Sequence record: NZ_CP067423.1
DNA from: a plasmid
Strand: one strand, 5' to 3'
DNA: 64,000 bases
In this document: positions 1-64,000 of the stretch, in pieces
Position numbering within the stretch: position 1 is the first letter of the stretch
Layout of the letters: each line of letters begins with the position of its first letter
The notes under the pieces: generated by a model
Databases searched by the model: none
Seen by the model: the letters and a program-made list of their open reading frames with translations, nothing else
What the model was told of the DNA's origin: nothing
Position numbers and translations under genes: made by a program

Positions 1-759
1 ACCGCATTCTCGACCGCTGCCTTGTCCCTCGGCTGACGCACCCGCGTCGGGACGACGGCGATCCGGTAGTGCTGGGCAAGGTCGTGGTAGCCGGGGTTGA
101 GGGTGGGATCGTAGAACGAGGCGTGGCTGACGCCGACCTTGAGGTTGTCGGGCACCAGGCGGGCCGGAGCACCGCCCAGGTGCTCCAGCAGCCGGACGTG
201 GGAGGCCAGCCAGTCCTCCGACCGCTGCGTCCAGGTCGCTTCGGCGTAGATGTAGCCGGAGTACGGCAGGCAGGCGACGAAGATCTGCGCCGGGCGGGCA
301 TCGGCGCCGACCCCGATCATCAGGGTCATGCCGGCGTAATCGACTTCCAGCGCGTCGCCCGGCAGATGGTCGCGCCGCATCCGGGGAACTGCCCGGGCGG
401 CCTGCCAGTCCCGGAAGCGCTGGACGAACTGGGTGTAGCGGTAGCCGTCGGGATGGCAAACCAGATACTCCTGCCAGAGCAGTTGGAGCGTCACGCCCCG
501 CCGGCCCAGGTCCCGCTCCACCGCTGCCCAGTCCGGCAGGGGACGTGGCTGCGCCGGCGGTGGCGGGAACAGACGCCGCTCCAGCTCCTCGTCGCTCCAC
601 TCCTTCACGTCGCCAAAGCGCAGGTCCGCGCTCTCGAGGCGGCGCAGGTAATCGCGCACCGTCGTGCGCGGCATCCGGCATGCCGCCGCGATCCGGCGCA
701 CGCTCGCCCCGAACTCATCGCGCAGCCGCAAGACTTCCCTGATGCGTCGCATGTCCGAT
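1..759 (-). CDS. istA: IS21-family transposase IstA, partial: N-terminal ~250 aa in window; the C-terminal part lies beyond the window start
   Basis: Reverse-strand translation from the ATG at 760-758 gives MRRIREVLRLRDEFGASVRRIAAACRMPRTTVRDYLRR... (HTH), then LQLLWQEYLVCHPDGYRYTQF...VDYAGMTLMIGV...YSGYIYAEAT...GGAPARLVPDNLKVGV, typical of the IstA DDE core. There is no stop codon down to position 1. The listed + ORF 69..1118 is its antisense shadow. Confidence 0.8.
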
Positions 760-855
760 CTCCCTCGCGGCATCCCACCCTCCCTGCCCATTGTCGCAAG
801 GACCCCAGTGTAGATGCCGATACAGGATCAGACGCCGCCCATCTCTACTCCCACG
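1..855 (-). mobile_element. IS21-family insertion sequence (copy 1), truncated by the window edge; the left terminal region is upstream of istA between about 760 and 855 and its exact terminus is uncertain
   Basis: istA starts at 760. IS21-family elements carry 50-200 bp of terminal sequence before istA. The boundary with the adjacent repeat array (856-948) cannot be fixed without a reference IR. Confidence 0.55.
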
Positions 856-948
856 TGTGGGCGAAATCGCCGAAACGGCAGGGCGGTTTGAACCGAAACA
901 GGGGGGCGCTTTCCCCCGAAATCAGAGGGCGGATTCAGCCGAAATATG
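856..948 (+). repeat. Array of four contiguous ~22-23-bp direct repeats beginning TGTGGGCG (units like GGGCGG-TTT/ATT-N-CCGAAA); putative transposase-binding terminal repeats of the tniABQ element (alternative reading: IS21 terminal repeats)
   Basis: tgtgggcgaaatcgccgaaacggca / gggcggtttgaaccgaaacagg / ggggcgctttcccccgaaatcag / gggcggattcagccgaaatatg. A fifth near-identical copy (ggcggattctagccgaatc) lies at 1372-1390 next to the tniA start. TGTGGGCG is the Tn7 terminal octamer. Confidence 0.65.
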
Positions 949-1148
949 CAGCGGCGCGCCCAGGCGCAAAAATGCTTCCAGTCCGCAGCGTAGGCGCGGC
1001 GGGTGTTGGCCGAGCTCGCCGCCTCGACATAATCGCGCGCGCGATCGGCCAACGCGTCGAGATGCGCCGGCAGGCGCGGATTGGCGACGGCCGGAAGAGG
1101 GGAGGGGGCTTCGGCTGACAGTTCTTCCGGGGCGCGACCCATCTCCAT
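949..1148 (-). pseudogene. Tyrosine recombinase/integrase N-terminal (core-binding domain) remnant, truncated where it runs into the repeat array
   Basis: Minus-strand translation gives MEMGRAPEELSAEAPSPLPAVANPRLPAHLDALADRARDYVEAASSANTRRAYAADWKHFCAWARRCIF, carrying the S-x-NT-x-x-AY-x-x-DW-x-x-F-x-x-W core-binding motif of XerCD-type integrases. Beyond about 949 the reading frame only encodes the periodic repeat units, so there is no catalytic domain. Confidence 0.5.
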
Positions 1149-1271
1149 GACGACATCGATGATGTCGGGCAAATCGTCCGCAGCTTTCGCCTCCAGCCCG
1201 GCCGACGACCGCAGACCTAAAGCATCGTCCTGCGCCCCCGTGCTGTGGGGCGGTGCGGAGGGTCGCGCGAG

Positions 1272-1312
1272 GCGATTTTCGGGCTTCTGCTCGACGATTC
1301 GGGCTGTCGCTC
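1272..1312 (+). repeat. Two tandem ~20-bp repeats (cgattttcgggcttctgctc / cgacgattcgggctgtcgctc), related to the 856-948 units but in inverted orientation
   Basis: Direct reading of the sequence. Motif attttcggg(c) is the reverse complement of the (g)cccgaaat core of the 856-948 units. Confidence 0.4.
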
Positions 1313-1369
1313 GCGTTTGGTCAACGGACGGCAAGTTACTGATCTGGCGCGAATCATCTTCGGAGTTCA

Positions 1370-3094
1370 TTGGCGGATTCTAGCCGAATCAGCGGATTTT
1401 TCGTAACATTCGAGCGGACGAACTTTACAGCGAGGGTGGCTGTGGTTCATGGGCCCGACAAGGAGACGGTTGATGATGCCGCCTGGAATGAGGCGGTTGC
1501 AAGGGAGGCCGTGATCCGCAGACTGGTCTCGCTCGACTGCCCCGGCCGGTCCGATTTCTTCCGGGCTTGCCGTGAACTCGGCCTCAAGCGAACCCGGCTT
1601 TACGAACTGATCAGGGCTTATCGGGAGCATCCGGTCACGAGTTCGCTGCTGCCGCGCCCGGGCGGCACGAGACAGGGCAGCCGCCGGTTGCCGGATGAGA
1701 CCGAAGCGGTAATCGCCGAAGCGCTCCGGGACTTTTACAAGACACGCCAGAAGCCGAGCATCAATCGACTGCACAAGGAGATCCGCGGGCTCTGCCGCTC
1801 GCGTGGCGTGCGCGTACCGTCCTGGCATGCGCTGAAGGCGCGGATCGAGGTCATAGACCCCGCCGAACTGACCAAGGCACGGGAAGGCTCGAAGGCAGCG
1901 CGTGATCGCTTCCACCCAGTTCCGGGAGAATATGCCGCCGAGTGCGCGTTCAACGTAGTCCAGATCGACCACACGCTGGTCGATGTCATTGTCGTCGATC
2001 GCCGATGTCGGCGGCCCCTGCAGCGGCCGTTGCTGACGCTCGCCATCGACATCGCAAGCCGCATGGTCGCGGGCTTCTACCTGACGCTCGAGGCGCCGTC
2101 GACGGTTTCGGTCGCACTCGTAATCCAGCATGTCGTGCAGCCGAAAGAGGTGTGGCTTGCCGGACTGGGCATCGATGCGAAGTGGCCGGCCTGCGGGTTC
2201 CCTGATGCCATCCACCTCGATAACGCCAAGGAATTCCGGTCGCGCGCCCTGCAGCGGGGCGCTGAGGAATATGGCATCGAGCTCATCCATCGTCCGATCG
2301 CCACTCCCCACTATGGCGGCCATATCGAGCGGCTGATCGGCACCATGATGGGCGCCGTCCATCTTCTGCCGGGCACGACGTTCAGCGACATCGACGAGCG
2401 TGGCAGCTATGATTCCGCCGCCCATGCGACGATGACTCTGGATGAACTGGAGCGGTGGATGGCGCTCGAAATCACGCGCTACCACGCCGATCGCCATGGA
2501 ACGCTGGGGATTCCGCCGCTTGCGGCATGGCACGAGGCTGCGGCCCGCCGCGTTCGGCCTGTGCGTCAGCCCCACGATCTCGCCGGCTTCACGATCGATT
2601 TCCTGCCCAGCGCCGACCGGCTGGTGCGGCGTGACGGCATTCACCTGTTCGGTCTCCGCTACTGGGATGACGTGCTGAGCATATGGGCCGGTCGGCTCGA
2701 TCGTGCGTTGCGCGTTTCCTACGATCCACGCGATCTTTCGAGGGTTTTCGTGCGCGCTCCGGATGGTACGCGCTGGCCGATCCGCTTTGCCGATCTGCGG
2801 CGCGCGCCGATCACACTTGGCGAACATCGCCGCGCTCGGACCGCCCTGCGGGAACGCGGTCTTTCGCTGGTCGACGAGCAGCTGATCTTCGAGACCATTG
2901 AGTCCCAGCGCGCACTAGTCGAGGACGCGACCAGGCGCACCAAGGCAGCGCGTCAGCTGGCGGAGAGGCGCGACCGAGCGCTGGAGGCTGCCGCGTCAAA
3001 CGCGCTGGTTGCGGCCGAGCCGGCGCAAATCGAGGATGAGCGGCCGATCGACTGGAGCAAGGTCCCCGTCTTTCCCGTCGAGGAATGGTCGTGA
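1370..3094 (+). CDS. tniA: TniA/TnsB-like DDE transposase (Mu/rve integrase fold) of a Tn5053/Tn7-like element; the true start may be the downstream ATG near 1448
   Basis: 574-aa ORF with HTH N-terminus, then ...VVQIDHTLVDVIVVD...LAIDIASRMVAGFYL...HLDNAKEFRS...IELIHRPIATPHYGGHIERLIG (DDE/rve core) and a TnsB-like C-terminal region. The ORF overlaps tniB by 10 bp. Confidence 0.85.
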   Translation: MADSSRISGFFVTFERTNFTARVAVVHGPDKETVDDAAWNEAVAREAVIRRLVSLDCPGRSDFFRACRELGLKRTRLYELIRAYREHPVTSSLLPRPGGTRQGSRRLPDETEAVIAEALRDFYKTRQKPSINRLHKEIRGLCRSRGVRVPSWHALKARIEVIDPAELTKAREGSKAARDRFHPVPGEYAAECAFNVVQIDHTLVDVIVVDRRCRRPLQRPLLTLAIDIASRMVAGFYLTLEAPSTVSVALVIQHVVQPKEVWLAGLGIDAKWPACGFPDAIHLDNAKEFRSRALQRGAEEYGIELIHRPIATPHYGGHIERLIGTMMGAVHLLPGTTFSDIDERGSYDSAAHATMTLDELERWMALEITRYHADRHGTLGIPPLAAWHEAAARRVRPVRQPHDLAGFTIDFLPSADRLVRRDGIHLFGLRYWDDVLSIWAGRLDRALRVSYDPRDLSRVFVRAPDGTRWPIRFADLRRAPITLGEHRRARTALRERGLSLVDEQLIFETIESQRALVEDATRRTKAARQLAERRDRALEAAASNALVAAEPAQIEDERPIDWSKVPVFPVEEWS

Positions 3095-4014
3095 GAGGGG
3101 AGGGGACTTTCGAGCACCTCGACGACCGCTACCGCCGCTATGCCGCTTTGCCCGACGAAGAGCGCATTGCCTGGATCAAGGCCGACCGCTGGATCGGCTT
3201 CGACCAGGCGCAAGCCGCACTTGTCCGCCTGAACGCGTTGCTTGCCTATCCCCCACGTGACCGTATGCCCTGCCTGCTGATCTATGGCGACACCGGCATG
3301 GGCAAGACCAAGATCGTCCGCAAATTCGAGCGGGCGCATCCGCCCACATTGTGTCAGTCGACGGGCGTGACCAACAGGCCGGTCGTCGTGGCCCAAGTAC
3401 CCTCGGAGCCGGTCGAGCGCGACCTCTATCGGGAACTGCTGGCCAGCCTGCAGGCTCCAGCGCTCGTCGGCGGCGCGCTTGCCCGGGAGAAAGACATCTG
3501 CCGCTCGCTGCTGCGCACCGTCGGCGCCAGAATGATCGTGCTCGACGAGGTCAACGGCATGCTGGCGGGGACCTATCGGCAGCAACGGATTTTCCTGAAT
3601 GCGCTGCGGTTTCTCGCAAACGACCTCAGAGTGCCGCTTGTCTGCGCCGGTACCGACCTGGCGCGCCAGGCCTTGCTCACCGACGCGCAGCTTGCCGAGC
3701 GCTTCGAGGCGTTTCATCTCAAGCTCTGGAAGAACGATCACGCCTTTGCGCGGCTCTTGAAAAGCCTCGCTGGCATCCTGCCGCTGCGCGCTCCGTCCGA
3801 TCTCGAAACGGACGCGGTTCGTGAAAGGATCCACACGCTCACCAGCGGCGTCACGTTCAGGATTTTCCAGCTGATCGAGACGGCAGCCGAGGAGGCGATC
3901 CGGTCGGGGAAGGAACGGCTCGACCTGATGAGCTTCGGCGATGATCTTGTCCTTCCGCTTGTGTCGATGACGCAATCGGCACGCCGGCGGATGCCGCAGC
4001 CGGCGGCCGGGTGA
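3085..4014 (+). CDS. tniB: TniB/TnsC-like AAA+ ATPase, transposition regulator
   Basis: 309 aa with Walker A YGDTGMGKTKIV and Walker B MIVLDEVN. The start overlaps the tniA stop and the stop overlaps the tniQ start (ATGA). Confidence 0.85.
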   Translation: MVVRGEGTFEHLDDRYRRYAALPDEERIAWIKADRWIGFDQAQAALVRLNALLAYPPRDRMPCLLIYGDTGMGKTKIVRKFERAHPPTLCQSTGVTNRPVVVAQVPSEPVERDLYRELLASLQAPALVGGALAREKDICRSLLRTVGARMIVLDEVNGMLAGTYRQQRIFLNALRFLANDLRVPLVCAGTDLARQALLTDAQLAERFEAFHLKLWKNDHAFARLLKSLAGILPLRAPSDLETDAVRERIHTLTSGVTFRIFQLIETAAEEAIRSGKERLDLMSFGDDLVLPLVSMTQSARRRMPQPAAG

Positions 4015-5185
4015 TGGAGCCGGATCGTCTGCCCGTGGCGCCGCGGCCCTTTCGCGACGAATTGCTGTCCTCCTGGATGGCGCGGGTGGCATGCCGCTAC
4101 GGCCTTACGGCGCAGCAACTAGCCGGCTATTTCAGTGGCCTGTCGTCACCCCTGCCGATAGACGACGGGGCTCCGGCGGCCGGGCAGACGAGGGTTTGGG
4201 CACAGATCTGCAGTGTCGACCCCGATCGGTTGCATCGCCTGTCCCTGAGCTGGCGCTACCCGCGACGCGCTCGAGCCTGGTACGTAAGCAGGGGACCGGA
4301 ATGGACGCCGTCGGCGATGTCCGGGTCTATCCCAGTCTGTCTCGCTTGCTTCGCTGCCGATCGCGCTGCGGGCCACGACGCGCATCTTCGAGCCGGCTGG
4401 ATGCTCGCCGAACGCTGTATCTGCCCAACTCATGGCGAGTTGCTGCACGATCACTGCGTATCGTGCCACTGGCGTCTTTCCGTGGCTTTCCACCTGCACG
4501 ACGGAAGCGCGCGGCCTGTCTGCAGCCATTGCGCGCGGCTTCTCACCGATAGGGGAGGGAGGGCGGTCAGCCACAGGATCCCGCCCTCCTGGCGACGGCG
4601 CTGGCCACCCAGCAGCGGATCACGGCAAGCGTCAACGGTGAAAATCCCGAGGGCGACAGGCTCGAGAAGGCGCTCTCAGTGCTCTGGGCGCCGCTCGACC
4701 ATCCGGCAGCAGCGCGGCCGGTGCTGGCGCTGTGGTTCAACGAAGCCGGCTGGCGCTGTCCCTATGAAGCCAGGCATGCCGTCGGCGCCAAAACTCCGCT
4801 CGGCCAGTTGCCGGTGCGCTGGCGCTTCCTGACGCTGCTGGCTCTGGACGACGTTTTCGGTACCGATCCGCGCGTGGACGGTGCAATGCCGCCTGTCGCC
4901 GCTCATCTCGCCCGGCGGGCCGCGCCACGACCGATCCGCCTCTCAAGGCCAAGCCGACGGCCGCACGTCCAGCTGCTGAAGCGCTCGGCGGCCGAGTACG
5001 AGCGCCTGGCACGTCAAATTCTGGCTGATCCGAACTGGACCGCAGCGGAAGAGCTGCCCCCGCGAAAGCGAGAGCGTGTCCGGGCTCGGCTGATCGATGC
5101 TGCGCTTGCCGGGAATCCGGCGTCACCCGGGGCATGGTTGTCGCCCAAACTATCGAGCGACGAGCAGGCGATTCAGAAATGCTGA
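4011..5185 (+). pseudogene. tniQ: TniQ/TnsD-like target-selection protein, disrupted by a 1-nt frameshift in the G-run at 4551-4566
   Basis: Frame 0 ORF 4011..4832 starts MMEPDRLPVAPRPFRDELLSSWMARVACRYGL (typical TniQ N-terminus). It reads protein-like through ...HCARLLTDRGG, then becomes Arg/Ser-rich junk. A second frame is blocked by TAG at 4550 but reads protein-like from 4553 (GEGGQPQDPALLATALATQQRI...LSVLWAPLDHP...) to the stop at 5185. The combined length of about 390 aa matches TniQ. Confidence 0.7.
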
Positions 5186-5554
5186 GACTGCGTGCTGCGG
5201 GGCGTAGTCTCACGAATTTCGATTCATCCGGCCGTACAAGGATGCACGAGATTTCGTCCGCAAGCCCGATTGACGTCGATATCGGCATTCTGCTCGACGA
5301 GAGAGGCTGCCCGCTGCCGCTGTCCGGGGATTAAGCGCAAACCCGGTCCGCTCAATGAACGCGAATTCTCGTCGATCTGACGCCTAAAGGAGACTGTCCG
5401 CCGGTGAAAAGCGAGCCACAAGGCCATTTTTTAAGGGGTCTCACAAAACGAGCGATAATGCAAGATTATCATTCATTATTGTTTGCCGACAGGCAGGGCG
5501 CTTTAGGCATATTATCGTTGTCAAAAGCGCCGCCGTGATTCATCCTGCTTTTCG

Positions 5555-6595
5555 ATGATTCTGCGGCCCAAACTCCTCTCGCGCCACCCCGGCAAGCTTC
5601 TTGACGCGGTGGCCGTCGCTCCGTGGGCCCTGGTCCCGGCCTGGCTGCGCCGGGCAATCCCGGATGCGCAAAGCGTTGCGGGAAAGGAAGTTGAGGAGGT
5701 CGCGCTTGCTGCCGGTGCTGCTATCGGCGCCCTCGATGCGGTAGTCCGCCGGCAGGAACGGTGGGCCGGGGTCTGGCGGCAGCGCCTGGCGCTTGTCGCG
5801 GCCGCGGTGACGGCACGACAGGCCGGCCGCGTCGAGGATTCTTTGGCATTGCGCGACGCCGTGCTGCTGACACGCCCCGGCGATTTTTTGTCCGTTGGCC
5901 CGGCCGGGCTTTTGCTGCTCGCCTGGCGCCGGTTGGTCGACACGCCTGCCGAGAAACTGCTGACCGAGCGGAGCATCGGCGCGGTGTTGGAAGAACTCGG
6001 CTACGCCCCGGATGAAGAGGTGGTCAGCGCTCTGGTGGGGGAACTCGGTCAGATCGGCGGCGGGGCAGAGACGGTCGGGATGCTGACCGGTGCTTTTGTG
6101 GCCGCCGAACGCTATGGTTTTGGGCCGGCTTTCGGCGCCTGGCTCGCCGACGGTCTGCTGGCGCAGCGGCTGGCGTGGCCGCATGCAATACCGCTGCTGG
6201 GCACCGAAGCTGCTTTTTTTGGCATGCGTGCCGGGCATTCACGTCGGGCGGCGACCGGTATGGCGGCAGCGGGCCCTGAGACAGAGCCGGAGCGTGCCAA
6301 AAAACTGCTGGCGGCACAGGCGCGGGCGGCGCTGCGCGCCATCGATCTTTTTGCTGAGCTCGGCCGCCGTGCCGAAAAACTGCTGGCCGTCGCGCCGAAA
6401 CTCAGGGCCAAGGGAGCGGACGCGATCGTCGACCGGTTGTTGAACGAAGACGCGCTCATGGCCTCGCGCGGGGACAAAAAAATGGACAAAAAGATGAGTG
6501 ACCGGGGGCTACGCCGCCTGTTCGACCGGCTTCTTGTCCTGGGTGCCGTGCGTGAGCTGTCCGGTCGCCCGACCTTCCGCACCTACGGACTGTGA
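5555..6595 (+). CDS. Conserved hypothetical protein (DUF1403-like), found adjacent to scpB on rhizobial replicons
   Basis: 346-aa ORF, protein-like composition, preceded by an AT-rich promoter region (5440-5550). The assignment to DUF1403 is from memory of the family, not a search. Confidence 0.55.
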   Translation: MILRPKLLSRHPGKLLDAVAVAPWALVPAWLRRAIPDAQSVAGKEVEEVALAAGAAIGALDAVVRRQERWAGVWRQRLALVAAAVTARQAGRVEDSLALRDAVLLTRPGDFLSVGPAGLLLLAWRRLVDTPAEKLLTERSIGAVLEELGYAPDEEVVSALVGELGQIGGGAETVGMLTGAFVAAERYGFGPAFGAWLADGLLAQRLAWPHAIPLLGTEAAFFGMRAGHSRRAATGMAAAGPETEPERAKKLLAAQARAALRAIDLFAELGRRAEKLLAVAPKLRAKGADAIVDRLLNEDALMASRGDKKMDKKMSDRGLRRLFDRLLVLGAVRELSGRPTFRTYGL

Positions 6596-6597
6596 CG

Positions 6598-7320
6598 ATG
6601 GCGGCTCGTTCGACCAAAACTCGGCGAGACAATGGGGATGGGCAACGACCGTTGCTTGACCGGGAGCTGGATCACCTGCCGCCGGAGGCGCGCTGGCGCG
6701 AATGGATGCAGCGCGTTGAGGCAACCATTTTTGCCGCCAGCGAGCCGGTGACACGTAGTGTCCTCGCGCGGGTGGTTGGCGCGGATTGCAACCTCGATCT
6801 CTTGATCGACGACATTCGCGAGGAGCTGCGCGGGCGGCCTTACGACCTGGTCGCCGTCGCCGGCGGCTGGAAACATTTGACCCGGCCGACCTATGCCGAC
6901 GCCATCCGCGCCGCTATGGGCGGCAGTGAGAAGGCGATGGATCTCACGCAATCCGAGGTGCTGGTGCTGATGTGCGTGGCGTATTTCCAGCCGATCACCC
7001 GCGCCGAGTTGTCGTCTTTCTTCGGCAAGGAGATCAGTCGTGATTTTATTGGTCATCTGCGCGGCGCGAAGCTGATTGCGTCCGGCCCGCGCAGCCCGAC
7101 GCCCGGCGCGCCCTACACCTACGTGACGACCAAAGAATTCCTGTTGGAGTTCGGCCTCGACACGCTGCGCGACCTGCCGGATTTCGAGGCGCTCGAAGAC
7201 GCCGGGTTGCTGTCGAAGGAGAAGCTGCTGGCAGGGGATATTCCGATGGGGATTGCGGGCGGTGAAGATGATGGCGAGGACGAGCAGCCGAGCGTCGGTC
7301 TCGTCGACGACGCGATGTGA
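6598..7320 (+). CDS. scpB: Segregation and condensation protein B (ScpB)-like
   Basis: Start overlaps the upstream stop. The sequence ...EATIFAASEPVTRSVLARVVG...EELRGRPYDLVAVAGGWKHLTRP...LTQSEVLVLMCVAYFQPITRAELSSFFGKEISRDFIGHL... shows the tandem winged-helix ScpB pattern, with an acidic tail. Confidence 0.7.
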   Translation: MAARSTKTRRDNGDGQRPLLDRELDHLPPEARWREWMQRVEATIFAASEPVTRSVLARVVGADCNLDLLIDDIREELRGRPYDLVAVAGGWKHLTRPTYADAIRAAMGGSEKAMDLTQSEVLVLMCVAYFQPITRAELSSFFGKEISRDFIGHLRGAKLIASGPRSPTPGAPYTYVTTKEFLLEFGLDTLRDLPDFEALEDAGLLSKEKLLAGDIPMGIAGGEDDGEDEQPSVGLVDDAM

Positions 7321-8164
7321 TGAACGGATCATCCTGGTTTTCCTGCGCCCGCCGATGAGAACTCATGACCATGACGACTGATCGTGCGACAGGCGATGAC
7401 CGGTGAACCTACATGGCGTTGCCGTCAAGCAGGCTGGCCGGAAATAGCACCAACTTGGTGCCGCCGGCATAGCGTCGCGGCGAGAACAGGATGTCACGAA
7501 ACCCTGCTGCTTGACCTGGTCGGCGGGCTTCCAGGAAGATTCTGATGCTGTCCCGTGTCTTCCTGACGACCAGCACGAAAGCGAATTTGCTCGTGCGAAC
7601 AAGGCCGGTCTATGCCGATGCGTCGTCTGGCGGGGCAGTTCGCTTTGGAGCGGTTTGGTGATCGCTGAGGGTCTGGGAGAGACTGTGCAGCGCCCTCAGC
7701 AATTCTCCCATCGCCATACTGTGGGACAGCCCGTCTTTTTCGACGACCTTGATCAGCGCCTCGATATGGGCGCTGTCGGTATCCCACGGATTCGAAGAAG
7801 TTTTCATAAAGCATCGATTCAGGGGCAACGCGCGGGCGGCCAGGAGCGGGATGCCGCCCGCCGTGTTGCCTGATTTGCGTACTCGTTACCTGGCGCGAAT
7901 CCCAATCTCGCTGATTATGGTTAAAATAGCATTACAGACTGCGTTTGAATCAGCACCGAAGCATGCCGCTTTGTCGGGCGGATGCAGCGGCACGAGGGCA
8001 ATGCCCGTGTCGAACGGACACGACAGGATGGCCTGCTCGATTGTCAGAAACTGAAAGCGAACAGTAGATGTCGGTGTGATCGCCAGGACTGCTGAGCGAC
8101 CTTACGGAATTCGAGGATTTCGGCTGCCCGCTTTGGCATCGAATGCTCGGTCGTGGTGATTGAG

Positions 8165-8354
8165 TGTGAAATCGCACCGAACAGTAACCCCGCGTCGAGC
8201 AGGATTTATCGACCTGATTTCATTGCGAAAATTAGAATTGTCCAAGGATCTAAGAAGGCGCAAATCGCAACCCTTCGAAAATCTGGGAAAGAGCAGCTGA
8301 ATCAGACACTTGAGCATGCTGGTGCTTGGGGTTACTGTTCGGCGCGATTTCACA
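8165..8354. mobile_element. MITE-like palindromic intergenic element, copy A (~190 bp) with 27-bp terminal inverted repeats
   Basis: Left arm tgtgaaatcgcaccgaacagtaacccc (8165-8191); right arm ggggttactgttcggcgcgatttcaca (8327-8354), its reverse complement with one mismatch. The interior is about 80% identical to copy B at 10258-10451. Confidence 0.7.
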
Positions 8355-8614
8355 ACGTGTATGCGAAACTGATAAAGGTGAAGGCCGCGCCACCTCGATG
8401 ACAACCTTGTCCGCTACAATGTCGCTTGCACCTATTCGCTGCTGGGCGAGACTGATGGTGCCATCAAATTGCCGGAAATTTGCCTGAAGCAGTTTGGGAC
8501 CGACATGAAGCAATGGATCAAAAACGACTCTCGATCTCATCCGGGATCATCCGGCAATCAGACGCTTTTAGCGCCGTATTGATGTCCGTCAGCAATGCTA
8601 TGTTAGGAAGTCAA

Positions 8615-9403
8615 ATGGCTGAGCCGCCCTATCGCGTCCAGGCGTTCAACAGCGCCACGCACTCCGAAAACAGGATGCACGATGATGCGGTGGCGCAAAA
8701 ATATGGCTTCAGCGGCGGCCTGGTGCCAGGCGTCGATGTCTTTGCGTATATGGTCCACGTTCCGGTGGCGAAGTGGGGACGAGCCTTCCTCGAGCGCGGC
8801 CTGATGGAGGTGCGCTTCGCGAAGCCGGTTTACGATGGCGAAACCGTGGTGGTTACGTCCGAGCCTTCAGACGAAGGCCTAGCGATTGCGCTCAACGGCA
8901 GCGACGTTCGAGCTGCCGGCAGTGCCTCGCTGCCGGACGCGCCACCCCCGATCTCCGTTGGCGATTATCCCGAGACTGCGCCGGTTGCGGTGCGGGGGCC
9001 GGTCGATCTCAGGTCTTACCAGGTCGGCAAATGGCTCGGAACGGCGCCGCGCTCCTGGCCGGGCCAATCTGGAGCGGACTATCGGGCGGAAGTACGCGAA
9101 ACCGATCCAATCTATGCTCGCGAAGGGTTGGTGCATCCCGGTATGGTGCAGCGGGTTATGAACCGGGTCTTGATGGAGAACGCTTTACTGGGGCCGTGGA
9201 TTCATCTCGGCAGCCGCATGCAGATGCTGTCCACAGCTGCTTGCGATGAAGAGTTGGTCGCGCGGGCACGCGTTACCGCGAACTACGAAAAGAAGGGCAA
9301 CCGTTTCGTGGAAGTAGATGCCGTTGTTGTTGCGAACGGCCGGAAGTTGATCGCCCACTGCCAGCACATCGCGATCTATCAACTTCGCGAACGAGCAGCG
9401 TGA
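8615..9403 (+). CDS. MaoC-like (R)-specific enoyl-CoA hydratase / hot-dog fold dehydratase; start assigned to the ATG at 8615 with an AGGAAG RBS
   Basis: N-terminus AEPPYRVQAFNSATHSENRMHDDAVAQKYGFSGGLVPG matches the MaoC-like signature. The long ORF 8480..9403 includes an unlikely N-terminal leader. Confidence 0.65.
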   Translation: MAEPPYRVQAFNSATHSENRMHDDAVAQKYGFSGGLVPGVDVFAYMVHVPVAKWGRAFLERGLMEVRFAKPVYDGETVVVTSEPSDEGLAIALNGSDVRAAGSASLPDAPPPISVGDYPETAPVAVRGPVDLRSYQVGKWLGTAPRSWPGQSGADYRAEVRETDPIYAREGLVHPGMVQRVMNRVLMENALLGPWIHLGSRMQMLSTAACDEELVARARVTANYEKKGNRFVEVDAVVVANGRKLIAHCQHIAIYQLRERAA

Positions 9404-9606
9404 GGCACAAGGCTGTCGAGCAGCATCGTCACCGGCGCACCCGGTTCTGCAGGCCGTCAAAACAGATAAGGGAACGCAAGACACGCACGTGACAATCGCT
9501 CCACCAGACGCGGACGGGGATTCTAGTCGCCTTTCAAGTTTGTCCCCCAGGACAGCCCGTGTCTGCTTCGGCGGCGCGGGCATCCTTACAACGAAAGCAA
9601 TCAAAG

Positions 9607-10257
9607 ATGCCCAATGCGGCGCTGGTATATCCCGATACGAAGCTCTTTATTGATGGCGAATGGCGTGAGGGTCGCGAATGCCGGACTATTCCGGTTATTG
9701 ATCCGGCGACCGAGGAGACGATCGGCTCGGTTGCACATACCGCGCGCCGGATCTCGACGCCGCGCTGGCCGCCGCCGATCGCGGCTTCAAACTCTGAAGC
9801 TCAACCTCGGCGTTTGATCGGTCTAAGCTGATGTGCAAGGCCGCCGGCTTGCTGCGAGAGCGCGGAGATCGCATCGCCTGGCTCCTGACGCGCGAGCAAG
9901 GCAAACCTTTGGCAGAGGCCAAGGGCGAAGTGATGGCGGCGCCGACATCATCGATTGGTTCGCTGAGGAGGCGCGCCGCACTTGCGGCCAGGTGATTCCG
10001 GCGCGCGCGCGAAGAGCCATGCAGATGACGCTCAAAGCTGCCGGTCGGTCCGGTGGCCGCGTTCACGCCCTGGAACTTCCCGTCAATCAAACAGTGCGCA
10101 AGCTCTCCGCGGCGCTCGCCGCCGGCTGCTCGATCATCGAAGGCGCCGGCACCGCCGCCGGCGGCGCCTGCCGAGCTCCTTGGCGCCTTCGTCGATGCCG
10201 GCGTGACCGCCGGGGGTCGTCACTCTGGTCTCTGGCGCGCCGGGGGAGATCTCCGAG
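9607..10257 (+). pseudogene. Aldehyde dehydrogenase pseudogene: several frameshifts, 3' end truncated by MITE copy B
   Basis: MPNAALVYPDTKLFIDGEWREGRECRTIPVIDPATEETIGSVAHTA..., then ALDH-like segments in shifting frames (...DLDAALAAADRGFKLW..., ...LLRERGDRIAWLLTREQGKPLAEAKGEV..., ...DIIDWFAEEARR..., ...[11 protein letters not shown]...). Only about 215 codons precede the MITE arm at 10258; a full ALDH is about 480 aa. Confidence 0.7.
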
Positions 10258-10451
10258 TGTGAAAATGCGCCGGCCAGTGACCCCGCGTCGAGCAGGATTT
10301 GTCGTGCTGATTTCATTGCGAAGATGAGTGTTGTCCTAGGGATCTCAGAAGGCACGATTGTGACCCTGCGAATCTCACAAAGAGCAGCTGTATCAAACTC
10401 TTGAATGTTCCAGTACCTAGGGTCACTGGCCGGCGCATTTTCGCAGCCGAT
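10258..10451. mobile_element. MITE-like palindromic intergenic element, copy B (~194 bp) with 23-bp perfect terminal inverted repeats
   Basis: Left arm gaaaatgcgccggccagtgaccc (10261-10283). Its reverse complement is at 10428-10450 (gggtcactggccggcgcattttc). The arm sequence differs from copy A, but both arms have changed together. Confidence 0.7.
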
Positions 10452-10560
10452 CGCCTAATCAGATTCACGCGCTCGAAGGCGCACTGAGTCAGTCGGTCTG
10501 GTCGGCATCGAGGTATCGTCCCTCGGTTCATTACGCTTCGGCACCTTGGGGTCGATTGCA

Positions 10561-11289
10561 CTATTTGGTAGTTTGTTCCGGCGCCGCGTGGAGAGTCTGC
10601 CATGTGGCCAGGGCTCGGGACAAGTGTCGGTCCATCATTCCCACTGCCAAATCGGTTCGACGAGCCTCAATGGCTTCAAGTATCTCACAATGATCGTCGT
10701 AAGCTTGCGTGCCCCGTGAGTAATCTGAAAAGTATATTATGCGACGCTGTTTTGAGAATTCATAAAATAATTTCACCGTGCGAAGCAGTACTCTATTCTG
10801 TGTTGAAGCGACGATTCCAAGATGGAACGCTTCATCCTCAGCCTCAATTGTCTTTTTGCTATCAATTGCAAGCTTCGTTTTGTAGAGGATTTCCCTCAGC
10901 CGATCTACGTCCTGATCCCGCCTTCTATCGCAGGAAATCCGTACGCCCTGCAGCTCCAGAATACTTCGCACTTCAAACACGTCCTTAGTCTCTTCAGGCT
11001 GAAACGGCAGGCCAGAAGACGCACGAAGAACGAGGGCCTCGATGCTACTTTCCTCAGAATTTCTAAGATAGATCCCAGAGTTAGGCCTTCGCTCAATCAC
11101 ACGCATCGACTCGAGAGCGGCCAAAGCCTCGCGAACCGCCCCGCGACTGACATTGAACCTGTCGGCAAAGTCACGTTCCGACGGCAATCGTTCGTTCGGC
11201 TCATAGCGACGCTCATCAATGAATGAGAGTATTTTCCCTACAACGTTCGGGACACCGGCAATCCTATCGCTTTCCGTCTTCTCAAGCAT
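10561..11289 (-). CDS. GntR-family transcriptional regulator, FadR subfamily (N-terminal wHTH plus FCD effector domain)
   Basis: MLEKTESDRIAGVPNVVGKILSFIDERRYEPNERLPSERDFADRFNVSRGAVREALAALESMRVIERRPNSGIYL..., then a helical FCD-like C-terminal region. About 50% GC, lower than the flanks. Confidence 0.8.
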   Translation of the reverse strand: MLEKTESDRIAGVPNVVGKILSFIDERRYEPNERLPSERDFADRFNVSRGAVREALAALESMRVIERRPNSGIYLRNSEESSIEALVLRASSGLPFQPEETKDVFEVRSILELQGVRISCDRRRDQDVDRLREILYKTKLAIDSKKTIEAEDEAFHLGIVASTQNRVLLRTVKLFYEFSKQRRIIYFSDYSRGTQAYDDHCEILEAIEARRTDLAVGMMDRHLSRALATWQTLHAAPEQTTK

Positions 11290-11409
11290 TTTTCGGTCTT
11301 TTTTCCAGCCGTCAGTCCATCCCAACCAGGTCCATCCCGATACGGAAGGGTCATAAATCATACGCGTTGCTTGGCAACTCGAACCCAAAGTACCAGTGAA
11401 ACCCTAGCC

Positions 11410-11431
11410 GGTCTACCAAATTGGTTAATCC
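11410..11431. promoter_or_regulatory. Operator-like palindrome ggtctaccaaattggttaatcc, ~120 bp upstream of the GntR gene
   Basis: Contains GGT-CT-ACC and ACCA-AAT-TGGT inverted half-sites, the FadR-subfamily operator style. Related CCAAATTGG motifs recur at 17224-17330, 28756-28785 and 31411-31446. Confidence 0.45.
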
Positions 11432-11616
11432 GGCTCCGCGCTGAAGCTGCCATATGCCCGATGGTTAAGCCACCCGTTCATTAAACTCCCCACGGCATGC
11501 CTTGCGCGTAGAGATGGCCAAGCGCGGCGCCCGGCCAACACCAAGCCGATGGCCTAGCCGTAAACGCCGTCCGCCGTTCAGGGCCTTCCTCTATCGCCAC
11601 CGCACCCTCGAGACGC

Positions 11617-11690
11617 AGGTCGAAACTACCTTGCTCTCGTCAAACTCATTTCAGCTAAAATCTAGATGCAATTCATGGGTCGGTGACCTA
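11617..11690 (+). repeat. Direct repeat, copy a (~70 bp), upstream flank of the ethD-like gene
   Basis: aactaccttgctctcgtcaaactcatttcagctaaaatctagatgcaattcatgggtcggtgacc aligns at about 80% identity with 12167-12240 (aactactttgctctcgtcaagcgcgcttcagccaaaatctggatgcgctctatgaaccggtgaag). Confidence 0.55.
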
Positions 11691-11738
11691 TAAATGCCCC
11701 CGGAACGCTCGGAGAGGCGTTCAGGTAGGAGCCCGACC

Positions 11739-12053
11739 ATGATCAAGATGAGCGTCTACTATCCGGCCCATGGCGGCTCGAAGTTCGACCACGATTACTA
11801 CTGTGCCAGCCACCTGCCACTGATCAGAGAACGAATGGGCGATGCCTGCCTGCGCTACGAGATCGAGAAGGGCCTAACGGGCCGCGAACCTGGAAGCGCG
11901 CCGGAGTTCGTCGCAGCGTGCCACATCTACTCACCGAGCCTGGGGACATTCCGGGAGGCGTTCGGCCCACACCGCGCGGAGATCGTCGCGGACGTCGCCA
12001 ACTATACGGACATCGCACCCATCGTGCAGATCAGCGAAATCGTTGGAGCGTAA
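11739..12053 (+). CDS. EthD-family (Dabb/antibiotic-biosynthesis-monooxygenase-like fold) small protein
   Basis: MIKMSVYYPAHGGSKFDHDYYCASHLPLIRERMGDACLRYEIEKGL..., about 104 aa, with an AGGAG RBS upstream of the ATG at 11739. Confidence 0.55.
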   Translation: MIKMSVYYPAHGGSKFDHDYYCASHLPLIRERMGDACLRYEIEKGLTGREPGSAPEFVAACHIYSPSLGTFREAFGPHRAEIVADVANYTDIAPIVQISEIVGA

Positions 12054-12166
12054 GGGCTTCGGTGCGTCAGGCTTGGCCGTTGTCCGGGATCGGCGTCGTG
12101 CTCGCCATGACCAGCTAACCGGTGCCGAACAGGTCCACGATCAGGAACGTGTCATTGCCATTCATG

Positions 12167-12240
12167 CGACAACTACTTTGCTCTCGTCAAGCGCGCTTCA
12201 GCCAAAATCTGGATGCGCTCTATGAACCGGTGAAGTAGAC
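12167..12240 (+). repeat. Direct repeat, copy b; downstream flank of the ethD-like gene
   Basis: See copy a. Together they bracket a ~480-bp segment holding only the ethD-like gene. Confidence 0.55.
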
Positions 12241-12555
12241 CGGCGCTGGCGAACGGTTCCAGAAAGCACCCGAAGCCTGCATCATTAACTCCATCTATCT
12301 TCGAAGTAGGGGTCAAAGTTCGGTCGTGCGGATACCCGCCGGGACCAGCGCCGCGTCGATCATTGCCATGACCATGTTCTGCGGGGCCTTGCCGATGTCG
12401 ATGACATGTCGGCGGTGTCTATAGTGAGGGTGAACATGCGTCTCTCTCCTCACCTGCGAAGAGTAGAGCGAAGGTGCAGCCCGCTCACCGACTTGAGGCC
12501 AGCCTGCCGCAAAGTTCATCGGCAAAACCCGCTTCCAAGCACATTCCGCACGCAA

Positions 12556-12580
12556 AAGCCGTTTCACGCTTTTGCTTGGA
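12556..12580 (-). terminator. Possible terminator hairpin downstream of glcG (gcaaaag-N10-cttttgc)
   Basis: 7-bp perfect stem immediately 3' of the glcG stop on the minus strand. No strong U-tract follows. Confidence 0.3.
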
Positions 12581-12587
12581 AATGGGG

Positions 12588-13019
12588 TTAGCCCTTGTCC
12601 GCGGCCAGGCCTACCTGTTCGACAGCGTGCGCCGCGCAGATTTCGTCGTTGTCCGATGTATCGCCGGAGATTCCGACAGCACCGAGGGTTTCGCCCGCTT
12701 CCCCGCGTATCAGGACACCACCGGGAACCGGCACGATCTTCCCGCCGGAAACGCCGGACAGGGCTTGGACAAAATGAACACGCTCGGCGGCGGCCGCGTT
12801 CAGCCAGCGGGAGCCCGAGCCGACCGCCAGCGCGCCATAGGCTTTGCCAAAGGCGATCTCGAAGCGGAGCATGGAAGAACCATCCTGCTTCTGGAATGCG
12901 ATGAGGTGGCCGCCTGCATCGAGCACCGCGACCGAGAGCGGCTTCAGGTTGAGCTCCCGCCCCCGATCCAGCGCGGATTCGATGATGCGATTGGCGACAT
13001 TCAACGTGATGGTATTCAT
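12588..13019 (-). CDS. glcG: GlcG/HbpS-like (DUF336) protein
   Basis: MNTITLNVANRIIESALDRGRELNLKPLSVAVLDAGGHLIAFQKQDGSSMLRFEIAFGKAYGALAVG...GGVLIRGEAGETLGAVGISGDTSDNDEICA, a typical DUF336 sequence. It lies 4 bp downstream of glcB. Confidence 0.75.
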   Translation of the reverse strand: MNTITLNVANRIIESALDRGRELNLKPLSVAVLDAGGHLIAFQKQDGSSMLRFEIAFGKAYGALAVGSGSRWLNAAAAERVHFVQALSGVSGGKIVPVPGGVLIRGEAGETLGAVGISGDTSDNDEICAAHAVEQVGLAADKG

Positions 13020-13023
13020 TGTT

Positions 13024-15216
13024 TTATCCCGTTCCGAGAACGTTCTCGCCTGCCCCACTGGCCTTCAGCTCCAACCGGCGGGCGTGCAGAACCGGCTCGG
13101 TATAGCCGTTCGGCTGGGCGCGGCCCTGCAGCACCAGATCACACGCGGCCTGGAAGGCGATCGAATTCTCGAAATCCGGGGCCATCGGCCGATAAAGCGG
13201 GTCGCCCTCGTTCTGCCGGTCGACGACCGCCGCCATGCGCTTCATCGTCTCCATCACCTGATCGCGCGTACAAACGCCATGATGCAGCCAATTGGCGATG
13301 TGCTGCGAGGAGATGCGCAGCGTGGCGCGATCCTCCATCAGGCCGACATCGTTGATGTCCGGCACTTTCGAGCAGCCGACACCCTGGTCGATCCAGCGCA
13401 CGACATAACCCAGGATGCCCTGGGCGTTGTTGTCGAGTTCCTTCTGGATCTCTTCGGGCGTCCAGTTCGGCCGCAGGGCGACGGGGATCGACAGGATGTC
13501 GTCGAGCTTGGCCTTCGGGCGGTTTTTGAAACCTTCCTGCACGGCGTGCACATCGACCTTGTGGTAGTGCGTCGCATGCAGCGTCGCGGCTGTCGGCGAC
13601 GGCACCCAGGCGGTGTTGGCGCCGGCCTTCGGGTGAGCGATCTTCTCAACCAGCATCGCCGCCATCAGGTCGGGCATCGCCCACATGCCCTTGCCGATCT
13701 GGGCATGACCGGCAAGCCCGCACTCCAGGCCGGTGTCGACATTCCACGCTTCATAGGCGGAAATCCACGCCGCCTGCTTCATGTCGCCCTTGCGGATCAT
13801 CGGGCCGGCTTCCATCGAGGTGTGGATCTCGTCGCCGGTGCGGTCGAGGAAGCCGGTGTTGATGAAGACGACGCGTTCGCGGGCTGCACGGATGCATTCC
13901 TTGAGGTTGACCGTGGTGCGGCGTTCCTCATCCATGATGCCCATCTTCAGCGTGTTGGGCTGCATGCCGAGCGCCTGTTCGACGCGGCCGAAAAGCTCGA
14001 CAGCGAACGACACCTCCTCCGGCCCGTGCATCTTCGGCTTGACGATATAGACCGAGCCTGTCCGCGAATTGGCGCGGCGGCCATTAGGGCCGACATCGTG
14101 CAGCGCGATCAGGCTGGTGATCATCGCGTCCATGATGCCTTCCGGAACCTCATTGCCGTCGCGGTCGAGGATCGCCGGGTTGGTCATCAGGTGGCCGACA
14201 TTGCGCACCAGCATCAGCGAGCGGCCGGGCAGAGTCAGTTTGCTTCCGTCGGGTGCCGTATAGTCGCGGTCAGGATTGAGCTTGCGCGTGAACGTCTTGC
14301 CGCTCTTCGAGACCTCTTCCTCTAAATCGCCCTTCATCAGGCCGAGCCAGTTGCGGTAGACGGCGACCTTATCCTCGGCGTCGACCGCGGCGACCGAGTC
14401 CTCGCAGTCCTGGATGGTGGTAATGGCCGATTCCAGAATAACGTCTGAAATTCCAGCCTCGTCTTGGCTTCCGATGACGTGTTGATCATCAAGGATGATT
14501 TCGATGTGAAGGCCGTTTCTCGATAAGAGCAACGAAGACGGATTGTCGACGTCACCTAGGTACCCCGCGAATTGTGAGGGATCGCGCAACCCACCCTCCG
14601 AGGAGCCCGTCATCAGTCGAAACTGACCATCTTTAATTTGAGAACTGGTCATGTTTGACCAGCTGTCTGTCTTCAACGGCACGCTGTCATCTAAGAATGC
14701 TCGCGCCCACGCGATGACTTTCTCGCCGCGCTTGGGATTGTAGCCATTGCCCTTTTCGGCGCCGTCGGTCTCGGGAATGGCATCGGTGCCGTAGAGTGCA
14801 TCATAGAGCGAACCCCAGCGCGCGTTGGCGGCATTCAGCGCATAACGGGCATTCATCACCGGCACGACGAGTTGCGGACCGGCGACGGTGGCGATCTCCG
14901 GATCGACGTTTTCGGTGGTGACCTTGAAATCCGGACCTTCGTCCAGCAGGTAGCCGATCTCCTTGAGGAAAGCCTTGTAGGCCGCCATGTCGGACGGCGC
15001 GCCATTTTCGCGATGCCAGGCGTCGATCTTCTCCTGAATCTCGTCGCGCTTTTCGAGCAGCGCCCGGTTCTTCGGAGCGAGGTCGCGAACGATCTTGGCG
15101 AAGCCGGCCCAGAACTCTGCGAGCTTGATGCCGGTGCCCGGCATCGCGCGCTTGTTGACGAAATCGTAGAGCCCGCGATCGACCTGCAACCCGCCGACTT
15201 CGATTCGATTTGCCAT
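13024..15216 (-). CDS. glcB: Malate synthase G
   Basis: About 730 aa from the internal Met ([71 protein letters not shown]...), collinear with GlcB/AceB-G through the C-terminus. A GGAG RBS sits upstream. The listed 844-aa ORF carries an in-frame 5' extension that is a glcD fragment. Confidence 0.9.
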
Positions 15217-15685
15217 GTCCAAAGCTCCGTTATGGCGCCCCCACAGGCGCGTATCGTTTCGCGGGTTCGGTGCATAGAAAAACCCTTCCACTTCCAGCTC
15301 TGCGCTGACGGAAAGGTTCGTGACGCCGGTCTGAACCCTGATGAATCGGTTTGCGGTATCAATCTCGCGAACATCCCGCACCACGCTATCGGCCGTCGGA
15401 AGTGCGCCGCCTGCCAACGATGTCTCCGCACCGCGCGGGATAACCGGAACCCGCAGATTGTGGCAAATTCTCATCGCCGCCGCTACCTCCTCGGTGGTGC
15501 GAGGCAGAACCACGGCGAGCAGCGGACATCGGTACGCCGTCAAACGCGTCGCATTCATATGCCTGGGTTTCCTCCGGGTCCGAGACGATCGCGTCCGCGG
15601 GCAGGACGGTACTCAACGCGGCGACGATCTCGGGCTTATGGGCGATGATCGCGGCGTCGGGAACGGGCATGGCGATGCTGGACAT
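15217..15685 (-). pseudogene. glcD: Glycolate oxidase FAD-binding subunit GlcD remnant: N-terminal ~160 codons with an internal frameshift, fused to the glcB start by deletion of the rest of glcD and of glcE/glcF
   Basis: Frame A reads [48 protein letters not shown]. Frame B reads [49 protein letters not shown]...[29 protein letters not shown]. Both are collinear with the GlcD N-terminal FAD-binding domain, which is then replaced by the glcB start. Confidence 0.7.
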
Positions 15686-15935
15686 TGGCTCAATTCCGTC
15701 TGACCGAAAGCAGTGAATAACCGGACGCTCCTTCGCGCTCGCCTTCATCGAAGGCACACGAGATGCGCAGGCTCGCGACAAGCAGACTCACGAGCATCAC
15801 AGCTATTTCCCGCGCGCCGCGCGAGAATCCGGAGCGAAGGGGAAGCGCGATATTCGCTGCGGCGGCTCGCCCGCGATGACCTTGGCGCGTCGAACGGCTG
15901 AGACCGAATCCGGAGCGCACGCAGCCGGCCCTGAA

Positions 15936-17153
15936 TCATCCGCAATAGATAATCTTGTCCTTCTCAAGTCGCGATATTTCATCGTCGCCGATGTTGAGGA
16001 TTGAATTGAGGATGTGCTTCGTATGCTCCCCAAGCATGGGGGGGCTGATGGTGTACTCAATTTCTGTCTGAGAGAATTTGATCGGATTGGCCACGAGCGG
16101 CACGGTCTTGCCCGTGGTGTGGGGAAGATTGATCTGCAATTCGCGATGGACGACCTGCGGATGCACGAATGCCTGGTCGAGTCGGTTGATCGATGCGCAT
16201 GGTACGCCGATGGGTTCGAGAAGCGCGATCCAGTGCTCGGTTGGTTCCTGGGCAAGGCGTTCGGCCACGATCGGGATCAGAGCGTCGCGGTTTTCCAAGC
16301 GATCCGTGTTTGTGGTGAAACGGGGGTCGTCGCAGAGCACTTGCAGCCGGGACGCCGTGCAGAACTTCCTGAACTGCTGGTCGTTCCCCACCGCAAGCAC
16401 GAATGATCCGTTGCTCGATTTGAACACCTGATAGGGCACGATGTTCGGATGGGCGTTTCCATATCGGCGCGGCGGCTTCCCCGTGGTCAGATAGTTCAAG
16501 TTCTGGTTGGCCAGAGCGGCAAGCTGGACATCAAGAAGCGCCATGTCGATATGCTGGCCCTCGCCCGTCCGCTCGCGATGCAACAACGCCGACAGCACAC
16601 CTGTTGCGCTATACATTCCAGTGAGGAGATCGGAAATCGGGACGCCGACCTTCTGAGGGCCGCCGCCGGGCTTGTCGTCCGCCTCGCCCGTGATGCTCAT
16701 CAGCCCGGATATGGCTTGGATGGCCATGTCGTATCCGGCTACGTTTTTCATCGGGCCGGTCTGGCCGTATCCCGTAATGGAGCAGTACACGATGTCCGGC
16801 TTTATGAGCCGGAGCGCTTCATAGTCTAGCCCATACCGTTTCATGTCGCCGACTTTATAGTTCTCTATGAGAACGTCGGTCTTCCTGACCAGAGATCGAA
16901 CGATGTCCGCGCCTGCTTGCGTGGCGATGTCCACGCAAATCGAGTGCTTGCCGCGATTGGCGCTCAGGAAGTAGGCACTCTCGGTTGTTCCATCAAGATG
17001 CGGTGGCCCCCAGTGGCGAGTGTCGTCGCCGGTGAACGGGCGTTCGATTTTCCAAACCGTCGCCCCTAGATCGGCCAAGAGCTGCCCGAGCCAAGGGCCC
17101 GCAAGAATCCTCGATAAATCGAGAATTTGGTATCCGCTTAACGGTCCTGCCAT
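15936..17153 (-). CDS. CoA-transferase family III (CaiB/BaiF/Frc-like)
   Basis: MAGPLSGYQILDLSRILAGPWLGQLLADLGATVWKIERP...GVPISDLLTGMYSATGVLSAL... Family-III fold along the whole 405 aa. Confidence 0.85.
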   Translation of the reverse strand: MAGPLSGYQILDLSRILAGPWLGQLLADLGATVWKIERPFTGDDTRHWGPPHLDGTTESAYFLSANRGKHSICVDIATQAGADIVRSLVRKTDVLIENYKVGDMKRYGLDYEALRLIKPDIVYCSITGYGQTGPMKNVAGYDMAIQAISGLMSITGEADDKPGGGPQKVGVPISDLLTGMYSATGVLSALLHRERTGEGQHIDMALLDVQLAALANQNLNYLTTGKPPRRYGNAHPNIVPYQVFKSSNGSFVLAVGNDQQFRKFCTASRLQVLCDDPRFTTNTDRLENRDALIPIVAERLAQEPTEHWIALLEPIGVPCASINRLDQAFVHPQVVHRELQINLPHTTGKTVPLVANPIKFSQTEIEYTISPPMLGEHTKHILNSILNIGDDEISRLEKDKIIYCG

Positions 17154-17223
17154 ATCAACAACCCACATTCGAGATTAATAGCTTCTTTACAGAAGCTGTG
17201 GGTAATGCGTAACTGGAGTTACC

Positions 17224-17246
17224 AGATTGGTCAATCCAATTTTGGC
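17224..17246. promoter_or_regulatory. Operator-like site cagattggtcaatccaattttgg in the divergent CoA-transferase/ABC promoter region; preceded by palindrome gtaactggagttac (17201-17214)
   Basis: TGGT-CAA-TCCA inverted half-sites. Member of the recurring CCAA(A)TTGG motif family. Confidence 0.4.
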
Positions 17247-17300
17247 GCCCACCCATCCGGGGCAATATCAAATCCACGTCGCAGACATTGACGAAACTGC

Positions 17301-17330
17301 GAATCTGGTCTATCCAAATTGGTCTACAAC
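17301..17330. promoter_or_regulatory. Operator-like site gaatctggtctatccaaattggtctacaac upstream of the ABC transporter operon
   Basis: TGGT-CTA-TCCA plus CCAAATTGG. The same motif is found upstream of the GntR gene (11410-11431). Confidence 0.45.
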
Positions 17331-17395
17331 AAGGCCGCCGGGAGGGCGGCCTGCGATGCCCGCACTGGGGATCACGTTTAGGGAGGTTTTGCTGC

Positions 17396-18514
17396 ATGGC
17401 GCGAATATCGCTCCAAAATGTCTCCAAGTCGTTTGGTGGCGACCAGGGCCCTTGGGCCGTTAATAAATTCTCCCTAGAGGTAGAAGACGGCGAGCTCGTT
17501 GTTTTTGTCGGTCCTTCGGGATGCGGAAAATCGACGACACTGCGGATGATCGCTGGCCTCGACGACACCACGTCGGGCACCATCACGATCGGCGGGCGGG
17601 ATGTCACCGGTCTGCCACCGAAAGATCGCAATGTTGCGATGGTCTTTCAGAACTATGCGCTGTATCCGCAGAAGTCGGTCTACGACAACATGGCGTTCGG
17701 CCTACGGGTGCGCGGTGAAGCGAAGCAGGAGATCGACCGGCGCGTGAGGGCTGCAGCGGCCAGCCTAGACCTCGAATCCCTGCTCCACCGCAAACCGCGA
17801 CAGCTGTCGGGCGGGCAGATGCAGCGTGTGGCACTCGGGCGTGCGCTCGTGCGGGACCCCGATGTTTTCCTTCTGGACGAGCCGCTTTCCAATCTGGATG
17901 CGAAGCTGCGCGTCAAGATGCGGGAAGAAATCGCGACGCTCCATGCCCGTCTCGGGGCAACGATGATCTTCGTGACACATGACCAGGTCGAAGCAATGAC
18001 GCTTGGAGACCGTATCGTGATCATGCGCGATGGCCTGATCCAACAGGCTGGGAAGCCTCTCGAACTCTACGATCGGCCTGCAAACACGTTCGTAGCCGGG
18101 TTTATCGGTTCGCCCGAAATGAACCTGATCGACGGGCAGTTGTCCGACGCAAGCGGGCGGCTCGAGGTGCGATCGGGAGACCTTTCGGTAGGCATACCAG
18201 AAAAGACCTTCGCCAGGAGCGGACAGAACGTGACGCTTGGAATCCGGCCCGAGCACCTCGTCATCTCTAACGGCTCGCCGCTTGAGATGACCGTGAACTT
18301 GGTCGAGCAGATCGGAGCGCAGACTTATCTCATGGGCACGCTGGCCGGCCATAAGATGCGTGCCGTCCTCCAGCGTCGTGATGAAATCCGCGCCGGTGAC
18401 AAACTCCCTATCGCCTTCCCGAGTGAGCGGCTTCACCTGTTCGACTCCATTAGCGGTGCGTCGCTGCGGATGGCGCAAACGGGCGGCAAAATCGGCGTAA
18501 TGGAAAATGCGTAA
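17396..18514 (+). CDS. ABC transporter ATP-binding protein (UgpC/MalK-type, with C-terminal TOBE/regulatory domain)
   Basis: MARISLQNVSKSF...GPSGCGKST (Walker A), LSGGQMQRVALGRAL (signature), FLLDEPLSNLD (Walker B), and a MalK-like C-terminal domain. Confidence 0.9.
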   Translation: MARISLQNVSKSFGGDQGPWAVNKFSLEVEDGELVVFVGPSGCGKSTTLRMIAGLDDTTSGTITIGGRDVTGLPPKDRNVAMVFQNYALYPQKSVYDNMAFGLRVRGEAKQEIDRRVRAAAASLDLESLLHRKPRQLSGGQMQRVALGRALVRDPDVFLLDEPLSNLDAKLRVKMREEIATLHARLGATMIFVTHDQVEAMTLGDRIVIMRDGLIQQAGKPLELYDRPANTFVAGFIGSPEMNLIDGQLSDASGRLEVRSGDLSVGIPEKTFARSGQNVTLGIRPEHLVISNGSPLEMTVNLVEQIGAQTYLMGTLAGHKMRAVLQRRDEIRAGDKLPIAFPSERLHLFDSISGASLRMAQTGGKIGVMENA

Positions 18515-18774
18515 TGGCCCCCTGCGAGAGCGGCGGGTCAGGCTGATACTGCGCCCCTGGACCGTGGAGGGCGTCACCGGACTTCAGTAGGAGCTCTGTG
18601 TCGCGTCCTAACGATAGCACCTCTGGAGCGTCATAAAGGAGGGTCAACGCTATACTCGATACCGGCGACGTTAATTCTTGGCATTTGGCTTGAACTGACA
18701 AGTTAACAAGGGAGGAGCAGGAAATGAGCATTTACATTCCAGGTAGAGTGAGAATGGCGGTAGGCTTGTCCGGC

Positions 18775-20073
18775 ATGACCCGCCGCAACTTTCTTAAATC
18801 CGCTGCCGCCGTCGGAGCAGCAAGCCTCGCGGCGCCTGCGGTGGTGCGGGCCCAGTCCGGCGTCACGCTTCGGTTTCTCAACAACGAAACTTCGGTCGCT
18901 AGTCAGGCAGCCCTGAAAAAAGCGTGCGACGACTACGAAAGCAAATTCGGCGTCAAGATAATCGTCGATTCGAGCCCCATTAGCGGCACGATGCAAAAAG
19001 TGATGGCGGCGGTCGCTGCCGGCCAGCCCTATGACATCATGACTTCCGGGTTCATCGCTGGAATCTTGGAGTATATTCACGCCGGCGCCATCGTCCCGGT
19101 GACCGACCTGGTCAAAAAGTATGACTGGGGCAAGAAGGCCGCATGGGAGTATCAAGGTGAGAACTGGTACTATCCGTTCGATTACAACCTCGTCGTAAAT
19201 TATTACCGGAAAGACCTCTATGCCCAGAAAGGTCTGAAGATACCGGAGACGTGGGACGACTTCTTGAAGAACTGCCAAGCGCTTACAGTCGTTAATGGTG
19301 GAAATGTTGACGTCGGCGGCTGTGTCATACCTCTTGCAAGCGACAGCTCGACCAACTGGGCGAGCTTCGGCAATATGTTCGCCGAAGGCGCGGAGCTCTT
19401 TGACAAAGACTGGAATGTCGTTTTCGACCAGGGCGAGAACGCTGATCGTGCCACGCGCTTCTTGGATTTCTACGGCGAGTTGTACAAGACGATGCCGCCC
19501 GGCATGAACGCCGTGAGTTATGCTCAACTAATGAGTCTCTTCGCCACCGGAAAGGCGGCACACAGTGTCTATTCTGGTCGGTTGGTCGAAGCGCTTGAAG
19601 CGACTAACCCAGAACTCGCCGATAAGTACGGAATATTCCCCTCGCCTGGTAGTACCGGTCAAAAGGCACTTTCATATGCTTTTGACGGCTTCTGCGTAGG
19701 GAAGTCGAACCAAAGCGAGGAGGCGATTAAGTTCCTTCAGTGGTTTGCAGAAGAGCATTACGTCGATTGGCTGCTTTCAGCATGGATGAACAACCATCCG
19801 GCGCGCCTGGACATCTATGAGAACGAGCGTTGGAAGAGCCATCCCATGATCAAGAAGCATTGGAATACGATGATGACGATGAAGTCCTACATTGAAGGCG
19901 ACAACATCAAGATCATGGCAATCGACACCATCGGTCCTTCGATCGACATGCGTGCTTGTAACGTATTCATCGCGAATGTCATGCCGGAAATGCTCCAGCA
20001 GAAAGTCCTCGGCAACGCCTCGTCGGCTGATTGCGTCGCCGCGACTGCGCAACGCATTCGCTCCGTCATCTAA
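18775..20073 (+). CDS. ABC transporter periplasmic substrate-binding protein (solute-binding family 1, sugar-type) with a Tat-type signal peptide
   Basis: MTRRNFLKSAAAVGAASLAAPAVVRAQ (twin-arginine motif), then an SBP-like mature domain of about 400 aa. A GGAGGAG RBS sits upstream of the ORF. Confidence 0.85.
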   Translation: MTRRNFLKSAAAVGAASLAAPAVVRAQSGVTLRFLNNETSVASQAALKKACDDYESKFGVKIIVDSSPISGTMQKVMAAVAAGQPYDIMTSGFIAGILEYIHAGAIVPVTDLVKKYDWGKKAAWEYQGENWYYPFDYNLVVNYYRKDLYAQKGLKIPETWDDFLKNCQALTVVNGGNVDVGGCVIPLASDSSTNWASFGNMFAEGAELFDKDWNVVFDQGENADRATRFLDFYGELYKTMPPGMNAVSYAQLMSLFATGKAAHSVYSGRLVEALEATNPELADKYGIFPSPGSTGQKALSYAFDGFCVGKSNQSEEAIKFLQWFAEEHYVDWLLSAWMNNHPARLDIYENERWKSHPMIKKHWNTMMTMKSYIEGDNIKIMAIDTIGPSIDMRACNVFIANVMPEMLQQKVLGNASSADCVAATAQRIRSVI

Positions 20074-20122
20074 CTGCAGATCGGGGCGGCCTCCGCTGCC
20101 GCCCCGATCGTTCGTTCAAGGG

Positions 20123-21004
20123 ATGATTCTTATGGTTCAGGACCGGCGAATTGTTGCATTGTTTATTGGCAGTATCTCCTTGCTCGCATTTATTATTGGC
20201 GGCCCGTTGATTTACGCGGTTATGCTATCATTCTATTCGGCCCGTTCGTTTATGAGCGAACCCGAGTGGGTCGGCCTGAGCAACTACATCAAGGTATTGC
20301 AAGATCCTCTTTTCTGGAATTCGTTGACGAACGGCCTCACAATCGCGCTTTCGTCGATTGTCCTGCAGGTAGTTCTGGGCGTTGGAATAGCGATGGTGCT
20401 TAACAAGCGCTTTGTTGGCCAGACCATTGCACGTTCGATCGCTATTCTTCCCTACTTCCTGCCGACAGTTGTCGCCTGCCTAGTGGCCCAATGGATTCTC
20501 GAGCCAAACTACGGATTGGTAAAGACCGCTCTGGCATCCATCGGTGTTGGAATGCTCGATTGGAGTTCTCATGCCTTCACGGCCAAAGGCACAATCATAC
20601 TCGTCAGTGTGTGGTTGTGGACACCTTTTGTCGTAACCTGCGTTCTAGCTGGTTTGCAGACGATCCCAACGCAACTTTACGAAGCTGCTCGCGTCGATGG
20701 CGCCGGTGCTTGGACGCAATTCTGGCACATCACGATACCAGGCTTACGCTCGGTTCTGATCGTGGTCATCCTTCTGCGTGGCATCTGGATGTTCAACAAG
20801 TTCGATCTGATATGGCTTTTGACAAAAGGCGGGCCGCTCAACCAGACAGAGACCTTGCCTACCTTAGCCTATCGGAAGTCGTTTATTGAGTACAACCTGG
20901 GCGGGGGCGCCGCTGTGGCAACGATCTCCTTCCTCCTGCTCTCAGGCGTCATTCTCATCTATCTGCGCCTGTTCCCCATCGATGATGCAAAGCAAGGGCG
21001 ATAA
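20123..21004 (+). CDS. ABC transporter permease (MalF/UgpA-type)
   Basis: Six predicted TM segments. The EAA-type loop AARVDGAGAWTQFWHITIPGLRS is typical of the family. Confidence 0.85.
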   Translation: MILMVQDRRIVALFIGSISLLAFIIGGPLIYAVMLSFYSARSFMSEPEWVGLSNYIKVLQDPLFWNSLTNGLTIALSSIVLQVVLGVGIAMVLNKRFVGQTIARSIAILPYFLPTVVACLVAQWILEPNYGLVKTALASIGVGMLDWSSHAFTAKGTIILVSVWLWTPFVVTCVLAGLQTIPTQLYEAARVDGAGAWTQFWHITIPGLRSVLIVVILLRGIWMFNKFDLIWLLTKGGPLNQTETLPTLAYRKSFIEYNLGGGAAVATISFLLLSGVILIYLRLFPIDDAKQGR

Positions 21005-21007
21005 GAA

Positions 21008-21958
21008 ATGAAGAGCCATGTAGAGCGATTGCCCGTTGATTCCAGTCGCCAGATACCTGAGCGCGAACCGATTCGTCCGAGATCGTCGCTGCAACACGGG
21101 AGCAAGGTTCAGGAAAGCACTTTCTGGAAACCATTCAAAAAGCTATCGGCAAAAATTGCCCTTTATGCAACCGTACTCGTTATCTGTCTTTATTCACTCT
21201 TTCCGATATACTGGATGATCATTTCGAGCCTAAGGCCCGCGGAACGCCTTTTTCTCGATACATCTCTCGTTTTCTGGCCGCCGGACCTGACGTCTTACGT
21301 CTCCCTCTTCCGGCAGACGAATTATATCGTCAATTTTCTGAACAGCGCTCTGATGGCGGTTGCGACGATTACCGTCTCCCTCGTGCTGTCGGCATTTGTC
21401 GCTTACGGCGCCACCCGGCTGCGCTTTCGGGGCAAGACTATGCTCGTTGCATCGATGCTTTTTGCCTACATGTTCCCACCCCTCATGCTGGCCATCCCAA
21501 TGGCGGCAGCTTTCCGAACGATCGGCCTCACCGACACACTGTGGGGGCTGTTGATCGCCCATCTCGCAATTTCGCTGCCGCTGGCGGTGTGGTTGCTCTG
21601 GGGTTTCTTCAAGTCAATGCCGTTTGACCTTGAGGAGGCTGCGATGGTTGACGGCTGTTCTCAGTTCGAAGCGTTCATCAAGGTCGTCTTGCCATTGTCC
21701 GCTCCCGGGCTCATCACTGTCGCCATCTTCTCGTTCCTTCTCTCTTGGGCCGACTATGTGTTCGCGCTGATACTTATTATGAGCGACCAAAGAAAGACGC
21801 TCCCCGTTGCTCTGCAGTCGTTGCTCGGCGCGCATGATTTGCGTTGGGGTGAAGTCTTGGCCGGCGCTTCGCTGATAGCTCTGCCTTTGTTTGTAATATT
21901 TATCTTTTGCTATCGGTACTTCGTCGCCGGGCTGTCAGCGGGTGCGGAGAAGGGATGA
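21008..21958 (+). CDS. ABC transporter permease (MalG/UgpE-type)
   Basis: TM-rich sequence with EAA loop EEAAMVDGCSQFEAFIKVVLPLSAPG. Four bp downstream of the first permease. Confidence 0.85.
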   Translation: MKSHVERLPVDSSRQIPEREPIRPRSSLQHGSKVQESTFWKPFKKLSAKIALYATVLVICLYSLFPIYWMIISSLRPAERLFLDTSLVFWPPDLTSYVSLFRQTNYIVNFLNSALMAVATITVSLVLSAFVAYGATRLRFRGKTMLVASMLFAYMFPPLMLAIPMAAAFRTIGLTDTLWGLLIAHLAISLPLAVWLLWGFFKSMPFDLEEAAMVDGCSQFEAFIKVVLPLSAPGLITVAIFSFLLSWADYVFALILIMSDQRKTLPVALQSLLGAHDLRWGEVLAGASLIALPLFVIFIFCYRYFVAGLSAGAEKG

Positions 21959-22033
21959 TCCCGTCAAAAAGCGGCGGAAGATCGGTCGCGTTTTGATCTG
22001 GATTCCAAAAGCATCACCATCGGGAGAAGGTTT

Positions 22034-23683
22034 ATGGCGAGCTACGACTATATTATCGTTGGTGCAGGTTCGGCCGGATGTGTTCTGGCAACTCGCCTGA
22101 GTGAAGACGCTAATGTGAGCGTATTGCTGATTGAGGCGGGCGGGGGGAAGTCGATGTTTGTCGATATGCCCGCCGGAATCAAGGTTCTCTATACGAGCGG
22201 TCGATACAACTGGCGGTTTTGGACTGAGCCGCAGCAACATCTAGACAATCGCCGGATCTATATCCCCAGAGGGAAGGTCATAGGAGGGTCGTCATCGATC
22301 AATTCCATGATCGCTATGCGCTGCAACCCGTGGGACTACGATTCGTGGGCGTCTCGGGGCATGCCTCAGTGGAGCTTTGCCGCGATGCTCCCCTATTTGC
22401 GCAGGATTGAGGATGCGAGCCTGGTCGCTGAACCTGATAATGGAACGCGTGGGCACACCGGGCCCATTAAGCTTTCCTACGGGCCACGGCGCCCGACCGC
22501 CCAGGCGTTTGTCGACAGCCTCCTCGCCGCCGGTTTACCAGAGAACCATGGATTCAATGGACCCTCGCAGATAGGCGCAGGTTTCTACGAACTTACGATA
22601 GCAAATGGAAAGCGGTCCGGCTCATTCAAGTACCTGGAACGCGCCAAGGGACGCCCGAACCTCACCATCCTCTCCAATAGTCATGTTCGTCGCATTAACG
22701 TTGAAAGAGGTGGTGCCCGTGGCATCGTCCTGGTCCAGAACGGCCGCGAGAAGACGATCAACTGCGATCGAGAGGTTCTGCTGACGGCAGGCGCGATCGG
22801 ATCGCCGCAGCTTTTGATGCTGTCTGGTATTGGGCCTGCTGATCATATGAAGTCTTTCGGCATCAAACCCGTTCACGATCTTCCGGGCGTGGGCGAGAAT
22901 CTTCAGGACCACCTGGACCTCGCGGTTCGCTTCGAGTCATCGCAACCGACGACGTTGACCCCCTATATGGGCCTCCTGAGGGGCGGCATGGCCGGCGCTC
23001 GGTATATTCTCAAAGGCGATGGTCCGGCCGCTTCGCAGGCCGTGGAGGCGGGAGCGTTTTGGGGCCCTGACCGATCATCTCCGTTGCCGGAGTGGCAGGC
23101 ACACTTTGCCAACGTCCTCCGCAATCCGCCGGCCGGCGAGCGTATCGCTCACGGTTTCGCTGTTCGCGTATGTCAGCTCAGGCCACAAAGTCGCGGTACG
23201 GTAAGATTGCGAAGCGGAGACCCCGCCGTTCCACCGGCGATCGACCCGCGTCTTGCTTCCGAACGTGCAGACCTCGAGAGCCTGAGAGATGGCACGCGCG
23301 ATATGTGCGATATGATGATGCGCGGACCACTCAAGAACTTCATAAAACGTCCGTTGGATGCGGAAGTGTTCGGCAATCTCTCCGAGCAGGAGGCTTTCCT
23401 GCGAGCGCGGGCCGAGACGGTGTATCACCCCGTAGGGACCTGTCGCATGGGCGCTGACGATGCATCGGTCGTGGACCCGAGCATGAAAGTCCGCGGTGTT
23501 GATGGTGTACGGGTGATCGACGGTTCGGTGATGCCAACGCTTCTAAGCGGCAATACGAACCTGCCGATTATGGCGATCGCCGAAAAAATCGCTGACGAAC
23601 TCATCCACGGCGAAAGCGTTTCGCGTGATCACCCGATCGCTGGGGAGATGCTTGCGCACGGGCGCCACGCGCCCTCCTCCTGA
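22034..23683 (+). CDS. GMC-family FAD oxidoreductase (choline/alcohol dehydrogenase-like)
   Basis: MASYDYIIVGAGSAGCVLATRLSED (ADP-binding bab motif), GGSSSINSM, C-terminal ...HPVGTCRMG...VIDGSVMP GMC signature 2. Confidence 0.85.
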   Translation: MASYDYIIVGAGSAGCVLATRLSEDANVSVLLIEAGGGKSMFVDMPAGIKVLYTSGRYNWRFWTEPQQHLDNRRIYIPRGKVIGGSSSINSMIAMRCNPWDYDSWASRGMPQWSFAAMLPYLRRIEDASLVAEPDNGTRGHTGPIKLSYGPRRPTAQAFVDSLLAAGLPENHGFNGPSQIGAGFYELTIANGKRSGSFKYLERAKGRPNLTILSNSHVRRINVERGGARGIVLVQNGREKTINCDREVLLTAGAIGSPQLLMLSGIGPADHMKSFGIKPVHDLPGVGENLQDHLDLAVRFESSQPTTLTPYMGLLRGGMAGARYILKGDGPAASQAVEAGAFWGPDRSSPLPEWQAHFANVLRNPPAGERIAHGFAVRVCQLRPQSRGTVRLRSGDPAVPPAIDPRLASERADLESLRDGTRDMCDMMMRGPLKNFIKRPLDAEVFGNLSEQEAFLRARAETVYHPVGTCRMGADDASVVDPSMKVRGVDGVRVIDGSVMPTLLSGNTNLPIMAIAEKIADELIHGESVSRDHPIAGEMLAHGRHAPSS

Positions 23684-23771
23684 AAGCCTCCGTTTATCGT
23701 CCGAGGAACGCTGTAGCGGTGCGAAAAGCGCCCAGGCTGTTTTCGCAAATTTTTTGAACTCGCAGGGTACG

Positions 23772-25154
23772 ATGGCCGATTTTGATGTTGACTTGGCAGT
23801 AATTGGTGGTGGTTCAGGCGGGGTCCGCGCCGCACGGGTCGCTGCTAGCTATGGAGCCAAGGTCATCGTTGCTGAAGGAGATCGGGTCGGCGGCACCTGC
23901 GTTATCCGTGGCTGCGTACCAAAAAAGCTTATGGTCTACGCTTCAGATCTCCAGAAAGAGATCGGGAACGCGGCTGGCTTCGGATGGTCGGTCCCCCCAG
24001 CAAAATTCGATTGGGGAGTATTGACGGCAAACAGAAACAGGGAAGTCGCCCGTCTCGAGATGGCATATACGTCGACGATCGAACGTTCGGGAGCGCGCCT
24101 AGTGAAAGAGCGCGCAACGTTCCAAGACGCACGCACCTTGCGTCTTGCCAATGGGGAGACGGTGCGCGCTCGAAATATACTTATTGCCACTGGCAGCACG
24201 CCGAACCACGGGGAGGCAATACCTGGCATCGAGCATGTCATCTCGTCCGACAAGGTCTTTGAGCTTCGTGAACTGCCGCAGCGGATCCTAATTCAAGGAG
24301 GGGGCTACATTGCGGTTGAGTTCGCATGCATATTCGCCGGTCTCGGTTCGAAAGTGACCTTGGTTTGTCGCAGCGACAACATCCTGCGCGGTTTTGATGA
24401 AGACGTAAGGGCACATGTTCGTCGTGCTCTGGAGGAGCAGGGAATTCTGGTCGTCACCTCCTGCTGGATCAACAGGGTTGACAGGATTGACGAAAGCAGC
24501 GGGCTATTGAAAGCTAGTCTTTCAAACGCTGAACAGCTCGTCGCAGACCAAGTCATGTTTGCGATTGGACGAAAGCCCAACACGCAGGACCTAAATCTCC
24601 AGAATTCTGGCGTTGCGCTAAGCCCTGACAGCGGCGGCGTCGCGGTCAACGAGAACTCGCAGACCAATGTGCCCCATATCTACGCGGTCGGCGACGTGAC
24701 AAACCGCGTAAACCTTACCCCTGTAGCGGTGCGCGAGGGCCAGGCCTTTGCAGATTCGGTATTTGGCGAGCGTCCCACGCAGGTCGACTATGCGGATATC
24801 CCGACTGCGGTTTTCTCGCGTCCGGAAGTCGGATCCGTTGGGCTATCAGAGGCACAAGCCTGTGCCCTGTTTGAAAGGGTGGACATCTACAAAACGGATT
24901 TTCGGCCCATGAAGGTCGCCCTCTCCCACAGCTCCGAACGAATGATGATGAAGCTCGTCGTAGATGCAGATTCCGGGAGGGTTGTCGGCTGCCATATTGT
25001 CGGATCAGGCGCGGCGGAGATCATCCAGGCAGTTGCGATTGCGATAAGAATGAAAGCCGTAAAGGAGGACTTTGATGCAACAATGGCTCTTCATCCAACA
25101 GCGGCGGAAGAACTTGTCACGATGCGGACACCGACCAAGCGCTGCGTTCGATAA
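23772..25154 (+). CDS. Pyridine nucleotide-disulfide oxidoreductase, glutathione-disulfide reductase-like
   Basis: MADFDVDLAVIGGGSGGVRAARVAASYGAKVIVAE...GGTCVIRGCVPKK (redox-active CxxxxC), a second NAD(P)-binding GGGYIAVEFA, and a C-terminal dimerisation domain with HPT(A)AEE. Confidence 0.8.
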   Translation: MADFDVDLAVIGGGSGGVRAARVAASYGAKVIVAEGDRVGGTCVIRGCVPKKLMVYASDLQKEIGNAAGFGWSVPPAKFDWGVLTANRNREVARLEMAYTSTIERSGARLVKERATFQDARTLRLANGETVRARNILIATGSTPNHGEAIPGIEHVISSDKVFELRELPQRILIQGGGYIAVEFACIFAGLGSKVTLVCRSDNILRGFDEDVRAHVRRALEEQGILVVTSCWINRVDRIDESSGLLKASLSNAEQLVADQVMFAIGRKPNTQDLNLQNSGVALSPDSGGVAVNENSQTNVPHIYAVGDVTNRVNLTPVAVREGQAFADSVFGERPTQVDYADIPTAVFSRPEVGSVGLSEAQACALFERVDIYKTDFRPMKVALSHSSERMMMKLVVDADSGRVVGCHIVGSGAAEIIQAVAIAIRMKAVKEDFDATMALHPTAAEELVTMRTPTKRCVR

Positions 25155-25289
25155 TGCATTTGTGTAGTCAGTCGGACTCTTCTTGCTTCACCTCAATGCG
25201 CTGGGAAGACCATGCTGAGGCGGTCGAACTTCGGTCTTAGGGGTGCTCGCAGCTCTCATCTTTGCTACCATGAAAGCTAATAACGGCTA

Positions 25290-26034
25290 ATCACATGAAC
25301 AGCCCCTCTAACCGCGTGTGGATAATAGTCAACGATGGATTCGAAGGCGTTGCGATAAGCTATTTGGACGTCTCAGCTGCTGGCAACTTCCAGCAGCCTT
25401 CAACTCATCCATTTTCACTCGTGAGAACAATTCGTCGATTTATCAGCAATTTATGTCGATCAGCATTCACGAGGACATATTAGCACATGCCTCTGTCGAG
25501 CCACGCATTTCCTAATCGAAGTGCTCTGAGTCAACCGCAGCACTCTGAATAGCCACAGGATCTCGGAGGCTCCATGTGCGGATGTATATGGACCCCGCCC
25601 AATTGCAACAGTCGGCTGGATCAGGATCGATGGTCACAACTGCTGATGTATATCCGGCTGCGTGATGCGGCTGGACAACGTCTTCGCCGCGAGCCTCGAT
25701 GGGTTGATGGGTTTTCGCCGCTTCCACCTCAAAGCCCCGATGACATTGGTTAACGCCATGCCGGTCCACACATCAGGTTCTGGAAGCGACGGGGTGACCG
25801 TTTCGCCATCTCCTGCCATTGGCTGCAATTGGCGGGGTGGGACCTCCTTTAGTTATTGGCCGCTTCTATTCAGGCCGCCTTCACCGACAGCGCGGCCCCT
25901 TTGCGGAAGTCGACCGGCGTGCTCGCAACATAAACCGTCACGCCCGAAGGGATGCTTGAGTACGTTCAGCTGGCGTATCTGGTCTGGTCGGTGCAGGTGC
26001 GCCAGCGGACGCAGCTGATCGACGCTTTGCGCGT
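25290..26034 (-). mobile_element. IS66-family remnant: decayed tnpB plus stub of tnpC, interrupted by the IS21 insertion at about 26035
   Basis: Minus-strand frames give ...PDVWTGMALTNVIGALRWKRR... and ...TSAVVTIDPDPADCCNWAGSIYIRTWSL..., which resemble IS66 TnpB (VWLATGYTDMRKGFDGLA... / ...ISPAQLSYLLEGIDWRxPQRTW). They are split over two frames. The low-GC tail at 25290-25500 starts an MDELKAAG.. tnpC-like ORF that is cut short. Confidence 0.45.
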
Positions 26035-26178
26035 GTAAGTGCCGGGTGAATACTCCTCAGATCGGGCGGATGAACTTTCCCCAGGCTGACGCAACGGCAC
26101 GGCTCCGGAGCAGGCGCCTCGGAACCGTGTAGCCGCCCTTGGCCCATAATCCCCTCAGTCGATTGAGGGAGGGCGTGG

Positions 26179-27453
26179 GTGGTCACACTTGGGGAACTCG
26201 TCATGATTCTCGATCTCGCCCGCCAGGGGCTGAGCGTGTCGGCAATCGCGCGCCGGACCGGCCTGGACCGCAAGACCATCCGAAAGTACATCGCCAAGGG
26301 GCTGGAGCCGCCCGCCTACACGCCGCGGCCCCCGCGACAGACCCTTGTCGGCCCCTTTGAACCCTATCTGCGGGAGCGCCTCCAGGCCTTCCCGGAACTC
26401 AGCGGCCGACGTCTGCTCCGGGACATCCGCGCGCTCGGCTACCAGGGCGGCTATACCGTGCTGAAGGATTTCCTGCGTACCGTCCGGCCCAGGCCCGAGA
26501 CACAGTTCGAGCGCCGGTTCGAGACACCGCCCGGCAAGCAGGCCCAGGTCGATTTCGCCTTCTTCAAGACCGTGTTCACCGACCAGCCCGACGTCGAGCG
26601 GATCGTCTGGCTGTTCTCGATCGTGCTCGGCCACAGCCGCATGATGTGGGCCCGCTTCGTCGCCCGCCAGGATCTGCCGACCGTGCTCCGGTGCCACATC
26701 GCCGCCTTCGAGGCGTTCGGCGGCGTGCCCGAGCAGATCCTTTATGACCGCATGAAGACCGCCGTGCTCGGTGACGTCGAGGACCCCGACCAGCCGGCCA
26801 AGGGGATCGCCTACAATGCCAAGCTCCTCGATCTGGCCGCCTGCTACGGTTTCCTGCCGAAGGCCTGCAGGCCCTACCGGGCACAGACCAAGGGCAAGGT
26901 GGAGCGGCCCTTCCGCTATGTCCGGGAGGACTTCTTCCTCGCCCGCACCTTCCGCAATCTGGACGACCTGAACGCCCAGTTCGTCCAGTGGCTGGACCAG
27001 GTCGCCAACGTTCGCCTGCACGCCACCACCCAGCGTGTCGTCGTCGAGCATTTCGCCGAGGAGCGCGATCACCTCAAGGCCCTCCCGGCCGGTCCCTTCA
27101 ACACCGTGCTGGCACTCGAGCGCCGCATCACCCGCGACGGCATGGTCTCCGTCGCCGGCAATCTCTACTCCGTGCCCGACAGCACCCGCCGGCGGACCGT
27201 CGAGGTGCAGATTACCGCCGGCGCGGTCAACATCCTGGAGGACGGCATCCTCATCGCCTCCCATCCGGCACAGGAAGGCCGCGGCCAGCGCCGGATCGCT
27301 CCCGGTCACCGCACCCAGCCGCCGCCGGCCAACAGCAGGACGGCCCGGGAGGAGGCCAGGCCCGAGCCTCGGGGCAGCACGGTGACACCCCGTTCGCTGG
27401 CCATCTACGACGCGATCGGCCGCCGTCTCGCCAGCCAGCAGGGTGTCCCATGA
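26179..27453 (+). CDS. istA: IS21-family transposase IstA
   Basis: 424 aa. HTH N-terminus (LSVSAIARRTGLDRKTIRKYI), then DDE core ...QVDFAF...YDRMKTAV...LPKACRPYRAQTKGKVER... and the IstA C-terminal region. Confidence 0.9.
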   Translation: MVTLGELVMILDLARQGLSVSAIARRTGLDRKTIRKYIAKGLEPPAYTPRPPRQTLVGPFEPYLRERLQAFPELSGRRLLRDIRALGYQGGYTVLKDFLRTVRPRPETQFERRFETPPGKQAQVDFAFFKTVFTDQPDVERIVWLFSIVLGHSRMMWARFVARQDLPTVLRCHIAAFEAFGGVPEQILYDRMKTAVLGDVEDPDQPAKGIAYNAKLLDLAACYGFLPKACRPYRAQTKGKVERPFRYVREDFFLARTFRNLDDLNAQFVQWLDQVANVRLHATTQRVVVEHFAEERDHLKALPAGPFNTVLALERRITRDGMVSVAGNLYSVPDSTRRRTVEVQITAGAVNILEDGILIASHPAQEGRGQRRIAPGHRTQPPPANSRTAREEARPEPRGSTVTPRSLAIYDAIGRRLASQQGVP

Positions 27454-28328
27454 CCGCAACCACCCTCGATCCGGCGGCCAGCCCCGCCACGCTCGACCGC
27501 ATCCGCGCTCACCTGGTCGGTCTCAACATGCCGCGCGCGCTCGAAGTGCTGGAGCATATCCTGCGGCGGATCGAACGCGGCGAGATCTCGGCCCTGGAGG
27601 CCATCGACACCCTGCTCGGCGAGGAACTGACCCTGCGGGAGGGGCGACGCGTCAGGTCCGCGCTGAAGATGGGCCGGCTGATCAACATCAAGACCCTGGG
27701 CGGGTTCGACTTCTCCTTCCAGCCCTCGCTTGACCGCGACCGCATCATGGCGCTGGCCCAGCTCGACTTCGTCGATCGCCACGAGGCGGTCCATTTCCTC
27801 GGTCAACCCGGCTGCGGCAAAACCCATCTGGCGCTGGCCCTCGGTGTCGAGGCGGTCAAGTCCGGTCGTTCGGTCTACTTCGCCACCCTGGCCGACATCG
27901 TCAGTTCGCTCGCCAAGGCGGAGCGGGAAGGCACCCTGCGCGAACGCCTGCGTTTTCTGTGCCGGCCCCAGTTGCTGATCGTCGATGAGATCGGCTATCT
28001 GCCCGTCATCCCGGGGGGCGGCAACCTATTCTTCCAGCTGGTAAATGCCCGTTACGAACGCGGCGCGATGATCCTGACCTCGAACCGCGGCTTTGCCGAA
28101 TGGGGCGATGTCTTCGGCGGCACCGTCGTCGCCACCGCGCTGCTGGACCGCCTGCTACACCATGCCGTTGTCGTTCAGATCGAGGGAGCCAGCTACCGGC
28201 TCCGCCGCCACGCCGACCTGATCCCGGACAACACTCGAACCCGATCCATCACTACCCCTCAACCTCAACCACGCCGCCGGGGACGACCACCGAAAATGAC
28301 CTCTACCCAGCCAGACACCGACCTATAA
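27450..28328 (+). CDS. istB: IS21-family helper ATPase IstB
   Basis: MTATTLDPAASPATLDRIRAHLVGLNMPRALEVLEHIL..., Walker A GQPGCGKTHLA, Walker B LLIVDEIGY, sensor SNRGFAEWG. The start overlaps the istA stop (ATGA). Confidence 0.9.
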   Translation: MTATTLDPAASPATLDRIRAHLVGLNMPRALEVLEHILRRIERGEISALEAIDTLLGEELTLREGRRVRSALKMGRLINIKTLGGFDFSFQPSLDRDRIMALAQLDFVDRHEAVHFLGQPGCGKTHLALALGVEAVKSGRSVYFATLADIVSSLAKAEREGTLRERLRFLCRPQLLIVDEIGYLPVIPGGGNLFFQLVNARYERGAMILTSNRGFAEWGDVFGGTVVATALLDRLLHHAVVVQIEGASYRLRRHADLIPDNTRTRSITTPQPQPRRRGRPPKMTSTQPDTDL

Positions 28329-28755
28329 CCTGACAAACCGACTGGGGATTATTCACCCGCCCGATCTGGGGAAGCTTCATCCGCCCTTTACAGCGCGGGC
28401 ATCTTGCCGAACGCGGCATCATCGCACCACAAGGTCCGGCTCACCTGAAAACCTTAGCTGCCGCGATTGATGCCGCCGAACCAGCGATGCCCCAACTGGT
28501 CCTCGACCTTGGTCGCGTACCTCGAGCAGGTCGACCGGTTGAGCCGCGAAGATTGGAGAGCTGGAGAAATCCTTCGCCGTGAAGCCCCACGCGGGGAGGA
28601 TACACCCACCTTCGGACCACGCCGGGAATTGGCCCGATCACGGCCATGGCGGTGGAAGCGTGTGCGCCCCCAATGGCGACCTTAAGCGAGGTCGCGACTA
28701 TAGCGGTGGCGCAGTTCGGAGCGTGATCTGCTCCGAGAGCCATTGACTGAGAAAA

Positions 28756-28785
28756 CTGGATATGCCAAATTGGTCAAACCAGATC
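28756..28785. promoter_or_regulatory. Operator-like site ctggatatgccaaattggtcaaaccagatc upstream of the FAD-linked oxidase gene
   Basis: Contains CCAAATTGG and the palindromic half-sites TGGTCAAACCA (TGGT-N3-ACCA). Confidence 0.4.
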
Positions 28786-28852
28786 GCGATGTTTTCCCAA
28801 ACGATGCGCACCTGGATGGTTGGACGTCGAAAATCTCGAAGGAGGAAGCGCC

Positions 28853-30505
28853 GTGGCGAAGGAAAAGAGCGGCTACTATGGCACGCGAAGGAAATTCTGG
28901 TCGTGGGGATATGAAGGTGAAGATAACTCCCAGGACGAAATCCGTACCATGCGAGACCGCGTGGAGCAGCGGCTTGGGATTAAGGATATCGAAGTTCTCT
29001 CGGACCCGACCCTTGATGAGATTGAACTTTATCCGTCGCGCATAAAGATCCCGCGAACGCTGGAAGATTTCTGCACCACGGAAAAGTGGGACAGAGTTGT
29101 CCATACCTACGGTAAGGGTTTTAAGGACATGACCCTTATCTACCGGCGCGATTTCAAGAAGGCTCCGGACGTCGTGGCCTATCCGCGCGACGAAGAAGAT
29201 ATTGCCGCCATCTTCGACTGGTGTGGCGAAAACGGCTATGCATGCATACCGTATGGCGGTGGATCGAGCGTCACAGGAGGCTTCTGGGGTCCCGAGCGCG
29301 ACGCCTTTCCCGGCGTGGTCGTTATTGACCTGGGCAACCTCAACCAGATTCTCGAAATCGACCCTGTGTCACGCTGCGCGCGGATCCAGGCAGGCATTCT
29401 CGGGCCGGCTCTGGAAGAACAACTGAAGCCGCACGGCCTCACCCTGCGCCATATTCCGCAATCGTGGGAATTCTCATCGCTGGGCGGCTGGATCGCAACC
29501 CGGTCGTCCGGTCACTATGCGACCCATCTCACGCATATCGACGACATGGTGGAAAGCCTGCGCGTCGTCACGCCAGCGGGGACGATCCAGAATCGCCGGC
29601 TGCCTGCCTCAGGTGCGGGACCAAATCCGGATCGCATGTTCATCGGGTCTGAAGGCACGATGGGCATCATCACTGATGCATGGATGCGTCTGCAGGGGCG
29701 TGTGAAATTCCGTGCGAATGCATCGATCTCCTTCAAGTCGTTCTATGAGGGTGCCAAGGCCGTCCGTCAAATCACCCAAGCGGGACTGTTCCCGGCGAAC
29801 GCTCGCTATCTCGACGAGCAGGACGCCAAATTCTACGGCGCTGGAGACGGCACCGATTCCGTCTTGCTGCTGGGCTTCGAATCCGCCGACCATCCGGTGG
29901 ACGCATGGCTGGAGCGTGGTCTCGAAATCTGCAAGGACTTCGGTGGCGTCGTGAAGCAGCGCGCGGGAACAGCAGACAACGCGCTGGAAACCAGCCGCAG
30001 CGGGCCGCAGGGTAACTGGCGGCACCAGTTCAGGTATCTGCCCCGGCTGATGCATACGCGCGCTGCGATGGGAATCGTGAGCTTCACGTTCGAAACCGCC
30101 TATACTTGGGATCGGTTCGAAGAAGTCGATACCGAGATCATGCGTCGCGTGCGAACGGCCCAGAAGGAACATCTTGGCGGTGGCATCGTCTGCCGCAGGT
30201 TCTCCTTCCTGTATCCGGACGGTCCGGCTCCATACTACTCGATCATGGCTCCTTCGACACATGCCAACAGCCTCGAAGCCTATTCGATGCTCCACGACGT
30301 GGCGTCGGACGCCCTAATAGAGCTCGGCGCCACCATCACGCACCATCATGCTGTCGGCAAATCGTTCCGTCCTTGGTACGACAAAGAAGTCGATCCGTTG
30401 TTCCGCCGTGTGCTGGCAGCCGCCAAGACCGAGCTGGACCCGAAGTGGATGTTGAATCCTGGGCTGATCGTCGACAAGCCCACAGGGCTCAAGATCGTCG
30501 GATAG
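28853..30505 (+). CDS. FAD-linked oxidase (FAD_binding_4 / alkyl-DHAP synthase- or D-lactate dehydrogenase-like); GTG start at 28853 after an AGGAGGA RBS
   Basis: ...DVVAYPRDEEDIAAIFDWCGENGYACIPYGGGSSVTGG... (FAD-binding PCMH domain), ...GSEGTMGIITDAWMRLQ..., C-terminal ...HHHAVGKSFRPWYDKE.... Confidence 0.8.
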   Translation: MAKEKSGYYGTRRKFWSWGYEGEDNSQDEIRTMRDRVEQRLGIKDIEVLSDPTLDEIELYPSRIKIPRTLEDFCTTEKWDRVVHTYGKGFKDMTLIYRRDFKKAPDVVAYPRDEEDIAAIFDWCGENGYACIPYGGGSSVTGGFWGPERDAFPGVVVIDLGNLNQILEIDPVSRCARIQAGILGPALEEQLKPHGLTLRHIPQSWEFSSLGGWIATRSSGHYATHLTHIDDMVESLRVVTPAGTIQNRRLPASGAGPNPDRMFIGSEGTMGIITDAWMRLQGRVKFRANASISFKSFYEGAKAVRQITQAGLFPANARYLDEQDAKFYGAGDGTDSVLLLGFESADHPVDAWLERGLEICKDFGGVVKQRAGTADNALETSRSGPQGNWRHQFRYLPRLMHTRAAMGIVSFTFETAYTWDRFEEVDTEIMRRVRTAQKEHLGGGIVCRRFSFLYPDGPAPYYSIMAPSTHANSLEAYSMLHDVASDALIELGATITHHHAVGKSFRPWYDKEVDPLFRRVLAAAKTELDPKWMLNPGLIVDKPTGLKIVG

Positions 30506-30518
30506 GGGTTCTTCAGCG

Positions 30519-31208
30519 ATGATTGATCTATACTTCTGGCCAACCCCCAACGGGTATAAAGCCGCTATAATGCTTGCAGAGCTGGACTTGGAGTACCGTG
30601 TTATTCCGGTTGATATAACCGCAGGAAAGCAATTTGAGCCGGAATTCCTGAAGATCAATCCAAACAACAAAGTGCCGGCCATCGTTGACCACGATGGCCC
30701 GCACAACAAGCCTTACGCTGTTTTTGAATCGGCGGTTGTTCTACTCTATCTTGCGGAAAAGTCCGGAAAGTTCCTTTCTCAGGACCCGGAAAAACGATAC
30801 GATACGCTAAAGTGGCTTGTGTTTCAGAATACCACGATGGGCCCAATGCTGGGCCAAGCACATCATTTCATGGTGTATGCGACTGAGAAGATCGATTACG
30901 CCATCGAACGTTACGACCGGGAAGTTGGTCGAATATACAACATTCTCGAGAAGCGCCTTGCCGAATATGAATATCTCGCCGGCGAGTATTCTATCGCTGA
31001 CATCAGCACATTCCCTTGGGTTCGCACGCGGAAATTGCATCGACGCGACCTGTCGGAGTACCCGAACATTGATCGTTGGTACCAGGCGATCAAAGACCGT
31101 CCGGGGGTTCGTGCGGGCATAGACACATTGTCCGACAGCAAGCAGTGGGAAGCGAAGCCGGGCACCGACGCTTGGAAGAATATGTTCGGAAAGAACGGCA
31201 GTTCGTAA
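30519..31208 (+). CDS. Glutathione S-transferase (YfcG/Nu-class-like)
   Basis: MIDLYFWPTPNGYKAAIMLAELDLEYRVIPVDITAGKQFEPEFLKINPNNKVPAIVDH...FESAVVLLYLAEK, with a GST C-terminal domain. Confidence 0.85.
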   Translation: MIDLYFWPTPNGYKAAIMLAELDLEYRVIPVDITAGKQFEPEFLKINPNNKVPAIVDHDGPHNKPYAVFESAVVLLYLAEKSGKFLSQDPEKRYDTLKWLVFQNTTMGPMLGQAHHFMVYATEKIDYAIERYDREVGRIYNILEKRLAEYEYLAGEYSIADISTFPWVRTRKLHRRDLSEYPNIDRWYQAIKDRPGVRAGIDTLSDSKQWEAKPGTDAWKNMFGKNGSS

Positions 31209-31410
31209 CAATCACACAAAATCCTCCCAGGCCTCAGGCGCGGCGGTCTATTCGTCGCGCCTGAGGCCGCGTAGGGGCAGTTGATGCAGGGCGGTCCCTA
31301 TGGGGCTGGCGCAGGATCTTGGAAATTTTGCGCGGCCGAAATGCCGTTTGAAATCGCCCAATACGTGACCACGAACTCGGCTGATGGATCCACTATCTAC
31401 TTGACAGCCA

Positions 31411-31446
31411 GTAAATTGGATGACCAAATTGGATATACCAATTGCC
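31411..31446. promoter_or_regulatory. Operator-like region gtaaattggatgaccaaattggatataccaattgcc upstream of the acyl-CoA ligase gene; a TTGACA -35-like hexamer lies at 31401
   Basis: Two to three tandem/overlapping (C)CAAATTGG(A) units, plus TGGATATACCA (TGGA-N3-ACCA). Confidence 0.4.
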
Positions 31447-31477
31447 GCGCAGGCTATCAGGATTTGGGGAAATTGAG

Positions 31478-32992
31478 ATGGATTTTTTGGCCGAGCTGCC
31501 TCGTCGCATTCATATGATCTTGGAGGAAGGGGCAACGTTCGGCGACTCCCGTATCGCCTTTACAGATGAAAACGGGATTGATTGGTCCTTCCGCCGGCTG
31601 ATCGACACGGTCGCAGCTGTCTCTGATGAAATGCGACAACTCGGGGTTCGGCAGGGTGATCGGGTGATGATCATCTGCGAAAACTCGATCAGGGCTGTGG
31701 TTCTAATGTATGCAGCAAGCCGGTTGGATGCATGGGCGGTGCTAGCGAATGCCCGGCTCAGCAAGCATGAACTTGCCCTTATTGAAGAGGATTGCCAGCC
31801 GCGGCGTATATTTCGCACCGATTCCAACTTGTCTGCACAAAATGCGGACGACGGCAATGCTGATGTTCGGCTCTTTACTGATATCGGCGCCGTAACGGTT
31901 GGTCCGTTAAATGAGAACAGCCAGCCGGAAGAAGTTCACGAAGGATCCGCAGAGCAAGTCGCCGTTCTGATCTATACTACCGGGACCACGGGGCGCCCTA
32001 AGGGCGTCATGCTTAGCCATCGCAATTTGATTTTCGTCTCAAGCAGGGGAAGACGAACACAGTCTCTCGCTCCCGATGATGTCGCCCTGTGTGTCATGCC
32101 GATATCTCATTCGTACGGGCTCGTGTTGATGCAAGGCATGTTGTACGCTGGCGCGCGTATGAAAATTATGCCACGATTTTCACTACAGGAGGCCCTAGAT
32201 GCTGTTCGCAGCGGAGAGTTGACGGTTTTCAACGCCGTTCCAGCCATGCTGACACGGGTGGTGGCACATGTTGAACAGACGGGCGAAAAGCTCACGCCAA
32301 ATAACCTCCGGTACGTCTACACGGGCACCGCGCCGCTCGACCTGTCACTGCGTAAAAATGTCGAACGGCTGTTCGGCGTGGTCTTACAGAACGGATACGG
32401 ATTGACTGAAACGTCGCCGACGATCAGCCGGTCTCACTATTCGATTGGCACCGACGACATCCATATTGGTCCACCGATAGAAGGGGTCGAGATCCGGATC
32501 GTCGGGCCTGACGGTCTCGATGTCCCAGAGGGAAAGCCGGGAGAATTGCTGGTCCGGGGCCCCAATGTGATGTTGGGATACTATCGCCAGCCGAAAGCGA
32601 CCGCCGAAGTTATCGACGAGGATGGCTATCTTCACACAGGCGATATCGTCAGTCGCAACGAACGCGGCGAACTGGTTATTCAAGGCCGATCAAAGGAATT
32701 GATCATTCGCTCCGGCTTCAATGTCTATCCTCCGGAAGTCGAAGCCGCCCTGAATGCACATCCCAGCATTCTAAATTCCGCCGTGCTCGGACGTCCTGTT
32801 GAGGGAAATGAGGAAATTATTGCCTTCGTTGAAATGTTGCCTGAACGGCAGTGCGAGGTGGATGAGATTAAGTCCTTTCTGAAGAGCCGCCTTGCCCAGT
32901 ATAAGCTGCCGCAACAGATTATCGTTATGCACGATTTGCCGGTCGCTCCGAATGGAAAGATAAAGAAGAACGACTTGAAGAAATATCTCTAG
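31478..32992 (+). CDS. AMP-dependent synthetase/ligase (acyl-CoA synthetase family)
   Basis: AMP-binding motif IYTTGTTGRPKGVMLSHRNL, ...GYGLTET..., ...YHTGDIVSRNERGELVIQGRSKELI...(A8), C-terminal ...PVAPNGKIKK. Confidence 0.85.
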   Translation: MDFLAELPRRIHMILEEGATFGDSRIAFTDENGIDWSFRRLIDTVAAVSDEMRQLGVRQGDRVMIICENSIRAVVLMYAASRLDAWAVLANARLSKHELALIEEDCQPRRIFRTDSNLSAQNADDGNADVRLFTDIGAVTVGPLNENSQPEEVHEGSAEQVAVLIYTTGTTGRPKGVMLSHRNLIFVSSRGRRTQSLAPDDVALCVMPISHSYGLVLMQGMLYAGARMKIMPRFSLQEALDAVRSGELTVFNAVPAMLTRVVAHVEQTGEKLTPNNLRYVYTGTAPLDLSLRKNVERLFGVVLQNGYGLTETSPTISRSHYSIGTDDIHIGPPIEGVEIRIVGPDGLDVPEGKPGELLVRGPNVMLGYYRQPKATAEVIDEDGYLHTGDIVSRNERGELVIQGRSKELIIRSGFNVYPPEVEAALNAHPSILNSAVLGRPVEGNEEIIAFVEMLPERQCEVDEIKSFLKSRLAQYKLPQQIIVMHDLPVAPNGKIKKNDLKKYL

Positions 32993-33118
32993 ATAGTTTG
33001 AGCTGTCGGTTCGACACTTCCTTCCGAAGCGCTCTGGACCATGAGTCCGACCCATATAGTATCTCCGACAAGGTCCGCAATCCCGCAAAAAACTCGATAT
33101 GGAGAACCCGCCTCGCCA

Positions 33119-34554
33119 TGACAACCTTGCATGCTAACCTGATCGATGGAGCTTGGGTCGAAGGCGAAGCCGCGCCGAACATTAACCCCTCCAACACCAA
33201 CGAAGTCGTCGGCACCTATGCGCGTGCTACTCGAGCTGACTCCCAAGCCGCGATCGCCGCCGCTAAACGTACGTTCCCGACATGGTCGCGCACGAGCCCT
33301 TTGGAGCGTCACGCGGTGTTGCGCAAGGCGGCAGACGAAATTCTCGCCCGCAAGGACGAACTCGGCCGACTTTTGTCGCGCGAGGAAGGCAAATCGTTGG
33401 CCGAAGCAGTCGGCGAAACGATTCGTGCGGCCCAGGTTTTCGATTACTTCGCGGGCGAAACGCTACGGCTGGCCGGCGAAACGTTGCCCTCTGTGCGTCG
33501 GGGTGTCGTGGTGGATGTGACGCGTGAGCCGGTCGGCGTGATCGCTATCATCACGCCGTGGAACTTCCCAATCGCCATTCCGGCGTGGAAAATTGCGCCG
33601 GCGCTCTGCTACGGCAACACTGTGGTATTCAAGCCGGCTGATCTCACCCCTGGCTGCGCTTGGGAGCTGGTTGACATTCTCCACCGCGCCGGGCTGCCAA
33701 AGGGCGTACTCAATCTCGTAATGGGCCGTGGTTCGGTCGTCGGCCAGACCATGCTCGATAGCCCCGACGTAGATGCGATAAGCTTCACAGGCTCAGTGGA
33801 GACCGGCCGGCGTGTGGCGGCCTCCTGCGTCGAACACGGCAGGAAGTTCCAACTCGAGATGGGCGGTAAGAATCCGCTGGTCGTGCTCGATGATGCGGAC
33901 CTCAACGTGGCGGTCGACTGCGCCGTCAACGGTGCATACTTCTTAACTGGCCAGCGCTGCACGGCTTCCTCACGGCTGATCGTCACCGAAGGCATCCACG
34001 ATCGTTTTGTCTCGGCAGTTACCGAAAAGCTTAGGAGCCTCGTCGTCGACGACGCGCTCAAGCCGGGAACGCAGATCGGTCCGGTGGTGGACGAGAACCA
34101 ACTCAGTCAGGACGAGAAGTATATCGCCATTGGCCGTGAGGAGGGCGCTAAGCTGGTGTGTGGAGGCGAAAGGCTGAACCGTGAGACGCCCGGCTTCTTC
34201 TTGCAGCCTGCCTTGTTCACCGAGGCAACCAATAATATGCGCATCAGCCGCGAAGAGATTTTTGGTCCCGTCGCGGCGGTAATTCGTGTCAAGAATTATG
34301 AAGAGGCGCTGGAGACCGCGAACGATACGGCATTCGGCCTGTCCTCGGGGATCTGCACGGCCAGCCTGAAACATGCGACGCACTATAAGCGCAATGCCGA
34401 CGCCGGCATGATTTTTGTCAATCTGCCCACTGGCGGCGTCGACTTCCATGTGCCGTTCGGCGGCCGCAAGGCATCGAGCTTCGGCCCTCGCGAACAGGGC
34501 CGCTACGCCGCCGAGTTCTACACGACCGTCAAAACGGCCTATACGCTGGCCTGA
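33119..34554 (+). CDS. NAD(P)+-dependent aldehyde dehydrogenase
   Basis: MTTLHANLIDGAWVEG..., ITPWNFP, catalytic LEMGGKNP (Glu) and GQRCTASSR (Cys), ...EEIFGPV.... Confidence 0.9.
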
Positions 34555-35071
34555 CGGGCTAATGCCGGTCCGCTTACCAGCCCCGAGGTGCCCGCGCCGT
34601 GACGGCTTCGCCCATGGCGCAGGCCGCTGGAACGATCCCGCCGGGGCGACCTTGCCTCGCTCGGCCGCGCGAGAGTCGAATAACACCTGCCGCGATTGCC
34701 AGGCAGGTACTGGCGGCGCCAATTACTCAGGGAAGAAGCAGCTCGTGCAGCCGGAACGCTTCGTGAGGTCGAAGCATGCTCGGGATCTGCCAAATAATGC
34801 ACTCTGCGATACTACGAGGTCGGCGCCTGAACTAGAGCAAGAGATGTTCCCACGGGCCTCCTAGGAAGCCGTGATAGCGGATCAACCACCAGTTCCTGCT
34901 GTTCGATCAGCCGGCGAAAATTCTGCTTGTGGACCAGACGGCCGGCATGCGCCTCCACCGCGCGCTGCTGCAACTGCAGCAGCGTAAACTGCGGCGGCAT
35001 CAGTTTGAACACGCGTGATCTGGTCGAAAAGCCAGTCGTTCCGGCCGTCTGACTCTAGAGGAATTCGCCCG

Positions 35072-36232
35072 ATGCAAGCCTTCACCTTCAATACGACCCC
35101 CTCGATCGTCTTCGAAGCCGGTTCGGCCAAGCGCTTCGGCGCGATCGCAGGCAAACGGCTGGGCCCGACGGTGCTGTTCGTGACCGATCCCGGCCTGCGC
35201 AAACTCGGCCTGTGCGACGCAGCCATCGCCTCACTGGAAAGCGTCGGAGCGTCGGTTGCGATTTTCGATTCCGTTGAAGCCGATCCTTCGCTGGCGACCG
35301 TGATGAAGGCGGTGGAAAATGGTCGTTCAGCCGGCGCGACCGGCGTCGCAGGCTTCGGCGGCGGCTCGTCGCTCGACGTGGCGAAAGTGGCCGCACTTCT
35401 TCTCGGCTCCGGCGAAGACATCGACGGCGCCTGGGGCGTGGCGCAGGCGAAGGGACCGCGCCTGCCTCTGGTGCTGGCGCCCACCACGGCAGGAACAGGC
35501 TCGGAAGTCACCCCGGTTTCAATCATTACCGTCGGTGACGAGGAGAAGCGCGGCGTGTCCAGCGCTATCATCCTGCCGGACATTGCGGTGCTCGATCCGG
35601 AACTAACGCTGGGCCTGCCGCCGGCAATCACCGCAGCCACCGGCGTCGACGCGATGGTGCACGCAATCGAAGCCTATGCCTCGAAGAACGCCAACAACAA
35701 TCCGCTGTCGAAGATGCTGGCCAGACAGGCCCTGCAACTCATCGGCGCCAGCATCGAAAAAGCGGTGCTTGACGGTAAGGATGTCGAGGCGAGGGGGGCG
35801 ATGTTGCTCGGCTCCATGCTCGCCGGTCAAGCCTTCGCCAATTCGCCGGTGGCCGCCGTCCACGCGCTTGCCTATCCGATCGGGGGGACGTTCCATGTCC
35901 CGCACGGCCTCTCGAACGCACTTGTCCTGCCGCATGTCCTGTGCTTCAACGCGCCCGACGCCGCCCATCTCTACGCCGAGATCGCCACGGACGCTTTCCC
36001 ACGTCTCGCACAAGAGGAAGGTGTGCAGGGGCGCTGCGCGGCGTTCATTGAGGAACTGGCCTCGCTATCGAAAAGACTTGGCCTGCAGCCGCGCCTGCGG
36101 GATGTCGGCATCGGCGAAGAGCATCTGAAAAAGATGGCGGCGGATGCGATGAAGCAGCAGCGGTTGTTGGTCAACAATCCGCGCAATGTCTCGGAGCCGG
36201 ATGCGCTCGCCATCTATCGCGCGGCATGGTGA
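35072..36232 (+). CDS. Iron-containing (group III) alcohol dehydrogenase
   Basis: ...GFGGGSSLDVAKVAALL..., ...LAPTTAGTGSEVT..., ...GVDAMVHAIEAY..., ...HGLSNALVLPHV... metal-binding His motifs. Confidence 0.85.
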   Translation: MQAFTFNTTPSIVFEAGSAKRFGAIAGKRLGPTVLFVTDPGLRKLGLCDAAIASLESVGASVAIFDSVEADPSLATVMKAVENGRSAGATGVAGFGGGSSLDVAKVAALLLGSGEDIDGAWGVAQAKGPRLPLVLAPTTAGTGSEVTPVSIITVGDEEKRGVSSAIILPDIAVLDPELTLGLPPAITAATGVDAMVHAIEAYASKNANNNPLSKMLARQALQLIGASIEKAVLDGKDVEARGAMLLGSMLAGQAFANSPVAAVHALAYPIGGTFHVPHGLSNALVLPHVLCFNAPDAAHLYAEIATDAFPRLAQEEGVQGRCAAFIEELASLSKRLGLQPRLRDVGIGEEHLKKMAADAMKQQRLLVNNPRNVSEPDALAIYRAAW

Positions 36233-36236
36233 GACG

Positions 36237-36602
36237 ATGAGCGAGCGGTCTTCACCCACGTCGCGCAATGCCTACAACGCGTTTCGCACAATCACCACGG
36301 CTGGATGGATAACGACATCTATGGTGACATGAACAAATGCGGTGCATTATTCGCTGTTCGACACTGCGGTGAATGGCTGGCTGATCGGCGAGGGCCTGCT
36401 GGACATCCATGGCGGCGACCAGATTGGGCTCGTCGTCGAAACCGGGTGCCGCTATTTTTCTGAACTTGCTTTCCCCGATAAGGTAACGGCCGGTATCCGC
36501 GTCGCCAGGCTCGGAACGTCCTCCGTTCGCTATGAGGTTGCCCTGTTTCGGAATGAAGAAGAGATCGCCGCGCTGAAGGCTTCTTCGTCCACGTCTAGCT
36601 AG
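36237..36602 (+). pseudogene. Hot-dog fold acyl-CoA thioesterase (4HBT/YbgC-like) with two closely spaced frameshifts near codons 22-40; possibly inactive, or sequence errors
   Basis: Frame A reads MSERSSPTSRNAYNAFRTIT. A shifted frame reads HGWMDNDIYGDMN. The sequence returns to frame A at (N)AVHYSLFDTAVNGWLIGEG... Together this reconstitutes the thioesterase signature (R/H)W-DxD-GHxNNA-Y. Frame A alone hits TGA at 36328. Confidence 0.5.
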
Positions 36603-36990
36603 GGAAGGAGGTCGGCAACGCTCCTCACTGTGCGGTCAGAATACCGGCACCAGGGAGACATCTCCAAGACGCCGTCAGCTTGTCAGCAATCAGTCTGCTT
36701 GCCGTCCCCGGGCCCAGCAATCGCAGAAGCTACCCCACGCTCCAGTTTACCCGGAATGGCGCTGTTGTAGGGGTCAGAACAAGCACCGCAATCAGATCCA
36801 CGTTCACTTCGTGGCCCTGGTCCCGTTTTCTGGTTCTCCTCAGTGTTTTTGGAGGGAGTATCTTCCATTGCGTACGGCTTGTGTCCGAAGCCTCCGTCGA
36901 GGCTGATTGGTTCAACTTCCGACGAACGTGGACTGCCCCCGACCAGCCGTCAACGTCTCCGGCGACATGAAGTTTTTGTTCTTCGCATCT

Positions 36991-37005
36991 GCACAAAATT
37001 GTGCC
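36991..37005. promoter_or_regulatory. Palindrome gcacaaaattgtgcc ~40 bp upstream of panB
   Basis: Arms GCACAA / TTGTGC around AAT. It sits between a putative -10 and the RBS of panB. Confidence 0.3.
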
Positions 37006-37043
37006 AAACGCCCTCAGGCGGTTAACGTAAGGGAAGGAATGCC

Positions 37044-37889
37044 ATGAGCGCGACAGGTGAAGTGAAGGCCCTGACGCCCCCCGATATCGTGTCACACAAG
37101 GGTGGGACGCCGCTGGTTTGTCTCACTGCCTACACGACACCGATGGCGAGGCTTGTCGATACCACCTGCGATATCGTGCTTGTCGGTGACAGCGTTGGCA
37201 TGGTGCTGCACGGCTTGCCGTCCACGCTGGGCGTCACGCTCGACATGATGATCATGCACGCACAAGCGGTGCGCCGTGGCATCGAGCGGGCACTGATGGT
37301 TGTGGACATGCCGTTCGGGTCCTATGAGGAAGGGCCCGAACAGGCCTTTCGCAATGCCGCCCGGCTGATGGCCGAGACCGGCTGCGCCGCCGTCAAGCTC
37401 GAGGGCGGCGAGAGTATGGCGGAGACGATCCAGTTCCTGGTCGCGCGCGGCATTCCGGTGATGGCGCATGTCGGCCTGACACCACAGGCAGTCAATACTT
37501 TTGGCGGCTACAAGGTGCAGGGGCGTGGCAACGATGCGGAACGCATCTTGCGCGATGCCGACGCGGTTTCAAAAGCCGGCGCGTTTGCCGTTGTGCTGGA
37601 GAAGGTGCCGGAAGCGCTCGCTCGCAGGATTACCGCCGACATTGCCATCCCCACCATCGGTATCGGCGCCTCGTCAGCCTGTGACGGCCAAATCCTGGTG
37701 GTCGACGACATGCTTGGCATGTTCACGGACTTCCGGCCGAAATTCGTCAAGCGCTACGCTGAACTCGGGGAGCGGGCACAAGCCGCGATCGCAGCCTACG
37801 CAAACGAAGTGCGCGAGCGGCGCTTTCCAGGTGCAGAGCATGTCTTTCGCGATCAGCCCAAAACGATCAAGGGTGGAGAAGCGGCATGA
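37044..37889 (+). CDS. panB: 3-methyl-2-oxobutanoate hydroxymethyltransferase (ketopantoate hydroxymethyltransferase)
   Basis: ...[13 protein letters not shown]...[12 protein letters not shown]...VVDMPFGSY... and ...VKLEGG..., the PanB signature, over 281 aa. Confidence 0.9.
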
Positions 37890-38752
37890 ATGTTCCGATT
37901 GTCAGGGCCGTGGCGGATCTTCGCACGATCGTTGCGGGATGGCGTCGCGAAGCAGCCAGCATTGCTGTGGTGCCCACTATGGGTGCCTTGCATGAAGGGC
38001 ATCTCAGCCTGGTGCGTGCCGCGCTCGAAAAGGCCGACCGGGTGATCGTGACGCTGTTCGTCAATCCAAAGCAGTTCAACAGCGCAGCCGATCTTGCCGC
38101 CTATCCGCGTACCGAGGTGGAGGACGCTGCAAAGCTGGCGCCACTGGGTGCGCATCTGCTTTACGCGCCGGACGCTGCTGAAATCTATCCGGAGGGTTTT
38201 GCCACCGCGGTTTCGGTCGGCGGCGTCAGCGAGGGCCTGTGCGGCGCGTTTCGGCCGGGTCATTTCGATGGCGTCGCCACCGTCGTCGCCAAACTGTTCC
38301 TGCAGACCGGAGCCGATCTCGCGTTTTTCGGCGAGAAGGATTTCCAGCAGCTTCATGTGGTTCGCCGCATGGCGCGGGATCTGGACATTCCGATCACCGT
38401 CATCGGCTGTCCGACAGTCCGCGAAGAAGACGGGCTGGCGCTCTCTTCGCGCAACGTCCGGCTCTCACTGGCGGAGCGACTGGCTGCACCGAAGCTCGCG
38501 TCGATTCTGCACACAGCAGCCGGACAGATCGCCAACGGAGCGCCGGTCAGCCTGACACTGGCTGAGGCGCGCGCTGCCATCCTTTCGGCAGGCTACCGGG
38601 AGGTGGAATATCTGGAATTGCGAGCAGACGCCGATCTTCGGCCTTTGAACGCACTTTACTGTCCCGCGCGTCTGCTGGTGGCCGCCTGGCTCGGCAACAC
38701 ACGACTGATCGACAATGTCGAAGTTGTTCCCCTGCTGTCGCTTAGCAGTTAA
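37886..38752 (+). CDS. panC: Pantoate--beta-alanine ligase (pantothenate synthetase)
   Basis: ...[17 protein letters not shown]... (HIGH-like), ...FVNPKQFN..., ...FGEKDFQQL...; overlaps the panB stop (ATGA). Confidence 0.9.
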
Positions 38753-38823
38753 CCGAAAGAATGCGCCGGTTTGGTTCGGGTTGACCATTTAATCATGAGA
38801 ATATGGGCTGCGGGATTCTCAAA

Positions 38824-39399
38824 TTAACTGCAATTGCAGGGAAGGCCTCGGCCGGTGGGCTTGAGCAGTTCGCCCTGCGGCTTGGTTAAACGGAGCCAGT
38901 CCGCCCAGTTATCTGGCTGGAGCACGACCACCTGACGATCATGGTAGGGCGCGACGTCCGGCCCTGGACTCGTCGTCAGCATCGTGAAGGAGGCTGGGTG
39001 ATTGCCCTGGGCCTCACGCCATAGCCCGGCGATGGCCATGAAGGGGGCTCCGATCAGGCTGAAGCGATGTTTGGTTTTGGGGTACTTCTTGCCGGTGAAT
39101 TCGTAGAATCCCGATGCCGGGATCAGGCAGCGCTTGCTGTCGGCGAAGTCTCGCCCTTCCGATCTAAAATTGAAGACCGGCCCACCCCTGGGCCCCGATG
39201 GCGGGAAGCTGAAGTTCATCTGGACGAGTTCGATCATGTCGCCGGCCGCACGCATGACCGGTCCCATATCGTTGATCCTGATATCGTCCGCCTGGGGCAG
39301 ATCGAGTTCTGTCTGTTGCGTTGGTATCTCCAGCTCCAACGCCTGCATCATCTGGCAGTATTCAACCCAGCGAACGTGTTGCTCATAGGCATTGCACAT
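38824..39399 (-). CDS. SOS-response-associated peptidase (SRAP/YedK, DUF159), abasic-site processing protein
   Basis: Begins MCNAY... (catalytic Cys2). ...LIPASGFYEF.. and ...MLTTSPGPDVAPYHDRQVVVL.. follow the SRAP pattern. Confidence 0.8.
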   Translation of the reverse strand: MCNAYEQHVRWVEYCQMMQALELEIPTQQTELDLPQADDIRINDMGPVMRAAGDMIELVQMNFSFPPSGPRGGPVFNFRSEGRDFADSKRCLIPASGFYEFTGKKYPKTKHRFSLIGAPFMAIAGLWREAQGNHPASFTMLTTSPGPDVAPYHDRQVVVLQPDNWADWLRLTKPQGELLKPTGRGLPCNCS

Positions 39400-39563
39400 C
39401 CGGTAAGGATAGCGTGAACTTCAAAATCTTTCGAGGGGTGGGGCGTCTTCCTCCGGAACCGGACTGTCGGCGAAGCTGAAGCCCCGCGGTGCGGGTCTTC
39501 ACCCTCCGGGCGTCCATCCCTGACGCGGGCAGGGGCATTCGTGCAGTTGGGGGGAGTGCTTCT

Positions 39564-39854
39564 GAGATGCTGAGGGCGATTTTGGCGTGGGTAGAGAGGC
39601 GGCGTGCGATCCGTCGCCGATGGCGGGAAGACGCCAGGCGCCTCGTCCGTCTCCACGGCCCGACTGCCTATTATGAGGCACAACGGCTTGCCGCAACATC
39701 CCGCGCGATCGAAGACGGCCAGTTCCTCCACTGGGCAAAGGTAGCTGCCGAGGTGGCGCGGATAGAACCGTCGGCCGAGATGGATATCGACGTCGTCCGG
39801 TCGATTGTCGATCACGAACTTCGTCATCGAGTTCATTCGGATCCTGAGCCATGA
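39564..39854 (+). CDS. Hypothetical protein (conserved on rhizobial conjugative elements?)
   Basis: MLRAILAWVERRRAIRRRWREDARRLVRLHGPTAYYEAQRLAATSRAIEDGQFLHWAKVAAEVARIEP.... The longer ORF begins at 39489. Confidence 0.4.
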   Translation, partial: EMLRAILAWVERRRAIRRRWREDARRLVRLHGPTAYYEAQRLAATSRAIEDGQFLHWAKVAAEVARIEPSAEMDIDVVRSIVDHELRHRVHSDPEP

Positions 39855-40149
39855 CACGAAGAGGCGGGTCGCCGCGACAATACTGAGGGCACGTCAAGCC
39901 CGGTCTCTGCAATGGCTCTCTGCTACCGGGAAGGATGCGACTGGGTGCGGATCCATCCACGCGCAGGTCCGCCCCCGCTTGCTGTGCTGGCTTCCTGGTC
40001 CAGGTCCGTCCTCCTCCAATCAACCCACAAGGGGTCCGCTACGCGAGCGTGCGGCCGCTGCGGCTTCGCCTGCGCGGTGATTGCGGCCGGGCCCCGGACC
40101 CGACGGGCACCAGAGCGGGGATCGGCCCCGCCCATGGACGGAGCCCTTC

Positions 40150-40335
40150 AATGTCGCACGATCTTTCACTCGCACAGAACCATGCCTGGAACCTCGCCCG
40201 CACCCTGATGGTGCCGGTTATTCTCTTCAAGGTCGACGACGAATACGGCGTCATGCCCGCCGACGAACTCGACGACGCCGAAATCGAGCCGCTCTTCGAA
40301 TACGATCCCTACCAGGGCGGTCGGCCGGCTCATTG
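40150..40335 (+). CDS. Small hypothetical protein (61 aa)
   Basis: MSHDLSLAQNHAWNLARTLMVPVILFKVDDEYGVMPADELDDAEIEPLFEYDPYQGGRPAH; acidic C-terminus. Confidence 0.4.
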
Positions 40336-40619
40336 AGCCGGCCTTCCTCGCGCGCCAAGCGCCCGGCCGTCTGAAGGCCGGGTTGCGCGTCGCATCGTCC
40401 TTTCCCTGCTGGTGGCGGGACGCCACGAGCCCTTATTGGGACGAGGTTTTGCCGCTTGCGCCGGGAAGCCCGCAAGGGAGGCTGCGCCGCCCCGGCAAGC
40501 CGGTGCGCCCCTGCGGCCTTCCGGCTTCGCGGCCGACCTCGAGGCCTGCCGGAAAGGTAGACAAACAGATCTGGACAAGGAAAGGGCCGGACGCCCCGCG
40601 GCGCCGGCGGGATTGACCC

Positions 40620-41612
40620 ATGGAGCAGCATGAAATCGAGACATTGCGAGACAAGGTGCCCTGCGCCGCCGTGCTCGAGCGCGAGGGCTGGACGGTGGAC
40701 GTCAAGGAGAGCACCACACGCGCCGTGAAGTACCGGCGCGGGGCAGGCGAGATCATCATCGTCATCCACAATGGCAGGGGCTGGTTCGATCCACTCTCGG
40801 ATGCCAAGGGCGACGTCTTCACCCTCGCCGGTCACCTGGCCGGTATCGCCTTTCCGGCGGCCGTCGAGGCGGTTCGCAGTCTCGTCGGCTATGTTCCGGC
40901 CACGCCGTCCTGGAATTGCCCGAAGCGCACAGGCATTCCACTTTCGATCACCGACCGATGGCGGCGCCGACGACCTCCAACCATCGGGTCTCGCGCCTGG
41001 CGATATCTGGCAGATGAGCGTGCGATCCCAGTATCCATTCTGCAGGCCGCTATCGCACAAGGCCTGCTGCGCGAGGGGCCGAGCGGCAGCATCTGGACGG
41101 CGCATGTCGACCAAACCAGGCAACTGATCGGTTGGGAAGAACGCGGCCCCCAGTGGCGCGGCTTCTCCACCGGCGGCAGCAAGCAACTGTTCCGTCTCGG
41201 CAACGAGGCTGCGCTTCGGCTCTGCGTCACCGAGGCGGCGATCGACGCCATGAGCCTTGCCGCACTCGAGGGCATGCGTGCCGACACCCTCTACGTCAGC
41301 ACCGGGGGCGGGTGGTCGCCCGTCAGCGATAACGCGATCCGGTCGATCGCCTCGAACCCCGACATATTGATGGCCGCAGCCACCGACAACGATCGGCAGG
41401 GCGAGATCTATGCCCGTCGTTTGCAGGAGATCGTGCGTGAGACTGGGTGCCGGTACGAGCGGCTGCGGCCATCCACGCAGGACTGGAACAGCGATCTGAA
41501 AGGACAGGGGAAAGGAAACCCGGGAGTGGAAGGGGATATCAGAGCGGAATCGCTGCCGCATGCCCGGCCGTCGCGTCAAGGGAAGCTGCGCCCGGCTGGC
41601 GCCGGCCCTTGA
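40620..41612 (+). CDS. DUF3991 + Toprim domain protein (primase/topoisomerase-like; conjugative-element associated)
   Basis: The N-terminal block MEQHEIETLRDKVPCAAVLEREGWTVDVKESTT...IIIVIHNGRGWFDPLSDAKGDVFTLAGHL is DUF3991-like. The Toprim acidic motifs are ...LCVTEAAIDAMSLA... and ...AATDNDRQGEIYARRL.... Confidence 0.7.
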   Translation: MEQHEIETLRDKVPCAAVLEREGWTVDVKESTTRAVKYRRGAGEIIIVIHNGRGWFDPLSDAKGDVFTLAGHLAGIAFPAAVEAVRSLVGYVPATPSWNCPKRTGIPLSITDRWRRRRPPTIGSRAWRYLADERAIPVSILQAAIAQGLLREGPSGSIWTAHVDQTRQLIGWEERGPQWRGFSTGGSKQLFRLGNEAALRLCVTEAAIDAMSLAALEGMRADTLYVSTGGGWSPVSDNAIRSIASNPDILMAAATDNDRQGEIYARRLQEIVRETGCRYERLRPSTQDWNSDLKGQGKGNPGVEGDIRAESLPHARPSRQGKLRPAGAGP

Positions 41613-41724
41613 CCCGCCGGACCGGAGAGGCGGCCGCGGGAATGGGTGATGAGAAGGCATGAAGGTGATGATCCGGTCGGATGGACAGGATCGCGCTTGA
41701 TGCCGACGGACGACAGGAGCCGCC

Positions 41725-42330
41725 ATGATCACCCAAACTTCCTTCCGCAAGGTCTTCGAGGGCGTCGCCACGCGCCAACAGATGTTCCATATGTTCGATC
41801 GCCATGGCCCGGCGCCGATGAGCAAGGCACGCCTCACCGGCCGCCTCTATGACGGCGAGTGGTTCGAGATCGGCCGGGCCGAGCACGACTACATGTTCGA
41901 GATCCTGCCGCCGCTCTGGATTCGCGGCGACATGTTCGCAATGCGCGAGTTCATGACCGGCTCGATCACCAGCGTCTTCTTCGCACTCTCGATCGATGGG
42001 CGGCCACGCTACTTCCACGCCTATTGCGATATGTCGGCCAAGGGTTCGGCCGAGCGCATGCGCGATGTGATCATCGAGCGGGAATCCCGCCCCGTCCGTG
42101 CCATGACGCGCGCGGAGCGGCTCGACCATATCTGGAGCACGACCCATGCCGACTATCGCGGTTATGCGGGTGAGCGGTGGCCCGAGGCCGACCAGGACAA
42201 GCGAACCGTGCTGGTCTATGGCGGCGGCCAAGGGACGGTCCTGAAGCTTCTGGACGATCTGACCGCCCCCGAGATCAGCGCCAAGCTGCCGGTCCATCTC
42301 CGCTACCTGCCCGCCGCGATTGCAGCCTGA
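41725..42330 (+). CDS. DUF1419-like conserved hypothetical protein
   Basis: 201 aa, MITQTSFRKVFEGVATRQQMFHMFDRHGP...LYDGEWFEIGRAEHDYMFEILPPLWIRGDMFAM..., with an AGGAG RBS. The family assignment is from memory. Confidence 0.55.
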   Translation: MITQTSFRKVFEGVATRQQMFHMFDRHGPAPMSKARLTGRLYDGEWFEIGRAEHDYMFEILPPLWIRGDMFAMREFMTGSITSVFFALSIDGRPRYFHAYCDMSAKGSAERMRDVIIERESRPVRAMTRAERLDHIWSTTHADYRGYAGERWPEADQDKRTVLVYGGGQGTVLKLLDDLTAPEISAKLPVHLRYLPAAIAA

Positions 42331-42342
42331 TCGGAGGCTGTC

Positions 42343-42741
42343 ATGTTCACATTTCCTATTCTCGGCGTTCGCAAGGTCATCGAGCGCGGCATCGCCGATG
42401 CCGCCGTCAATGGGGGATTTCGCAATCCCTACTACGGCATCAAGCCCGGTAAGGATGAAAAGCCGGGACTTTGGCTGGTCGGCGATCAGGGCGTCTATCT
42501 CCTCTCCAACGGCAAGCTCGCCGAGGGTGAGCGCGCCCTCGTGATCTATTCGGATGAATGCCACCCGGTCGGCAATCCCGACTGGTGGCACTACAAGAAC
42601 CGGCATTTTGGTGGTGACGACGGCATCGAGTTCCTCGACGCTGAAAGACTGATCCCGCTGTTCGACCGGAACACGCGCTGCACGCATCTGCGCGTGCAAC
42701 TGACCGAGACGGACGTCTCGCTGTCGCTGATCGCCCGCTAG
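42343..42741 (+). CDS. Conserved hypothetical protein (DUF3085-like)
   Basis: 132 aa, MFTFPILGVRKVIERGIADAAVNGGFRNPYYGIKPGKDEKPGLWLVGDQGVYLLSNGKL...; 13 bp downstream of the previous gene. Confidence 0.5.
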   Translation: MFTFPILGVRKVIERGIADAAVNGGFRNPYYGIKPGKDEKPGLWLVGDQGVYLLSNGKLAEGERALVIYSDECHPVGNPDWWHYKNRHFGGDDGIEFLDAERLIPLFDRNTRCTHLRVQLTETDVSLSLIAR

Positions 42742-42826
42742 CCCATCCCACAACCCCGTCAGCGTTTCGCGCGGCCGCACACGCGGGTCGCGTGATCGCG
42801 CTCGCCATAATCCCAGGAGATATCCC

Positions 42827-45800
42827 GTGTCCCACGACGACCCCTTCACGCTCGACCTGTTCGGCAATACCGCACTTTCCTCAGGTCTCGGCCTTGGCGT
42901 GACCGCCTTTTCCGACAGTGCGGCCAACGATCCGGACGATGACGACCCGGCCCCGCATTCTCCCACGCCTGCCGTGCCCGCCACGGCGGATGCTCAACTC
43001 TTGCGCCGGGCGCCCAATGGCGAGAACTTCCATCTCGCCGGCACGCGCGGTCTCGCCAAATCCTGGCGGGAGCGCGCCCGCGACAACATCGCGGCGATCC
43101 GGCTCGCCGCCTCGATCGTCGATGAGCAGCGTCCGGCCTCGGTCGACGAGCAGGCCGCGCTGATCCGGTTCACCGGCTTCGGCGCTTCCGAGCTCGCCAA
43201 CGGCGTGTTTCGTCTCCCAGGCGAGCTTGAGTTTCGCGAGGGCTGGGCGGACATCGGCGCCGACCTCGAGGACGCGATCGACGGCGGCGACTACGCGTCG
43301 CTCGCCCGCTGCACCCAGTATGCGCACTTCACCCCCGAATATATCGTCCGGGCCATCTGGTCGGGCCTGCAGCGGCTCGGCTTTCGCGGCGGCCGTGTGC
43401 TCGAGCCCGGTGTCGGCACCGGACTGTTTCCGGCGCTGATGCCGGCGGCGCTACATCCCGTCACCCATCTCACGGGCGTCGAGATCGATCCGGTTACCTC
43501 CCGGATCGCCCGTCTGCTGCAGCCGCGCGCCAAAATACTCAATCAGGATTTCGCGCGGGTCGATCTGCCGGCGCATTTCGACCTGGCGATCGGCAATCCT
43601 CCCTTCTCCGACCGCACCGTGCGCAGCGACCGCGCGTTGCGCGCGCTCGGCCTGCGCCTGCATGACTATTTCATCGTGAAGGCGGTTCGGGCGTTGAAGC
43701 CCGGCGGGCTGGCCGCCTTCGTGACCTCGAGCGGCACCATGGACAAGGCCGATGGCCGTGCACGCGGGACGATCGCGGCTGCGGCCGATCTTGTCGGCGC
43801 CATACGTTTGCCAGGGGGCAGCTTCCGTGCCGATGCCGGAACCGATGTCATCGTCGACGTCCTCTTCTTCCGCAAGCGCAAGGACGGAGAGGTGGCGGGC
43901 GATCAAGGCTGGCTCGATCTGGCGGAGGTGCGACCACTGAGCGAGGACGACGGGGGTATCCGGGTCAATCGCTGGTTCGCCGAGCACCCCGATATGGTTC
44001 TTGGCGAACATGCGCTGCGGCGCGGCATCTACGGTACCGACGAGACCTATACCTGCCTACCGCGCCCGGACGTCGATCTCGACGCCGCGCTCGCGACCGC
44101 GATCCAGGCGCTTCCAGAAGCCATCTATGACGGCAAGCCGGAAGACTGCGGTCCCGACGTAGACGACAGTGGCGACGACCCGGCATCAACTGCGACTATG
44201 CCGAACGGCGCGACCGCTCGTGAAGGCAGCTATTTCATAGGCAAGAACGCCGCCCTGATGCAAATGGTCGACGGCGAGGCCGTGACCATCACCGTCAGGA
44301 AGGGACGGGGAGGGGACGGCGTCTCCGACAAGCAGGCCCGCATCATTCGCAAGCTGATCCCGATCCGCGACGCCGTGCGCGAGGTGCTGAAACTCCAGGA
44401 ATTCGACCGGCAGTGGAAGCCGGCGCAGGTCAAGCTGCGCATTGCCTGGTCGAACTTCGTGCGTGAATTCGGGCCGATCAACTTCACCACCGTCTCGACC
44501 ACCGAAGACTCAGAAACCGGCGAAGTGCGGGAGACGCATCGCCGTCCCAATCTCCAGCCCTTCCTCGACGACCCCGACTGCTGGCTGGTAGCATCCATCG
44601 AGGACTACGACCTCGAGACCAATACCGCCCGGTCCGGCCCGATCTTCACCGAGCGCGTCATCGCGCCGCCGCCGCCGCCGATCATCACGTCGGCCGCCGA
44701 TGCCCTCGCCGTCGTGCTCAACGAACGTGGCCATGTCGACGCCGATCACATCGCGGAATTGCTGCATCGCGATGTCGCCGATGTCGTTGACGAGTTGGGG
44801 CAGGCGATCTTCCGGGATCCGACGTCCGGTTCCTGGCAAACCGCCGATGCGTATCTCTCCGGCGCCGTTCGCTCCAAGCTCGCTGCCGCCGAGGCCGCCG
44901 CTGCGCTCGATCCAGCCTTTGCCCGCAATGTCGAAGCGCTCAAGGGCGTCCAGCCCGCCGATCTCAGGCCCTCCGACATCACCGCCCGCCTCGGCGCACC
45001 CTGGATTCCGGCGACCGACATTGTCACATTTGTCAAACAGACGATGGATGCCGACATCAGCATCCATCACACGCCCGAACTTGCATGCTGGACGGTCAGT
45101 GCGCGCCAACTCGGCTGGAGCGCCGCCGGCACGACCGAATGGGGCACGCATCGTCGCGATGCCGGGCAGCTGCTGTCCGACGCGCTCAATTCCTCCATCC
45201 CGCAGATCTTCGACACGGTGAAGGACGGCGACACCGAACGGCGCGTCCTCAATACCGTCGAGACCGAAGCGGCCAAGGAAAAGCTGCAGAAGATCAAGAC
45301 GGCGTTCCAGAAATGGATCTGGAGCGATCCGGATCGCACTGACCGATTGGCGCGGCTCTACAACGACACCTTCAACAACATCGCGCCGCGAAAATTCAAC
45401 GGCGACCATCTCCTGCTTCCAGGCGCCTCCGGCGCCTTTTCTCTTTATGGGCACCAGAAACGGGCGATCTGGCGCATCATCTCGGCTGGCTCGACCTATG
45501 TCGCCCACGCCGTTGGCGCCGGCAAAACGCTCTCGATCGCGGCGGCGATCATGGAGCAACGCCGCCTCGGGCTGATCAACAAAGCCATGCTGGTCGTTCC
45601 CGGCCACTGCCTGGCGCAGGCGGCCCGCGAGTTTCTGGCGCTCTATCCAAATGCCCGGATTCTGGTCGCCGACGAGACCAATTTCGTCAAGGAGAAGCGC
45701 CATCGCTTTCTGTCGCGGGCGGCAACCGCAAATTGGGACGCGATCATCATCACCCATTCGGCGTTCCGCTTCATTTCGATTCCCTCGGCTTTCGAGCAGC

Positions 45801-47959
45801 AAATGATTCAGGACGAGCTCGAGGCTTACGAGGAGTTGCTGACCAAGGTCGACCGCGAGGACCGGCTTTCCCGAAAGCGCATCGAGCGCATGAAGGAGGG
45901 GCACAAGGAGCGGCTGGAGGCGCTGTCGAGCCGCAAGGACGATCTGCTCACCATCTCCGAGATCGGCATCGACCAGATCATCGTCGATGAGGCGCAGGAG
46001 TTCAGGAAGCTCAGCTTCGCCACCAACATGTCGACGCTGAAGGGCGTCGATCCCAGCGGCTCGCAGCGGGCCTGGGACCTCTACGTGAAATCCCGATTCG
46101 TCGAGACGAGAAATCCGGGCAGGACGCTCGTGCTCGCTTCCGGCACGCCGATTACCAACACGCTCGGCGAAATGTTCACCGTGCAGCGGCTGATGGACAA
46201 TGCTGCTCTCGCAGCGCGCGGACTGCACGAGTTCGACGCCTGGGCGTCCACCTTCGGCGACACCTCGACGGAACTCGAGCTGCAGCCGTCCGGCAAATAC
46301 AAGCCGGTCACGCGCTTTGCCCAGTTCGTCAACGTCCCCGAGCTGATCGCCATGTTCCGGTCCTTCGCGGACGTGGTGCAGCCCGCCGACCTGCGGAAAT
46401 ATGTGAAAGTTCCGGAGATCGCCGGCGGCAAGCGGCAGATCATCACGGCGGAGCCGACCACTGCCTTCAAGGCCTATCAGCGTCACCTCGATGATCGTAT
46501 CAAGGCCATCGAAGAGCGCGAGGGTCCGGCGCAGCCCGGCGACGATATCCTGCTCTCGGTCATCACCGATGGCCGCCATGCCGCGATCGACCTGCGCCTG
46601 GTCATGCCGGCCATGGACAATGAGGATGACAACAAGCTCAACGCGCTTGTCCGAAACACCTTCCGCATCTGGCAGGAGACGGCCGAGAACGAATATGTCC
46701 GCAAGGACGGCAAGCCCTTCGACAAGTCCGGCGCCGGCCAGCTCATCTTCTCCGATCTCGGCACCATCAATGTCGAAGCCTCCCGCGGCTTCTCGGCCTA
46801 TCGCTGGATCCGCGACGAGCTCGTCCGCCTCGGTGTGCCGCCGTCGGAAATCGCCTTCATGCAGGACTTCAAGAAGTCGGAGGCCAAGCAGCGGCTGTTC
46901 AACGAGTTCAATGCCGGCAAGGTCCGCATCCTGATCGGGTCGTCCGAAACCATGGGCACCGGCGTCAATGTGCAGGCGCGGCTGAAGGCGCTGCACCATC
47001 TCGACGTTCCCTGGCTCCCCTCCCAGATCGAGCAGCGCGAAGGCCGCATCATCCGCCAGGGCAATCAGCACGACGAAATCGGACTCTATGCCTATGCGAC
47101 GCTCGGTTCACTCGACGCCACCATGTGGCAGAACAATGAGCGCAAGGCCCGGTTCATCGCGGCGGCTCTATCGGGCGACACGTCCATTCGCCGCCTCGAG
47201 GATATGGGCGAGGGGCAGGCCAACCAGTTCGCCATGGCCAAGGCCATCGCATCGGGCGATCAGCGCCTGATGCAAAAGGCAGGGCTTGAGGCCGAGATCG
47301 CCCGTCTCGACCGGCTCCATGCCGCCCATATCGACGACCAGCACGCCATCCGCCGCCAGGTCCGCGACGCGGAGCGCGAGATCGAGCTTTCGAGCCGGCG
47401 CATCGCCGAAATCGGAACGGACATCGCGCGTCTGGTGTCGACCGCTGGCGATGCCTTCACAATGACCGTCACCGGAACCTCCTTCACCGAACGCAAGCTC
47501 GCCGGCCGCGCCTTGATGAAGGAGATCCTCACCCTTGTTCAGCTCAGCCAAGAGGGCGAGGTCGTCATAGCCGCGATTGGCGGCTTCGACCTGGAGTTCT
47601 CAGGCGAGCGCTTCGGCCGGGACGGGTATCGCTACACCACGGTGCTGATGCGCTCCGGCGCCGACTACGAGATCGACCTTGCCGTCACGGTCACGCCGCT
47701 CGGCGCGATTGCTCGCCTCGAGCATGCTCTGTCGAACTTCGAGGGCGAGCAGGATAATTATCGCTGTCGGCTGGAGGATGCCCGCCGGCGTGTAGCCTCC
47801 TATCAGCCACGTATTGGCGAAACTTTCGCCTTCGAGGCCGAGCTTGAACTGAAGCGGGAGCAGTTGGCCGATCTCGAAGCCGATCTCGCCGCCAGCACGG
47901 ATGACGGTCCCGGCGTTGTGGTAGGGGCGGCTGATCATGCGACCCGCCAGGCGGCATGA
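42827..47959 (+). CDS. Large N6-adenine DNA methyltransferase - SNF2/SF2 helicase fusion protein (1710 aa); conjugative-element anti-restriction/establishment-type protein
   Basis: MTase motif I VLEPGVGTGLF and motif IV DLAIGNPPFSD. Helicase Walker A HAVGAGKTLS, DEAQ box IIVDEAQEF, motif III LASGTPITN, motif VI EQREGRIIRQGN. GTG start with an AGGAG RBS. Confidence 0.9.
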   Translation: MSHDDPFTLDLFGNTALSSGLGLGVTAFSDSAANDPDDDDPAPHSPTPAVPATADAQLLRRAPNGENFHLAGTRGLAKSWRERARDNIAAIRLAASIVDEQRPASVDEQAALIRFTGFGASELANGVFRLPGELEFREGWADIGADLEDAIDGGDYASLARCTQYAHFTPEYIVRAIWSGLQRLGFRGGRVLEPGVGTGLFPALMPAALHPVTHLTGVEIDPVTSRIARLLQPRAKILNQDFARVDLPAHFDLAIGNPPFSDRTVRSDRALRALGLRLHDYFIVKAVRALKPGGLAAFVTSSGTMDKADGRARGTIAAAADLVGAIRLPGGSFRADAGTDVIVDVLFFRKRKDGEVAGDQGWLDLAEVRPLSEDDGGIRVNRWFAEHPDMVLGEHALRRGIYGTDETYTCLPRPDVDLDAALATAIQALPEAIYDGKPEDCGPDVDDSGDDPASTATMPNGATAREGSYFIGKNAALMQMVDGEAVTITVRKGRGGDGVSDKQARIIRKLIPIRDAVREVLKLQEFDRQWKPAQVKLRIAWSNFVREFGPINFTTVSTTEDSETGEVRETHRRPNLQPFLDDPDCWLVASIEDYDLETNTARSGPIFTERVIAPPPPPIITSAADALAVVLNERGHVDADHIAELLHRDVADVVDELGQAIFRDPTSGSWQTADAYLSGAVRSKLAAAEAAAALDPAFARNVEALKGVQPADLRPSDITARLGAPWIPATDIVTFVKQTMDADISIHHTPELACWTVSARQLGWSAAGTTEWGTHRRDAGQLLSDALNSSIPQIFDTVKDGDTERRVLNTVETEAAKEKLQKIKTAFQKWIWSDPDRTDRLARLYNDTFNNIAPRKFNGDHLLLPGASGAFSLYGHQKRAIWRIISAGSTYVAHAVGAGKTLSIAAAIMEQRRLGLINKAMLVVPGHCLAQAAREFLALYPNARILVADETNFVKEKRHRFLSRAATANWDAIIITHSAFRFISIPSAFEQQMIQDELEAYEELLTKVDREDRLSRKRIERMKEGHKERLEALSSRKDDLLTISEIGIDQIIVDEAQEFRKLSFATNMSTLKGVDPSGSQRAWDLYVKSRFVETRNPGRTLVLASGTPITNTLGEMFTVQRLMDNAALAARGLHEFDAWASTFGDTSTELELQPSGKYKPVTRFAQFVNVPELIAMFRSFADVVQPADLRKYVKVPEIAGGKRQIITAEPTTAFKAYQRHLDDRIKAIEEREGPAQPGDDILLSVITDGRHAAIDLRLVMPAMDNEDDNKLNALVRNTFRIWQETAENEYVRKDGKPFDKSGAGQLIFSDLGTINVEASRGFSAYRWIRDELVRLGVPPSEIAFMQDFKKSEAKQRLFNEFNAGKVRILIGSSETMGTGVNVQARLKALHHLDVPWLPSQIEQREGRIIRQGNQHDEIGLYAYATLGSLDATMWQNNERKARFIAAALSGDTSIRRLEDMGEGQANQFAMAKAIASGDQRLMQKAGLEAEIARLDRLHAAHIDDQHAIRRQVRDAEREIELSSRRIAEIGTDIARLVSTAGDAFTMTVTGTSFTERKLAGRALMKEILTLVQLSQEGEVVIAAIGGFDLEFSGERFGRDGYRYTTVLMRSGADYEIDLAVTVTPLGAIARLEHALSNFEGEQDNYRCRLEDARRRVASYQPRIGETFAFEAELELKREQLADLEADLAASTDDGPGVVVGAADHATRQAA

Positions 47960-47986
47960 ATGGAAACCCGCTTTCCCGCCCTAAAC

Positions 47987-48561
47987 CTAAATGCGGTTCT
48001 TGAGATCTTCGAGGCTGGCAAGCTGCTGGCGCCTGCTGGCGACGGCTTCGCCAAGCAGCGCCCCAAGCTTGTCGTTGTACGCCTCGATCTGCTTTGTCGA
48101 GGTTTCCACATATTCGCGCAAGAGCTGCTCCTGGCGATCGATCTCCCGCTTCAACGTCTCGGCGTCGTTCCGACCTGACATGCCGATAATGACCCGCCGG
48201 TTGCTGATTTCGCCATGAGGCAGGGTGGTTGAGTATGGATTGGTCCGCAACCTAAACAGGCCAGGGTCGCCGGAGAACGCGAAGCTACGAGTTGCACGAA
48301 CTCCGTCGATCTCCACCATCCCGTCAAACATGTCGTGGACCCGCACGCGTGCCTCCTGCGCGTCCTTTTGTGGATTGTCGAAGTCCACCTTTAGCGGGGC
48401 GACACGAGCCTCGGGCAAAAGGGCGTGCACGATCTCCGCGTCAGACTTGATCAAGTCCACCCTGCTGACTTTCTGGCGGACGTGGTTGCCGACTGCGCCC
48501 TCCTGTGCGCGCAGGTACCGGTCGAGCGACTCTTCGAGAAACAGTACGTTGCCGATGATCA
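47987..48561 (-). CDS. Hypothetical protein (191 aa), third gene of the DUF2130 / ParB-like operon
   Basis: MIIGNVLFLEESLDRYLRAQEGAVGNHVRQKVSRVDLIKSDAEIVHALLPEARVAPLKVDFDNPQKDAQEARVRVHDMFDG.... A GGAGG RBS lies 4 nt upstream. No recognisable motif. Confidence 0.55.
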
Positions 48562-48611
48562 TCGGACCTCCTATAGGCGCCGCGTAACGCGTGTTGCAGA
48601 TTGATCGGGAC

Positions 48612-49565
48612 TCACGAAAGCGCCTTGCGCAATGATCGAAGGAGCGCCTCGGCGTCATCGATCTTTTTCAGGATGTCGGGGTCGCCCTTGAGATCCTGCA
48701 ACGTGGTCCAGGGTACCCCCTTCATCGCTTCAACCGCGGCCTCCAGATCCCCGGACAATCCGCCCTTTGGCTTCTTCTCGGTGGGTCCCAGACGCAACAT
48801 TGCAGAATCGAGATCCCCCGCGTCGCTGAGGAAATGCGCGCGTGCCACCGGATCGGGGAGGATCGATCGTAGTTTGCGCAGGTCCTTGGAGTTGGTTATG
48901 CGCTTGTCGTTCACCTTCTTGACGACGGCGTCGACGATGCTGGGAGTGAACAGCTTCTTGCTGACGCCCATCATCTCACGCGCCCAGGTGATGGCGGCGC
49001 TTGGGTCGCGAAGGCTGGTGAACTTCTCCGACAGCTCGAAAATATCGACCAGTTTGTCCAGTTCCCGAACGGTGATTCCGAGTATGTTCGCGGCGCTGGC
49101 GCGTCCCATCAGGTCGACAAGGCGGTAGGCCACCATTTCCTTCTCTTTGGCGTCCCATTCCTTGCGCTGCCGATGGATATAGATCCACGCGCGAAGCCGA
49201 TCCTCGTCACTCAGTGTGCGGTCGGTAACCTCGATGGGAAGCTGGCGGAATTCTTCTTTCCCCTGTTCTACCAAGGCCCGCGAATTCGTCCACCGGCGAT
49301 CGCCATCGATGATGCGAAACTTTCCGGGGAAATCGGGATGGGGTTCGACGAGTAGTGGCTCGAACAAACCGCCATTGGCTTCGATCTGCCGTTGCAGTTC
49401 TTCGTCAACCTTAGGCCCGAGCCTCGGCTGCTTGTCATTGGGAAGGATGGAGTCGATGTCAGCCTTCGTGCGGTACGTCCGAAGAACGGTACGATCGAGC
49501 CGGCGCTCCTGGAGGTTAACGACGTTGTCGCGTTCGCGACCCGCCATCGGGACGGGGTTATTCAT
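48612..49565 (-). CDS. ParB/Srx-fold (ParB N-terminal domain) protein with central HTH
   Basis: ...GGLFEPLLVEPHPDFPGKFRIIDGDRRWTNSRAL... matches the ParB box (IIAGERRWRAA) plus the upstream LL/VV motif; HTH at ...ASAANILGITVRELDKLV.... The ATG lies inside GATAATGAATAA, so it overlaps the stop of the upstream gene by 8 nt. Confidence 0.7.
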   Translation of the reverse strand: MNNPVPMAGRERDNVVNLQERRLDRTVLRTYRTKADIDSILPNDKQPRLGPKVDEELQRQIEANGGLFEPLLVEPHPDFPGKFRIIDGDRRWTNSRALVEQGKEEFRQLPIEVTDRTLSDEDRLRAWIYIHRQRKEWDAKEKEMVAYRLVDLMGRASAANILGITVRELDKLVDIFELSEKFTSLRDPSAAITWAREMMGVSKKLFTPSIVDAVVKKVNDKRITNSKDLRKLRSILPDPVARAHFLSDAGDLDSAMLRLGPTEKKPKGGLSGDLEAAVEAMKGVPWTTLQDLKGDPDILKKIDDAEALLRSLRKALS

Positions 49566-51165
49566 TATCCTGCTCCCACACCCCCGCCGTGCCGATGATC
49601 GTATCGATCTCATTACTCAGCTCAGCGCGCACTTTCTGCACCGACCGAATGAGCTCGCCCTGACGCTTCCAGACAGATTCGTGCGCCTTCTTTTCCTTTA
49701 CCTGGATGTCGAGCAGGTCGTCCGTGTGAGTGTCGATCCGGGCAATCAGATCGGTACAGCGCTCCGAGGTAATGAAGTCATAGAGCGCAGCCGTCTTCTG
49801 GGTCTTCTCCTCACCGCTCATGCGCAGAATATGGGTCTGCACGATGTGGTGGCGGATCAGCTGAACCAGAGCGACAACGCGGGCAGGATTGGCTAGCAGA
49901 ACGCCATCCTGATGGTGCAGCTGCCGCGCGCCGGCGGGAAACTTGCTCGTCGAAAGAATGGCATGTTCCGCCTTGGCTGCCATTTGGTCGGTTGCAAGCT
50001 TGCTGACGAAGTCGTTGCGCCATGCGCCATGGTTCTTCGAGTCGTAGATGATGGTGCCGCACTCCTTGCCGTTGTGAATGACGACATGGATAATGTCGGC
50101 ACCGGGCTGCCCTTTGTTGACGCGGTCGATCCTGTCGCCCTCGAACTCAGCCTTCAGAGCTTCGAACAGATCGACCTCGGCGCCCTCGCCAAGCTCCTCG
50201 TTGGTCTTCTTGTCGAGAGCCCGAGTCAGCTCCGCCACCTTCGCGGACAGCTTGAGCTTTTCCTCAAACGCGAGAGCCTTCTCGGCATTGACGGCCGCAG
50301 TCTGAGCGAGCTCGAGCGCCTCGCGCTGTTCTTGGAGGCGCTGATCCAGCAGGGCTTGATGATCGGCGAGCTGCTTCTCGACCGTAGCCGCTTTGGCTTC
50401 CGCGTTCTTCCTCGCCTCTTCAAGCTCAGTGAGCCTGCTTTGGGCGGCCACAGCGGCAGCCTCAGAAGCTTCCGAACGGATTTCGATCTCGCGCGCCGCT
50501 GCGGACTCTGTCAGCGCCGTGATCTTCGCTTCCGTTTCAGCTGTAATGGTGTCGAGCTGTGCCTTGAGGCTCGTCCCGGCCTCTTCAGCCTTCAGCCTGG
50601 CGGCCTCCGCAGACGCGACCCGCTCGTTGGCCGCCGCTTCAGCGGCGACCTTGGCCTCTGCCCGAATACTGTCCTGCTTCGCAAGGGCCTCCTGCCGGAC
50701 CGCCTCGATAGCGGCGCCGCGCTCCTGCTGTTGCTGGGCAAGCCGCTCCTCGAGAGCGACCCGCATCTGTTCGGCATTCTGCTTTTCGGCCTCCGCTTGC
50801 GTCACGCGGCTCAACAGGAGATCCTGAGCCTCTTTGCTTGCGAGTACCGTCGCCGCGATCGCCTCCTGGGCTGCGGCCTCGGCGGCCTTGCGGCCCTCTT
50901 CGCGGGCGAGGACGGCTTTGGCGGCGCCGTCCTTGTTGGCCTTGTCAACGGCATCGGCCTTCTCGCGGGAAAACTGCTCCTGAAGGCGAGCCGAGAGTTC
51001 CTCCGCAGTTTTCTTCTGCCGCGTCTCGATCCGCGCTTTAATCTCATCCATCTGGTCGTGCGGGATCTGCTGTTCACACAGCGGGCAAACCTCGTCGTGA
51101 TCGTGCAGGAACGACGACGAGGGAACAGGAGTCGCCTTTAGAAGGGGTGATGCTGACGCGGCCAC
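49558..51165 (-). CDS. DUF2130/RmuC-like protein: N-terminal Cys pair, ~330-aa Ala/Glu/Lys-rich coiled coil, C-terminal PD-(D/E)xK-type nuclease-like domain
   Basis: GTG start after GGAGG. N-terminus ...DHDEVCPLCEQQIP.... A long low-complexity heptad-like region follows. The C-terminus ...EGAEVDLFEALKAEFEGDRIDRV..GQPGADIIHVVIHNGKECGTIIYDSKNHG... fits E...D...(P)D...(D/E)xK. Confidence 0.7.
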   Translation of the reverse strand: MAASASPLLKATPVPSSSFLHDHDEVCPLCEQQIPHDQMDEIKARIETRQKKTAEELSARLQEQFSREKADAVDKANKDGAAKAVLAREEGRKAAEAAAQEAIAATVLASKEAQDLLLSRVTQAEAEKQNAEQMRVALEERLAQQQQERGAAIEAVRQEALAKQDSIRAEAKVAAEAAANERVASAEAARLKAEEAGTSLKAQLDTITAETEAKITALTESAAAREIEIRSEASEAAAVAAQSRLTELEEARKNAEAKAATVEKQLADHQALLDQRLQEQREALELAQTAAVNAEKALAFEEKLKLSAKVAELTRALDKKTNEELGEGAEVDLFEALKAEFEGDRIDRVNKGQPGADIIHVVIHNGKECGTIIYDSKNHGAWRNDFVSKLATDQMAAKAEHAILSTSKFPAGARQLHHQDGVLLANPARVVALVQLIRHHIVQTHILRMSGEEKTQKTAALYDFITSERCTDLIARIDTHTDDLLDIQVKEKKAHESVWKRQGELIRSVQKVRAELSNEIDTIIGTAGVWEQDNE

Positions 51166-51282
51166 ATTGACCTCCGGGGTTGCTAGAAACTGGGACCTAT
51201 TTTCTCCTACTTGATCCTGAAGTCAAGTACTGATATTTTGTTGGATGTGGGCTCGCATCAGGCGCGCTCCGGAAAGGCAATC

Positions 51283-51471
51283 ATGACAAAGACTTTCAAG
51301 CCGGGGCATGCTGCCCCGCGTTCTGGACAATACGGGATTCTCGGGCCCCGTGGTGGAGACACCGGCAAAGAGCGCACCGTTACGCGCGGCGAGCCGATGC
51401 CGCCGACGCCGAAGTCCGGCCAGACCTACAAGTTGGTCGATGCGACCCGGAACAAGAGCGGTCGCCCGTGA
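51283..51471 (+). CDS. Small protein (62 aa), YjzC-like
   Basis: MTKTFKPGHAAPRSGQYGILGPRGGDTGKERTVTRGEPMPPTPKSGQTYKLVDATRNKSGRP; followed by a perfect hairpin terminator. Confidence 0.4.
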   Translation: MTKTFKPGHAAPRSGQYGILGPRGGDTGKERTVTRGEPMPPTPKSGQTYKLVDATRNKSGRP

Positions 51472-51479
51472 TCCGAAAA

Positions 51480-51507
51480 GAACGGCGACCTTCTTTGGTC
51501 GCCGTTC
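51480..51507 (+). terminator. Hairpin terminator gaacggcgacc-ttcttt-ggtcgccgttc, between convergent genes
   Basis: 11-bp perfect stem. It overlaps the stop codon of the minus-strand gene ending at 51506. Confidence 0.55.
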
Positions 51508-52155
51508 ATGCTGCCTTCGCCACGCGCGGGTCGAGGTCGAGACCGCAAACCCAGTTCGCCCATGATTTTGCGAAATGGAGGAAGGCTTCCTCAGTCGTCA
51601 CCAGAACGCGATAGGTTTCAGCCTGCTCGCGTTGTTCAGGTGTTTCCTCGTAACGGGACAGGAAGGCCATATAGACCATCCGGTTTCCAGCAATCTCCTG
51701 ACCGTTCTTGTCGAGATAGATGATATTGCCGTGCGCCAAGGCGTTGCGAAGCACGCGAAGAACCTCGCCGGCCTTGCGATTCTCGATGGTGTTCGCATCA
51801 TCGGAAAGTGGATGCCTTCCTTCCTGATCGTGCCAGCCATGCACTTCATCAACGGAATTGACGATGCGCGATTGCCGCCATGCTCCTACGTCCGGCGCAG
51901 ACTGCCAGAACGGCGCCTCAAAGAATTTGGTTTTTTCGAGCGTCTTGAGGCTTTTCACCAGATCGACGTCGCGCTCTCCATCAACCAGGACATGCGATGC
52001 CCGCATACGTTCGTAGGGAATTGTAAGGATCGCCGCTGCCGCCAGCAGACCGAACGAGCCGAGCAAATCGTGCTTGCGCGCAGGTTCTTCCAGCAATTCG
52101 ATCAATTGTAATGCGCGTTGCGGATATTCGATGGCAAATCTGTCCGGTACGCCCA
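51506..52155 (-). CDS. Hypothetical protein with a HEPN-like Rx4H motif (216 aa)
   Basis: Start MGVPDRFAIEYPQRALQLIELL after GGAGGA. The C-terminal third contains ...AGEVLRVLRNALAHGNIIYLDKNG..., an R-x4-H motif flanked by helix-like sequence. It has its own promoter region. Confidence 0.45.
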
Positions 52156-52428
52156 TGTGTCCTCCTAGCCAAATGGCTTGCGATCGTAGCCGCGGAAATT
52201 CGCTAAAGCAGCCGTTCCGTTCCAGGGATCTGATGATCGCTTCTAGCGTCCTGCTCATTCCAGAAAGCGACAGGAACGGCGACATTCTCGGTTCTTGCGA
52301 GACGATCAGCAAGCAGCCGCAACCAATTGGCAAAATAGGGAGGGAAAGAAACCCTCCTCGCGGATCGGCCGCACCGCTGACGCCTGCGCTCAACCGCCTG
52401 GCTCGCGATCCCGGCCGCGTCGTCCTTC

Positions 52429-52451
52429 GCAGGGCTGATTAGCCCCGCTTG
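52429..52451. promoter_or_regulatory. Conserved palindromic motif gcagggctgattagccccgcttg, ~135 bp upstream of the ParB-nuclease gene
   Basis: GGGCT-gatt-AGCCC inverted repeat. A near-identical copy (gcagggctgttagccccgcttg) lies at 56178-56198, upstream of the 56340 gene. Confidence 0.4.
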
Positions 52452-52585
52452 GCTTGCCGGGCAGGGATGCTCGACAGGCAGTTGCACCGGCCCGTCCGCT
52501 CCGCGGGCCGGGGGATGTCTTCAGAAAAGAAGACGGAGAAGGACCCGCGATCGGCGGTGTCCGCAACCCGAAACGGAGCATCCCA

Positions 52586-54307
52586 ATGGAACTGAAGTTT
52601 GTCGATCCGCGCGCGCTCAAGGAGAATCCCGACAAGGCGCGGCGCTCCAAATCGAGCCCGCAGGCGGACGCCCTGTTGCTGGCCACGATCAAGGTTGTCG
52701 GCATCGTGCAGCCGCCTGTCGTCGCCCCCGAGACCGAAGGCGGCAACGGCTTTGTCATCGATGCCGGGCATCGTCGCGTGAAGCAGGCAATCGCGGCGGG
52801 CCTCGAGGAAATCGCCGTGCTGGTGATCGAGCGCGCGGAGGACGGTGGCGCCATGCGATCGCTGGCCGAGACGCTCGCCCATGAGCAGCTCAATCCCGTC
52901 GACCAGTGGCGGGCGATCGAGCGCCTGGTTGCGCTCAACTGGACCGAGGAGGCGATCGCCATCGCGCTGGCATTGCCGGTTCGCCAGATCAAGAAGCTGC
53001 GGCTTCTGGCGAACGTCCTGCCATCAATGCTCGATCAGATGGCCAAGGGCGACATGCCCGATGAGCGCCAGCTTCGCACCATCGCTTCCGCCGCACTCGA
53101 GGATCAGAAAGAGATCTGGAAGAAGCACAAGCCATCCAAGGCCGACCCGCAGGTCTCATGGTGGGCTGTCGCGCAGGGTCTGACCAAGACCCGCATGTTC
53201 GCAAAACATGCCAGTTTCGGGGATGATCTGGCACATGCCTACGGAATCGCCTGGGTCGAGGATCTGTTCGCCCCGGCAGACGAGGACAGCCGTTATACGA
53301 CCGACGTCGACGCCTATCTTGGCGCCCAGCAGGAATGGATGGCCAACAACCTTCCCAAGCGCGGCGTCATCGTCGACGCGGGCCAATGGGGCGACGCCAA
53401 GCTGCCACCGAAGGCCGAGCGAGTTTATGGCAAGGCCGGCAAGTCCGATCATACCGCGATGTATCTCGACCGCGAGGGCAAGGTGCAGACGGTCGCCTAT
53501 CGCATGCCCGAGGCAAAGAAGCCGAAGGGCAAGGGTGATGCAACCGACGCCGCAGGTACAGACACGGGGCTGGTCGCTCCCAAGGCCCGTCCGGACGTGA
53601 CGCGCAAGGGGATCGAGATGATCGGGGACTTCCGCACCGATGCGCTGCACGAGGCGCTCGCCCGCGCGCCAATCGAGGAGGACATGCTGATGGCGCTGCT
53701 CGTTCTCGCCTTCGCGGGCAGGAACGTCTCCGTCGATTCCGGTTCCTCGGGCACGGTCTACGGCCACGCGCGGCTGGAGCGTCATGCAGCCCTTCTTTTC
53801 GGGGAAGACGGCAGGCCCGTATACGATCGTGAGACGCTCAACCAGGTCGCGCGTAAGGTCCTGATCGACGTCCTCTCATGCCGGGAGAACAGGACCAACA
53901 GCGGCATCGTCGCTCGGGTCGCCGGCGATACCGTCGGCGCCGACGGCTTCCTGCCGAACATGGGCACGGACGAGTTCATGTCGTGCCTGTCGCGGCCGGC
54001 GCTGGAGGCGTCCTGCAAGGACACGCCAGTCCTGCCGCGTGCCCGCGTCAAGGACACGCGCGCAGCCCTCGTCGAGCACTTCAAGGAAGGCCACTTCGTC
54101 CATCCCTCGGCCCTGTTCGCGCCCGACGTCGCCGAGCTGACGAGCTGGACGGCCCGGTACGCCGCGCCGGACGAGGCTGACGACGACACCGCGCGGGAAG
54201 TCGATGAGCTCGACGGTGATCAGACCGGGGCGACGGCAAACGAGCATCCGGTCGATGACGGCCACACCGTCGAAGAAACTGAAGCCTGGCGCGTCGCCGC
54301 CGAATAG
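52586..54307 (+). CDS. ParB-like nuclease domain protein (large, ~573 aa; conjugative-element type)
   Basis: MELKFVDPRALKENPDKARRS..., then ...VQPPVVAPE...GFVIDAGHRRVKQAIAAGL..., the ParB N-domain GxRR motif. A long C-terminal extension follows. Confidence 0.8.
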   Translation: MELKFVDPRALKENPDKARRSKSSPQADALLLATIKVVGIVQPPVVAPETEGGNGFVIDAGHRRVKQAIAAGLEEIAVLVIERAEDGGAMRSLAETLAHEQLNPVDQWRAIERLVALNWTEEAIAIALALPVRQIKKLRLLANVLPSMLDQMAKGDMPDERQLRTIASAALEDQKEIWKKHKPSKADPQVSWWAVAQGLTKTRMFAKHASFGDDLAHAYGIAWVEDLFAPADEDSRYTTDVDAYLGAQQEWMANNLPKRGVIVDAGQWGDAKLPPKAERVYGKAGKSDHTAMYLDREGKVQTVAYRMPEAKKPKGKGDATDAAGTDTGLVAPKARPDVTRKGIEMIGDFRTDALHEALARAPIEEDMLMALLVLAFAGRNVSVDSGSSGTVYGHARLERHAALLFGEDGRPVYDRETLNQVARKVLIDVLSCRENRTNSGIVARVAGDTVGADGFLPNMGTDEFMSCLSRPALEASCKDTPVLPRARVKDTRAALVEHFKEGHFVHPSALFAPDVAELTSWTARYAAPDEADDDTAREVDELDGDQTGATANEHPVDDGHTVEETEAWRVAAE

Positions 54308-54336
54308 GCCGCCAATCCACTTCCTCCCAACCCACC

Positions 54337-54374
54337 CCGCCGCCGGCAATCGCGCCGGCGGCGGTTCTGTTTTC
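54337..54374 (+). terminator. Rho-independent terminator after the ParB-nuclease gene
   Basis: ccgccgccggc-aatcgc-gccggcggcgg (11-bp GC stem) followed by ttctgttttc. Confidence 0.7.
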
Positions 54375-54400
54375 ATCAACAGCACCACTGGAGAAACAAT

Positions 54401-54874
54401 ATGTCCGCTCAATTGATCTACGATCTCGTGCCGCTCGGTTCCATCATCCGCTACTCCGACGGCACACCGCGCCCGCCCGAGCGTCATCGCAAGAAACTCT
54501 CGGCATGGGAGAGCGCCAATAGCGGCGGCCGCCTGATCCGCAAGACGCCAGCCCGGCAGACCGGGCAGTATTCGTCGCCCGCGCATTTCACGCTGCATGA
54601 AGGCGATTATGGCAGCGGCGGTGTCATCGTCCTGCGCGTCCACAAGAGCTTTTCGGTCGATTGCGGCTCGAAGTTCGTGGTGATCTCCCGACCCGCACCG
54701 GGCTCGGTCCAGGTCTTCGATCGCGCCGGCGAGGGTGCCGAACTCGTCTATCTCGCCGCCAACCGGCAGGACGCGGAGACCTGGCTGCAATCTCATCGGT
54801 ATCCTAACGCGGTGCTCGAGGACGTATCGGCCGATACCGCGGCGGCCGACGCCGTCGAGGGGAGGGCGGCATGA
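54401..54874 (+). CDS. Hypothetical protein (157 aa)
   Basis: ORF with a GGAGAAA RBS; MSAQLIYDLVPLGSIIRYSDGTPRPPERHRKKLSAWESANSGGRL.... Forms an operon with the two following overlapping ORFs. Confidence 0.5.
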   Translation: MSAQLIYDLVPLGSIIRYSDGTPRPPERHRKKLSAWESANSGGRLIRKTPARQTGQYSSPAHFTLHEGDYGSGGVIVLRVHKSFSVDCGSKFVVISRPAPGSVQVFDRAGEGAELVYLAANRQDAETWLQSHRYPNAVLEDVSADTAAADAVEGRAA

Positions 54875-55503
54875 ACGCGACTGCTCAAACCGAGGCAACG
54901 ATCGACAACACCTCCGGATTCCCGGAGGTGTATTACGGGCGAACGAGCGATGGCCTCTTCGCGGCACTGGTTGGGGAGAACGCTTTTGCGATGATCCCTG
55001 CCTACAATGGCGGACGCTATCTCGGCCATGCATGGAAGCTGCCTCTGCCCATCTCCGAATGGAAACAGTCCAGCTTCTATGGTCACGGCGGGCAGCTCGA
55101 CGGCAAAGCGGCGTTCCGCGCCCGTGTCGAGGAGAACGCCCGACATCAGGCACAATTGCGTAGACTGGCCCGCCGCAGCATCCCGGCTCGGCAAGCAACC
55201 CCATGGGGGCTCTCGGATCATGCCACGCACTATGCCGAAGGCGTCGTCTGCCATTCGACCCCGAGCCATGGCGGGTTCCATCTCGACCCCGACCGCAATG
55301 CCCACATCCATCCCCTTCTGAGAAGCGCCGACGGCTTCTACGAGGAGGATTGCTGCTGGGCGGCCGTTGCGCAGGCCTTTCCCGATCTTTTCACCGATTT
55401 CGAGAAACGTTGCGCCGAAGAGACCATCCGGCACTGGTATCCCGAGGCCTGGCCGCGATCCCTCACGTCCACACCTAAACGATTGCGGGAGGCCGCCTCA
55501 TGA
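54871..55503 (+). CDS. Conserved hypothetical protein (210 aa)
   Basis: Start overlaps the upstream stop (ATGA). ...ATHYAEGVVCHSTPSHGGFHLDPDRNAHIHP.... Confidence 0.5.
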   Translation: MNATAQTEATIDNTSGFPEVYYGRTSDGLFAALVGENAFAMIPAYNGGRYLGHAWKLPLPISEWKQSSFYGHGGQLDGKAAFRARVEENARHQAQLRRLARRSIPARQATPWGLSDHATHYAEGVVCHSTPSHGGFHLDPDRNAHIHPLLRSADGFYEEDCCWAAVAQAFPDLFTDFEKRCAEETIRHWYPEAWPRSLTSTPKRLREAAS

Positions 55504-55886
55504 CGATTGCAGAGCACATCGCCATAATGGCGCGCATGGAAGCTGCCCGCCGGGAGACGCATGCCCATCTCGGGCTGATCGAGCGGCAGATTGCGGCGCG
55601 CGCGGAGCGCCTGATGACCACCTTCCGCGCCAGATCACGCGATTACCGGAAGTCCAGGTCGACATGGAGCCATGCCGACGAGCAGCTCTACCGGGCCACG
55701 CTATCGGAGCTGAACTTTTCCCGTCACCGCGAGGTCGATGGTCTGTCGCGCAAGCTCGCCCGCCAGGATGCGGCGATCGCCGCCTTCCGTCGCCGGCACG
55801 GGTTCTCGGAGGTCGATCCGGAGCTGGATATGGCGGTCCTCCGCGGCCTGATCCTTCGCAGCGCGTCTCCATGCGCGGTTTCGTGA
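55500..55886 (+). CDS. Hypothetical protein (128 aa)
   Basis: Start overlaps the upstream stop. MTIAEHIAIMARMEAARRETHAHLGLIERQIAARAERL.... Confidence 0.45.
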   Translation: MTIAEHIAIMARMEAARRETHAHLGLIERQIAARAERLMTTFRARSRDYRKSRSTWSHADEQLYRATLSELNFSRHREVDGLSRKLARQDAAIAAFRRRHGFSEVDPELDMAVLRGLILRSASPCAVS

Positions 55887-56177
55887 GCCCCGACCTGCGA
55901 TCAGGAGGGCAGCCCTGTCCGAAACCGTGTGGCGGGCTGTGCGGGTAACGGGGCAATATCCGGGTAGGGCCTGCGGCGACTGTCCGGCCGTGATGCCGGC
56001 GAAGCGGATTGATCTGTCGCACTTCCTCGCGCGAGCCAATTCATGGAAACGACCCCGTGCCGGTCTTCCCGGCGGGTTTGCTGCGGTCTGAACCGGCGGC
56101 TGACCCCTTCAAGGCCGCTTTGCGCCGCGATGCGGCCGGAGCCCGCCGGTCTCGACAAGGCTGGCCCGCGTTCCGCG

Positions 56178-56198
56178 CAGGGCTGTTAGCCCCGCTTG
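56178..56198. promoter_or_regulatory. Second copy of the GGGCTg(a)TTAGCCC palindromic motif, ~145 bp upstream of the 56340 gene
   Basis: gcagggctgttagccccgcttg; see 52429-52451. Confidence 0.4.
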
Positions 56199-56339
56199 TC
56201 CGCAAGCCAACCTTGCTCGCCTGGCAGGCCCCGGACCCTGAAGCGTCCAGTTTCCGCCGGTTCTCTTTGACCGCACCCGCAGGGAAGACCGGCACGGGGC
56301 CGGATCGCCCGAAGGGCATCGCTAGAAAGGATTGCTTCA

Positions 56340-56926
56340 TGTCCAGTTCAACCCGCTCCACCAAGACCAAGGCTCGCGTCGTCCAACTCCGCAAGGGCAC
56401 CACCCTCGAAATGGTGCGCCTGTGCTGCCCGGATGCCAACCAGGCCGCACTCATCTCCGAGAGCTTCGGGCTCGCTGTCCTCGACAGCGACGGTATCCGG
56501 GACTTCCACGAGCGCACCCTGATCGAAAGCGCCGACACCCTCTCCGACGGCCTTTCCGAGAAGGCCATGCAGATCCATCTCCAGCGGATCGTCGGTTCCC
56601 ATGTCGGGTCTGCCTACGGGGCGGGGCAGTTCTATTCCAAGGCTGTCACCGAGGCCAAGGACGCGACCGCCCGGCTCGCCAACGACATGCGCGATGAGGA
56701 TCGCGACGGCCCGGTCGGGTTCGACAGCGCCGCCCAGCGCAAGCGTGAGTTCGCCGCCGACATGGGTATCCAGGCCCACGCTCTGCGCATGGCCGCCGAG
56801 GGCGTGGTCGCAGCCTACGAGCACATCGTCGGCGAGAGCTGGAAGCCCTACGAGCGTCAGGCCGAAAATCCCGGCCAGGCCGTCAGCCGGCAGGCCGCCG
56901 ACCTGCAGATGGCCGCTCTCGGATAG
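56340..56926 (+). CDS. Hypothetical protein (195 aa)
   Basis: MSSSTRSTKTKARVVQLRKGTTLEMVRLCCPDANQAALISESFGL...; the longer ORF starts at 56009. Confidence 0.5.
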
Positions 56927-56933
56927 GGGCCGC

Positions 56934-56955
56934 GGGCGGAGCTTCGGCTCCGCCC
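56934..56955. terminator. Bidirectional terminator hairpin gggcggagc-ttcg-gctccgccc between convergent genes
   Basis: 9-bp perfect GC stem with a TTCG tetraloop, 8 bp after the stop at 56926 and upstream of the minus-strand gene ending at 57004. Confidence 0.65.
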
Positions 56956-57003
56956 ATCCTCGGGGGCTCCCACCCTTGGGATCGCCCGCCGTTCGAACGC
57001 CAT

Positions 57004-57327
57004 CTATCCCGAGGAGTATCGTCTCGAGGTTGAGGGACTTATCGAGGCATGGCGGCCGGAAGTGTGGGCCCGTTCGACAGAATCCCGCCTCGGCTGATAG
57101 CCTCGCATCCTCTTAGCTCGCAACAGGTCGAGGAATAGGCTGACCGCATCTAGCTCGTTGTCGAACGAATGCTGGACCGTTCGGCCTCGTGTTCCGATCC
57201 GGCCCCACCGGCGAACGAGGCGGGTCTGGCCGAACAGGGTCTCCTCGATCGACAGCGCGTAGAACCGCGCCATCCTCCGGTCCGGGTCTGTGCGTTCGAC
57301 ATAGAGATGGTATGGCTGCGCGATCAT
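57004..57327 (-). CDS. WGR-domain protein
   Basis: MIAQPYHLYVERTDPDRRMARFYALSIEETLFGQTRLVRRWGRIGTRGRTVQHSF....AKRMRGYQ matches the WGR signature (W-G-R-I-G-x-x-G). Confidence 0.6.
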   Translation of the reverse strand: MIAQPYHLYVERTDPDRRMARFYALSIEETLFGQTRLVRRWGRIGTRGRTVQHSFDNELDAVSLFLDLLRAKRMRGYQPRRDSVERAHTSGRHASISPSTSRRYSSG

Positions 57328-57711
57328 GCTGAGCAGAATCGCGCAGCCGGAATCCGTCGTCCAATGACAGGTTTGAATCACTGGGAAGGGATCGATTTAT
57401 TCCCGTGATAGGTGGCGGGAACTTCAGCAGGTATAGGGCGGCCTTACCCGCGTCCGGCTTGCGCGGGACCGGGAGACGGAGGGAAGCAGGAAGACGCATG
57501 GCGCGGCCGGCGCAATCGCGGCCGTCACGATTGGTGGTCCTGCTCCGGTCCTCGTTCCGCGAAACGGCGAAGCCGTCCTCCACTGCCGTTCCGGCCCGGC
57601 TGCGACCTCTCTCATTCTTCCGATTCATCCTCCGGGTTCGCGGACCTGCGGTCCTCTCGCGGGCGGACCTCGTGACGGCCGCGATCGGCGCGGCCTCGAA
57701 TGGAGGTTCGA

Positions 57712-58638
57712 ATGATGAACAGGAAAGACAGCAAACCCCGCGTCGACATCTACGCGAAGATCACCGACCGCATCGTCGCGGATCTCGAGAAAGGCGTCCG
57801 CCCATGGGTAAGACCCTGGAGCGAAGCCAACACCGCCGGCCGCATCACGCGACCGCTGCGGCATAATGGAACGCCCTACCAGGGCATCAACATCATCCTG
57901 CTCTGGTCGGAGGCGGTCGCACGCGGCTTCGCTTCGCCCATCTGGATGACGTTCAAGCAAGCGATCGAGCTTGGCGGGCATGTCCGCAAGGGCGAGAGCG
58001 GCTCGACCGTCGTCTATGCCAGCCAATTCACCAAGACCGAAACCGACGAGCGCGGCGATGAGGTCGAGCGCGGTATCCCGTTCCTTAAGGCCTATTCGGT
58101 CTTCAACGTCGACCAGATCGAGGGATTGCCGGACCACTATTACGGTGCGCCGCCGCCGGTGACCGATCCCGTCACGCGCATCGCCCACGCTGATGCGTTT
58201 TTTGACGCGACCGGCGCCAGGGTCGTCTATGGCGGCGCCAAGGCATTCTACGCGCCCTCGTCCGACCACATCCAGCTCCCAGTCTTCGAGAGCTTCCGCG
58301 ACGCGGAATCCTTCGTTGCCGTCAGGGCGCACGAGACCATCCACTGGACAGCTCCGGCCCACCGGGTCAACCGCGATCTCAGCCGCTACCACAAGGATCG
58401 TAGCGAACGCAGTCGCGAGGAGCTGATCGCCGAACTGGGGGCGGTTTTCCTCTGCGCCGATCTCGGCATCGTACCGGAGCTCGAGCCGCGGCCTGACCAC
58501 GCCAGTTACCTCGCGTCCTGGCTCGAGGTGCTCTCCAACGAGAAGCGCTTCATTTTCTCGGCCGCCGCGCACGCTCAACGCGCAGCGACCTACCTGCACG
58601 ATCTTCAGCCGGCGGCCAGGATTGCGGAGGCGGCCTGA
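57712..58638 (+). CDS. ardC: ArdC-like antirestriction protein (N-terminal ssDNA-binding domain plus C-terminal zincin HExxH metalloprotease domain)
   Basis: MMNRKDSKPRVDIYAKITDRIVADLEKGVRPWVRPW... (ArdC-N) and ...AVRAHETIHWTAPAHR... (HExxH). GGAGG RBS. Confidence 0.85.
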   Translation: MMNRKDSKPRVDIYAKITDRIVADLEKGVRPWVRPWSEANTAGRITRPLRHNGTPYQGINIILLWSEAVARGFASPIWMTFKQAIELGGHVRKGESGSTVVYASQFTKTETDERGDEVERGIPFLKAYSVFNVDQIEGLPDHYYGAPPPVTDPVTRIAHADAFFDATGARVVYGGAKAFYAPSSDHIQLPVFESFRDAESFVAVRAHETIHWTAPAHRVNRDLSRYHKDRSERSREELIAELGAVFLCADLGIVPELEPRPDHASYLASWLEVLSNEKRFIFSAAAHAQRAATYLHDLQPAARIAEAA

Positions 58639-59057
58639 TGCCAGGGCCCGACCGTTGCCGTGCGGGAACTCTGCCGCTGGCCGGTCAATGACGGGAGGTC
58701 GGGATGGGGATGGCACCTCTCGCCGCGCGGGGATCCGCAAGGTGATGCCGATGTAGGGACGTCCGTCTTCATTCCGGTTGTTTCTGCTACGGGCACGCCC
58801 AACTGCGTCCTCGATGTGGCTGGTCTGACCGAAGGCCGATCTCGCTGCGCTCGGTCTCGCTCTCATCCCCGCAACGGCTGGTCTCGACTTTCTTCCCCTG
58901 ACGGCTTCGCCGCCATTCCGCGCGGATCAAGAAAGTCTCATCCTGCCGCCCTCCACTGACGTTCCGGCCCGTTGGGTGCCGGTCGATCGCCTCCGGTCTG
59001 TCGACCGCCATCGAGGTCGCGGCGGTCGCGGCCCGAGAAATCAAAGGAATGAGACAA

Positions 59058-64000: not shown

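Follow-up and report, generated by a model that had tools for sequence, protein, structure and literature searches.

A decayed, cargo-free tniABQ transposon at a fixed position beside a dif-like palindrome on a plasmid

Transposons Tn5053 and Tn402 transpose replicatively, with res sites as targets; they rely on the resolvase of the target and generate 5-bp repeats. The canonical layout of this family is tniABQ-res-tniR plus cargo, and the target resolvase also helps to resolve defective elements that lack res (PMC7765201). When TnsA is absent, Tn7-like elements form cointegrates, and those that have no resolvase can be resolved in trans or by RecA (PMC8649781, PMC11406308); many of the TnsA-less elements encode a serine or tyrosine resolvase of their own (PMC8649781).

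We analysed a 64,000-nucleotide stretch of plasmid DNA (sequence record NZ_CP067423.1; hereafter the window) that contains a set of tni genes. Taken together, the evidence makes it probable that this is a decayed, cargo-free 'resolution-site hunter' of the Tn5053/Tn402 branch, inserted in a fixed orientation 24 bp from a dif-like palindrome and with a putative borrowed-resolution mechanism. The locus comprises the following features:

1–950, minus strand: partial IS21-family insertion sequence that runs off the left window edge; 100% match to a Skermanella copy
856–950, minus strand: IS21 left-end terminal region with four repeats spaced by about 23 bp (GGGCG-N7/8-CCGAAA); contains TGTGGGCG
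951–1304, minus strand: 5′ part and upstream region of int, a Xer-like tyrosine recombinase gene cut by IS21 at 950/951; plasmid backbone
1300–1304, no strand: left copy of a decayed 5-bp target-site duplication, CGGGC, from flank comparison
1305–1441, plus strand: tni left (tniA-proximal) end, with the terminal inverted repeat TGTCGCTCGCGTTTGGTCAACGGACGGC at 1305–1332
1442–3094, plus strand: tniA, TnsB/MuA-type DDE transposase, 550 aa from GTG 1442 (PGAP start 1511)
3085–4014, plus strand: tniB, AAA+ regulator of TnsC type, 309 aa, intact (PF05621 at 1.5e-67)
4014–5185, plus strand: tniQ pseudogene (target selector), with PF06527 on the N-terminal half and its halves in frames +1 and +3
5186–5309, plus strand: composite internal segment, from local alignments
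5310–5420, minus strand: tni right (tniQ-proximal) end, with the terminal repeat TGTGGCTCGCTTTTCACCGGCGGACAG at 5394–5420, from a seven-copy alignment
5421–5425, no strand: right copy of the decayed 5-bp duplication, AGGCC, from flank comparison
5445–5479, no strand: dif-like palindrome AAAACGAGCGATAATGCAAGATTATCATTCATTAT, 35 bp, with 11-bp arms, a 7-bp spacer and ends …ATAA/TTAT…
5555–6595, plus strand: DUF1403 gene (PF07183 at 2e-61); backbone, not cargo
6592–7320, plus strand: ScpB-like gene (PF04079 at 1.8e-31); backbone, not cargo

As in Tn5053 and Tn402 (Tn5090), the three tni genes lie in the same order with overlapping frames. The ends of the window element begin with TGTCG, as does the inverted repeat of Tn402, and carry sub-terminal repeats; its relatives show 5-bp duplications. 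Further likenesses are the lack of TnsA, with presumably replicative transposition, and orientation-specific insertion beside a plasmid recombinase system (PMC7765201). The window element differs in having no res, tniR or cargo, and its landmark is a dif-like palindrome by a tyrosine (Xer-like) recombinase gene rather than the res site of a serine resolvase. Its type holds a position fixed to the nucleotide (24 bp), whereas the insertions of Tn5053 and Tn402 are spread in and around res; moreover, Tn5053 has IRo nearest the resolvase gene, whereas here it is the tniA-side end that faces the recombinase gene (PMC7765201).

More distant systems share parts of this organization. Tn5469 of Fremyella diplosiphon, compared by description, is likewise cargo-free, with transposition genes only and a single TniQ (PMC11406308), but its host belongs to another phylum and it was discovered through gene inactivation, not at a dedicated attachment site. 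The Cas12k system ShCAST has the same TnsB-TnsC-TniQ core without TnsA or resolvase and forms cointegrates (PMC11406308); the window element has no Cas12k, CRISPR array or guide RNA, and its target is presumably read by protein alone. With Tn7 (TnsABCDE, attTn7) it shares homologues of TnsB, TnsC and TniQ/TnsD, end arrays of presumed transposase binding sites, a 5-bp duplication that is perfect only in its relatives, and insertion in one orientation at a fixed distance from a sequence that would be read by a TniQ-family protein. Unlike Tn7, it lacks TnsA and TnsE, and its ends do not begin with the Tn7 octamer, which here belongs to IS21. The initial annotation of this DNA had described the ends as Tn7-like; they are instead of the Tn402/Tn5053 kind (TGTCG…).

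The same annotation had recognized a Tn5053/Tn7-type tniABQ module with overlapping genes, and Pfam and PDB matches, together with overlaps of 10 nt (tniA/tniB) and 1 nt (tniB/tniQ), agree with it. TniA is full length, with Pfam matches to Mu-transpos_C, HTH_Tnp_Mu_2 and rve and PDB matches to TnsB of Tn6677 (1e-39) and of ShCAST (4e-29). Its DDE triad is intact, with D176, D260 and E296 aligned to the catalytic residues D205/D287/E321 of ShTnsB (positions from PMC9527255), and its amino acid sequence is 42–45% identical to that encoded by tniA of integron-bearing enterobacterial plasmids. TniB matches VchTnsC and ShTnsC in the PDB. The single-nucleotide frameshift previously proposed in tniQ was confirmed against intact orthologs: tblastn with TniQ of two related copies (L003 and L006) places the frame switch at about 4553–4560, and DNA alignment shows one G lost from the run at 4557–4559, where the window reads GGGGAGGG-AGGGCGG and L003 and L004 read GGGGAGGGGAGGGCG. 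Because three Aminobacter plasmids are 100% identical to the window across the frameshift region, a one-off read error is unlikely; the window copy is probably immobile unless complemented. Inactivating lesions differ from copy to copy, affecting tniQ in the window, tniA in L003, tniB in L004 and several genes in L011.

The true extent of the tni element is 1305–5420 (4,116 bp), not the ~4.6 kb first suggested. These ends are defined by homology breakpoints, three empty sites and the perfect 5-bp duplications of relatives. On the left, homology to the Nitrobacter, Xanthobacter and Rhizobium copies begins at 1305, one megablast match starts exactly there, and the outer flanks are unlike; on the right, homology to relatives stops at 5420, beyond which their flanks differ and the window's flank matches the empty sites. 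The inverted repeats read TGTCGCTCGCGTTT and TGTGGCTCGCTTTT and are conserved in about six or seven relatives. In a motif scan the 14-mer TGTCGCTCGCGTTT has no mismatch at the left end of the window element and two at the right, with one per side in L005; an inverted-repeat scan matches 1305–1332 to the reverse complement of 5393–5420 at 18 of 28 positions. The right terminus had been placed correctly at …GCGAGCCACA (…CCACA, 5407–5420), as a seven-copy alignment and the empty sites bear out, and the AT-rich shift reported past it is also real (GC 0.46–0.47 at 5400–5550 vs 0.65–0.74 on either side).

Alignments of relatives reveal conserved GCGGAY-containing sequence blocks in both ends. On the left, GCGGAY-type sites at 1325–1329, 1372–1396 and 1414–1425 are presumed to be TniA binding sites. 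On the right, the seven copies share the terminal block at 5394–5420 and inner sites at 5347–5357 and 5322–5325; three weak sites suggested earlier (5205–5227, 5251–5271 and 5365–5386) lie off these blocks. The right-end motif TGTCGCTCGCATTT was found by motif scan in L005, L006, L010 and L011. Between the ends, the list of open reading frames and Pfam gave no recombinase ORF or domain (1305–5420) and no TnsA ORF, and the window element has no res site or tniR of the Tn5053/Tn402 type. It is therefore minimal, without cargo, resolvase or TnsA, as had been proposed for a module lacking tniR, and the intact relative L010, at 6001–10195 on pCB3171_4 of Rhizobium sp. CB3171, likewise has only three genes, all intact, between its duplications.

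The right end has a composite structure. Window positions 5200–5250 are homologous to L009 9118–9166, the sub-terminal part of the right end in another tni lineage, one with GTCTCA repeats, and positions 5288–5307 are a copy of the attachment site, matching the empty site L008 (5335–5354) at 18 of 20 positions (score 30; shuffle maximum 25). A similar match links L005 12877–12900 to L008 5338–5361 (21/24), in an alignment that crosses the insertion point. This composite end with its internal copy of attachment sequence counts against our main model, as do the inverted repeat of only 18/28 and the degenerate duplication of the window element itself.

Sequence to the left of 951 has a different origin. 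The left end had been placed at 856 on the strength of TGTGGGCG, the Tn7 terminal octamer, followed by 22-bp repeats; these are IS21 terminal repeats, which recur inverted at the other end of the insertion sequence. Over window 1–951 there is 100% identity with an istA/istB element carried by Skermanella pTT6-1 (L002); in the window, istA is on the minus strand (start codon 752–750) and the tip is at 950, reading TGCATATTTCGG on the minus strand. Within 870–944, three 29-nt direct-repeat copies spaced by 23 bp are 76% identical; Tandem Repeats Finder made no call on them. At the far end of the Skermanella copy (L002 ~1621–1690) the same repeats appear inverted, with an 8-bp duplication (GATCCGGC). 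The shared istA/istB genes, TG termini, sub-terminal repeats at both ends and 8-bp duplication, all checked on the Skermanella copy since the other end of the window's element lies outside the window, place 1–950 in the IS21 family, unrelated to the tni element. IS-free Aminobacter plasmids match the window continuously from 951; IS21 inserted into the integrase gene later, 354 bp left of the tni element. Apart from a likeness of its outermost repeat to one site in the tni left end, nothing is unusual about IS21 here. That site, 1372–1388, shares 16 bases with the repeat, with one indel, a resemblance seen at these two places only in the window and in 0 of 100 shuffles. The 'fifth copy' described earlier thus does resemble an IS21 repeat, but it belongs to the conserved sub-terminal sites in the left end of the tni element and stands outside the IS21 array.

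Two neighbouring features had gone unnoticed. To the left of the element lies a split tyrosine-recombinase gene, and on the right, 24 bp beyond the element's tniQ-side end, a dif-like palindrome. In pMDW3 int is intact (L001 7134–8420); in the window it probably starts at 1148 or 1142. The protein matches Phage_integrase and the SAM-like N domain in Pfam, and in NCBIfam it scores best against XerD and XerC, both far below the family cut-offs. The palindrome was found at every locus examined, and of 120 contigs that bear its core, 56 also have the Int/DUF1403/ScpB module. Two tni-free plasmid loci (L007 and L008) and about 45 further contigs carry int without any tni genes, and in L007 and L008 the DUF1403 and ScpB genes follow int directly. 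In these comparisons, int–palindrome–DUF1403-scpB forms a module conserved on alphaproteobacterial plasmids. The palindrome is presumed to be a plasmid dimer-resolution site and attachment landmark; a promoter-like site for DUF1403 follows closely downstream, and the palindrome could instead be an operator.

A search for 5-bp duplications, which had been recommended, gave no clean pair in the window (CGGGC vs AGGCC) but perfect pairs in relatives: TACCA in L010, GCGCG at the second element of L006 and GGGGC in L012. Flanking 5-mers elsewhere are GGGGC/GAGGC (L003) and GCGGC/GGGGC (L004), and the empty site L008 has GAGGC. Empty sites, also suggested as a check, were found in three related replicons: L008, in which int is followed directly by DUF1403 with the flanks joined; L007, which is the empty site for L010 (TACCT there vs the TACCA duplication); and L057, the unoccupied counterpart of L012. 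Of the 56 sites with the module, about 50 are empty. The distance to the palindrome stays at 24 nt in the window, L003–L006, L010–L012, L026, L081 and L088, a set that spans Hyphomicrobiales and Rhodobacterales copies with unrelated left flanks; the Rhodobacterales copies, at 44–66% protein identity, hold the same position ±1 nt. The palindrome seems to serve as the attachment target. The site is occupied by no fewer than three tni lineages that differ in their ends: the window type, the L012 type, which has a serine recombinase, and the L009/L042 type. A tandem pair in Xanthobacter (L006) shares one 5-mer there, and this stacking suggests that target immunity is weak or absent, unlike in Tn7. 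A different minimal tniABQ element in L003 lies 5 bp upstream of a serine recombinase gene.

Between plasmids, the element is 80–91% identical and int 76–87%. Because element identity tracks that of the backbone, much of the distribution could reflect vertical descent with the module; demonstrably independent insertion events number only a handful. On a purely vertical reading, a single old insertion was inherited with the module, and the constant position reflects common descent and not homing. Such a history would account for the covarying identities, for the different inactivating lesions in most copies and for the shared left flanks and similar decayed duplications of the window, L003 and L004. 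We nevertheless consider it unlikely, as the duplications TACCA, GGGGC and GCGCG are not the same and in each case fit the local sequence of the empty site, the second Xanthobacter element re-used the same 5-mer, and neither the multiple lineages at the site, nor the divergent Rhodobacterales copies at the same position, nor the predominance of empty sites is what a single insertion predicts. It is extremely unlikely that a larger Tn5053/Tn402-type transposon once extended beyond 5440 and was truncated to the present module by loss of res-tniR and cargo (mer or an integron). The canonical family layout (PMC7765201) and the serine recombinase kept by the sister lineage L012 would fit such a loss, but a right inverted repeat conserved in seven copies follows tniQ at 5420, the sequence past it is that of the unoccupied attachment site, and the ends of L010 are bracketed by a perfect duplication with nothing inside but three intact genes.

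The two remaining readings extend the element to the left. The recombinase could be the element's own resolvase, a tyrosine-type tnsR, with the transposon running from beyond int to 5420 and IS21 having hit the transposon itself. TnsA-less Tn7-like elements often have such a resolvase (PMC8649781), int adjoins tniA divergently in many plasmids, and in two comparisons a conserved block begins just past the int stop codon (L001 7109, 7112). We regard this as very unlikely: L007, L008 and the majority of the 56 module contigs have int, the palindrome, DUF1403 and ScpB but no tni genes; the TGTCG… inverted repeat and the perfect duplications sit between int and tniA; in L005, L006 and L010, vapBC or other genes intervene between int and the element; and a motif scan found no matching inverted end beyond int. 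We give virtually no credence to the initial model of an element from 856 to ~5420–5440 (~4.6 kb), with a Tn7-style TGTGGGCG terminus, four TniA-binding repeats and a fifth, autoregulatory copy at the tniA start. Its repeats are real, one is closely like 1372–1388 and the octamer matches, but 700–951 is 100% identical to the Skermanella IS21 with its inverted far-end repeats and 8-bp duplication, the integrase gene runs uninterrupted across 950/951 in IS-free plasmids, 951–1304 is integrase coding and upstream sequence also present on tni-free plasmids, and homology to relatives is lost at 1305, not 856.

For the 4,116-bp element beside the palindrome, we infer a pathway of TniQ recognition, replicative transposition and borrowed resolution. 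TniQ would read the palindrome, or the recombinase bound there, and would place TniB and then TniA, so that the 5-bp duplication arises at a set distance. As TnsA is absent, transposition would be replicative and its product a cointegrate, in which each element copy would lie beside a resolution site in direct repeat; with both copies beside directly repeated resolution sites, the plasmid recombinase (or RecA) could resolve the cointegrate. A borrowed resolvase is not needed to explain target choice, because the sister lineage at this site (L012) has a serine recombinase of its own. The 1-nt deletion in tniQ, the decayed duplication and the fixation of the allele in several Aminobacter plasmids mark the window copy as a relic.

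We propose, tentatively and as one possibility, that this cargo-free, resolvase-free TniABQ lineage is a 'dif-site hunter' that homes to the nucleotide, 24 bp from the Xer-like resolution site on plasmids of alphaproteobacteria, can stack in tandem and depends on the plasmid tyrosine recombinase for target capture and/or cointegrate resolution. If true, the res-hunter strategy would reach beyond serine resolvases to tyrosine recombinases, and this would account for how a Tn7-like element with neither TnsA nor a resolvase completes transposition.

Two neighbouring mobile elements had been merged into one by eye at the left of this region; the megablast matches change over at window 950/951. To the left, window 1-951 shows 100% identity along its 951 bp with an istA/istB element of plasmid pTT6-1 from Skermanella sp. 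TT6. To the right, Aminobacter pMDW3 is 100% identical across window 951-13600, and on that plasmid a tyrosine-recombinase gene continues leftward of the counterpart of window 951 without interruption. The Skermanella copy has the tip …GCCGAAATATGCA, its far end, TGCGTATTCCGGCGAAAGCGCCC…TTTCGGTTCAAACCGCCC…CGTTTCGGTGATTTCGCCCAC, carries the tip repeats in inverted form, and GATCCGGC flanks both ends. The initial annotation took TGTGGGCG at 856 as the Tn7-type left terminus of a tni element, followed by an array of binding-site repeats; this octamer belongs to the innermost of the IS repeats and lies 95 bp from the tip of the IS. Because the same repeats recur inverted at the other IS21 end, a finding which that annotation had itself named as telling against its reading, the terminus, the Tn7-type end and the repeat array are not features of the tni element. 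Tandem Repeats Finder called no repeats in 700-1600, as the IS21 repeats are too diverged. In the window, the IS21-family element disrupts and inactivates the plasmid's Xer-like integrase gene (int). Since the Skermanella (Rhodospirillales) copy is 100% identical and the window is an Aminobacter-type plasmid, the match suggests recent exchange of this element between orders. Separately, window 27615-28394 matches the istB of a different IS21-like element on the Skermanella plasmid (L002 7473-8252) at 98.6%, so that IS21-family copies occur more than once on the plasmid.

The features of the corrected map with their own gene calls or boundaries are as follows.

Features of the left part of the window
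1-950 (Skermanella plasmid, L002 1621-4252): IS21-family element, assigned by 100% identity to the Skermanella copy
1442-3094, plus strand: tniA, with Pfam Mu-transpos_C, HTH_Tnp_Mu_2 and rve
3085-4014, plus strand: tniB, PF05621 (1.5e-67)
from 4014, plus strand: tniQ, PF06527
5445-7320 (also contigs L013-L131 of the palindrome scan): plasmid module of int (minus strand), 35-bp dif-like palindrome, DUF1403 gene and ScpB-like gene

To place the ends of the tni element, inverted matches were sought between the regions upstream of tniA and downstream of tniQ. The sequence TGTCGCTCGCGTTTGGTCAACGGACGGC at 1305 pairs with the reverse complement of 5393-5420, TGTGGCTCGCTTTTCACCGGCGGACAGT, at 18/28 positions. 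In the Nitrobacter (L005), Xanthobacter (L006) and Rhizobium sp. CB3171 (L010) loci, homology begins at TGTCG… and the DNA further left is unrelated; one megablast match begins exactly at window 1305. The right terminus …CGAGC(G/C)ACA is common to all copies, and in these three loci the right end is TGTCGCTCGCATTT, which differs from the left-end 14-mer at one position. Alignment of the left ends (n=6) reveals conserved GCGGAY-type blocks at 1325-1329, 1372-1396 and 1414-1425, and alignment of the right ends (n=7) reveals them at 5394-5420, 5347-5357 and 5322-5325; the three ‘weak sites’ previously proposed near the right end coincide with none of the conserved blocks. These comparisons define an element of 4,116 bp at window 1305-5420, replacing the earlier size of ~4.6 kb and its left boundary and confirming the right end. 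The idea of a minimal element is also borne out, as in Rhizobium a perfect TACCA duplication brackets three intact genes. A promoter scan of the tni left end found none, a result that is neutral on autoregulation through the sites at 1372-1396. One sub-terminal site of this end (1372-1388, GGCGGATTCTAGCCGAA) is nearly identical to the outermost IS21 repeat (928-943, GGCGGATTCAGCCGAA), sharing 16 bases with one indel; the shared pattern has no other match in the 64 kb and occurs in 0/100 shuffles, although it was built post hoc and its fair significance is ~0.05.

The new left end bears on the annotation of int. The PGAP start of this gene in pMDW3 (window 1370; public Aminobacter records; L001 8355-8420 corresponds to window 1305-1370) lies inside the transposon left end, and int homologues begin near window 1142-1148. 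Because of where that start falls, the ~22 N-terminal residues of the annotated protein are transposon-derived and probably an annotation artefact.

The three tni reading frames overlap one another, and their identification was upheld by Pfam and by structure matches. Solved TnsB structures match TniA (Tn6677, 1e-39; ShCAST, 4e-29), and in a pairwise alignment its D176, D260 and E296 fall on D205, D287 and E321 of ShTnsB, the published catalytic triad (PMC9527255); TniB is matched by TnsC structures. Since tblastn also finds tniA on integron-bearing enterobacterial plasmids with 42-45% identity to TniA, the module is placed, within the Tn7-like elements, in the Tn5053/Tn402 branch. The single-nucleotide frameshift reported in tniQ is real: intact TniQ of relatives aligns to window frame +1 until ~4559 and to frame +3 from ~4553, and the DNA alignment (GGGGAGGG-AGGGCGG in the window, GGGGAGGGGAGGGCG in two relatives) places one missing G in the run at 4557-4559. 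Because this region is 100% identical in three Aminobacter plasmids, the frameshift is most simply read as an inherited allele rather than a single-read error. Elsewhere, window 30000-54000 matches NZ_CP062114.1 (Aminobacter sp. SR38) in two pieces spread over ~33.7 kb for the 24-kb query; the feature list of the SR38 match includes a merBA gene, and those of the other two plasmids do not.

The element contains no TnsA and no recombinase, and it is most likely a decayed, resolvase-free and cargo-free variant of the Tn5053/Tn402 kind. The initial annotation is thus upheld in part: it was correct on the genes, on the frameshift, on the right end and on the idea of a minimal element, and incorrect on the left end, Tn7-type terminus, repeat array and size. 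A separate 3.97-kb element with only tniABQ and perfect 12-bp inverted repeats, TGTCATTTGTCA, occurs on a plasmid of Chelativorans sp. AA-79 (L003 ~756-4728). Its insertion point precedes a serine recombinase gene, 5 bp before the start codon, and its empty site is L001 ~4890 (pMDW3); it represents another kind of minimal res hunter that lacks tniR. A window scan for its Tn402-like inverted repeat gave two matches with two mismatches each, where ~2.5 are expected by chance, and this type of end is therefore not used by the window element.

In every filled locus, the element has the same position and orientation relative to a 35-bp palindrome (window 5445-5479; AAAACGAGCGATAATGCAAGATTATCGTTCGTTTT at the empty site), which begins 24 nt from the last right-end base. 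In the palindrome, a 7-bp spacer separates two 11-bp arms that end …ATAA and TTAT…, the 11-7-11 architecture of dif and cer sites; the arm sequence is ACGANCGATAA in Hyphomicrobiales and ATGTCCGATAA in Rhodobacterales. The best models for the adjacent recombinase, Int, are XerD and XerC, with scores far below the cut-offs. Because the palindrome is constant on the right while the left flank varies (int upstream region, vapB or other DNA), the landmark lies on the palindrome side; on alphaproteobacterial plasmids the element seems to home to a dif-like site. A break in homology in the middle of the palindrome was considered as a sign of recombination; in three comparisons the break lies instead at window ~5504, outside the palindrome and where the variable 5′ region of DUF1403 begins, and is uninformative. 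A promoter-like sequence (5486-5515; CCGACA, 18-nt spacer, TATTAT) separates the palindrome from the start of DUF1403 and lies within a block conserved across loci, and because the two adjoin, the palindrome could also act as an operator.

Empty sites and target duplications were found at several of these loci. In pMspAR02a of Mesorhizobium sp. AR02 (L008), int is followed directly by DUF1403, and the intergenic …GATCGACGAGAGAGGCCATTTCCTCTATAAAG… is the window's two flanks joined. On pMspAR02c of the same strain (L007), the order int-vapCB-DUF1403 and the sequence …TTTCTACCTGTGG… give the empty site of the Rhizobium copy, …TTTCTACCA/TGTCC…GCGACA/TACCATTG (slashes mark the element boundaries). 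Likewise, L057 is the empty site of the M. ciceri element (L012), which has a perfect GGGGC duplication. The window element is flanked by CGGGC and AGGCC, a decayed duplication, and in its closest relatives the flanking 5-mers match at 4/5 positions; no duplication can be recognised around the Roseovarius copy (L088). In Xanthobacter, the second of two tandem elements has GCGCG on both sides and abuts the right end of the first. Simple stacking predicts GCGCG to the left of the first element as well, whereas CTCGG is found there, and the stacking history of the locus is therefore more complex.

When species-representative genomes were scanned for the palindrome core, at least 120 contigs matched. 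Among the matches listed, Int, DUF1403 or ScpB adjoin the core in 56/120; these 56 include both Hyphomicrobiales and Rhodobacterales, and their sites are mostly empty. At five of the 56 (L026, L045, L081, L087, L088) a tni right end occupies the same position ±1 nucleotide, some with only ~44-47% TniQ identity to the window type. One further site, L042, carries a different tni lineage, with TGTCGGA… ends and TGAGAC repeats, ~14 nt further left. A third lineage, represented by the M. ciceri element (L012 ~6305-11547) and the first Xanthobacter element (L006 ~3333-7938), occupies exactly the same attachment position as the window element, with a serine recombinase gene or remnant just inside its right end, opposite to tniABQ. 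Since the window, L042 and L012 types all occur there, at least three tni lineages use this site. The searchable literature, which is incompletely covered, contained no description of the palindrome as a target site, of this tni lineage or of a function for the int/palindrome/DUF1403/ScpB module, a weak indication that site and lineage may be new.

The window copy is a dead relic, and most other copies are damaged.

Lesions in copies of the tni element
Window and pMDW3 allele: broken tniQ
L003 (Chelativorans): tniA frameshift
L004 (further relative): tniB frameshift
L005 (Nitrobacter): break near the tniQ end
L006 (Xanthobacter): IS3 between tniQ and the right end
L011 (further copy): several lesions and a truncated left tip

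Among these and the Rhizobium copy, only the latter, at L010 6001-10195 on pCB3171_4, looks intact. Because element identity between plasmids (80-91%) tracks backbone identity, most copies are probably old residents decaying in place. A copy of the uninterrupted attachment sequence lies at window 5288-5307, ~113 bp inward from the right terminus, and the corresponding Nitrobacter copy (L005 12877-12900) spans the insertion point; the DNA before the internal copy, from window 5200, is homologous to the L009-type lineage at its right end. In the Rhizobium (L010 9886-9899) and L011 copies, an inner right-end-like motif lies 296 bp inside the outer one. These composite right ends are probably scars left by tandem stacking and end capture, after which an end lying further out came into use.

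By analogy with the behaviour of the family (PMC7765201, PMC8649781, PMC11406308), we infer that TniQ would choose the target and TniB would link it to TniA, and that transposition would be replicative and yield a cointegrate. As the element always adjoins a presumed resolution site, each element copy in the cointegrate would lie beside one, the two in direct repeat, and the plasmid recombinase or RecA could then separate the replicons. Borrowed resolution by the plasmid recombinase is an attractive proposal; because a resolvase-bearing sister lineage occupies the same site, it is not the sole possible reason for the target choice.

The corrected map consists of a partial IS21, the Xer-like integrase gene in split form, the tniABQ element of 4,116 bp and an attachment site that is dif-like. 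It applies to a whole set of plasmids from Aminobacter, Mesorhizobium, Chelativorans, Nitrobacter, Xanthobacter, Rhizobium and roseobacters, whose records at present name these genes no more precisely than ‘Mu transposase C-terminal domain’, ‘TniB’ or ‘hypothetical’. The locus is a compact natural system, in which three genes are combined with two ends of ~120 bp and a landmark of 35 bp. It could serve to study target reading by a TniQ-type selector and the way in which cointegrates are disposed of in Tn7-like elements that have neither TnsA nor a resolvase.

Follow-up and report, generated by a model that had tools for sequence, protein, structure and literature searches.

The Aminobacter plasmid of sequence record NZ_CP067423.1 is a ~107-kb repABC replicon, of which a stretch of 64,000 nucleotides (the window) is analysed here. 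It carries two short elements, copies A and B (Table 1). As originally predicted, they bracket an intact maoC-like gene; the genes that adjoin the tips of the elements are broken. The cyclase-family remnant beside A is 52-63% identical to the ends of rhizobial genes annotated as cyclases (E values down to 8e-15 in tblastn), and in L008, L009, L015, L031 and L035 it is 74 bp shorter and directly abuts A's tip. The aldehyde dehydrogenase (ALDH) gene had rightly been called a frameshifted pseudogene truncated at copy B: matches to positions 58-93 and 88-158 of the Aldedh profile lie in different frames, and FTPWNFP is found among the ORF fragments. A TniABQ module and an IS21-like element are also near the copies, and 7 kb away there is a gene for a tyrosine integrase.

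Table 1. The two elements, their parts and the genes beside them (positions in the window)
Feature	Positions	Strand	Remarks
Copy A, MITE-like element, subfamily 1	8165-8354	+	190 bp; sequence model R1: 101 bits, E = 6e-30
Copy A, left terminal inverted repeat, TGTGAAATCGCACCGAACAGTAACCCC	8165-8191	+	96% complementary (26/27)
Copy A, decayed central palindrome	8245-8274	+	6/15 pairs kept; family consensus GGGGTCACGATCGGCGCCGATCGTGACCCC
Copy A, right terminal inverted repeat, GGGGTTACTGTTCGGCGCGATTTCACA	8328-8354	+	a 74-bp deletion polymorphism ends at this tip
Cyclase-family remnant (adenylate/guanylate cyclase), 5'-truncated, last 66 codons	8382-8582	+	from translation; starts ~28 bp from A's right tip
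MaoC-family dehydratase gene, intact	8615-9403	+	between A and B; context, outside the element
Aldehyde dehydrogenase pseudogene, frameshifted	9607-10257	+	cut at ~230 of 461 profile positions, exactly at B's left tip
Copy B	10258-10445	+	188 bp; same orientation as A; 76% identical to A; model R1: 92 bits, E = 3e-27
Copy B, left terminal inverted repeat, TGTGAAAATGCGCCGGCCAGTGACCC	10258-10283	+	25/27 matched
Copy B, decayed central palindrome	10338-10367	+	6/15 pairs
Copy B, right terminal inverted repeat, GGGTCACTGGCCGGCGCATTTTCGCA	10420-10445	+	25/27 matched

Copy A had been delimited correctly from the outset; the end first assigned to B, 10451, overshoots by 6 nt. Over the whole element A and B are identical at 145 of 191 positions, with 76% identity in the core and 78% and 74% in the arms. 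The shared core is thus real, at slightly below the ~80% first estimated, and the three core motifs that had been quoted for it are present exactly in both copies and absent from the rest of the window. Since the flanks of the two copies are unrelated (~50% identity over 60 nt on each side), A and B are not segments of a larger duplicated region: their likeness stops at the element ends. The arms, as had been claimed, differ between the copies yet are complementary within each copy. Those of A are 27 nt long with 1 mismatch, those of B 26 nt with 1 mismatch and 23 perfect pairs; the arm-to-arm distance is 136 nt in both. Five positions (8, 9, 16, 17 and 22) differ between A and B in compensating fashion on both arms. 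Divergence has been as fast in the arms as in the core, and the arms are still matched at 25-26 of 27 positions. The GC content of the elements is 0.48-0.52, as against ~0.6 in their surroundings. Model R1 detects two family members only, A and B, in the window and the remaining plasmid, and no arm-like sequence was found elsewhere in either; a weak match at 33171-33189 was discarded as lying inside a coding region, lacking the terminal TTTCACA and being missed by model R1.

A dispersed, low-copy family

Copies A and B are diverged representatives of an undescribed family of low-copy, MITE-like elements, which many soil and symbiotic Alphaproteobacteria carry on plasmids and chromids. At least 12 genera of this class are represented, as are soil metagenomes. 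Full-length copies amid unrelated flanks come from Aminobacter, Nitratireductor, Rhizobium, Neorhizobium, Bradyrhizobium, Nitrobacter, Methylobacterium/Methylorubrum and Microvirga, partial or remnant ones from Mesorhizobium, Allorhizobium and Sphingomonas, and further ones from MAGs, soil metagenomes and one IMG/VR contig; distinct full-length members number 16, remnants apart. The 107-kb plasmid has two copies, and a 2.1-Mb replicon has up to 7 places that match. Most members stand alone in ordinary intergenic DNA of chromids, and others are on plasmids; maoC, gntR, moaA, EAL, senB and similar genes are their neighbours. None of the records examined annotates the family, and in some a spurious hypothetical ORF has been called over the element. 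Copy A recurs at 99-100% identity next to other flanks (L009/L008/L031/L035, L015, L020 and L016/L021), and identical copies of B are present in L014, L015, L035 and L005. One member (L028) is internally deleted, to 107 bp. The Nitrobacter copy L041, once considered as half an element, proves full-length and oppositely oriented, with ~6 terminal nucleotides missing, and lies beside an IS110-family gene. An association with phage was rejected (0 and 1 matches in two viral contig sets). None of the family queries matched an S. meliloti replicon in PLSDB, and a literature search by name and sequence motif turned up nothing relevant to the element family.

Family members are 186-191 bp long, with invariant TGTG..CACA tips, straight outside of which the flanks diverge in many contexts, so that the ends are sharp. 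Four GGGGTCAC boxes stand at ~20, 80, 102 and 163, with a spacing of 60, 22 and 61 bp; the interior consists of a 30-bp central palindrome and two distinct non-palindromic spacers. Most members retain 11-14 of the 15 pairs of the palindrome, as against 6 in A and B. Across distant genera it is the central palindrome, and not the arms, that is best conserved, its asymmetries included (for example, GGTCATCATCGG in Neorhizobium, Microvirga and Rhizobium); in the arms, TGTG.A, GC at positions 10-11 and CG at positions 14-15 are invariant across genera. A long perfect-type palindrome and a tandem dimer were considered and rejected, the spacers having neither inverted nor direct similarity (z mostly <2). 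Six-frame translation of 14 members revealed no conserved frame, which eliminates a conserved small ORF; no terminators beyond chance were found in the elements, and only one promoter-like match (9/12). A resemblance of GGGGTC boxes to Tn3-family repeat tips is superficial, their orientation relative to the element ends being wrong.

Fixed positions and spacing of the boxes, a central palindrome that is most conserved across genera down to its asymmetries, and intergenic locations would suit a dispersed platform to which a DNA-binding protein of the host or plasmid attaches in a regulatory or architectural role, with the arms providing two of four GGGGTCAC sites. We consider this very unlikely: it leaves the sharp outer boundaries, the dispersal, the internally deleted derivative and the tip-precise deletions (see below) unexplained, and A and B have lost the central palindrome while keeping near-perfect arms.

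The term MITE-like, under which the copies were first presented, is apt in that they are short and non-coding, with inverted ends and unrelated flanks; it is less so with regard to target-site duplications and an autonomous partner. None of 18 independent insertions is flanked by a duplication of 3-9 bp; 2-bp flank matches occur at 5 of the 18 (1.3 expected). No empty site was found for the Rhizobium copy; homology to relatives breaks off 20-50 bp short of the element, so that this copy lies near a synteny break and not at a clean insertion. BLAST searches of PLSDB, and scans of genome-collection, metagenome and viral sequences that required near-exact motifs, yielded no longer element that has these ends and encodes a transposase, and no such partner was found within 20 kb of a Bradyrhizobium copy. 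The arms are not the ends of the neighbouring TniABQ (Tn5053-like) module: homology to that module, which extends over ~951-7250 on more than 1000 plasmids, ends 900 bp before copy A. (In pOM4, a remnant of the element is present and TniABQ is absent.) Nor are they related to the IS21-like end at 860-951, to which they align no better than shuffled sequences (p = 0.12-0.9).

The A/B family is only moderately unusual. It resembles IS-derived bacterial MITEs (Correia/NEMIS of Neisseria, Tn3-derived TIMEs) in being non-coding, in a length within their 100-300 bp, in 26-27-nt terminal inverted repeats, in intergenic dispersal among unrelated flanks, in having subfamilies and internally deleted derivatives, and in the ties of its ends to rearrangements. 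It differs in its lack of a target-site duplication and of any autonomous partner found, in its low copy number and in a conserved central palindrome that repeats inner arm sequence. RIME and the Sm-repeats of rhizobia and Bru-RS1/2 of Brucella are, in line with the comparison first suggested, palindromic intergenic repeats of the same bacterial order; they are ~100-175 bp long, which, together with the four-box layout, may set the 190-bp family apart. TG..CA tips (here TGTG..CACA) and an inner-arm motif that is repeated inside are shared with ends of the Tn7, Tn5053, Mu and IS21 types; these elements, in contrast, make 4-8-bp duplications, of which the family's 18 insertions have none, and the order of internal sites differs from that of Tn7-like ends.

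Rearrangements at the element tips

When sequences at least 98% identical are compared, the breakpoints between them fall on the tips of copy A. L015 lacks 5646-7488 of L009 (1,843 bp), and a GGDEF-EAL gene is cut exactly at A's left tip; the 74-bp difference among relatives begins exactly at A's right tip. Deletions that end so precisely in near-identical relatives imply that the ends of the element are, or recently were, recombinationally active. Deletions starting at the tips also account for the truncation of flanking genes (ALDH, the cyclase-family gene, the GGDEF-EAL gene of a relative), the other halves of which are absent, and for the location of copy A where old plasmid DNA meets DNA exchanged recently: identity to N. 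arenosus, ~80% up to the left tip of A, rises abruptly there to 98-99%. Since gene truncations and the edge of recently exchanged DNA both fall at tips of the family, recognising the family explains local pseudogenes and the mosaic structure of catabolic and symbiotic plasmids.

Could the arms be sites of a site-specific recombinase, like integron attC or plasmid pdif, with the DNA between or beside the copies as exchangeable modules? This would account for the missing target-site duplications and for the breakpoints at the tips; it would also fit A and B bracketing a gene, tip-precise junctions with differing neighbours, and the proximity of the tyrosine integrase gene. It is nevertheless highly improbable. 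The segment of high identity passes through copy B and on for more than 6 kb, so that A and B do not bound a discrete module; where relatives differ at the junctions, they do so by deletions and not by swaps; most members are solitary, intergenic and on chromids; and the integrase belongs to an integrase-TniABQ module that is found on more than 1000 plasmids, mostly without the element. An integron attC site as such is eliminated by the arms of A and B, which lack GTTRRRY/RYYYAAC core sites, by the absence of a cassette array and by the identity tract that crosses B.

Arm co-variation and matched ends

The co-variation of arms first noticed between A and B is a general property of the family. 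In the alignment, 85.7% of cells are paired, and both sides change at 14 of the 27 pairs; none of 500 shuffles reaches the observed value, and slid controls are 34-40% paired. The reservation that other copies might have non-complementary arms proves partly justified, complementarity ranging from 26/27 down to 17/27, with several members at 17-21/27. The mismatches (18 G.T, 22 A.C and 36 of transversion type) have no wobble or strand bias. Moreover, four full-length copies of subfamily 2 with unrelated flanks (L022, L025, L029 and L033) have mismatches in common at arm positions 12 and 20.

A folded single strand of RNA or DNA, with the arm stem and central hairpin functional, as in REPIN/REP-RAYT systems or a structured non-coding RNA, and with pairing itself under selection, would explain co-variation at 14 of 27 pairs and arms that diverge like the core and stay matched. 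Predicted folds of A and B are indeed far more stable than those of shuffles on both strands (z = -5.4 to -7.6), owing to the arms, and a lack of target-site duplications, as found here, is typical of REP/REPIN-type elements. We nonetheless judge this reading unlikely. The original prediction, that a hairpin is preserved rather than a sequence, which pointed to a structured RNA, is not supported in view of the invariance of tips and several arm positions, the weak complementarity of several members, the unbiased mismatches and the two mismatches fixed in subfamily 2. A fold of the alignment backs the arm stem alone (covariation term -0.87 kcal/mol); there is no pairing between the two 52-nt spacers; and where the central palindrome changes, it does so on one side only. 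The interior is devoid of co-variation. Rfam 15 has no relevant match at E <= 10 in window positions 7500-11500, or at E <= 1 in 8 other members, and no RAYT or IS200-like gene appears in the plasmid annotation. (A retron msr-msd RNA was also rejected, no RT gene adjoining any copy.) A second suggestion, transposition chemistry that copies one arm onto the other, is weakened by the mismatches common to the four subfamily-2 copies. Because matching is variable, mismatches lack wobble bias and are fixed in a subfamily, Rfam offers no match and the interior does not co-vary, the co-variation of the arms looks like the co-evolution of transposon ends and not like an RNA hairpin.

Copies A and B are thus probably diverged, low-copy, non-autonomous elements of ~190 bp, in effect the fused ends of a transposon, moved in trans. 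Direct observation covers the existence and architecture of the family, the co-variation of its arms and the rearrangements at its tips, whereas a mobilising enzyme and its transposition chemistry are inferred. The 27-nt arms would be terminal inverted repeats, with the TGTG..CACA tips as points of cleavage and joining and the inner arm sequence ATCGCGCCGAACAGTGACCCC as the putative binding site of the mobilising protein. The central palindrome would comprise two more copies of that site, head to head; its presence in both arms and twice centrally yields the four GGGGTCAC boxes at fixed spacing, and the GGGGTCAC/ATCGGCGCCGA motif is the candidate target of the binding protein. Both ends would have to fit one protein, and a different partner variant in each lineage would shift both ends together; occasional template-switch correction between inverted repeats may be an additional source of arm matching. 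Several observations count against this assignment to transposon ends: no target-site duplication of 3 bp or more was found at the 18 insertions and no autonomous partner in the searches, and the central palindrome is better conserved than the arms across distant genera. Simple purifying selection for one binding sequence, moreover, does not predict arms that diverge like the core and remain matched.

That the elements form a distinct class of small mobile element, making no target duplication and having ends that must match each other and not a fixed sequence, strikes us as rather unlikely. For example, a non-DDE enzyme might recognise ends of this kind in the form of paired single strands. 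On this view the four GGGGTCAC boxes would serve as an assembly scaffold, and tip-precise deletions would shape plasmid accessory regions across the Alphaproteobacteria. Inverted ends that evolve in concert, with neither target duplication nor known partner, make an unusual combination and, if it holds up, a tractable case for how transposon ends stay matched. Concerted inverted arms, no target duplication and intergenic sites are also features of RAYT-mobilised REP/REPIN elements. The family differs from these in its arms, which are 27 nt long, not self-palindromic and 136 nt apart, in its conserved asymmetric spacers, in its low copy number (two per plasmid) and in the fixed arm mismatches of one subfamily; it shares with them an attraction for IS110-family insertions, of which the Nitrobacter copy provides one case.

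Two inverted-repeat elements and their relatives

The window contains two elements with inverted arms, as originally described, and their description as MITE-like was right in kind. The maoC-like gene that had been placed between them was recovered as well. Copies A and B are identical at 145 of 191 positions (76%), with the arms (the terminal inverted repeats) at 78% and 74%; the core, for which ~80% identity had been estimated, is indeed shared, at the lower figure of 76%. The 60 nt outside each end of A and of B are ~50% identical, that is, unrelated, so A and B are not pieces of one larger duplicated segment. A search with the family's sequence model found no copies besides A and B in the window and the remaining 50 kb of the plasmid.

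Copies A and B and the gene that they bracket (window coordinates)
Feature	Position	Strand	Description
copy A	8165-8354	+	inverted arms of 26-27 nt, 136 nt between
copy B	10258-10445	+	inverted arms of 26-27 nt, 136 nt between
MaoC-family gene	between copies A and B		intact

Further members came from a scan of a genome collection with the core motif, a metagenome scan with the arm motif, and BLAST searches of PLSDB with various members as queries; the family alignment holds 16 distinct full-length members. Their hosts are Aminobacter, Nitratireductor, Rhizobium, Neorhizobium, Bradyrhizobium, Nitrobacter, Methylobacterium/Methylorubrum and Microvirga. The family is also present in several MAGs, in soil metagenomes and in one IMG/VR contig. 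Incomplete members comprise right-hand remnants in Mesorhizobium, a partial copy in Allorhizobium, an internally deleted derivative of 107 bp (locus L028) and a short variant in Sphingomonas. The last of these, on a Sphingomonas paeninsulae plasmid (L046, 1152-1308) and outside the Hyphomicrobiales, is divergent, with a TGTGAA...TTCACA pair only ~80 bp apart flanking the central palindrome.

Members are 186-191 bp long, with a 27-nt arm at each end and invariant tips (TGTG.A and its complement). The left spacer (~52 nt) contains CCARGATTAAT; the right spacer, also ~52 nt, has a different sequence that is neither an inverted nor a direct copy of the left, so that the polarity of the element is fixed. 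Each half of the 30-bp central palindrome (GGGGTCACGATCGGCGCCGATCGTGACCCC) is closely similar to the inner arm sequence ATCGCGCCGAACAGTGACCCC, and almost all members therefore have GGGGTCAC boxes near positions 20, 80, 102 and 163. The members share no conserved reading frame.

Hairpin or matched ends

The co-variation of the arms is real and general. A and B differ on both arms, in complementary fashion, at arm positions 8, 9, 16, 17 and 22. When the arms are aligned for 15 distinct members, pairing holds in 85.7% of cells, and 14 of the 27 pairs have changed on both sides, values reached by none of 500 shuffles; sliding the partner by 1-3 columns leaves 34-40% paired. The arms of other copies thus still co-vary, but their matching falls as low as 17/27 (the range is 17/27 to 26/27, with A and B the two best). 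In a copy-B variant from a Hyphomicrobium MAG (L016, 2550-2737), three adjacent left-arm substitutions (GGC to CAA) and a single right-arm one lower arm matching to 21/27; these could be real divergence or an artefact of the MAG consensus.

Co-variation had been taken as a possible sign of a structured RNA, a reading that the comparison does not support. Besides complementarity as low as 17/27 and mismatches that have become fixed, the 76 non-Watson-Crick arm cells (18 G.T, 22 A.C and 36 of transversion type) reveal no wobble tolerance on either strand, and Rfam offers no family match to the window region or to eight other members. Folding of the alignment supports the arm stem alone, with a covariation term of -0.87 kcal/mol, and the central GTGACCCC rivals the left arm for pairing with the right arm. 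Changes in the central palindrome are one-sided, some of its asymmetries being conserved across genera. Arm positions 1-2, 6 and 10 are fully invariant across genera and positions 3-5, 11, 14-15 and 24 nearly so. That the element depends on single-strand pairing is the less likely account. On these comparisons the arms point to matched protein-recognition ends rather than to a selected hairpin; a dispersed protein-binding platform, with the repeated boxes as its sites, is likewise less likely.

The suggestion that transposition copies one arm on to the other is also weakened. Four full-length copies of one branch of the family, subfamily 2 (L022, L025, L029 and L033), lie in unrelated flanks and share two arm mismatches, at position 12 (G opposite A) and at position 20 (A opposite C); these arms have therefore been inherited separately and not remade from one another at each move. 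It is puzzling that divergence between A and B is as fast in the arms as in the core while both pairs of arms remain matched. Propagation with different partner variants is the proposed explanation, and correction of one inverted repeat against the other by template switching, a mutational mechanism already known, may play a part as well.

Target sites and rearrangements at the tips

The family differs from a textbook MITE in lacking a target duplication and in having no partner element found. None of 18 independent insertions is flanked by a duplication of 3-9 bp; 2-bp flank matches occur in 5 of 18 where 1.3 would be expected, no more than a hint. The searches brought up no longer element bearing these ends, but the scans required near-exact motifs and could have missed a divergent partner. 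The adjacent TniABQ module was rejected as partner since its homology stops near 7250, so that it does not end in arms of the A/B type; the similarity of an IS21-like end at 860-951 to the arms is not significant.

Relatives that share 98% or more identity with the window from copy A onwards to the right depart from it exactly at A's tips. In N. arenosus (L009 and L014) and on the metagenome contig L035, identity to the window is just ~78-80% over the upstream TniB-TniQ-DUF1403-ScpB genes; it climbs to 98-99% at A's left tip and stays there across copy B, over more than 8 kb. An intact GGDEF-EAL gene lies between ScpB and copy A in L009. The same gene is cut in L015, which lacks L009 5646-7488 (1,843 bp), with one endpoint exactly at A's left tip and 99.8-99.9% identity on both sides. 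The 74 bp at A's right tip (8355-8428), part of which belongs to the remnant of an adenylate/guanylate-cyclase-family gene, are present in the window, L016 and L021 and absent from L008, L009, L015, L031 and L035. The aldehyde dehydrogenase pseudogene is, as described, frameshifted and truncated at copy B: Aldedh profile positions 58-93 are in one frame and 88-158 in another, and B's left tip is where the gene stops.

Of the four tips in the window, at least three thus adjoin a truncated gene or a rearrangement endpoint whose missing half does not lie across the element. Such junctions bear the signature of end-adjacent deletions, as from intramolecular transposition, and not that of simple insertion into those genes. 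A and B are best explained as members of an undescribed, low-copy family of elements that derive from transposon ends and on whose own ends recombination still acts or recently acted; a site-specific recombination site, which might also place endpoints at the tips, is less likely. The family helps to annotate and explain plasmid mosaicism, and would be notable only if absent target duplication and matched-end evolution reflect a new mobilisation mechanism.

Its tips may also be insertion hot spots for other mobile elements. In one metagenome contig (L020, 89-150) a Tn3-family transposon has inserted 3-5 bp away from the tip of copy A, and on Nitrobacter hamburgensis plasmid 1 (L041, 1428-1610) an IS110-family transposase gene adjoins a copy without its last ~6 nt.

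Plasmid setting

Over 7000-12000 the window is 100% identical to three plasmids from Aminobacter, pMDW3 (strain MDW-2) and those of NyZ550 and SR38, all repABC replicons with Ti-type transfer genes. An IS21-family element (istA) at 1-951, with several CCGAAA repeats at its end, is 100% identical to one on a plasmid of Skermanella sp. TT6; it splits a tyrosine integrase gene found whole in pMDW3, so that the window differs here from the three deposited plasmids. More than 1000 alphaproteobacterial plasmids carry the integrase-TniA-TniB-TniQ-hypothetical-DUF1403-ScpB module (~951-7250) as a conserved unit, and its homology on them always stops near 7205-7254. These Tn5053-like genes joined to DUF1403 and ScpB look like a backbone or domesticated module.

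The RefSeq hypothetical protein WP_139274564.1 (8250-8540, minus strand) reaches from the remnant of the cyclase gene into copy A, and the ORF is almost certainly spurious. Two copies of a 46-nt direct repeat (~85% identical; 11624-11669 and 12171-12216) flank an EthD-family gene and form a second small repeat pair in the same accessory region. Window 56000-59600 is 74-86% homologous to the backbone of a Mesorhizobium plasmid; this backbone has DUF736 and ArdC-like genes and itself bears right-hand remnants of the element family (L003 and L013).

Follow-up and report, generated by a model that had tools for sequence, protein, structure and literature searches.

Putative operators of a FadR-subfamily GntR regulator in a plasmid-borne catabolic island

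Genes and repeated sites of the island

The window analysed here is a 64-kb stretch of plasmid DNA (sequence record NZ_CP067423.1) with a GC content of 61.1%, of which 20% is intergenic. The genes and features of its catabolic island are listed below, together with five sites treated as putative operators (O1 to O5); scores in bits are from a matrix trained on Xanthobacter sites.

10561-11289, minus strand: gntR, FadR-subfamily (GntR wHTH and FCD) regulator, 242 aa, WP_093037017.1
11408-11432: O1, composite putative operator CCGGTCTACCAAATTGGTTAATCCG, 119-143 bp upstream of the gntR ATG at 11289, 15.9 bits
12588-13019, minus strand: glcG-like gene, downstream in the O2 operon
13024-15216, minus strand: glcB (malate synthase G), downstream in the O2 operon
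15262-15702 (ends approximate), minus strand: 5' remnant of glcD, FAD_binding_4 match, colinear with loci L002 and L012
15936-17153, minus strand: family III CoA-transferase, first gene of the leftward operon under O2
17214-17238: O2, TGGAGTTACCAGATTGGTCAATCCA, 61-85 bp upstream of the CoA-transferase start (minus strand), 24.4 bits
17306-17330: O3, TGGTCTATCCAAATTGGTCTACAAC, 66-90 bp upstream of the ABC ATPase gene, 24.2 bits
17396-25154, plus strand: O3 operon (ABC ATPase, solute-binding protein, two permeases, GMC flavoprotein dehydrogenase, glutathione reductase gorA)
26034-28392, plus strand: IS21-family element (istA, istB), 5-bp target duplication GCGCG, outside the regulon
28757-28781: O4, TGGATATGCCAAATTGGTCAAACCA, 72-96 bp upstream of the FAD-oxidase gene, 32.9 bits
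28853-31208, plus strand: O4 operon (FAD-linked oxidase 28853-30505, Nu-class GST 30519-31208)
31416-31440: O5, TTGGATGACCAAATTGGATATACCA, 38-62 bp upstream of the acyl-CoA ligase gene, 28.9 bits
31478-34554, plus strand: O5 operon (acyl-CoA ligase 31478-32992, aldehyde dehydrogenase 33118-34554)

Colinearity with L002 and L012 shows that a 3.46-kb deletion removed glcD'-glcE-glcF from the leftward operon, leaving the glcD remnant. Malate synthase G and glcG are counted as regulon members, as is glcDEF ancestrally. An Fe-ADH gene (35072-36232) follows the O5 operon past a 517-bp gap holding an opposite-strand ORF and is therefore a doubtful member; membership of EthD is also doubtful. PEG, glycol-ether or dioxane breakdown products are the probable substrates of the island, with glyoxylate as the end point. 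Following Somyoonsap et al. 2008, its FAD oxidase is tentatively equated with PEG-carboxylate dehydrogenase; the database names of FAD-oxidase homologs were uninformative on function. The PEG pathway employs a GMC PEG-dehydrogenase, an aldehyde dehydrogenase, the PegE ligase and a PEG-carboxylate dehydrogenase with a GST, followed by glyoxylate/malate synthase (PMC11644497; PMC7299911), and the island gene set matches this pathway.

The island is a mosaic with IS and Tn remnants. The initial annotation held that its regulon had since been split by IS66 and IS21 insertions, which our results do not bear out. No IS66 was found by Pfam searches of every unannotated ORF or in public annotations, and the IS21 copy is missing from three otherwise identical Aminobacter plasmids, so its insertion is recent. 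This element lies 360 bp upstream of O4 and is harmless to the operators, and in pMDW3 and Xanthobacter the multi-operator, multi-operon layout has no IS separating its units.

All five sites in the window share the composite TGG-N4/5-CCAA-W-TTGG-N5-CCA, a 25-bp pseudo-palindrome with the consensus TGGnttnACCAAaTTGGTnaanCCA, and lie 38-143 bp upstream of start codons. Each composite consists of two FadR-type TGG(T)-N3/N2-(A)CCA palindromes 13-14 bp apart, with N3 and N2 units mixed within the same regulon; the left unit of O5, for example, has the shorter N2 spacing between GT and AC. The exact nonamer CCAAATTGG is present in four copies on the plus strand (at 11416, 17314, 28765 and 31424), with a variant, CCAGATTGG, at 17222. 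A second site had initially been placed at 17224-17246; the site exists, but the conserved composite is 17214-17238, and the CCAATTTTGG tail (17236-17245) is not conserved in orthologs. The invariant O2 spacer GGTCAA (17229-17234) reads TTGACC on the minus strand and is possibly the -35 box of the CoA-transferase promoter. Conservation is highest at the inner CCAA/TTGG (2.0 bits, against 0.8-1.4 bits at the outer TGG/CCA), a peak that is partly an alignment-anchoring effect but would allow more than one protein-DNA register.

Motif statistics and conservation across lineages

The significance of the motif comes decisively from its extended architecture and from a dyad scan, not from the nonamer count. 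Fewer than one chance copy of the nonamer is indeed expected, as first estimated (0.31-0.45 on both strands, Markov orders 1-4). The 9-mer excess alone (p=3.8e-5) is only sixth-ranked among 41,328 9-mers, and has no significance by itself once multiple testing is counted. The reverse-complement form CCAATTTGG at 62424 is a chance match, found in a coding region without flanking half-sites; the claim that all matches are promoter-proximal and intergenic holds for the five sites but not for this one.

The pattern TGG-N4/5-CCA-N2/3-TGG-N4/5-CCA has three exact copies in the window against 0.01 expected (100 dinucleotide shuffles). With at most one mismatch there are seven matches against 1.07 expected, located only in the 17.2-17.3, 28.76 and 31.42 kb regions; O1 has two mismatches and so falls outside this set. 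When all 2816 palindromic 4-mer dyads were scored without bias over 12.5 kb of unannotated DNA, CCAA-N1-TTGG ranked first (5 observed against 0.165 expected, p=9e-7); the fifth match, at 7450, lacks flanking half-sites. Composite counts and dyad rank together confirm a recurring motif at five promoter regions. When a matrix was trained only on four sites of Xanthobacter dioxanivorans, whose regulator is 63% identical, the window sites took ranks 1-5 in the 64 kb, with O4 at the top and O1 the lowest. The best unrelated match below them reached 9.8 bits, and the O1 score lies inside the shuffled-control range (maximum 17.7).

Comparison of orthologous loci, proposed at the outset, agreed with this picture: sites are retained at the same promoters where the adjacent FCD-type GntR has an ortholog, with the exceptions of Xanthobacter gntR, which has no upstream site, and M. 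gnaphalii, which has a single clear site and none upstream of the FAD oxidase. An O1-type site upstream of gntR is also found in P. flavum, a Mesorhizobium MAG, Nitratireductor and other MAGs. O1 is likely to be the autoregulation site of gntR; given the Xanthobacter gene, autoregulation is not universal. In ortholog footprints the O2 block is invariant across five lineages. The upstream regions of CoA-transferase/ABC and FAD oxidase in Aminobacter-type and Xanthobacter-type DNA share invariant blocks at the -35 box, operator half-sites and RBS, and differ in the N3 spacers and central W.

A matrix of the window sites was also scanned over 439 kb of other DNA with a cut-off of 14 bits. Matches of at least 14 bits occurred only in loci with a GntR 48-100% identical, and all but one (14.4 bits, L015 14556) were at promoters adjoining the regulator. 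On a marine contig with a 44%-identical regulator, all three exact TGGT-N3-ACCA copies of the 21.6-kb locus are within two promoter regions. No site is present in homologous FAD-oxidase-GST clusters that have an AraC regulator and lack GntR, namely Sphingopyxis L004, with 88% DNA identity, and L027/L028. Sites and regulator have moved jointly on mobile DNA among Aminobacter, Nitratireductor, Pseudorhizobium, Mesorhizobium, Xanthobacter, Ancylobacter, Methylobacterium and the marine contig.

The regulator, its proposed mechanism and competing explanations

Judged from sequence, the five sites are quite probably operators of the plasmid-encoded FadR-subfamily (FCD) GntR at 10561-11289. The boxes of FadR-subfamily sites, TKGT and ACMA, are separated by 3 nt and in some groups by 2 nt (PMC4494728); the FadR-type architecture first suggested fits this TKGT-N3/N2-ACMA pattern, and the neighbouring gene encodes a GntR wHTH with an FCD domain. 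The top NCBIfam/PDB matches of the regulator belong to the LldR, PdhR, GlcC and NanR group (best-scoring models NanR, LldR and PdhR), and the DxxFH, H and H columns of its FCD domain line up with those of NanR and 7xp0. However, it scores far under all equivalog cut-offs (e.g. NanR, 114 bits vs 260; LldR, 91 vs 311) and is therefore not an ortholog of NanR, LldR, PdhR or GlcC.

At three promoters a TTGAC -35 box precedes the start of the operator by 8-12 bp (TTGACG at 17288-17293 for O3, TTGACT at 28743-28748 for O4 and TTGACA at 31401-31406 for O5), an arrangement that argues for repression; no promoter could be placed relative to O1. Because scanning the four regions with a strict E. coli-type sigma-70 model returned no promoter, the argument that operators overlap promoters draws only on the conserved TTGAC boxes. 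Two GntR dimers probably bind each 25-bp operator cooperatively. At the O3-O5 promoters the operator would cover the spacer and -10 region, and at the CoA-transferase promoter it would include the likely -35, so that unliganded GntR should block RNA polymerase. A carboxylate pathway intermediate in the metal-containing FCD pocket would release GntR, the candidates being glycolate, an alkoxyacetate (PEG-carboxylate, 2-hydroxyethoxyacetate, diglycolate) or possibly a CoA ester. The predicted regulon comprises gntR; CoA-transferase-(glcDEF, deleted in the window)-glcB-glcG; ABC transporter-GMC dehydrogenase-gorA; FAD oxidase-GST; and acyl-CoA ligase-ALDH. Starting from a glycol-ether or PEG-type alcohol, its enzymes would form the aldehyde, then the acid or acyl-CoA, and after ether cleavage glyoxylate and malate. 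The site upstream of gntR and the comparative evidence support, as a prediction, the autoregulated regulon of uptake, CoA activation or transfer, and oxidation put forward in the initial annotation.

It is unlikely that the sites are genuine FadR-type operators bound mainly by another regulator, e.g. a chromosomal LldR-, PdhR-, GlcC- or GlcR-like protein, since sites and plasmid-type regulator have spread together on mobile DNA across seven named genera and the marine contig, vanish together in AraC-type clusters, and gntR has its own upstream site in the Aminobacter, Pseudorhizobium and Mesorhizobium group. Cross-recognition is nevertheless plausible given the best-scoring models of the plasmid GntR; the TGGT-N3-ACCA box is common to several FadR-subfamily groups including LldR, PdhR and GlcC (PMC4494728), and the operon ancestrally carried glcDEF, which in Paracoccus is under the glycolate-released GlcR (PMC11323563).

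The motif also stands at a fixed short distance downstream of TTGAC, where a -10 hexamer is expected, and CAAATT or CCAAAT could be a weak -10. GlcC, of the same subfamily, is an activator. A role of the shared sequence as a promoter element, whether -10 or extended promoter, or as the target of an activator, with GntR activating like E. coli GlcC, is nonetheless quite improbable: a 25-bp dyad with conserved half-sites and drifting spacers is typical of a dimeric-protein site and not of a -10, the 21 bp between the O3 nonamer and its -35 box are too many for a -10, and repressors classically sit over the spacer and -10, or over the -35 as at O2. Chance matches, or duplicated or mobile DNA remnants with no regulatory role, are barely credible. 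The insignificance of the 9-mer excess alone and the mosaic nature of the island speak for them, but the composite pattern and dyad scan are both far beyond chance, similarity between sites ends at about 45 bp, positions are kept at orthologous promoters despite diverged surrounding intergenic DNA, and the sites are predicted by a matrix from another genus; composite counts, dyad scan, footprints and Xanthobacter matrix essentially refute this explanation.

Relation to known systems

The predicted plasmid regulon is of a kind already known. Its GntR has the two-domain architecture of the LldR/PdhR/GlcC/NanR group, with FCD ligand and metal columns conserved. Multiple adjacent sites on the island imply cooperative multi-dimer binding, which resembles NanR on its GGTATA repeats. 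The operator type, TGGT-N3-ACCA with A/T flanks, is common to the island and this group (PMC4494728). Unlike that group, the island mixes N3 and N2 units in one regulon, and its cargo is an ether/glycol/glyoxylate pathway, whereas LldR, PdhR and NanR serve lactate, pyruvate and sialate metabolism. GlcR (Pden_4400) of Paracoccus denitrificans is a FadR-subfamily repressor of glcDEF that is released by glycolate (PMC11323563). The likeness is that of an alphaproteobacterial FadR-type repressor and an island ancestrally with glcDEF and still with glcB and glcG, and by analogy a glycolate-type effector is plausible for the island GntR. The island regulon is, however, much larger than that of GlcR and plasmid-borne, and a search for the regulator among plasmids at E<=1e-20 gave no Paracoccus match.

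At the protein level the island FAD oxidase and GST share 90% and 93% identity with their counterparts in the Sphingopyxis macrogoltabida PEG cluster; for the ligase and GMC dehydrogenase of the peg cluster (S. macrogoltabida, S. terrae) the figures are 66% and 63%. In both systems the pathway logic ends at glyoxylate. Sphingopyxis peg genes are under PegR, an AraC-type regulator, GalR-type sites have been described as well, and a TonB-dependent receptor serves for uptake (PMC11644497), where the island would use a GntR repressor and an ABC transporter; the Sphingopyxis peg locus has no GntR-type operator. Two 1,4-dioxane degraders, X. dioxanivorans YN2 and Ancylobacter polymorphus ZM13, carry on plasmids a cluster with the same gene set in near-synteny, with an orthologous GntR (63% identical) and the same operators at the CoA-transferase/ABC, ligase and FAD-oxidase promoters, the ligase operator comprising two N2 units (TGGTATACCA, twice). 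Unlike the island, this cluster has the ligase-ALDH module ahead of the FAD oxidase-GST module, an intact glcDEF and a gntR without an upstream site. In YN2 grown on dioxane, genes GE05986-GE05994, equated with the plasmid cluster from gene order alone, were up 1.3-4.3-fold (PMC8508750), a modest induction.

The proposed composite operator

Putative composite operators lie upstream of gntR (O1, 11408–11432), the CoA-transferase gene (O2, 17214–17238), the ABC ATPase gene (O3, 17306–17330), the FAD-linked oxidase gene (O4, 28757–28781) and the acyl-CoA ligase gene (O5, 31416–31440).

Gene map of the island, based on public annotation and Pfam/NCBIfam searches
10561–11289, − strand: GntR/FCD regulator
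11739–12053, + strand: EthD
12588–13019, − strand: glcG-like
13024–15216, − strand: malate synthase G (glcB)
15936–17153, − strand: family III CoA-transferase
17396–18514, + strand: ABC ATPase
18724–20073, + strand: solute-binding protein
20132–21958, + strand: two permeases
22034–23683, + strand: GMC oxidoreductase
23772–25154, + strand: glutathione reductase
26179–28328, + strand: IS21 istAB
28853–30505, + strand: FAD-linked oxidase
30519–31208, + strand: Nu-class GST
31478–32992, + strand: acyl-CoA ligase
33118–34554, + strand: aldehyde dehydrogenase
35072–36232, + strand: Fe-ADH

The AT-rich nonamer CCAAATTGG occurs in exact form on the + strand at 11416, 17314, 28765 and 31424, and once as its reverse complement at 62424. 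Markov models of order 1–4 predict 0.31–0.45 copies, in keeping with the initial annotation, which had expected fewer than one chance hit. As a sole argument, over-representation of the 9-mer was rejected: CCAAATTGG ranks sixth among all 9-mers, with five others enriched at least equally, it fails multiple testing, and its post-hoc count is unremarkable. The signal resides in the extended structure and not in the nonamer count. Aligned on the nonamer, all sites share TGG-N4/5-CCAA-W-TTGG-N5-CCA. Counted as TGG-N4/5-CCA-N2/3-TGG-N4/5-CCA, the composite has 3 exact copies in the window against 0.01 expected from 100 dinucleotide shuffles. When up to one mismatch is allowed there are 7 matches (1.07 expected), confined to 17.2–17.3, 28.76 and 31.42 kb. 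Motif discovery in intergenic DNA, run as a dyad scan without a prior motif over the 12.5 kb (20% of the window) in which no genes are annotated, placed CCAA-N1-TTGG first of 2816 palindromic 4-mer dyads (p = 9e-7). The motif is real, its sequences being as originally reported and both the composite and the dyad scan lying beyond chance.

Some individual sites fared less well. Those at 7450 (ACCAACTTGGT) and 62424 (CCAATTTGG) have no flanking half-sites and score low against the matrix, and were set aside as chance matches. The motif sequence described at 17224–17246 is present there, but the CCAATTTTGG tail assigned to that site is not conserved. A lone TGGTTAAGCCA box at 11462–11472, in the gntR–ethD intergenic region 30 bp from O1, may be an auxiliary half-operator or a chance occurrence.

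Conservation and predicted regulon membership

Orthologous islands encode regulators with 100% (Nitratireductor arenosus), 91% (Mesorhizobium MAG), 86% (Pseudorhizobium flavum plasmid 4), 63% (plasmids of Xanthobacter dioxanivorans YN2 and Ancylobacter polymorphus ZM13) and 60% (Methylobacterium gnaphalii) identity to that of the window. The motif proved to be conserved at these loci, with composite sites at matching promoters in the P. flavum, Mesorhizobium, Nitratireductor, Xanthobacter and Ancylobacter islands: two in the divergent CoA-transferase/ABC region, one upstream of the FAD oxidase, one upstream of the ligase and, except in Xanthobacter and Ancylobacter, one upstream of gntR. Fourteen sites, drawn from five lineages, give the consensus TGGnttnACCAAaTTGGTnaanCCA. 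In M. gnaphalii a single composite site occupies the CoA-transferase/gntR intergenic region; the region upstream of its FAD-oxidase gene, which a LacI gene adjoins, was rejected as an operator for want of a convincing site. Once the diverged Xanthobacter-type sequences are aligned as well, what stays invariant is the TTGAC box, the half-sites of the operator and the ribosome-binding site, and variation is seen in the N3 spacers and at the central base (A or T); upstream of the ligase, the correspondence between the window and Xanthobacter was read by eye and not by automatic alignment.

The sites could be predicted in both directions. A weight matrix built from four Xanthobacter sites only, scanned over the 64 kb, ranked the five window sites 1–5 (32.9, 28.9, 24.4, 24.2 and 15.9 bits), with the next unrelated match at 9.8 bits and a shuffle maximum of 17.7. 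Conversely, a matrix from the window sites, scanned over 439 kb of other DNA, gave matches of at least 14 bits only in loci whose regulator is at least 48% identical. At that threshold it found none in ten loci with 22–31% identical GntR proteins, in the remainder of the plasmid or in Sphingopyxis, and three homologous FAD-oxidase–GST clusters with an AraC regulator instead of GntR contain no site. Two composite sites also stand upstream of an MFS_2 transporter gene adjoining a 48%-identical GntR fragment in a Candidatus Solibacter MAG (L016, 2427–2572), so this operator type reaches beyond Proteobacteria.

The five operators are well supported as a single predicted regulon of four catabolic operons plus the regulator gene, and the autoregulated FadR-type regulon of the initial annotation holds up well in silico. 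It offers a concrete, testable regulon for an uncharacterised, predicted FCD-type repressor. A matrix scan found no site of at least 10 bits upstream of the MaoC, GMC, ALDH, Fe-ADH or EthD genes. EthD was rejected as a member, lying 307 bp from O1 and being missing in relatives that retain O1, as was Fe-ADH, which is missing from the P. flavum cluster.

The regulator and its proposed mode of action

The regulator (WP_093037017.1) has two Pfam domains: at the N terminus a GntR winged helix-turn-helix (PF00392) scoring 55.8 bits (E = 3.5e-15; cut-off 27), and at the C terminus an all-helical FCD effector domain (PF07729) scoring 84.3 bits (E = 1.2e-23; cut-off 24.3) over profile positions 1–124 of 125. 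By alignment, the Asp/His columns typical of the FCD metal/ligand pocket appear to be kept: DEAFH, DDH and DRH fall on DVDFH, QQH and QSH in NanR (6on4) and on the corresponding columns in 7xp0. The protein is nearest to NanR, LldR and PdhR, yet far under all equivalog thresholds (NanR 114/260, LldR 91/311, PdhR 64/330, GlcC 48/301), and it lies below the curated NCBIfam cut-offs for the named equivalogs LldR, PdhR, GlcC, NanR, UxuR and ExuR.

Each operator would comprise two dimer sites with centres 13–14 bp apart, since the inner CCAA and TTGG probably stand too close together for a single winged-helix dimer of the kind found in the FadR–DNA complex. O3 starts 12 bp downstream of TTGACG, O4 8 bp downstream of TTGACT and O5 ~10 bp downstream of TTGACA. 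In Xanthobacter, the operators of the FAD-oxidase and ligase genes stand at the same distances from their TTGAC boxes, and on the CoA-transferase strand the invariant O2 spacer is TTGACC. These conserved boxes fit the alphaproteobacterial promoter consensus, and a scan of four promoter regions for the strict E. coli-type sigma-70 consensus found nothing. The placement of operators at TTGAC boxes argues for repression by occlusion, which a carboxylate effector would relieve.

Operators of the FadR subfamily pair a TKGT with an ACMA box across a gap of 3 nt, which narrows to 2 nt in certain groups (PMC4494728). The window operators fit this palindromic TKGT-N3 (or N2)-ACMA pattern in an A/T-rich context, in agreement with the subfamily architecture first proposed for them. 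Most units are N3, with N2 in O1, O5 and both units of the Xanthobacter ligase operator. The latter variant, AATGGTATACCAcAATGGTATACCATT (L005, the X. dioxanivorans locus, 8593–8619), is built from two perfect 10-bp palindromes, N2-spaced and repeating with a period of 13 bp, and resembles the GGTATA repeats of NanR type; the Aminobacter ligase operator likewise has an N2 unit, on the left. As regulation biology the case is a textbook FadR-type one, its tidy, putatively double-dimer operator mixing N3 and N2 spacing. Regulator and regulon are of this well-known type, and literature searches found no published characterisation of a regulator for this cluster. The interest lies mainly in the cargo pathway.

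The mobile island and its cargo pathway

The window is 100% identical to Aminobacter plasmids pMDW3 (NZ_CP060200.1), pMET2 (NZ_CP114192.1) and that of strain SR38, the sole difference being one additional IS21 copy. This 2.36-kb element (26034–28392, in the interval 26029–28397) has terminal inverted repeats (ends TGTAAG...CTTTACA), a 5-bp target duplication (GCGCG), istA (rve transposase) and istB (IstB_IS21 ATPase, Pfam), and lies 360 bp upstream of O4. Its transfer or insertion is recent, because it is missing from the three sequenced, otherwise identical sister plasmids and a 100% identical copy resides on a Skermanella sp. TT6 plasmid. The regulon had been thought to be split by IS66 and IS21 insertions. 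The division into several operator-controlled units is older than the IS21 insertion, and no IS66 domain (TnpB, TnpC/DDE_Tnp_IS66) was found in any unannotated ORF of the window or in the public annotation.

The island is mobile, and is 100% identical in the Aminobacter plasmids, the Nitratireductor arenosus genome and several MAGs. Upstream of it (85–4832) lie a site-specific integrase gene and a tniA (Mu-type transposase), tniB and tniQ module, which may be the vehicle that moves it. An aldehyde-dehydrogenase fragment (9833–10327, between the MaoC gene and gntR) and a 4HBT thioesterase fragment (36342–36602, after the Fe-ADH gene) flank it, and are taken as signs of assembly as a mosaic.

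A pair in the PEG cluster of S. macrogoltabida EY-1 matches the FAD oxidase at 90% and the GST at 93% identity, and the same cluster has counterparts of the ligase (66%) and the GMC dehydrogenase (63%). We take the FAD oxidase to be a putative PEG-carboxylate dehydrogenase; the names of its homologs ('alkyldihydroxyacetonephosphate synthase', 'FAD-binding oxidoreductase') are uninformative. Judged by identity, the island would contain the GMC-type PEG dehydrogenase, PegE ligase and PEG-carboxylate dehydrogenase plus GST of the peg system. In sphingomonads that system has the AraC-type PegR and the TonB-dependent receptor PegB, whereas the island has GntR and an ABC transporter instead, and annotation and Pfam searches found no AraC or TonB receptor gene within it. 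The published PEG pathway proceeds by way of GMC PEG-dehydrogenase, aldehyde dehydrogenase and PegE ligase to PEG-carboxylate dehydrogenase, which together with GST cleaves the ether; glyoxylate results, and from it malate (PMC11644497, PMC7299911).

In the Mesorhizobium MAG, CoAT-glcDEF-glcB-glcG is kept whole as one block, and glcDEF adjacency, as expected of the Paracoccus GlcR (Pden_4400) clade, is seen in relatives L012 (this MAG), L002 and L005. In the window (15217–15935), a 3.46-kb deletion between the genes for CoA-transferase and malate synthase G took glcD(3')-glcE-glcF; its junction lies at ~15262–15267, and the remaining 5' stub of glcD forms one long ORF with glcB (13024–15558). 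P. flavum shows a different loss, of 1.3 kb inside glcB.

Island orthologs are found on plasmids of two 1,4-dioxane degraders. In YN2 grown on dioxane, GE05986–GE05994 are up 1.3–4.3-fold, and GE05990 was among the genes selected for RT-qPCR validation (PMC8508750). The order of these genes (glcF, glcE, glcD, two further genes, ALDH, two further genes, ALDH) matches the plasmid cluster, with which they are probably identical. Gene content points to ether-carboxylate cleavage to glyoxylate, a poorly defined set of steps that matters for the bioremediation of PEG, glycol ethers and dioxane. A bolder reading, which we consider rather unlikely, is that the regulator is a dedicated sensor of xenobiotic ether-carboxylates or their CoA esters, with PEG-carboxylate, diglycolate and 2-hydroxyethoxyacetate (derived from 1,4-dioxane or diethylene glycol) as candidates, and that the mobile five-promoter regulon is the so far undefined 'lower pathway' by which degraders of dioxane, glycol ethers and PEG turn these intermediates into glyoxylate. 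The regulator–operator pair could become an inducible expression or biosensor module; were it such an ether-carboxylate sensor, the regulator and 25-bp operator would be a ready-made biosensor part for these pollutants.

A related cluster occupies 1–14219 of a marine TARA contig (L029), where a 44%-identical GntR gene is divergent from the FAD-oxidase gene. It also holds genes for CoA-transferase, ligase, ALDH, GST, a P450 with ferredoxin and reductase, and a TRAP transporter. An operator of the same type lies upstream of dctP and the FAD-oxidase gene, and all three exact TGGT-N3-ACCA boxes in the contig's 21.6 kb fall in two promoter regions. This arrangement suggests that regulators of this clade also control a marine ether (O-dealkylation) pathway.

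Follow-up and report, generated by a model that had tools for sequence, protein, structure and literature searches.

A predicted DUF2130 nuclease/ParB-like gene pair, a putative self-regulated cassette, in a mosaic accessory insert of the Aminobacter plasmid pMDW3

The Aminobacter repABC/Ti-type plasmid pMDW3, 64 kb of which (the window) were analysed here, carries five clustered genes between two backbone genes, which raises the question of whether they form one system and what they do. Comparison with pAA03 places the whole insert at 47878-52338: backbone homology stops at 47877 and restarts at 52339. The accessory insert recognised in the earlier note therefore stands, with a size of 4.46 kb rather than 4.6 kb. 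It is flanked by a methylase-SNF2 helicase gene (42827-47959, plus strand) and a backbone ParB gene (52586-54307, plus strand); both flanks are matched in 218 plasmid records, and in Ti plasmids they are spaced by about 2.2 kb. The same hotspot in related plasmids holds RES/Xre, MucR, VapC/MqsA, CoiA or DUF4238 genes, or is empty, and this variable content identifies the insert as accessory cargo rather than backbone. Four of its five genes run against the surrounding backbone genes. The gene calls agree with the RefSeq annotation of an identical plasmid, and the five genes, an 8-nt overlap, the ribosome-binding sites (RBSs) and a perfect hairpin, all described previously, are present in the sequence, with one-base corrections to the coordinates.

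The earlier note had joined a DUF2130 gene, a ParB-like gene and a gene for a 191-aa protein, perhaps with HEPN and YjzC-like genes, into one leading-region system for defence or anti-defence. The 191-aa gene (47987-48562, minus strand; its end was previously set at 48561) seems at first to fit. It begins 49 nt after the ParB-like gene with no terminator between them, has a strong RBS (AGGAGG 4 nt ahead of its ATG) and is probably co-transcribed with the other two genes here; a copy in Pelagibacterium has the same junction. Against membership, neither it nor the 216-aa gene of the insert occurs in any of 80 genome loci bearing the DUF2130/ParB-like pair. A locus whose ParB-like protein is 90% identical (L115) lacks the 191-aa gene, and six other contexts (L009, L010, L012, L114, L116 and L117) hold 191-aa homologues without the pair. 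The proposed conserved three-gene operon thus reduces to a conserved pair. Nor is the 191-aa protein unannotatable, as it had been called: it matches PADLOC PDC-S54 (E=2.8e-24) over profile positions 5-196 of 410, the N-terminal half, and lacks the C-terminal half and an effector domain. Its family, with 1,348 representatives, comprises standalone proteins and N-terminal domains of longer ones, 3 of 10 of which, among those tested, carry a TIR domain. Structure prediction gave a confident AF2 model (pLDDT 91) for which no fold match was found. We regard this gene as probable independent defence-type cargo that flanks the pair here by chance.

The 216-aa gene (51506-52156, minus strand; previously ended at 52155) likewise appears to be separately swappable. 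Its product has the Rx4H motif noted before, R137-N-A-L-A-H142, which is invariant, and is probably a HEPN protein. It falls below the Pfam cut-off for the pEK499_p136/Abi_C HEPN proteins, and the Abi_C partner with which its homologues are paired elsewhere is absent from the window. AGGAGG precedes its ATG, but the promoter of its own that had been assigned to it was not recovered by a consensus scan. In the Pelagibacterium copy (L023), otherwise 95% identical, a different gene replaces it. One Mesorhizobium island does hold 216-aa and 191-aa homologues in the same order and orientation, which favours a joint system; a different central module lies between them. The 216-aa gene would be a separate defence-type module beside the pair.

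Convergent with it is the YjzC-like gene (51283-51471, plus strand; 62 aa), whose assignment holds: the Pfam YjzC match (E=2.2e-4) misses the cut-off, and PHROG 3202 is matched at E=3.3e-11. The two genes are separated by the perfect hairpin (51480-51507), with 11-bp arms (51480-51490 and 51497-51507) that are 100% complementary, a 6-nt loop and a T-rich tail on the minus strand, that is, 3' of the 216-aa gene. The YjzC-like gene lies divergently 5' of DUF2130 in 14 related loci, including L115, and on this distribution it is a facultative companion of the pair in some Alphaproteobacteria. Judged from these gene contents, the insert is a mosaic island of three or four separate cargo modules rather than a single system. 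The single-system reading is largely refuted by the comparative data and we consider it very improbable.

What is conserved is the pair. Across the 80 loci, which come from many phyla, the ParB-like gene is with essentially no exception immediately preceded by DUF2130, which occupies position -1 in 69 of the 72 gene-called loci. The DUF2130 stop is estimated to overlap the ParB-like start in most of them, as it does by 8 nt (49558-49565) in the window. Within 10 kb on either side, 1,296 ORFs fell into 1,002 clusters, and apart from the pair no gene is conserved. ParB-like identity among phyla is 61-98%. Immune genes are seldom so conserved, and the range suits a selfish addiction module at least equally well. 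Large contigs, of up to about 5 Mb, hold most of the loci. Only 4 of 72,556 plasmid records carry the pair at >80% identity, none of 50,697 phage records has a close copy, and IMG/VR yielded one contig. Neither protein matched a PADLOC model or a specific NCBIfam model, and the ParB-like protein had no PADLOC hit at E≤0.1.

The first gene of the pair (49558-51165, minus strand) has a GTG start preceded by GGAGG and encodes a 535-aa protein matching Pfam DUF2130 (PF09903; E=4.4e-25, residues 305-499). An N-terminal CPxC is followed by about 280 aa of helical/coiled-coil sequence and a C-terminal PD-(D/E)xK-type domain, in agreement with the architecture first proposed. C27-P-L-C30 is kept at ≥95%, and E330, GAD366 and D384-S-K386 are conserved in the alignment; across loci, the CPxC, GAD and DSK motifs persist while the coiled coil diverges. 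By composition alone, residues 40-320 (75% A/E/K/Q/R/L and no proline) are compatible with a coiled coil. A weak Rad50_zn_hook match was obtained (E=0.028), and domain profile searches detected no ATPase or ABC-ATPase head domain. The PD-(D/E)xK superfamily has been listed to include RmuC and DUF2130 (PMC3424549). The accessible papers that mention DUF2130 give it no function. Other plasmid DUF2130 genes encode about 415-430 aa, with no ParB-like gene annotated nearby in three records.

The second gene (48612-49565, minus strand) encodes an orphan ParB-like protein of 317 aa. Its Pfam ParB_N score (25.5 bits, E=1.3e-5) slightly misses the cut-off of 26.3. In profile comparison it shows the ParB make-up, an N-terminal NTP-binding fold and a helix-turn-helix (HTH) DNA-binding domain: the family profile aligns with Caulobacter ParB (2.8e-7) and with Noc (2.5e-5, residues 31-239) across both domains. 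In 72 sequences, 116 of 317 positions are ≥95% identical, FRIIDGDRRW is nearly invariant, and QPR and GDRRW are invariant; the ParB box and HTH reported previously are borne out. Box III reads IHRQR in place of ENxQR, which makes NTP hydrolysis and specificity uncertain.

A candidate promoter-operator for the pair (51191-51226, minus strand) lies in the intergenic region common to it and the divergent YjzC-like gene; it is a promoter-like match conserved in alignments of diverged loci. A TTGACT -35 element is followed by the half-sites CAGGA, TAGGA and TAGGT, 10 bp apart, an array that ends in a degenerate palindrome, TAGGTCCCA. This is the sole phased triple in the window, although the operator is degenerate here (TAGGTCCCA, one strict half-site only). 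In 39 of 76 loci, TTGAC, TAGGA repeats and TAGGNCCTA occur together 5' of DUF2130, with TAGGNCCTA usually in single copy per 20-kb locus and repeats phased at 10-11 bp. The half-sites are enriched, with 2.86 against 0.42 per 160 nt. In the ParB group that diverges most, the half-site becomes AAGGA/TCCTT. Of the 9 residues that distinguish the two ParB-like groups, 7 lie between positions 176 and 202, within the HTH-aligned region; this covariation is based on one phylogenetic split.

This layout could also belong to a device for maintaining island DNA, which would act either by non-canonical partition or tethering or as a spreading regulator like KorB. On that view the centromere or loading site would be the (T/A)AGGA array and the ParB-like protein a centromere-binding or sliding protein, with the DUF2130 coiled coil replacing ParA/ParM, or with the ParB-like protein silencing neighbouring island genes. 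A repeat array over the promoter, a large first gene and a ParB-family DNA-binding second gene recall partition cassettes such as parC-parM-parR. The phasing of the iterons and the retention of the ParB fold and HTH are in keeping with this, as is an AbiEii-RM-pair-Qat island that moves en bloc. On the other side, no ParA gene adjoins the pair, no LG(R/K)GL-type ParA-binding motif is visible at the ParB-like N-terminus, and TIGR00180 scores 27.5 against a cut-off of 58.45. DUF2130 has an intact PD-(D/E)xK catalytic set and no ATPase domain, and the pair resides mostly on large contigs and very rarely on plasmids. The cassette is not the partition system of pMDW3, as had been argued, because repABC lies elsewhere on the plasmid and the adjoining backbone ParB matches PRK13832 at 4e-286. 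Overall, we find a maintenance role improbable.

The neighbourhoods of the pair make a defence-type role, as originally suggested, plausible. It usually lies amid anti-phage defence or toxin genes, among them QatABCD, Wadjet, Bil/Bub, UvrD-M78-PDDEXK, type I RM, AbiEii, a CBASS cyclase with patatin, PifA, PDC-S20, HipA, Abi_2, SIR2, DarT, and PIN and RES genes; many other neighbours are housekeeping genes, and the association with defence is qualitative. The anti-defence alternative is disfavoured because four of the five genes oppose the backbone and the pair is nearly absent from phages and other plasmids.

Known systems offer partial parallels. GmrSD, SspE, DndB and Menshen NsnA couple ParB-superfamily NTPase sensors to nucleases in defence (PMC12065111). 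Like the cassette, they are found in defence islands and join an NTP-binding domain of the ParB fold to a DNA-binding domain that follows it, with a nuclease effector encoded alongside or fused. However, they use the DUF262 branch, whereas the only matches of the window protein are to canonical ParB_N and a Noc/ParB-type HTH; their effectors are HNH, DUF1524 or BECR rather than a predicted DUF2130 coiled-coil nuclease, and the cassette has its own iteron operator. With the CTP-gated DNA clamps ParB, Noc and KorB, the ParB-like protein shares Box I (QPR), Box II (G(D/E)RRW), the Noc-aligned HTH and a specific DNA site adjoining its gene. It differs from them in lacking a ParA partner or ParA-binding motif, in Box III, in a site that is a phased 5-bp half-site array rather than a 16-bp parS, and in having a nuclease as partner. 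It fits the class 'orphan ParB on mobile elements' of a survey (bioRxiv 10.1101/2025.10.10.680097), the accessible part of which contains no mention of DUF2130 or a nuclease partner gene. From the accessible part of its description, the RmuC-domain defence system Shield/ShdA (PMC10270631) likewise places a PD-(D/E)xK-superfamily domain in a defence-island protein; DUF2130 is a separate Pfam family, without a PADLOC match and coupled to a ParB-like protein. The SMC-like coiled-coil DNA sensors Rad50/SbcC, Wadjet and Lamassu resemble DUF2130 in combining a long coiled coil, CxxC and a nuclease and in their defence-island location, and the cassette sometimes adjoins Wadjet genes. Unlike them, DUF2130 has no detected ABC-ATPase heads, its CxxC is N-terminal rather than at the coiled-coil apex, and the nuclease is on the same polypeptide.

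The same data bear on whether the pair is instead a TA-like addiction module, with a nuclease toxin and a ParB-like antidote and autorepressor, any defence role being absent or secondary. Such a pair would persist and spread because the cell dies when it is lost. Operator arrays over their own promoter are typical of type II TA autoregulation, and here a strongly conserved array precedes two translationally coupled genes. The very high conservation and spread among phyla, the location among TA and defence genes (HipA, PIN, AbiE, RES) and on a plasmid point the same way, as does a Rhizobium ruizarguesonis locus in which IS5 truncates the nuclease gene and leaves the ParB-like gene (86% identity) intact, resembling an antidote-only remnant. 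Yet proteins of 535 and 317 aa are far larger than classical TA partners, the NTP-binding motifs kept by the ParB-like protein would be superfluous for an antitoxin, and the presumed toxin is the first gene of the operon. Addiction as the main role is, in our assessment, unlikely, although less so than maintenance.

The reading that we prefer, to which we give about an even chance, is a mosaic defence or addiction island built around an uncharacterised nuclease cassette under ParB control, the other modules being independent. The ParB-like protein would bind the phased (T/A)AGGA repeats over the cassette promoter and repress the operon, and, as an NTP-gated DNA binder, would control or target the DUF2130 nuclease. 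The nuclease may cut invading DNA, or the DNA of its own cell in an abortive or addiction mode, and the cassette would most likely serve to defend the cell against phages or other mobile DNA, or to exclude them. The loci display gene linkage, conservation, catalytic and NTP-binding motifs, a conserved cis element and variable, defence-rich neighbourhoods. From these we infer that the core of the insert is an undescribed, self-regulated nuclease/ParB-like pair, little changed in many phyla, which would be horizontally mobile.

The window is 100% identical to the Aminobacter plasmid pMDW3 (NZ_CP060200.1, where window position 1 falls at position 50885) and to two relatives. pMDW3, of the repABC type, carries Ti-type traA/traG together with trb genes and traI/traR. 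PLSDB/MOB-suite types NZ_CP060200.1 as 'non-mobilizable', yet its RefSeq annotation includes a Ti-type relaxase TraA along with TraG, TraC and a complete set of trb genes. Genes for a methylase-SNF2 helicase, the backbone ParB (PRK13832, E=4e-286), an ArdC-like zincin, Fic and an exonuclease lie on the plus strand, reading towards traG/traC. The oriT, which we take to lie between traC and traA as in Ti-type plasmids, would be approximately 16 kb away, outside the window. An insert separates the first two of these genes, and four of its five genes are oriented opposite to the surrounding backbone. Matches to both of its flanks occur in 218 plasmid records. The two flanks almost adjoin in pTiC58-type plasmids, and in other plasmids the same site holds RES/Xre, MucR, VapC/MqsA, CoiA, DUF4238, lactate dehydrogenase or no insert. 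Homology with the backbone of pAA03 ends at 47877 and restarts at 52339. Since the flanks are nearly adjacent or differently filled elsewhere, and pAA03 homology breaks at these two positions, the insert is, judged by sequence comparison, accessory cargo in a hotspot, as an earlier note on this DNA had proposed. The methylase-helicase/ParB junction of Rhizobiales conjugative plasmids emerges as a recurrent cargo hotspot.

Cargo of the type seen at the hotspot in relatives is also found at 364-1268 of the window, where RefSeq annotates an MbcA/ParS/Xre antitoxin and a RES NAD+ phosphorylase beside a recombinase gene. A site-specific integrase, a Mu-transposase C-terminal-domain protein and a TniB NTP-binding protein form a Tn7/Tn5053-like transposition module at 2448-6378, upstream of a catabolic/transport gene block of reduced G+C (0.52-0.58 between 19 and 26 kb and between 30 and 33 kb). 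Outside the window, at 18067-27708 of the plasmid record, co-oriented genes for an SNF2-related helicase, a DUF1156 protein, a small ORF and a DUF499 protein lie beside tra genes, possibly representing another defence-type locus on the same plasmid.

The five insert genes described in the earlier note are the same five annotated in RefSeq. Four lie on the minus strand, encoding a 191-aa protein (47987-48562), a 317-aa ParB-like protein (48612-49565), a 535-aa DUF2130 protein (49558-51165) and a 216-aa protein (51506-52156), and one, encoding a 62-aa YjzC-like protein, on the plus strand (51283-51471). The 8-nt overlap of the DUF2130 and ParB-like genes can be read directly from the sequence, as can the AGGAGG or GGAGG that precedes the 191-aa, 216-aa and DUF2130 genes. 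The perfect hairpin was recovered by computation (11 bp, 51480-51507), while the promoter that the note assigned to the 216-aa gene was not found by a consensus scan. An Rfam search over 47500-53000 gave no credible RNA element. The domain calls held to different degrees in Pfam: the DUF2130 protein passes the PF09903 cut-off (88.9 vs 26.7 bits, E=4.4e-25, residues 305-499), the ParB-like protein narrowly misses that of ParB_N (25.5 vs 26.3 bits), and the 62-aa protein stays below that of YjzC (PF14168; 22.0 vs 25 bits, E=2.2e-4) and matches PHROG 3202 (E=3.3e-11).

These genes had been read as one defence or anti-defence module, built on a three-gene operon of the DUF2130, ParB-like and 191-aa genes. 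We compared the insert with 80 genome loci carrying the ParB-like gene. The DUF2130 gene lies directly upstream of the ParB-like gene in every locus long enough to judge; among the 72 loci in which the latter was called, it occupies position -1 in 69 and position -2, apparently split, in the remaining 3. Homologues of the 191-aa and 216-aa proteins were absent from all 80 loci in tblastn searches with all five proteins (0/80), and ORF clustering (1,296 ORFs in 1,002 clusters) left the DUF2130 and ParB-like genes as the only conserved pair, the next largest cluster being the divergent YjzC-like gene, with 7 loci. The proposed co-occurrence of the trio as a conserved neighbourhood is thereby rejected. 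A Pelagibacterium contig (L023) is 94.7% identical at the nucleotide level to window positions 48536-51505, covering the ParB-like, DUF2130 and YjzC-like genes; there, an unrelated 499-aa gene replaces the 216-aa gene, and the backbone is rejoined at 52251. In another locus, L115, the ParB-like protein shows 90% identity; the YjzC-like gene is present there and the 191-aa gene is missing. From these comparisons, the insert is a mosaic and not one system. An integrated multi-gene system, contradicted by the comparative data, is highly improbable.

The 191-aa protein matches the PADLOC PDC-S54 profile (E=2.8e-24) over positions 5-196 only of 410, that is, through the N-terminal half alone and not at full length. 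Its close family is small (21 proteins), and relatives at 41-68% identity occupy differing contexts: alone beside a resolvase (L012), followed by unannotated genes of 339 aa (L010) or 277 aa (L009), within a ParA/integrase element (L114) and in TA- and defence-rich islands (L116 and L117). The family profile retrieves 1,348 representatives at 50% clustering, mostly of ~190-205 aa, the others being 370-580 aa long with the domain at the N-terminus. A C-terminal TIR domain was present in 3 of 10 long proteins tested. Among more distant relatives, some are encoded in TIR/caspase islands, ahead of a caspase-DEAD helicase gene, and another makes up the N-terminus of a 409-aa Streptomyces protein. 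Because of these TIR fusions and the adjacency to caspase-helicase genes, the data suggest that the PDC-S54 N-terminal domain is a portable module of immune effectors, found on TIR effectors and adjoining caspase-helicase genes. Relatives with the domain fused to C-terminal TIR domains include P0325, P0345 and P0347. In Bosea (L003, 8590-11712), a domain of this type is encoded directly upstream of the caspase-DEAD helicase gene, and in L116 a similar helicase (16805-19822) lies ~6 kb from the 191-aa homologue. The confident AF2 model of the 191-aa protein (pLDDT 91) shows a C-terminal helix of 57 residues besides an alpha/beta core, with no significant match in PDB or BFVD.

The 216-aa protein belongs to a family of 290 hits in which R137 and N138 never vary and H142 is kept in at least 90% of sequences (n=54), giving the motif R137-N-A-L-A-H142, of the Rx4-6H form. 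The motif behind the HEPN-like call thus stands, while the cut-off of HEPN pEK499_p136 (PF18736) is not reached (13.4 vs 26.6 bits, E=0.067). Relatives at 75-76% identity are named 'pEK499-p136 HEPN domain-containing' in UniRef, and 37 of 54 family members have sub-threshold PF18736 hits (best 6.6e-4). Because of the motif, this naming and these hits, the 216-aa protein is probably a HEPN protein. In a Shinella sumterensis plasmid (L007, 7001-8544), a homologue with 76% identity shares 4 nt with the Abi_C gene downstream of it, an arrangement suggestive of a two-gene HEPN/Abi_C module; the window has the first half alone, and no Abi_C partner was found within it. The L007 genes sit between traM/VapC and traH-traA genes.

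We also considered whether the 216-aa and 191-aa genes are conserved 'bookends' around a swap site. This arrangement is present in the window and one Mesorhizobium island, and is not seen in five other contexts of the 191-aa gene (L009, L012, L114, L116 and L117), so it does not hold as a conserved one. The island in question, associated with an integrase on the chromosome of Mesorhizobium sp. B1-1-8 (L010), encodes a 216-aa homologue at 2650-3300 (50% identity) and a 191-aa homologue at 8001-8576 (62%), which keep the order and orientation of the window around a Prok-E2/ThiF/JAB module and not the putative nuclease cassette.

The conserved core is therefore the pair of DUF2130 and ParB-like genes. 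PF09903 has been placed in the PD-(D/E)xK superfamily with its function unassigned (PMC3424549), and the superfamily placement used here rests on that work. The D...(D/E)xK motif is formed by GAD366, D384-S-K386 and E330, invariant or nearly so in sets of 48 and 30 sequences; the C-terminal domain retains ELGEGAE, GAD366 and YD384-S-K386, and the N-terminus an (H-x-H)...CPxC motif. Between them, the stretch 40-320 contains no proline, and A/E/K/Q/R/L make up 75% of its residues. Searches against solved structures, with the single sequence and with the C-terminal profile, returned nothing significant. Overall conservation (~29-95% in tblastn segments) is much below that of the ParB-like partner. 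Three other plasmid DUF2130 genes (L105, which is pMLa, L106 and L107) encode shorter proteins of ~415-430 aa; since the annotation shows no neighbouring ParB-like gene in any of them (3/3), a general DUF2130/ParB link was rejected. Their contexts are relaxase/ParA/DUF736/ArdC-like genes, type I RM genes or a metallophosphoesterase/AAA pair, and the DUF2130 family as a whole looks, from its gene contexts, associated with mobile elements.

The ParB-like protein is 83-99% identical to its best 120 database clusters and 61-98% identical across the 80 loci, with 116 of 317 positions at least 95% identical. Record titles assign these loci to Alpha-, Beta- and Gammaproteobacteria, Acidobacteriota, Actinomycetota, Verrucomicrobiae, Nitrospira, Binataceae, Dehalococcoidia, Myxococcota, Spirochaetota and Eisenbacteria, albeit many are MAGs and some taxon labels may stem from binning. 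Q46-P-R48 (Box I) and G88-D-R90-R91-W92 (Box II) are invariant (n=33) and align to Caulobacter ParB and Noc, and the invariant residues include IIDG-RRW. The family profile matches Caulobacter ParB (2.8e-7) and, over residues 31-239, the NTP-binding domain and HTH of Noc. Box III (ENxQR) aligns with I-H-R-Q-R, only QR being kept, and the score against TIGR00180 stays below its cut-off (27.5 vs 58.45). The hallmarks of a ParABS system, an adjacent ParA and a nearby parS palindrome, were not found: the upstream gene encodes DUF2130, and the site is a (T/A)AGGA array. The repABC genes of pMDW3 are located away from the ParB-like gene. That the pair is a maintenance, partition or KorB-like regulatory device is distinctly improbable, given the intact catalytic motif of DUF2130, the lack of an ATPase and the mainly chromosomal location of the pair.

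This array is the single conserved island in an alignment of otherwise unalignable DNA upstream of DUF2130 in diverged loci. It consists of TTGAC, followed by (T)AGGA repeats spaced 10-11 bp and a final TAGG(A/T)CCTA. The exact 9-mer precedes the DUF2130 gene in 39 of 76 loci, mostly as the sole copy in a ~20-kb locus, and at least three half-sites are present there in 46 of 76. Promoter windows of 160 nt contain 2.86 half-sites, compared to 0.42 in random windows of the same loci. In our sequence, the aligned element (TTGACTT-CAGGA-TCAAG-TAGGA-GAAAA-TAGGT-CCCAG; 51226-51191, minus strand) is the sole phased triple in 64 kb and overlaps the single promoter-like match upstream of DUF2130. The half-site is AAGGA, with inverted TCCTT copies, in the ParB group that diverges most (61-68% identity), and 7 of the 9 residues that cleanly separate the two ParB groups fall at 176-202, within the HTH-aligned region; this covariation of residues and half-sites, resting on one phylogenetic split, is suggestive only. 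Given that the site has been retained across phyla and varies in step with the cassette, it would most simply be the binding site of a cassette-encoded protein, and the ParB-like protein has the only recognisable DNA-binding domain (HTH) in the pair. An addiction (TA-like) module would account for this operator architecture, as well as for the extreme conservation of the pair and the existence of a nuclease-truncated remnant. Conserved operator architecture is, in turn, the one type II TA feature observed, and we regard this explanation as unlikely.

Among loci with precomputed Pfam calls, the pair is flanked by QatABCD and Wadjet genes, by Bil genes with PIN and CHAT, by AbiEii with type I RM and Qat, or by Peptidase_U49, T5orf172 and a type I RM specificity-subunit gene (Methylase_S) on one side and M78-UvrD-PDDEXK and Multi_ubiq/ThiF/BubE on the other. 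A scan of the two nearest genes per side in the 80 loci retrieved CBASS cyclases with patatin, PifA, PDC-S20, an AHJR-like REase, DUF4917, HipA, Abi_2, SIR2, DarT, DUF6119 and DNA methylases. The neighbours include ordinary metabolic genes as well, and the defence association is qualitative. The block AbiEii-type I RM-pair-QatABCD recurs with differing right-hand junctions and an identical ParB-like protein (L108-L113 and L014-L017); therefore, a defence island of at least 14 kb moves as a unit.

On plasmids, the pair was found only in three Aminobacter records and as an IS5-truncated remnant in Rhizobium ruizarguesonis. In the latter (plasmid p4; L006, 6658-7933), IS5 cut the DUF2130 gene to a 109-aa remnant, and the ParB-like gene (86% identical) is intact, adjoining an N6-methylase gene. 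No close copy was detected in 50,697 phage records and there was one IMG/VR hit; the pair is essentially absent from phages, and a phage origin was rejected. The anti-defence option of the earlier note is unlikely, because of gene orientation and the near-absence of the pair from phages and plasmids.

The best-supported model, in which we place about even confidence, describes the insert as a mosaic island built around an autoregulated nuclease cassette with a role in defence or exclusion. The ParB-like protein would sit on the (T/A)AGGA array, and through its NTP-binding fold would control or direct the predicted DUF2130 nuclease. More tentatively, the pair might be an undescribed cross-phylum immune or immune-like addiction system, in which a ParB-type clamp licenses a CPxC coiled-coil PD-(D/E)xK nuclease. 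The NTP-gated clamp would load at, or be held by, its own iteron site and license DUF2130 against foreign or damaged DNA. If so, it would be a Wadjet-/Rad50-like DNA-surveillance nuclease made from ParB parts and not from an SMC ATPase.

Defence systems that join a ParB-superfamily NTPase sensor to a nuclease are already established, such as GmrSD, SspE, DndB and Menshen (PMC12065111). These belong to the DUF262 branch, and the cassette proteins match no PADLOC or specific NCBIfam model: PADLOC-DB 2.0.0 has no family at E<=0.1 for either protein, NCBIfam 20.0 gives no DUF2130 hit and only weak generic ParB hits, and PHROGs return generic ParB families only. SMC/Rad50-like systems (Wadjet and Lamassu) have ABC-ATPase heads, whereas DUF2130 has no ATPase hit in Pfam or NCBIfam; the Rad50 zinc hook lies at the coiled-coil apex, whereas the weak Rad50_zn_hook match of DUF2130 (E=0.028) is N-terminal. 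Shield is an RmuC-domain defence system (PMC10270631). Orphan ParBs on mobile elements were recently surveyed (10.1101/2025.10.10.680097), and the accessible part of that survey does not mention a DUF2130 or nuclease partner gene. Literature on DUF2130/COG4487, ParB-like defence and RmuC with ParB yielded no description of the pair. The cassette, thus, assembles known domains and a known logic into an architecture that has not been described and that carries a cis site of its own.

The cassette is tractable, comprising 2.6 kb with clear catalytic and NTP-binding residues and a defined, putative 36-bp operator, and its homologues from many phyla make covariation tests possible. If it is a defence or addiction system, it would represent a new architecture, combining a canonical-type ParB NTP switch with a DUF2130 nuclease, and would provide a first function for the widespread DUF2130 family, as well as a function for one class of the 'orphan ParB' proteins on mobile elements.
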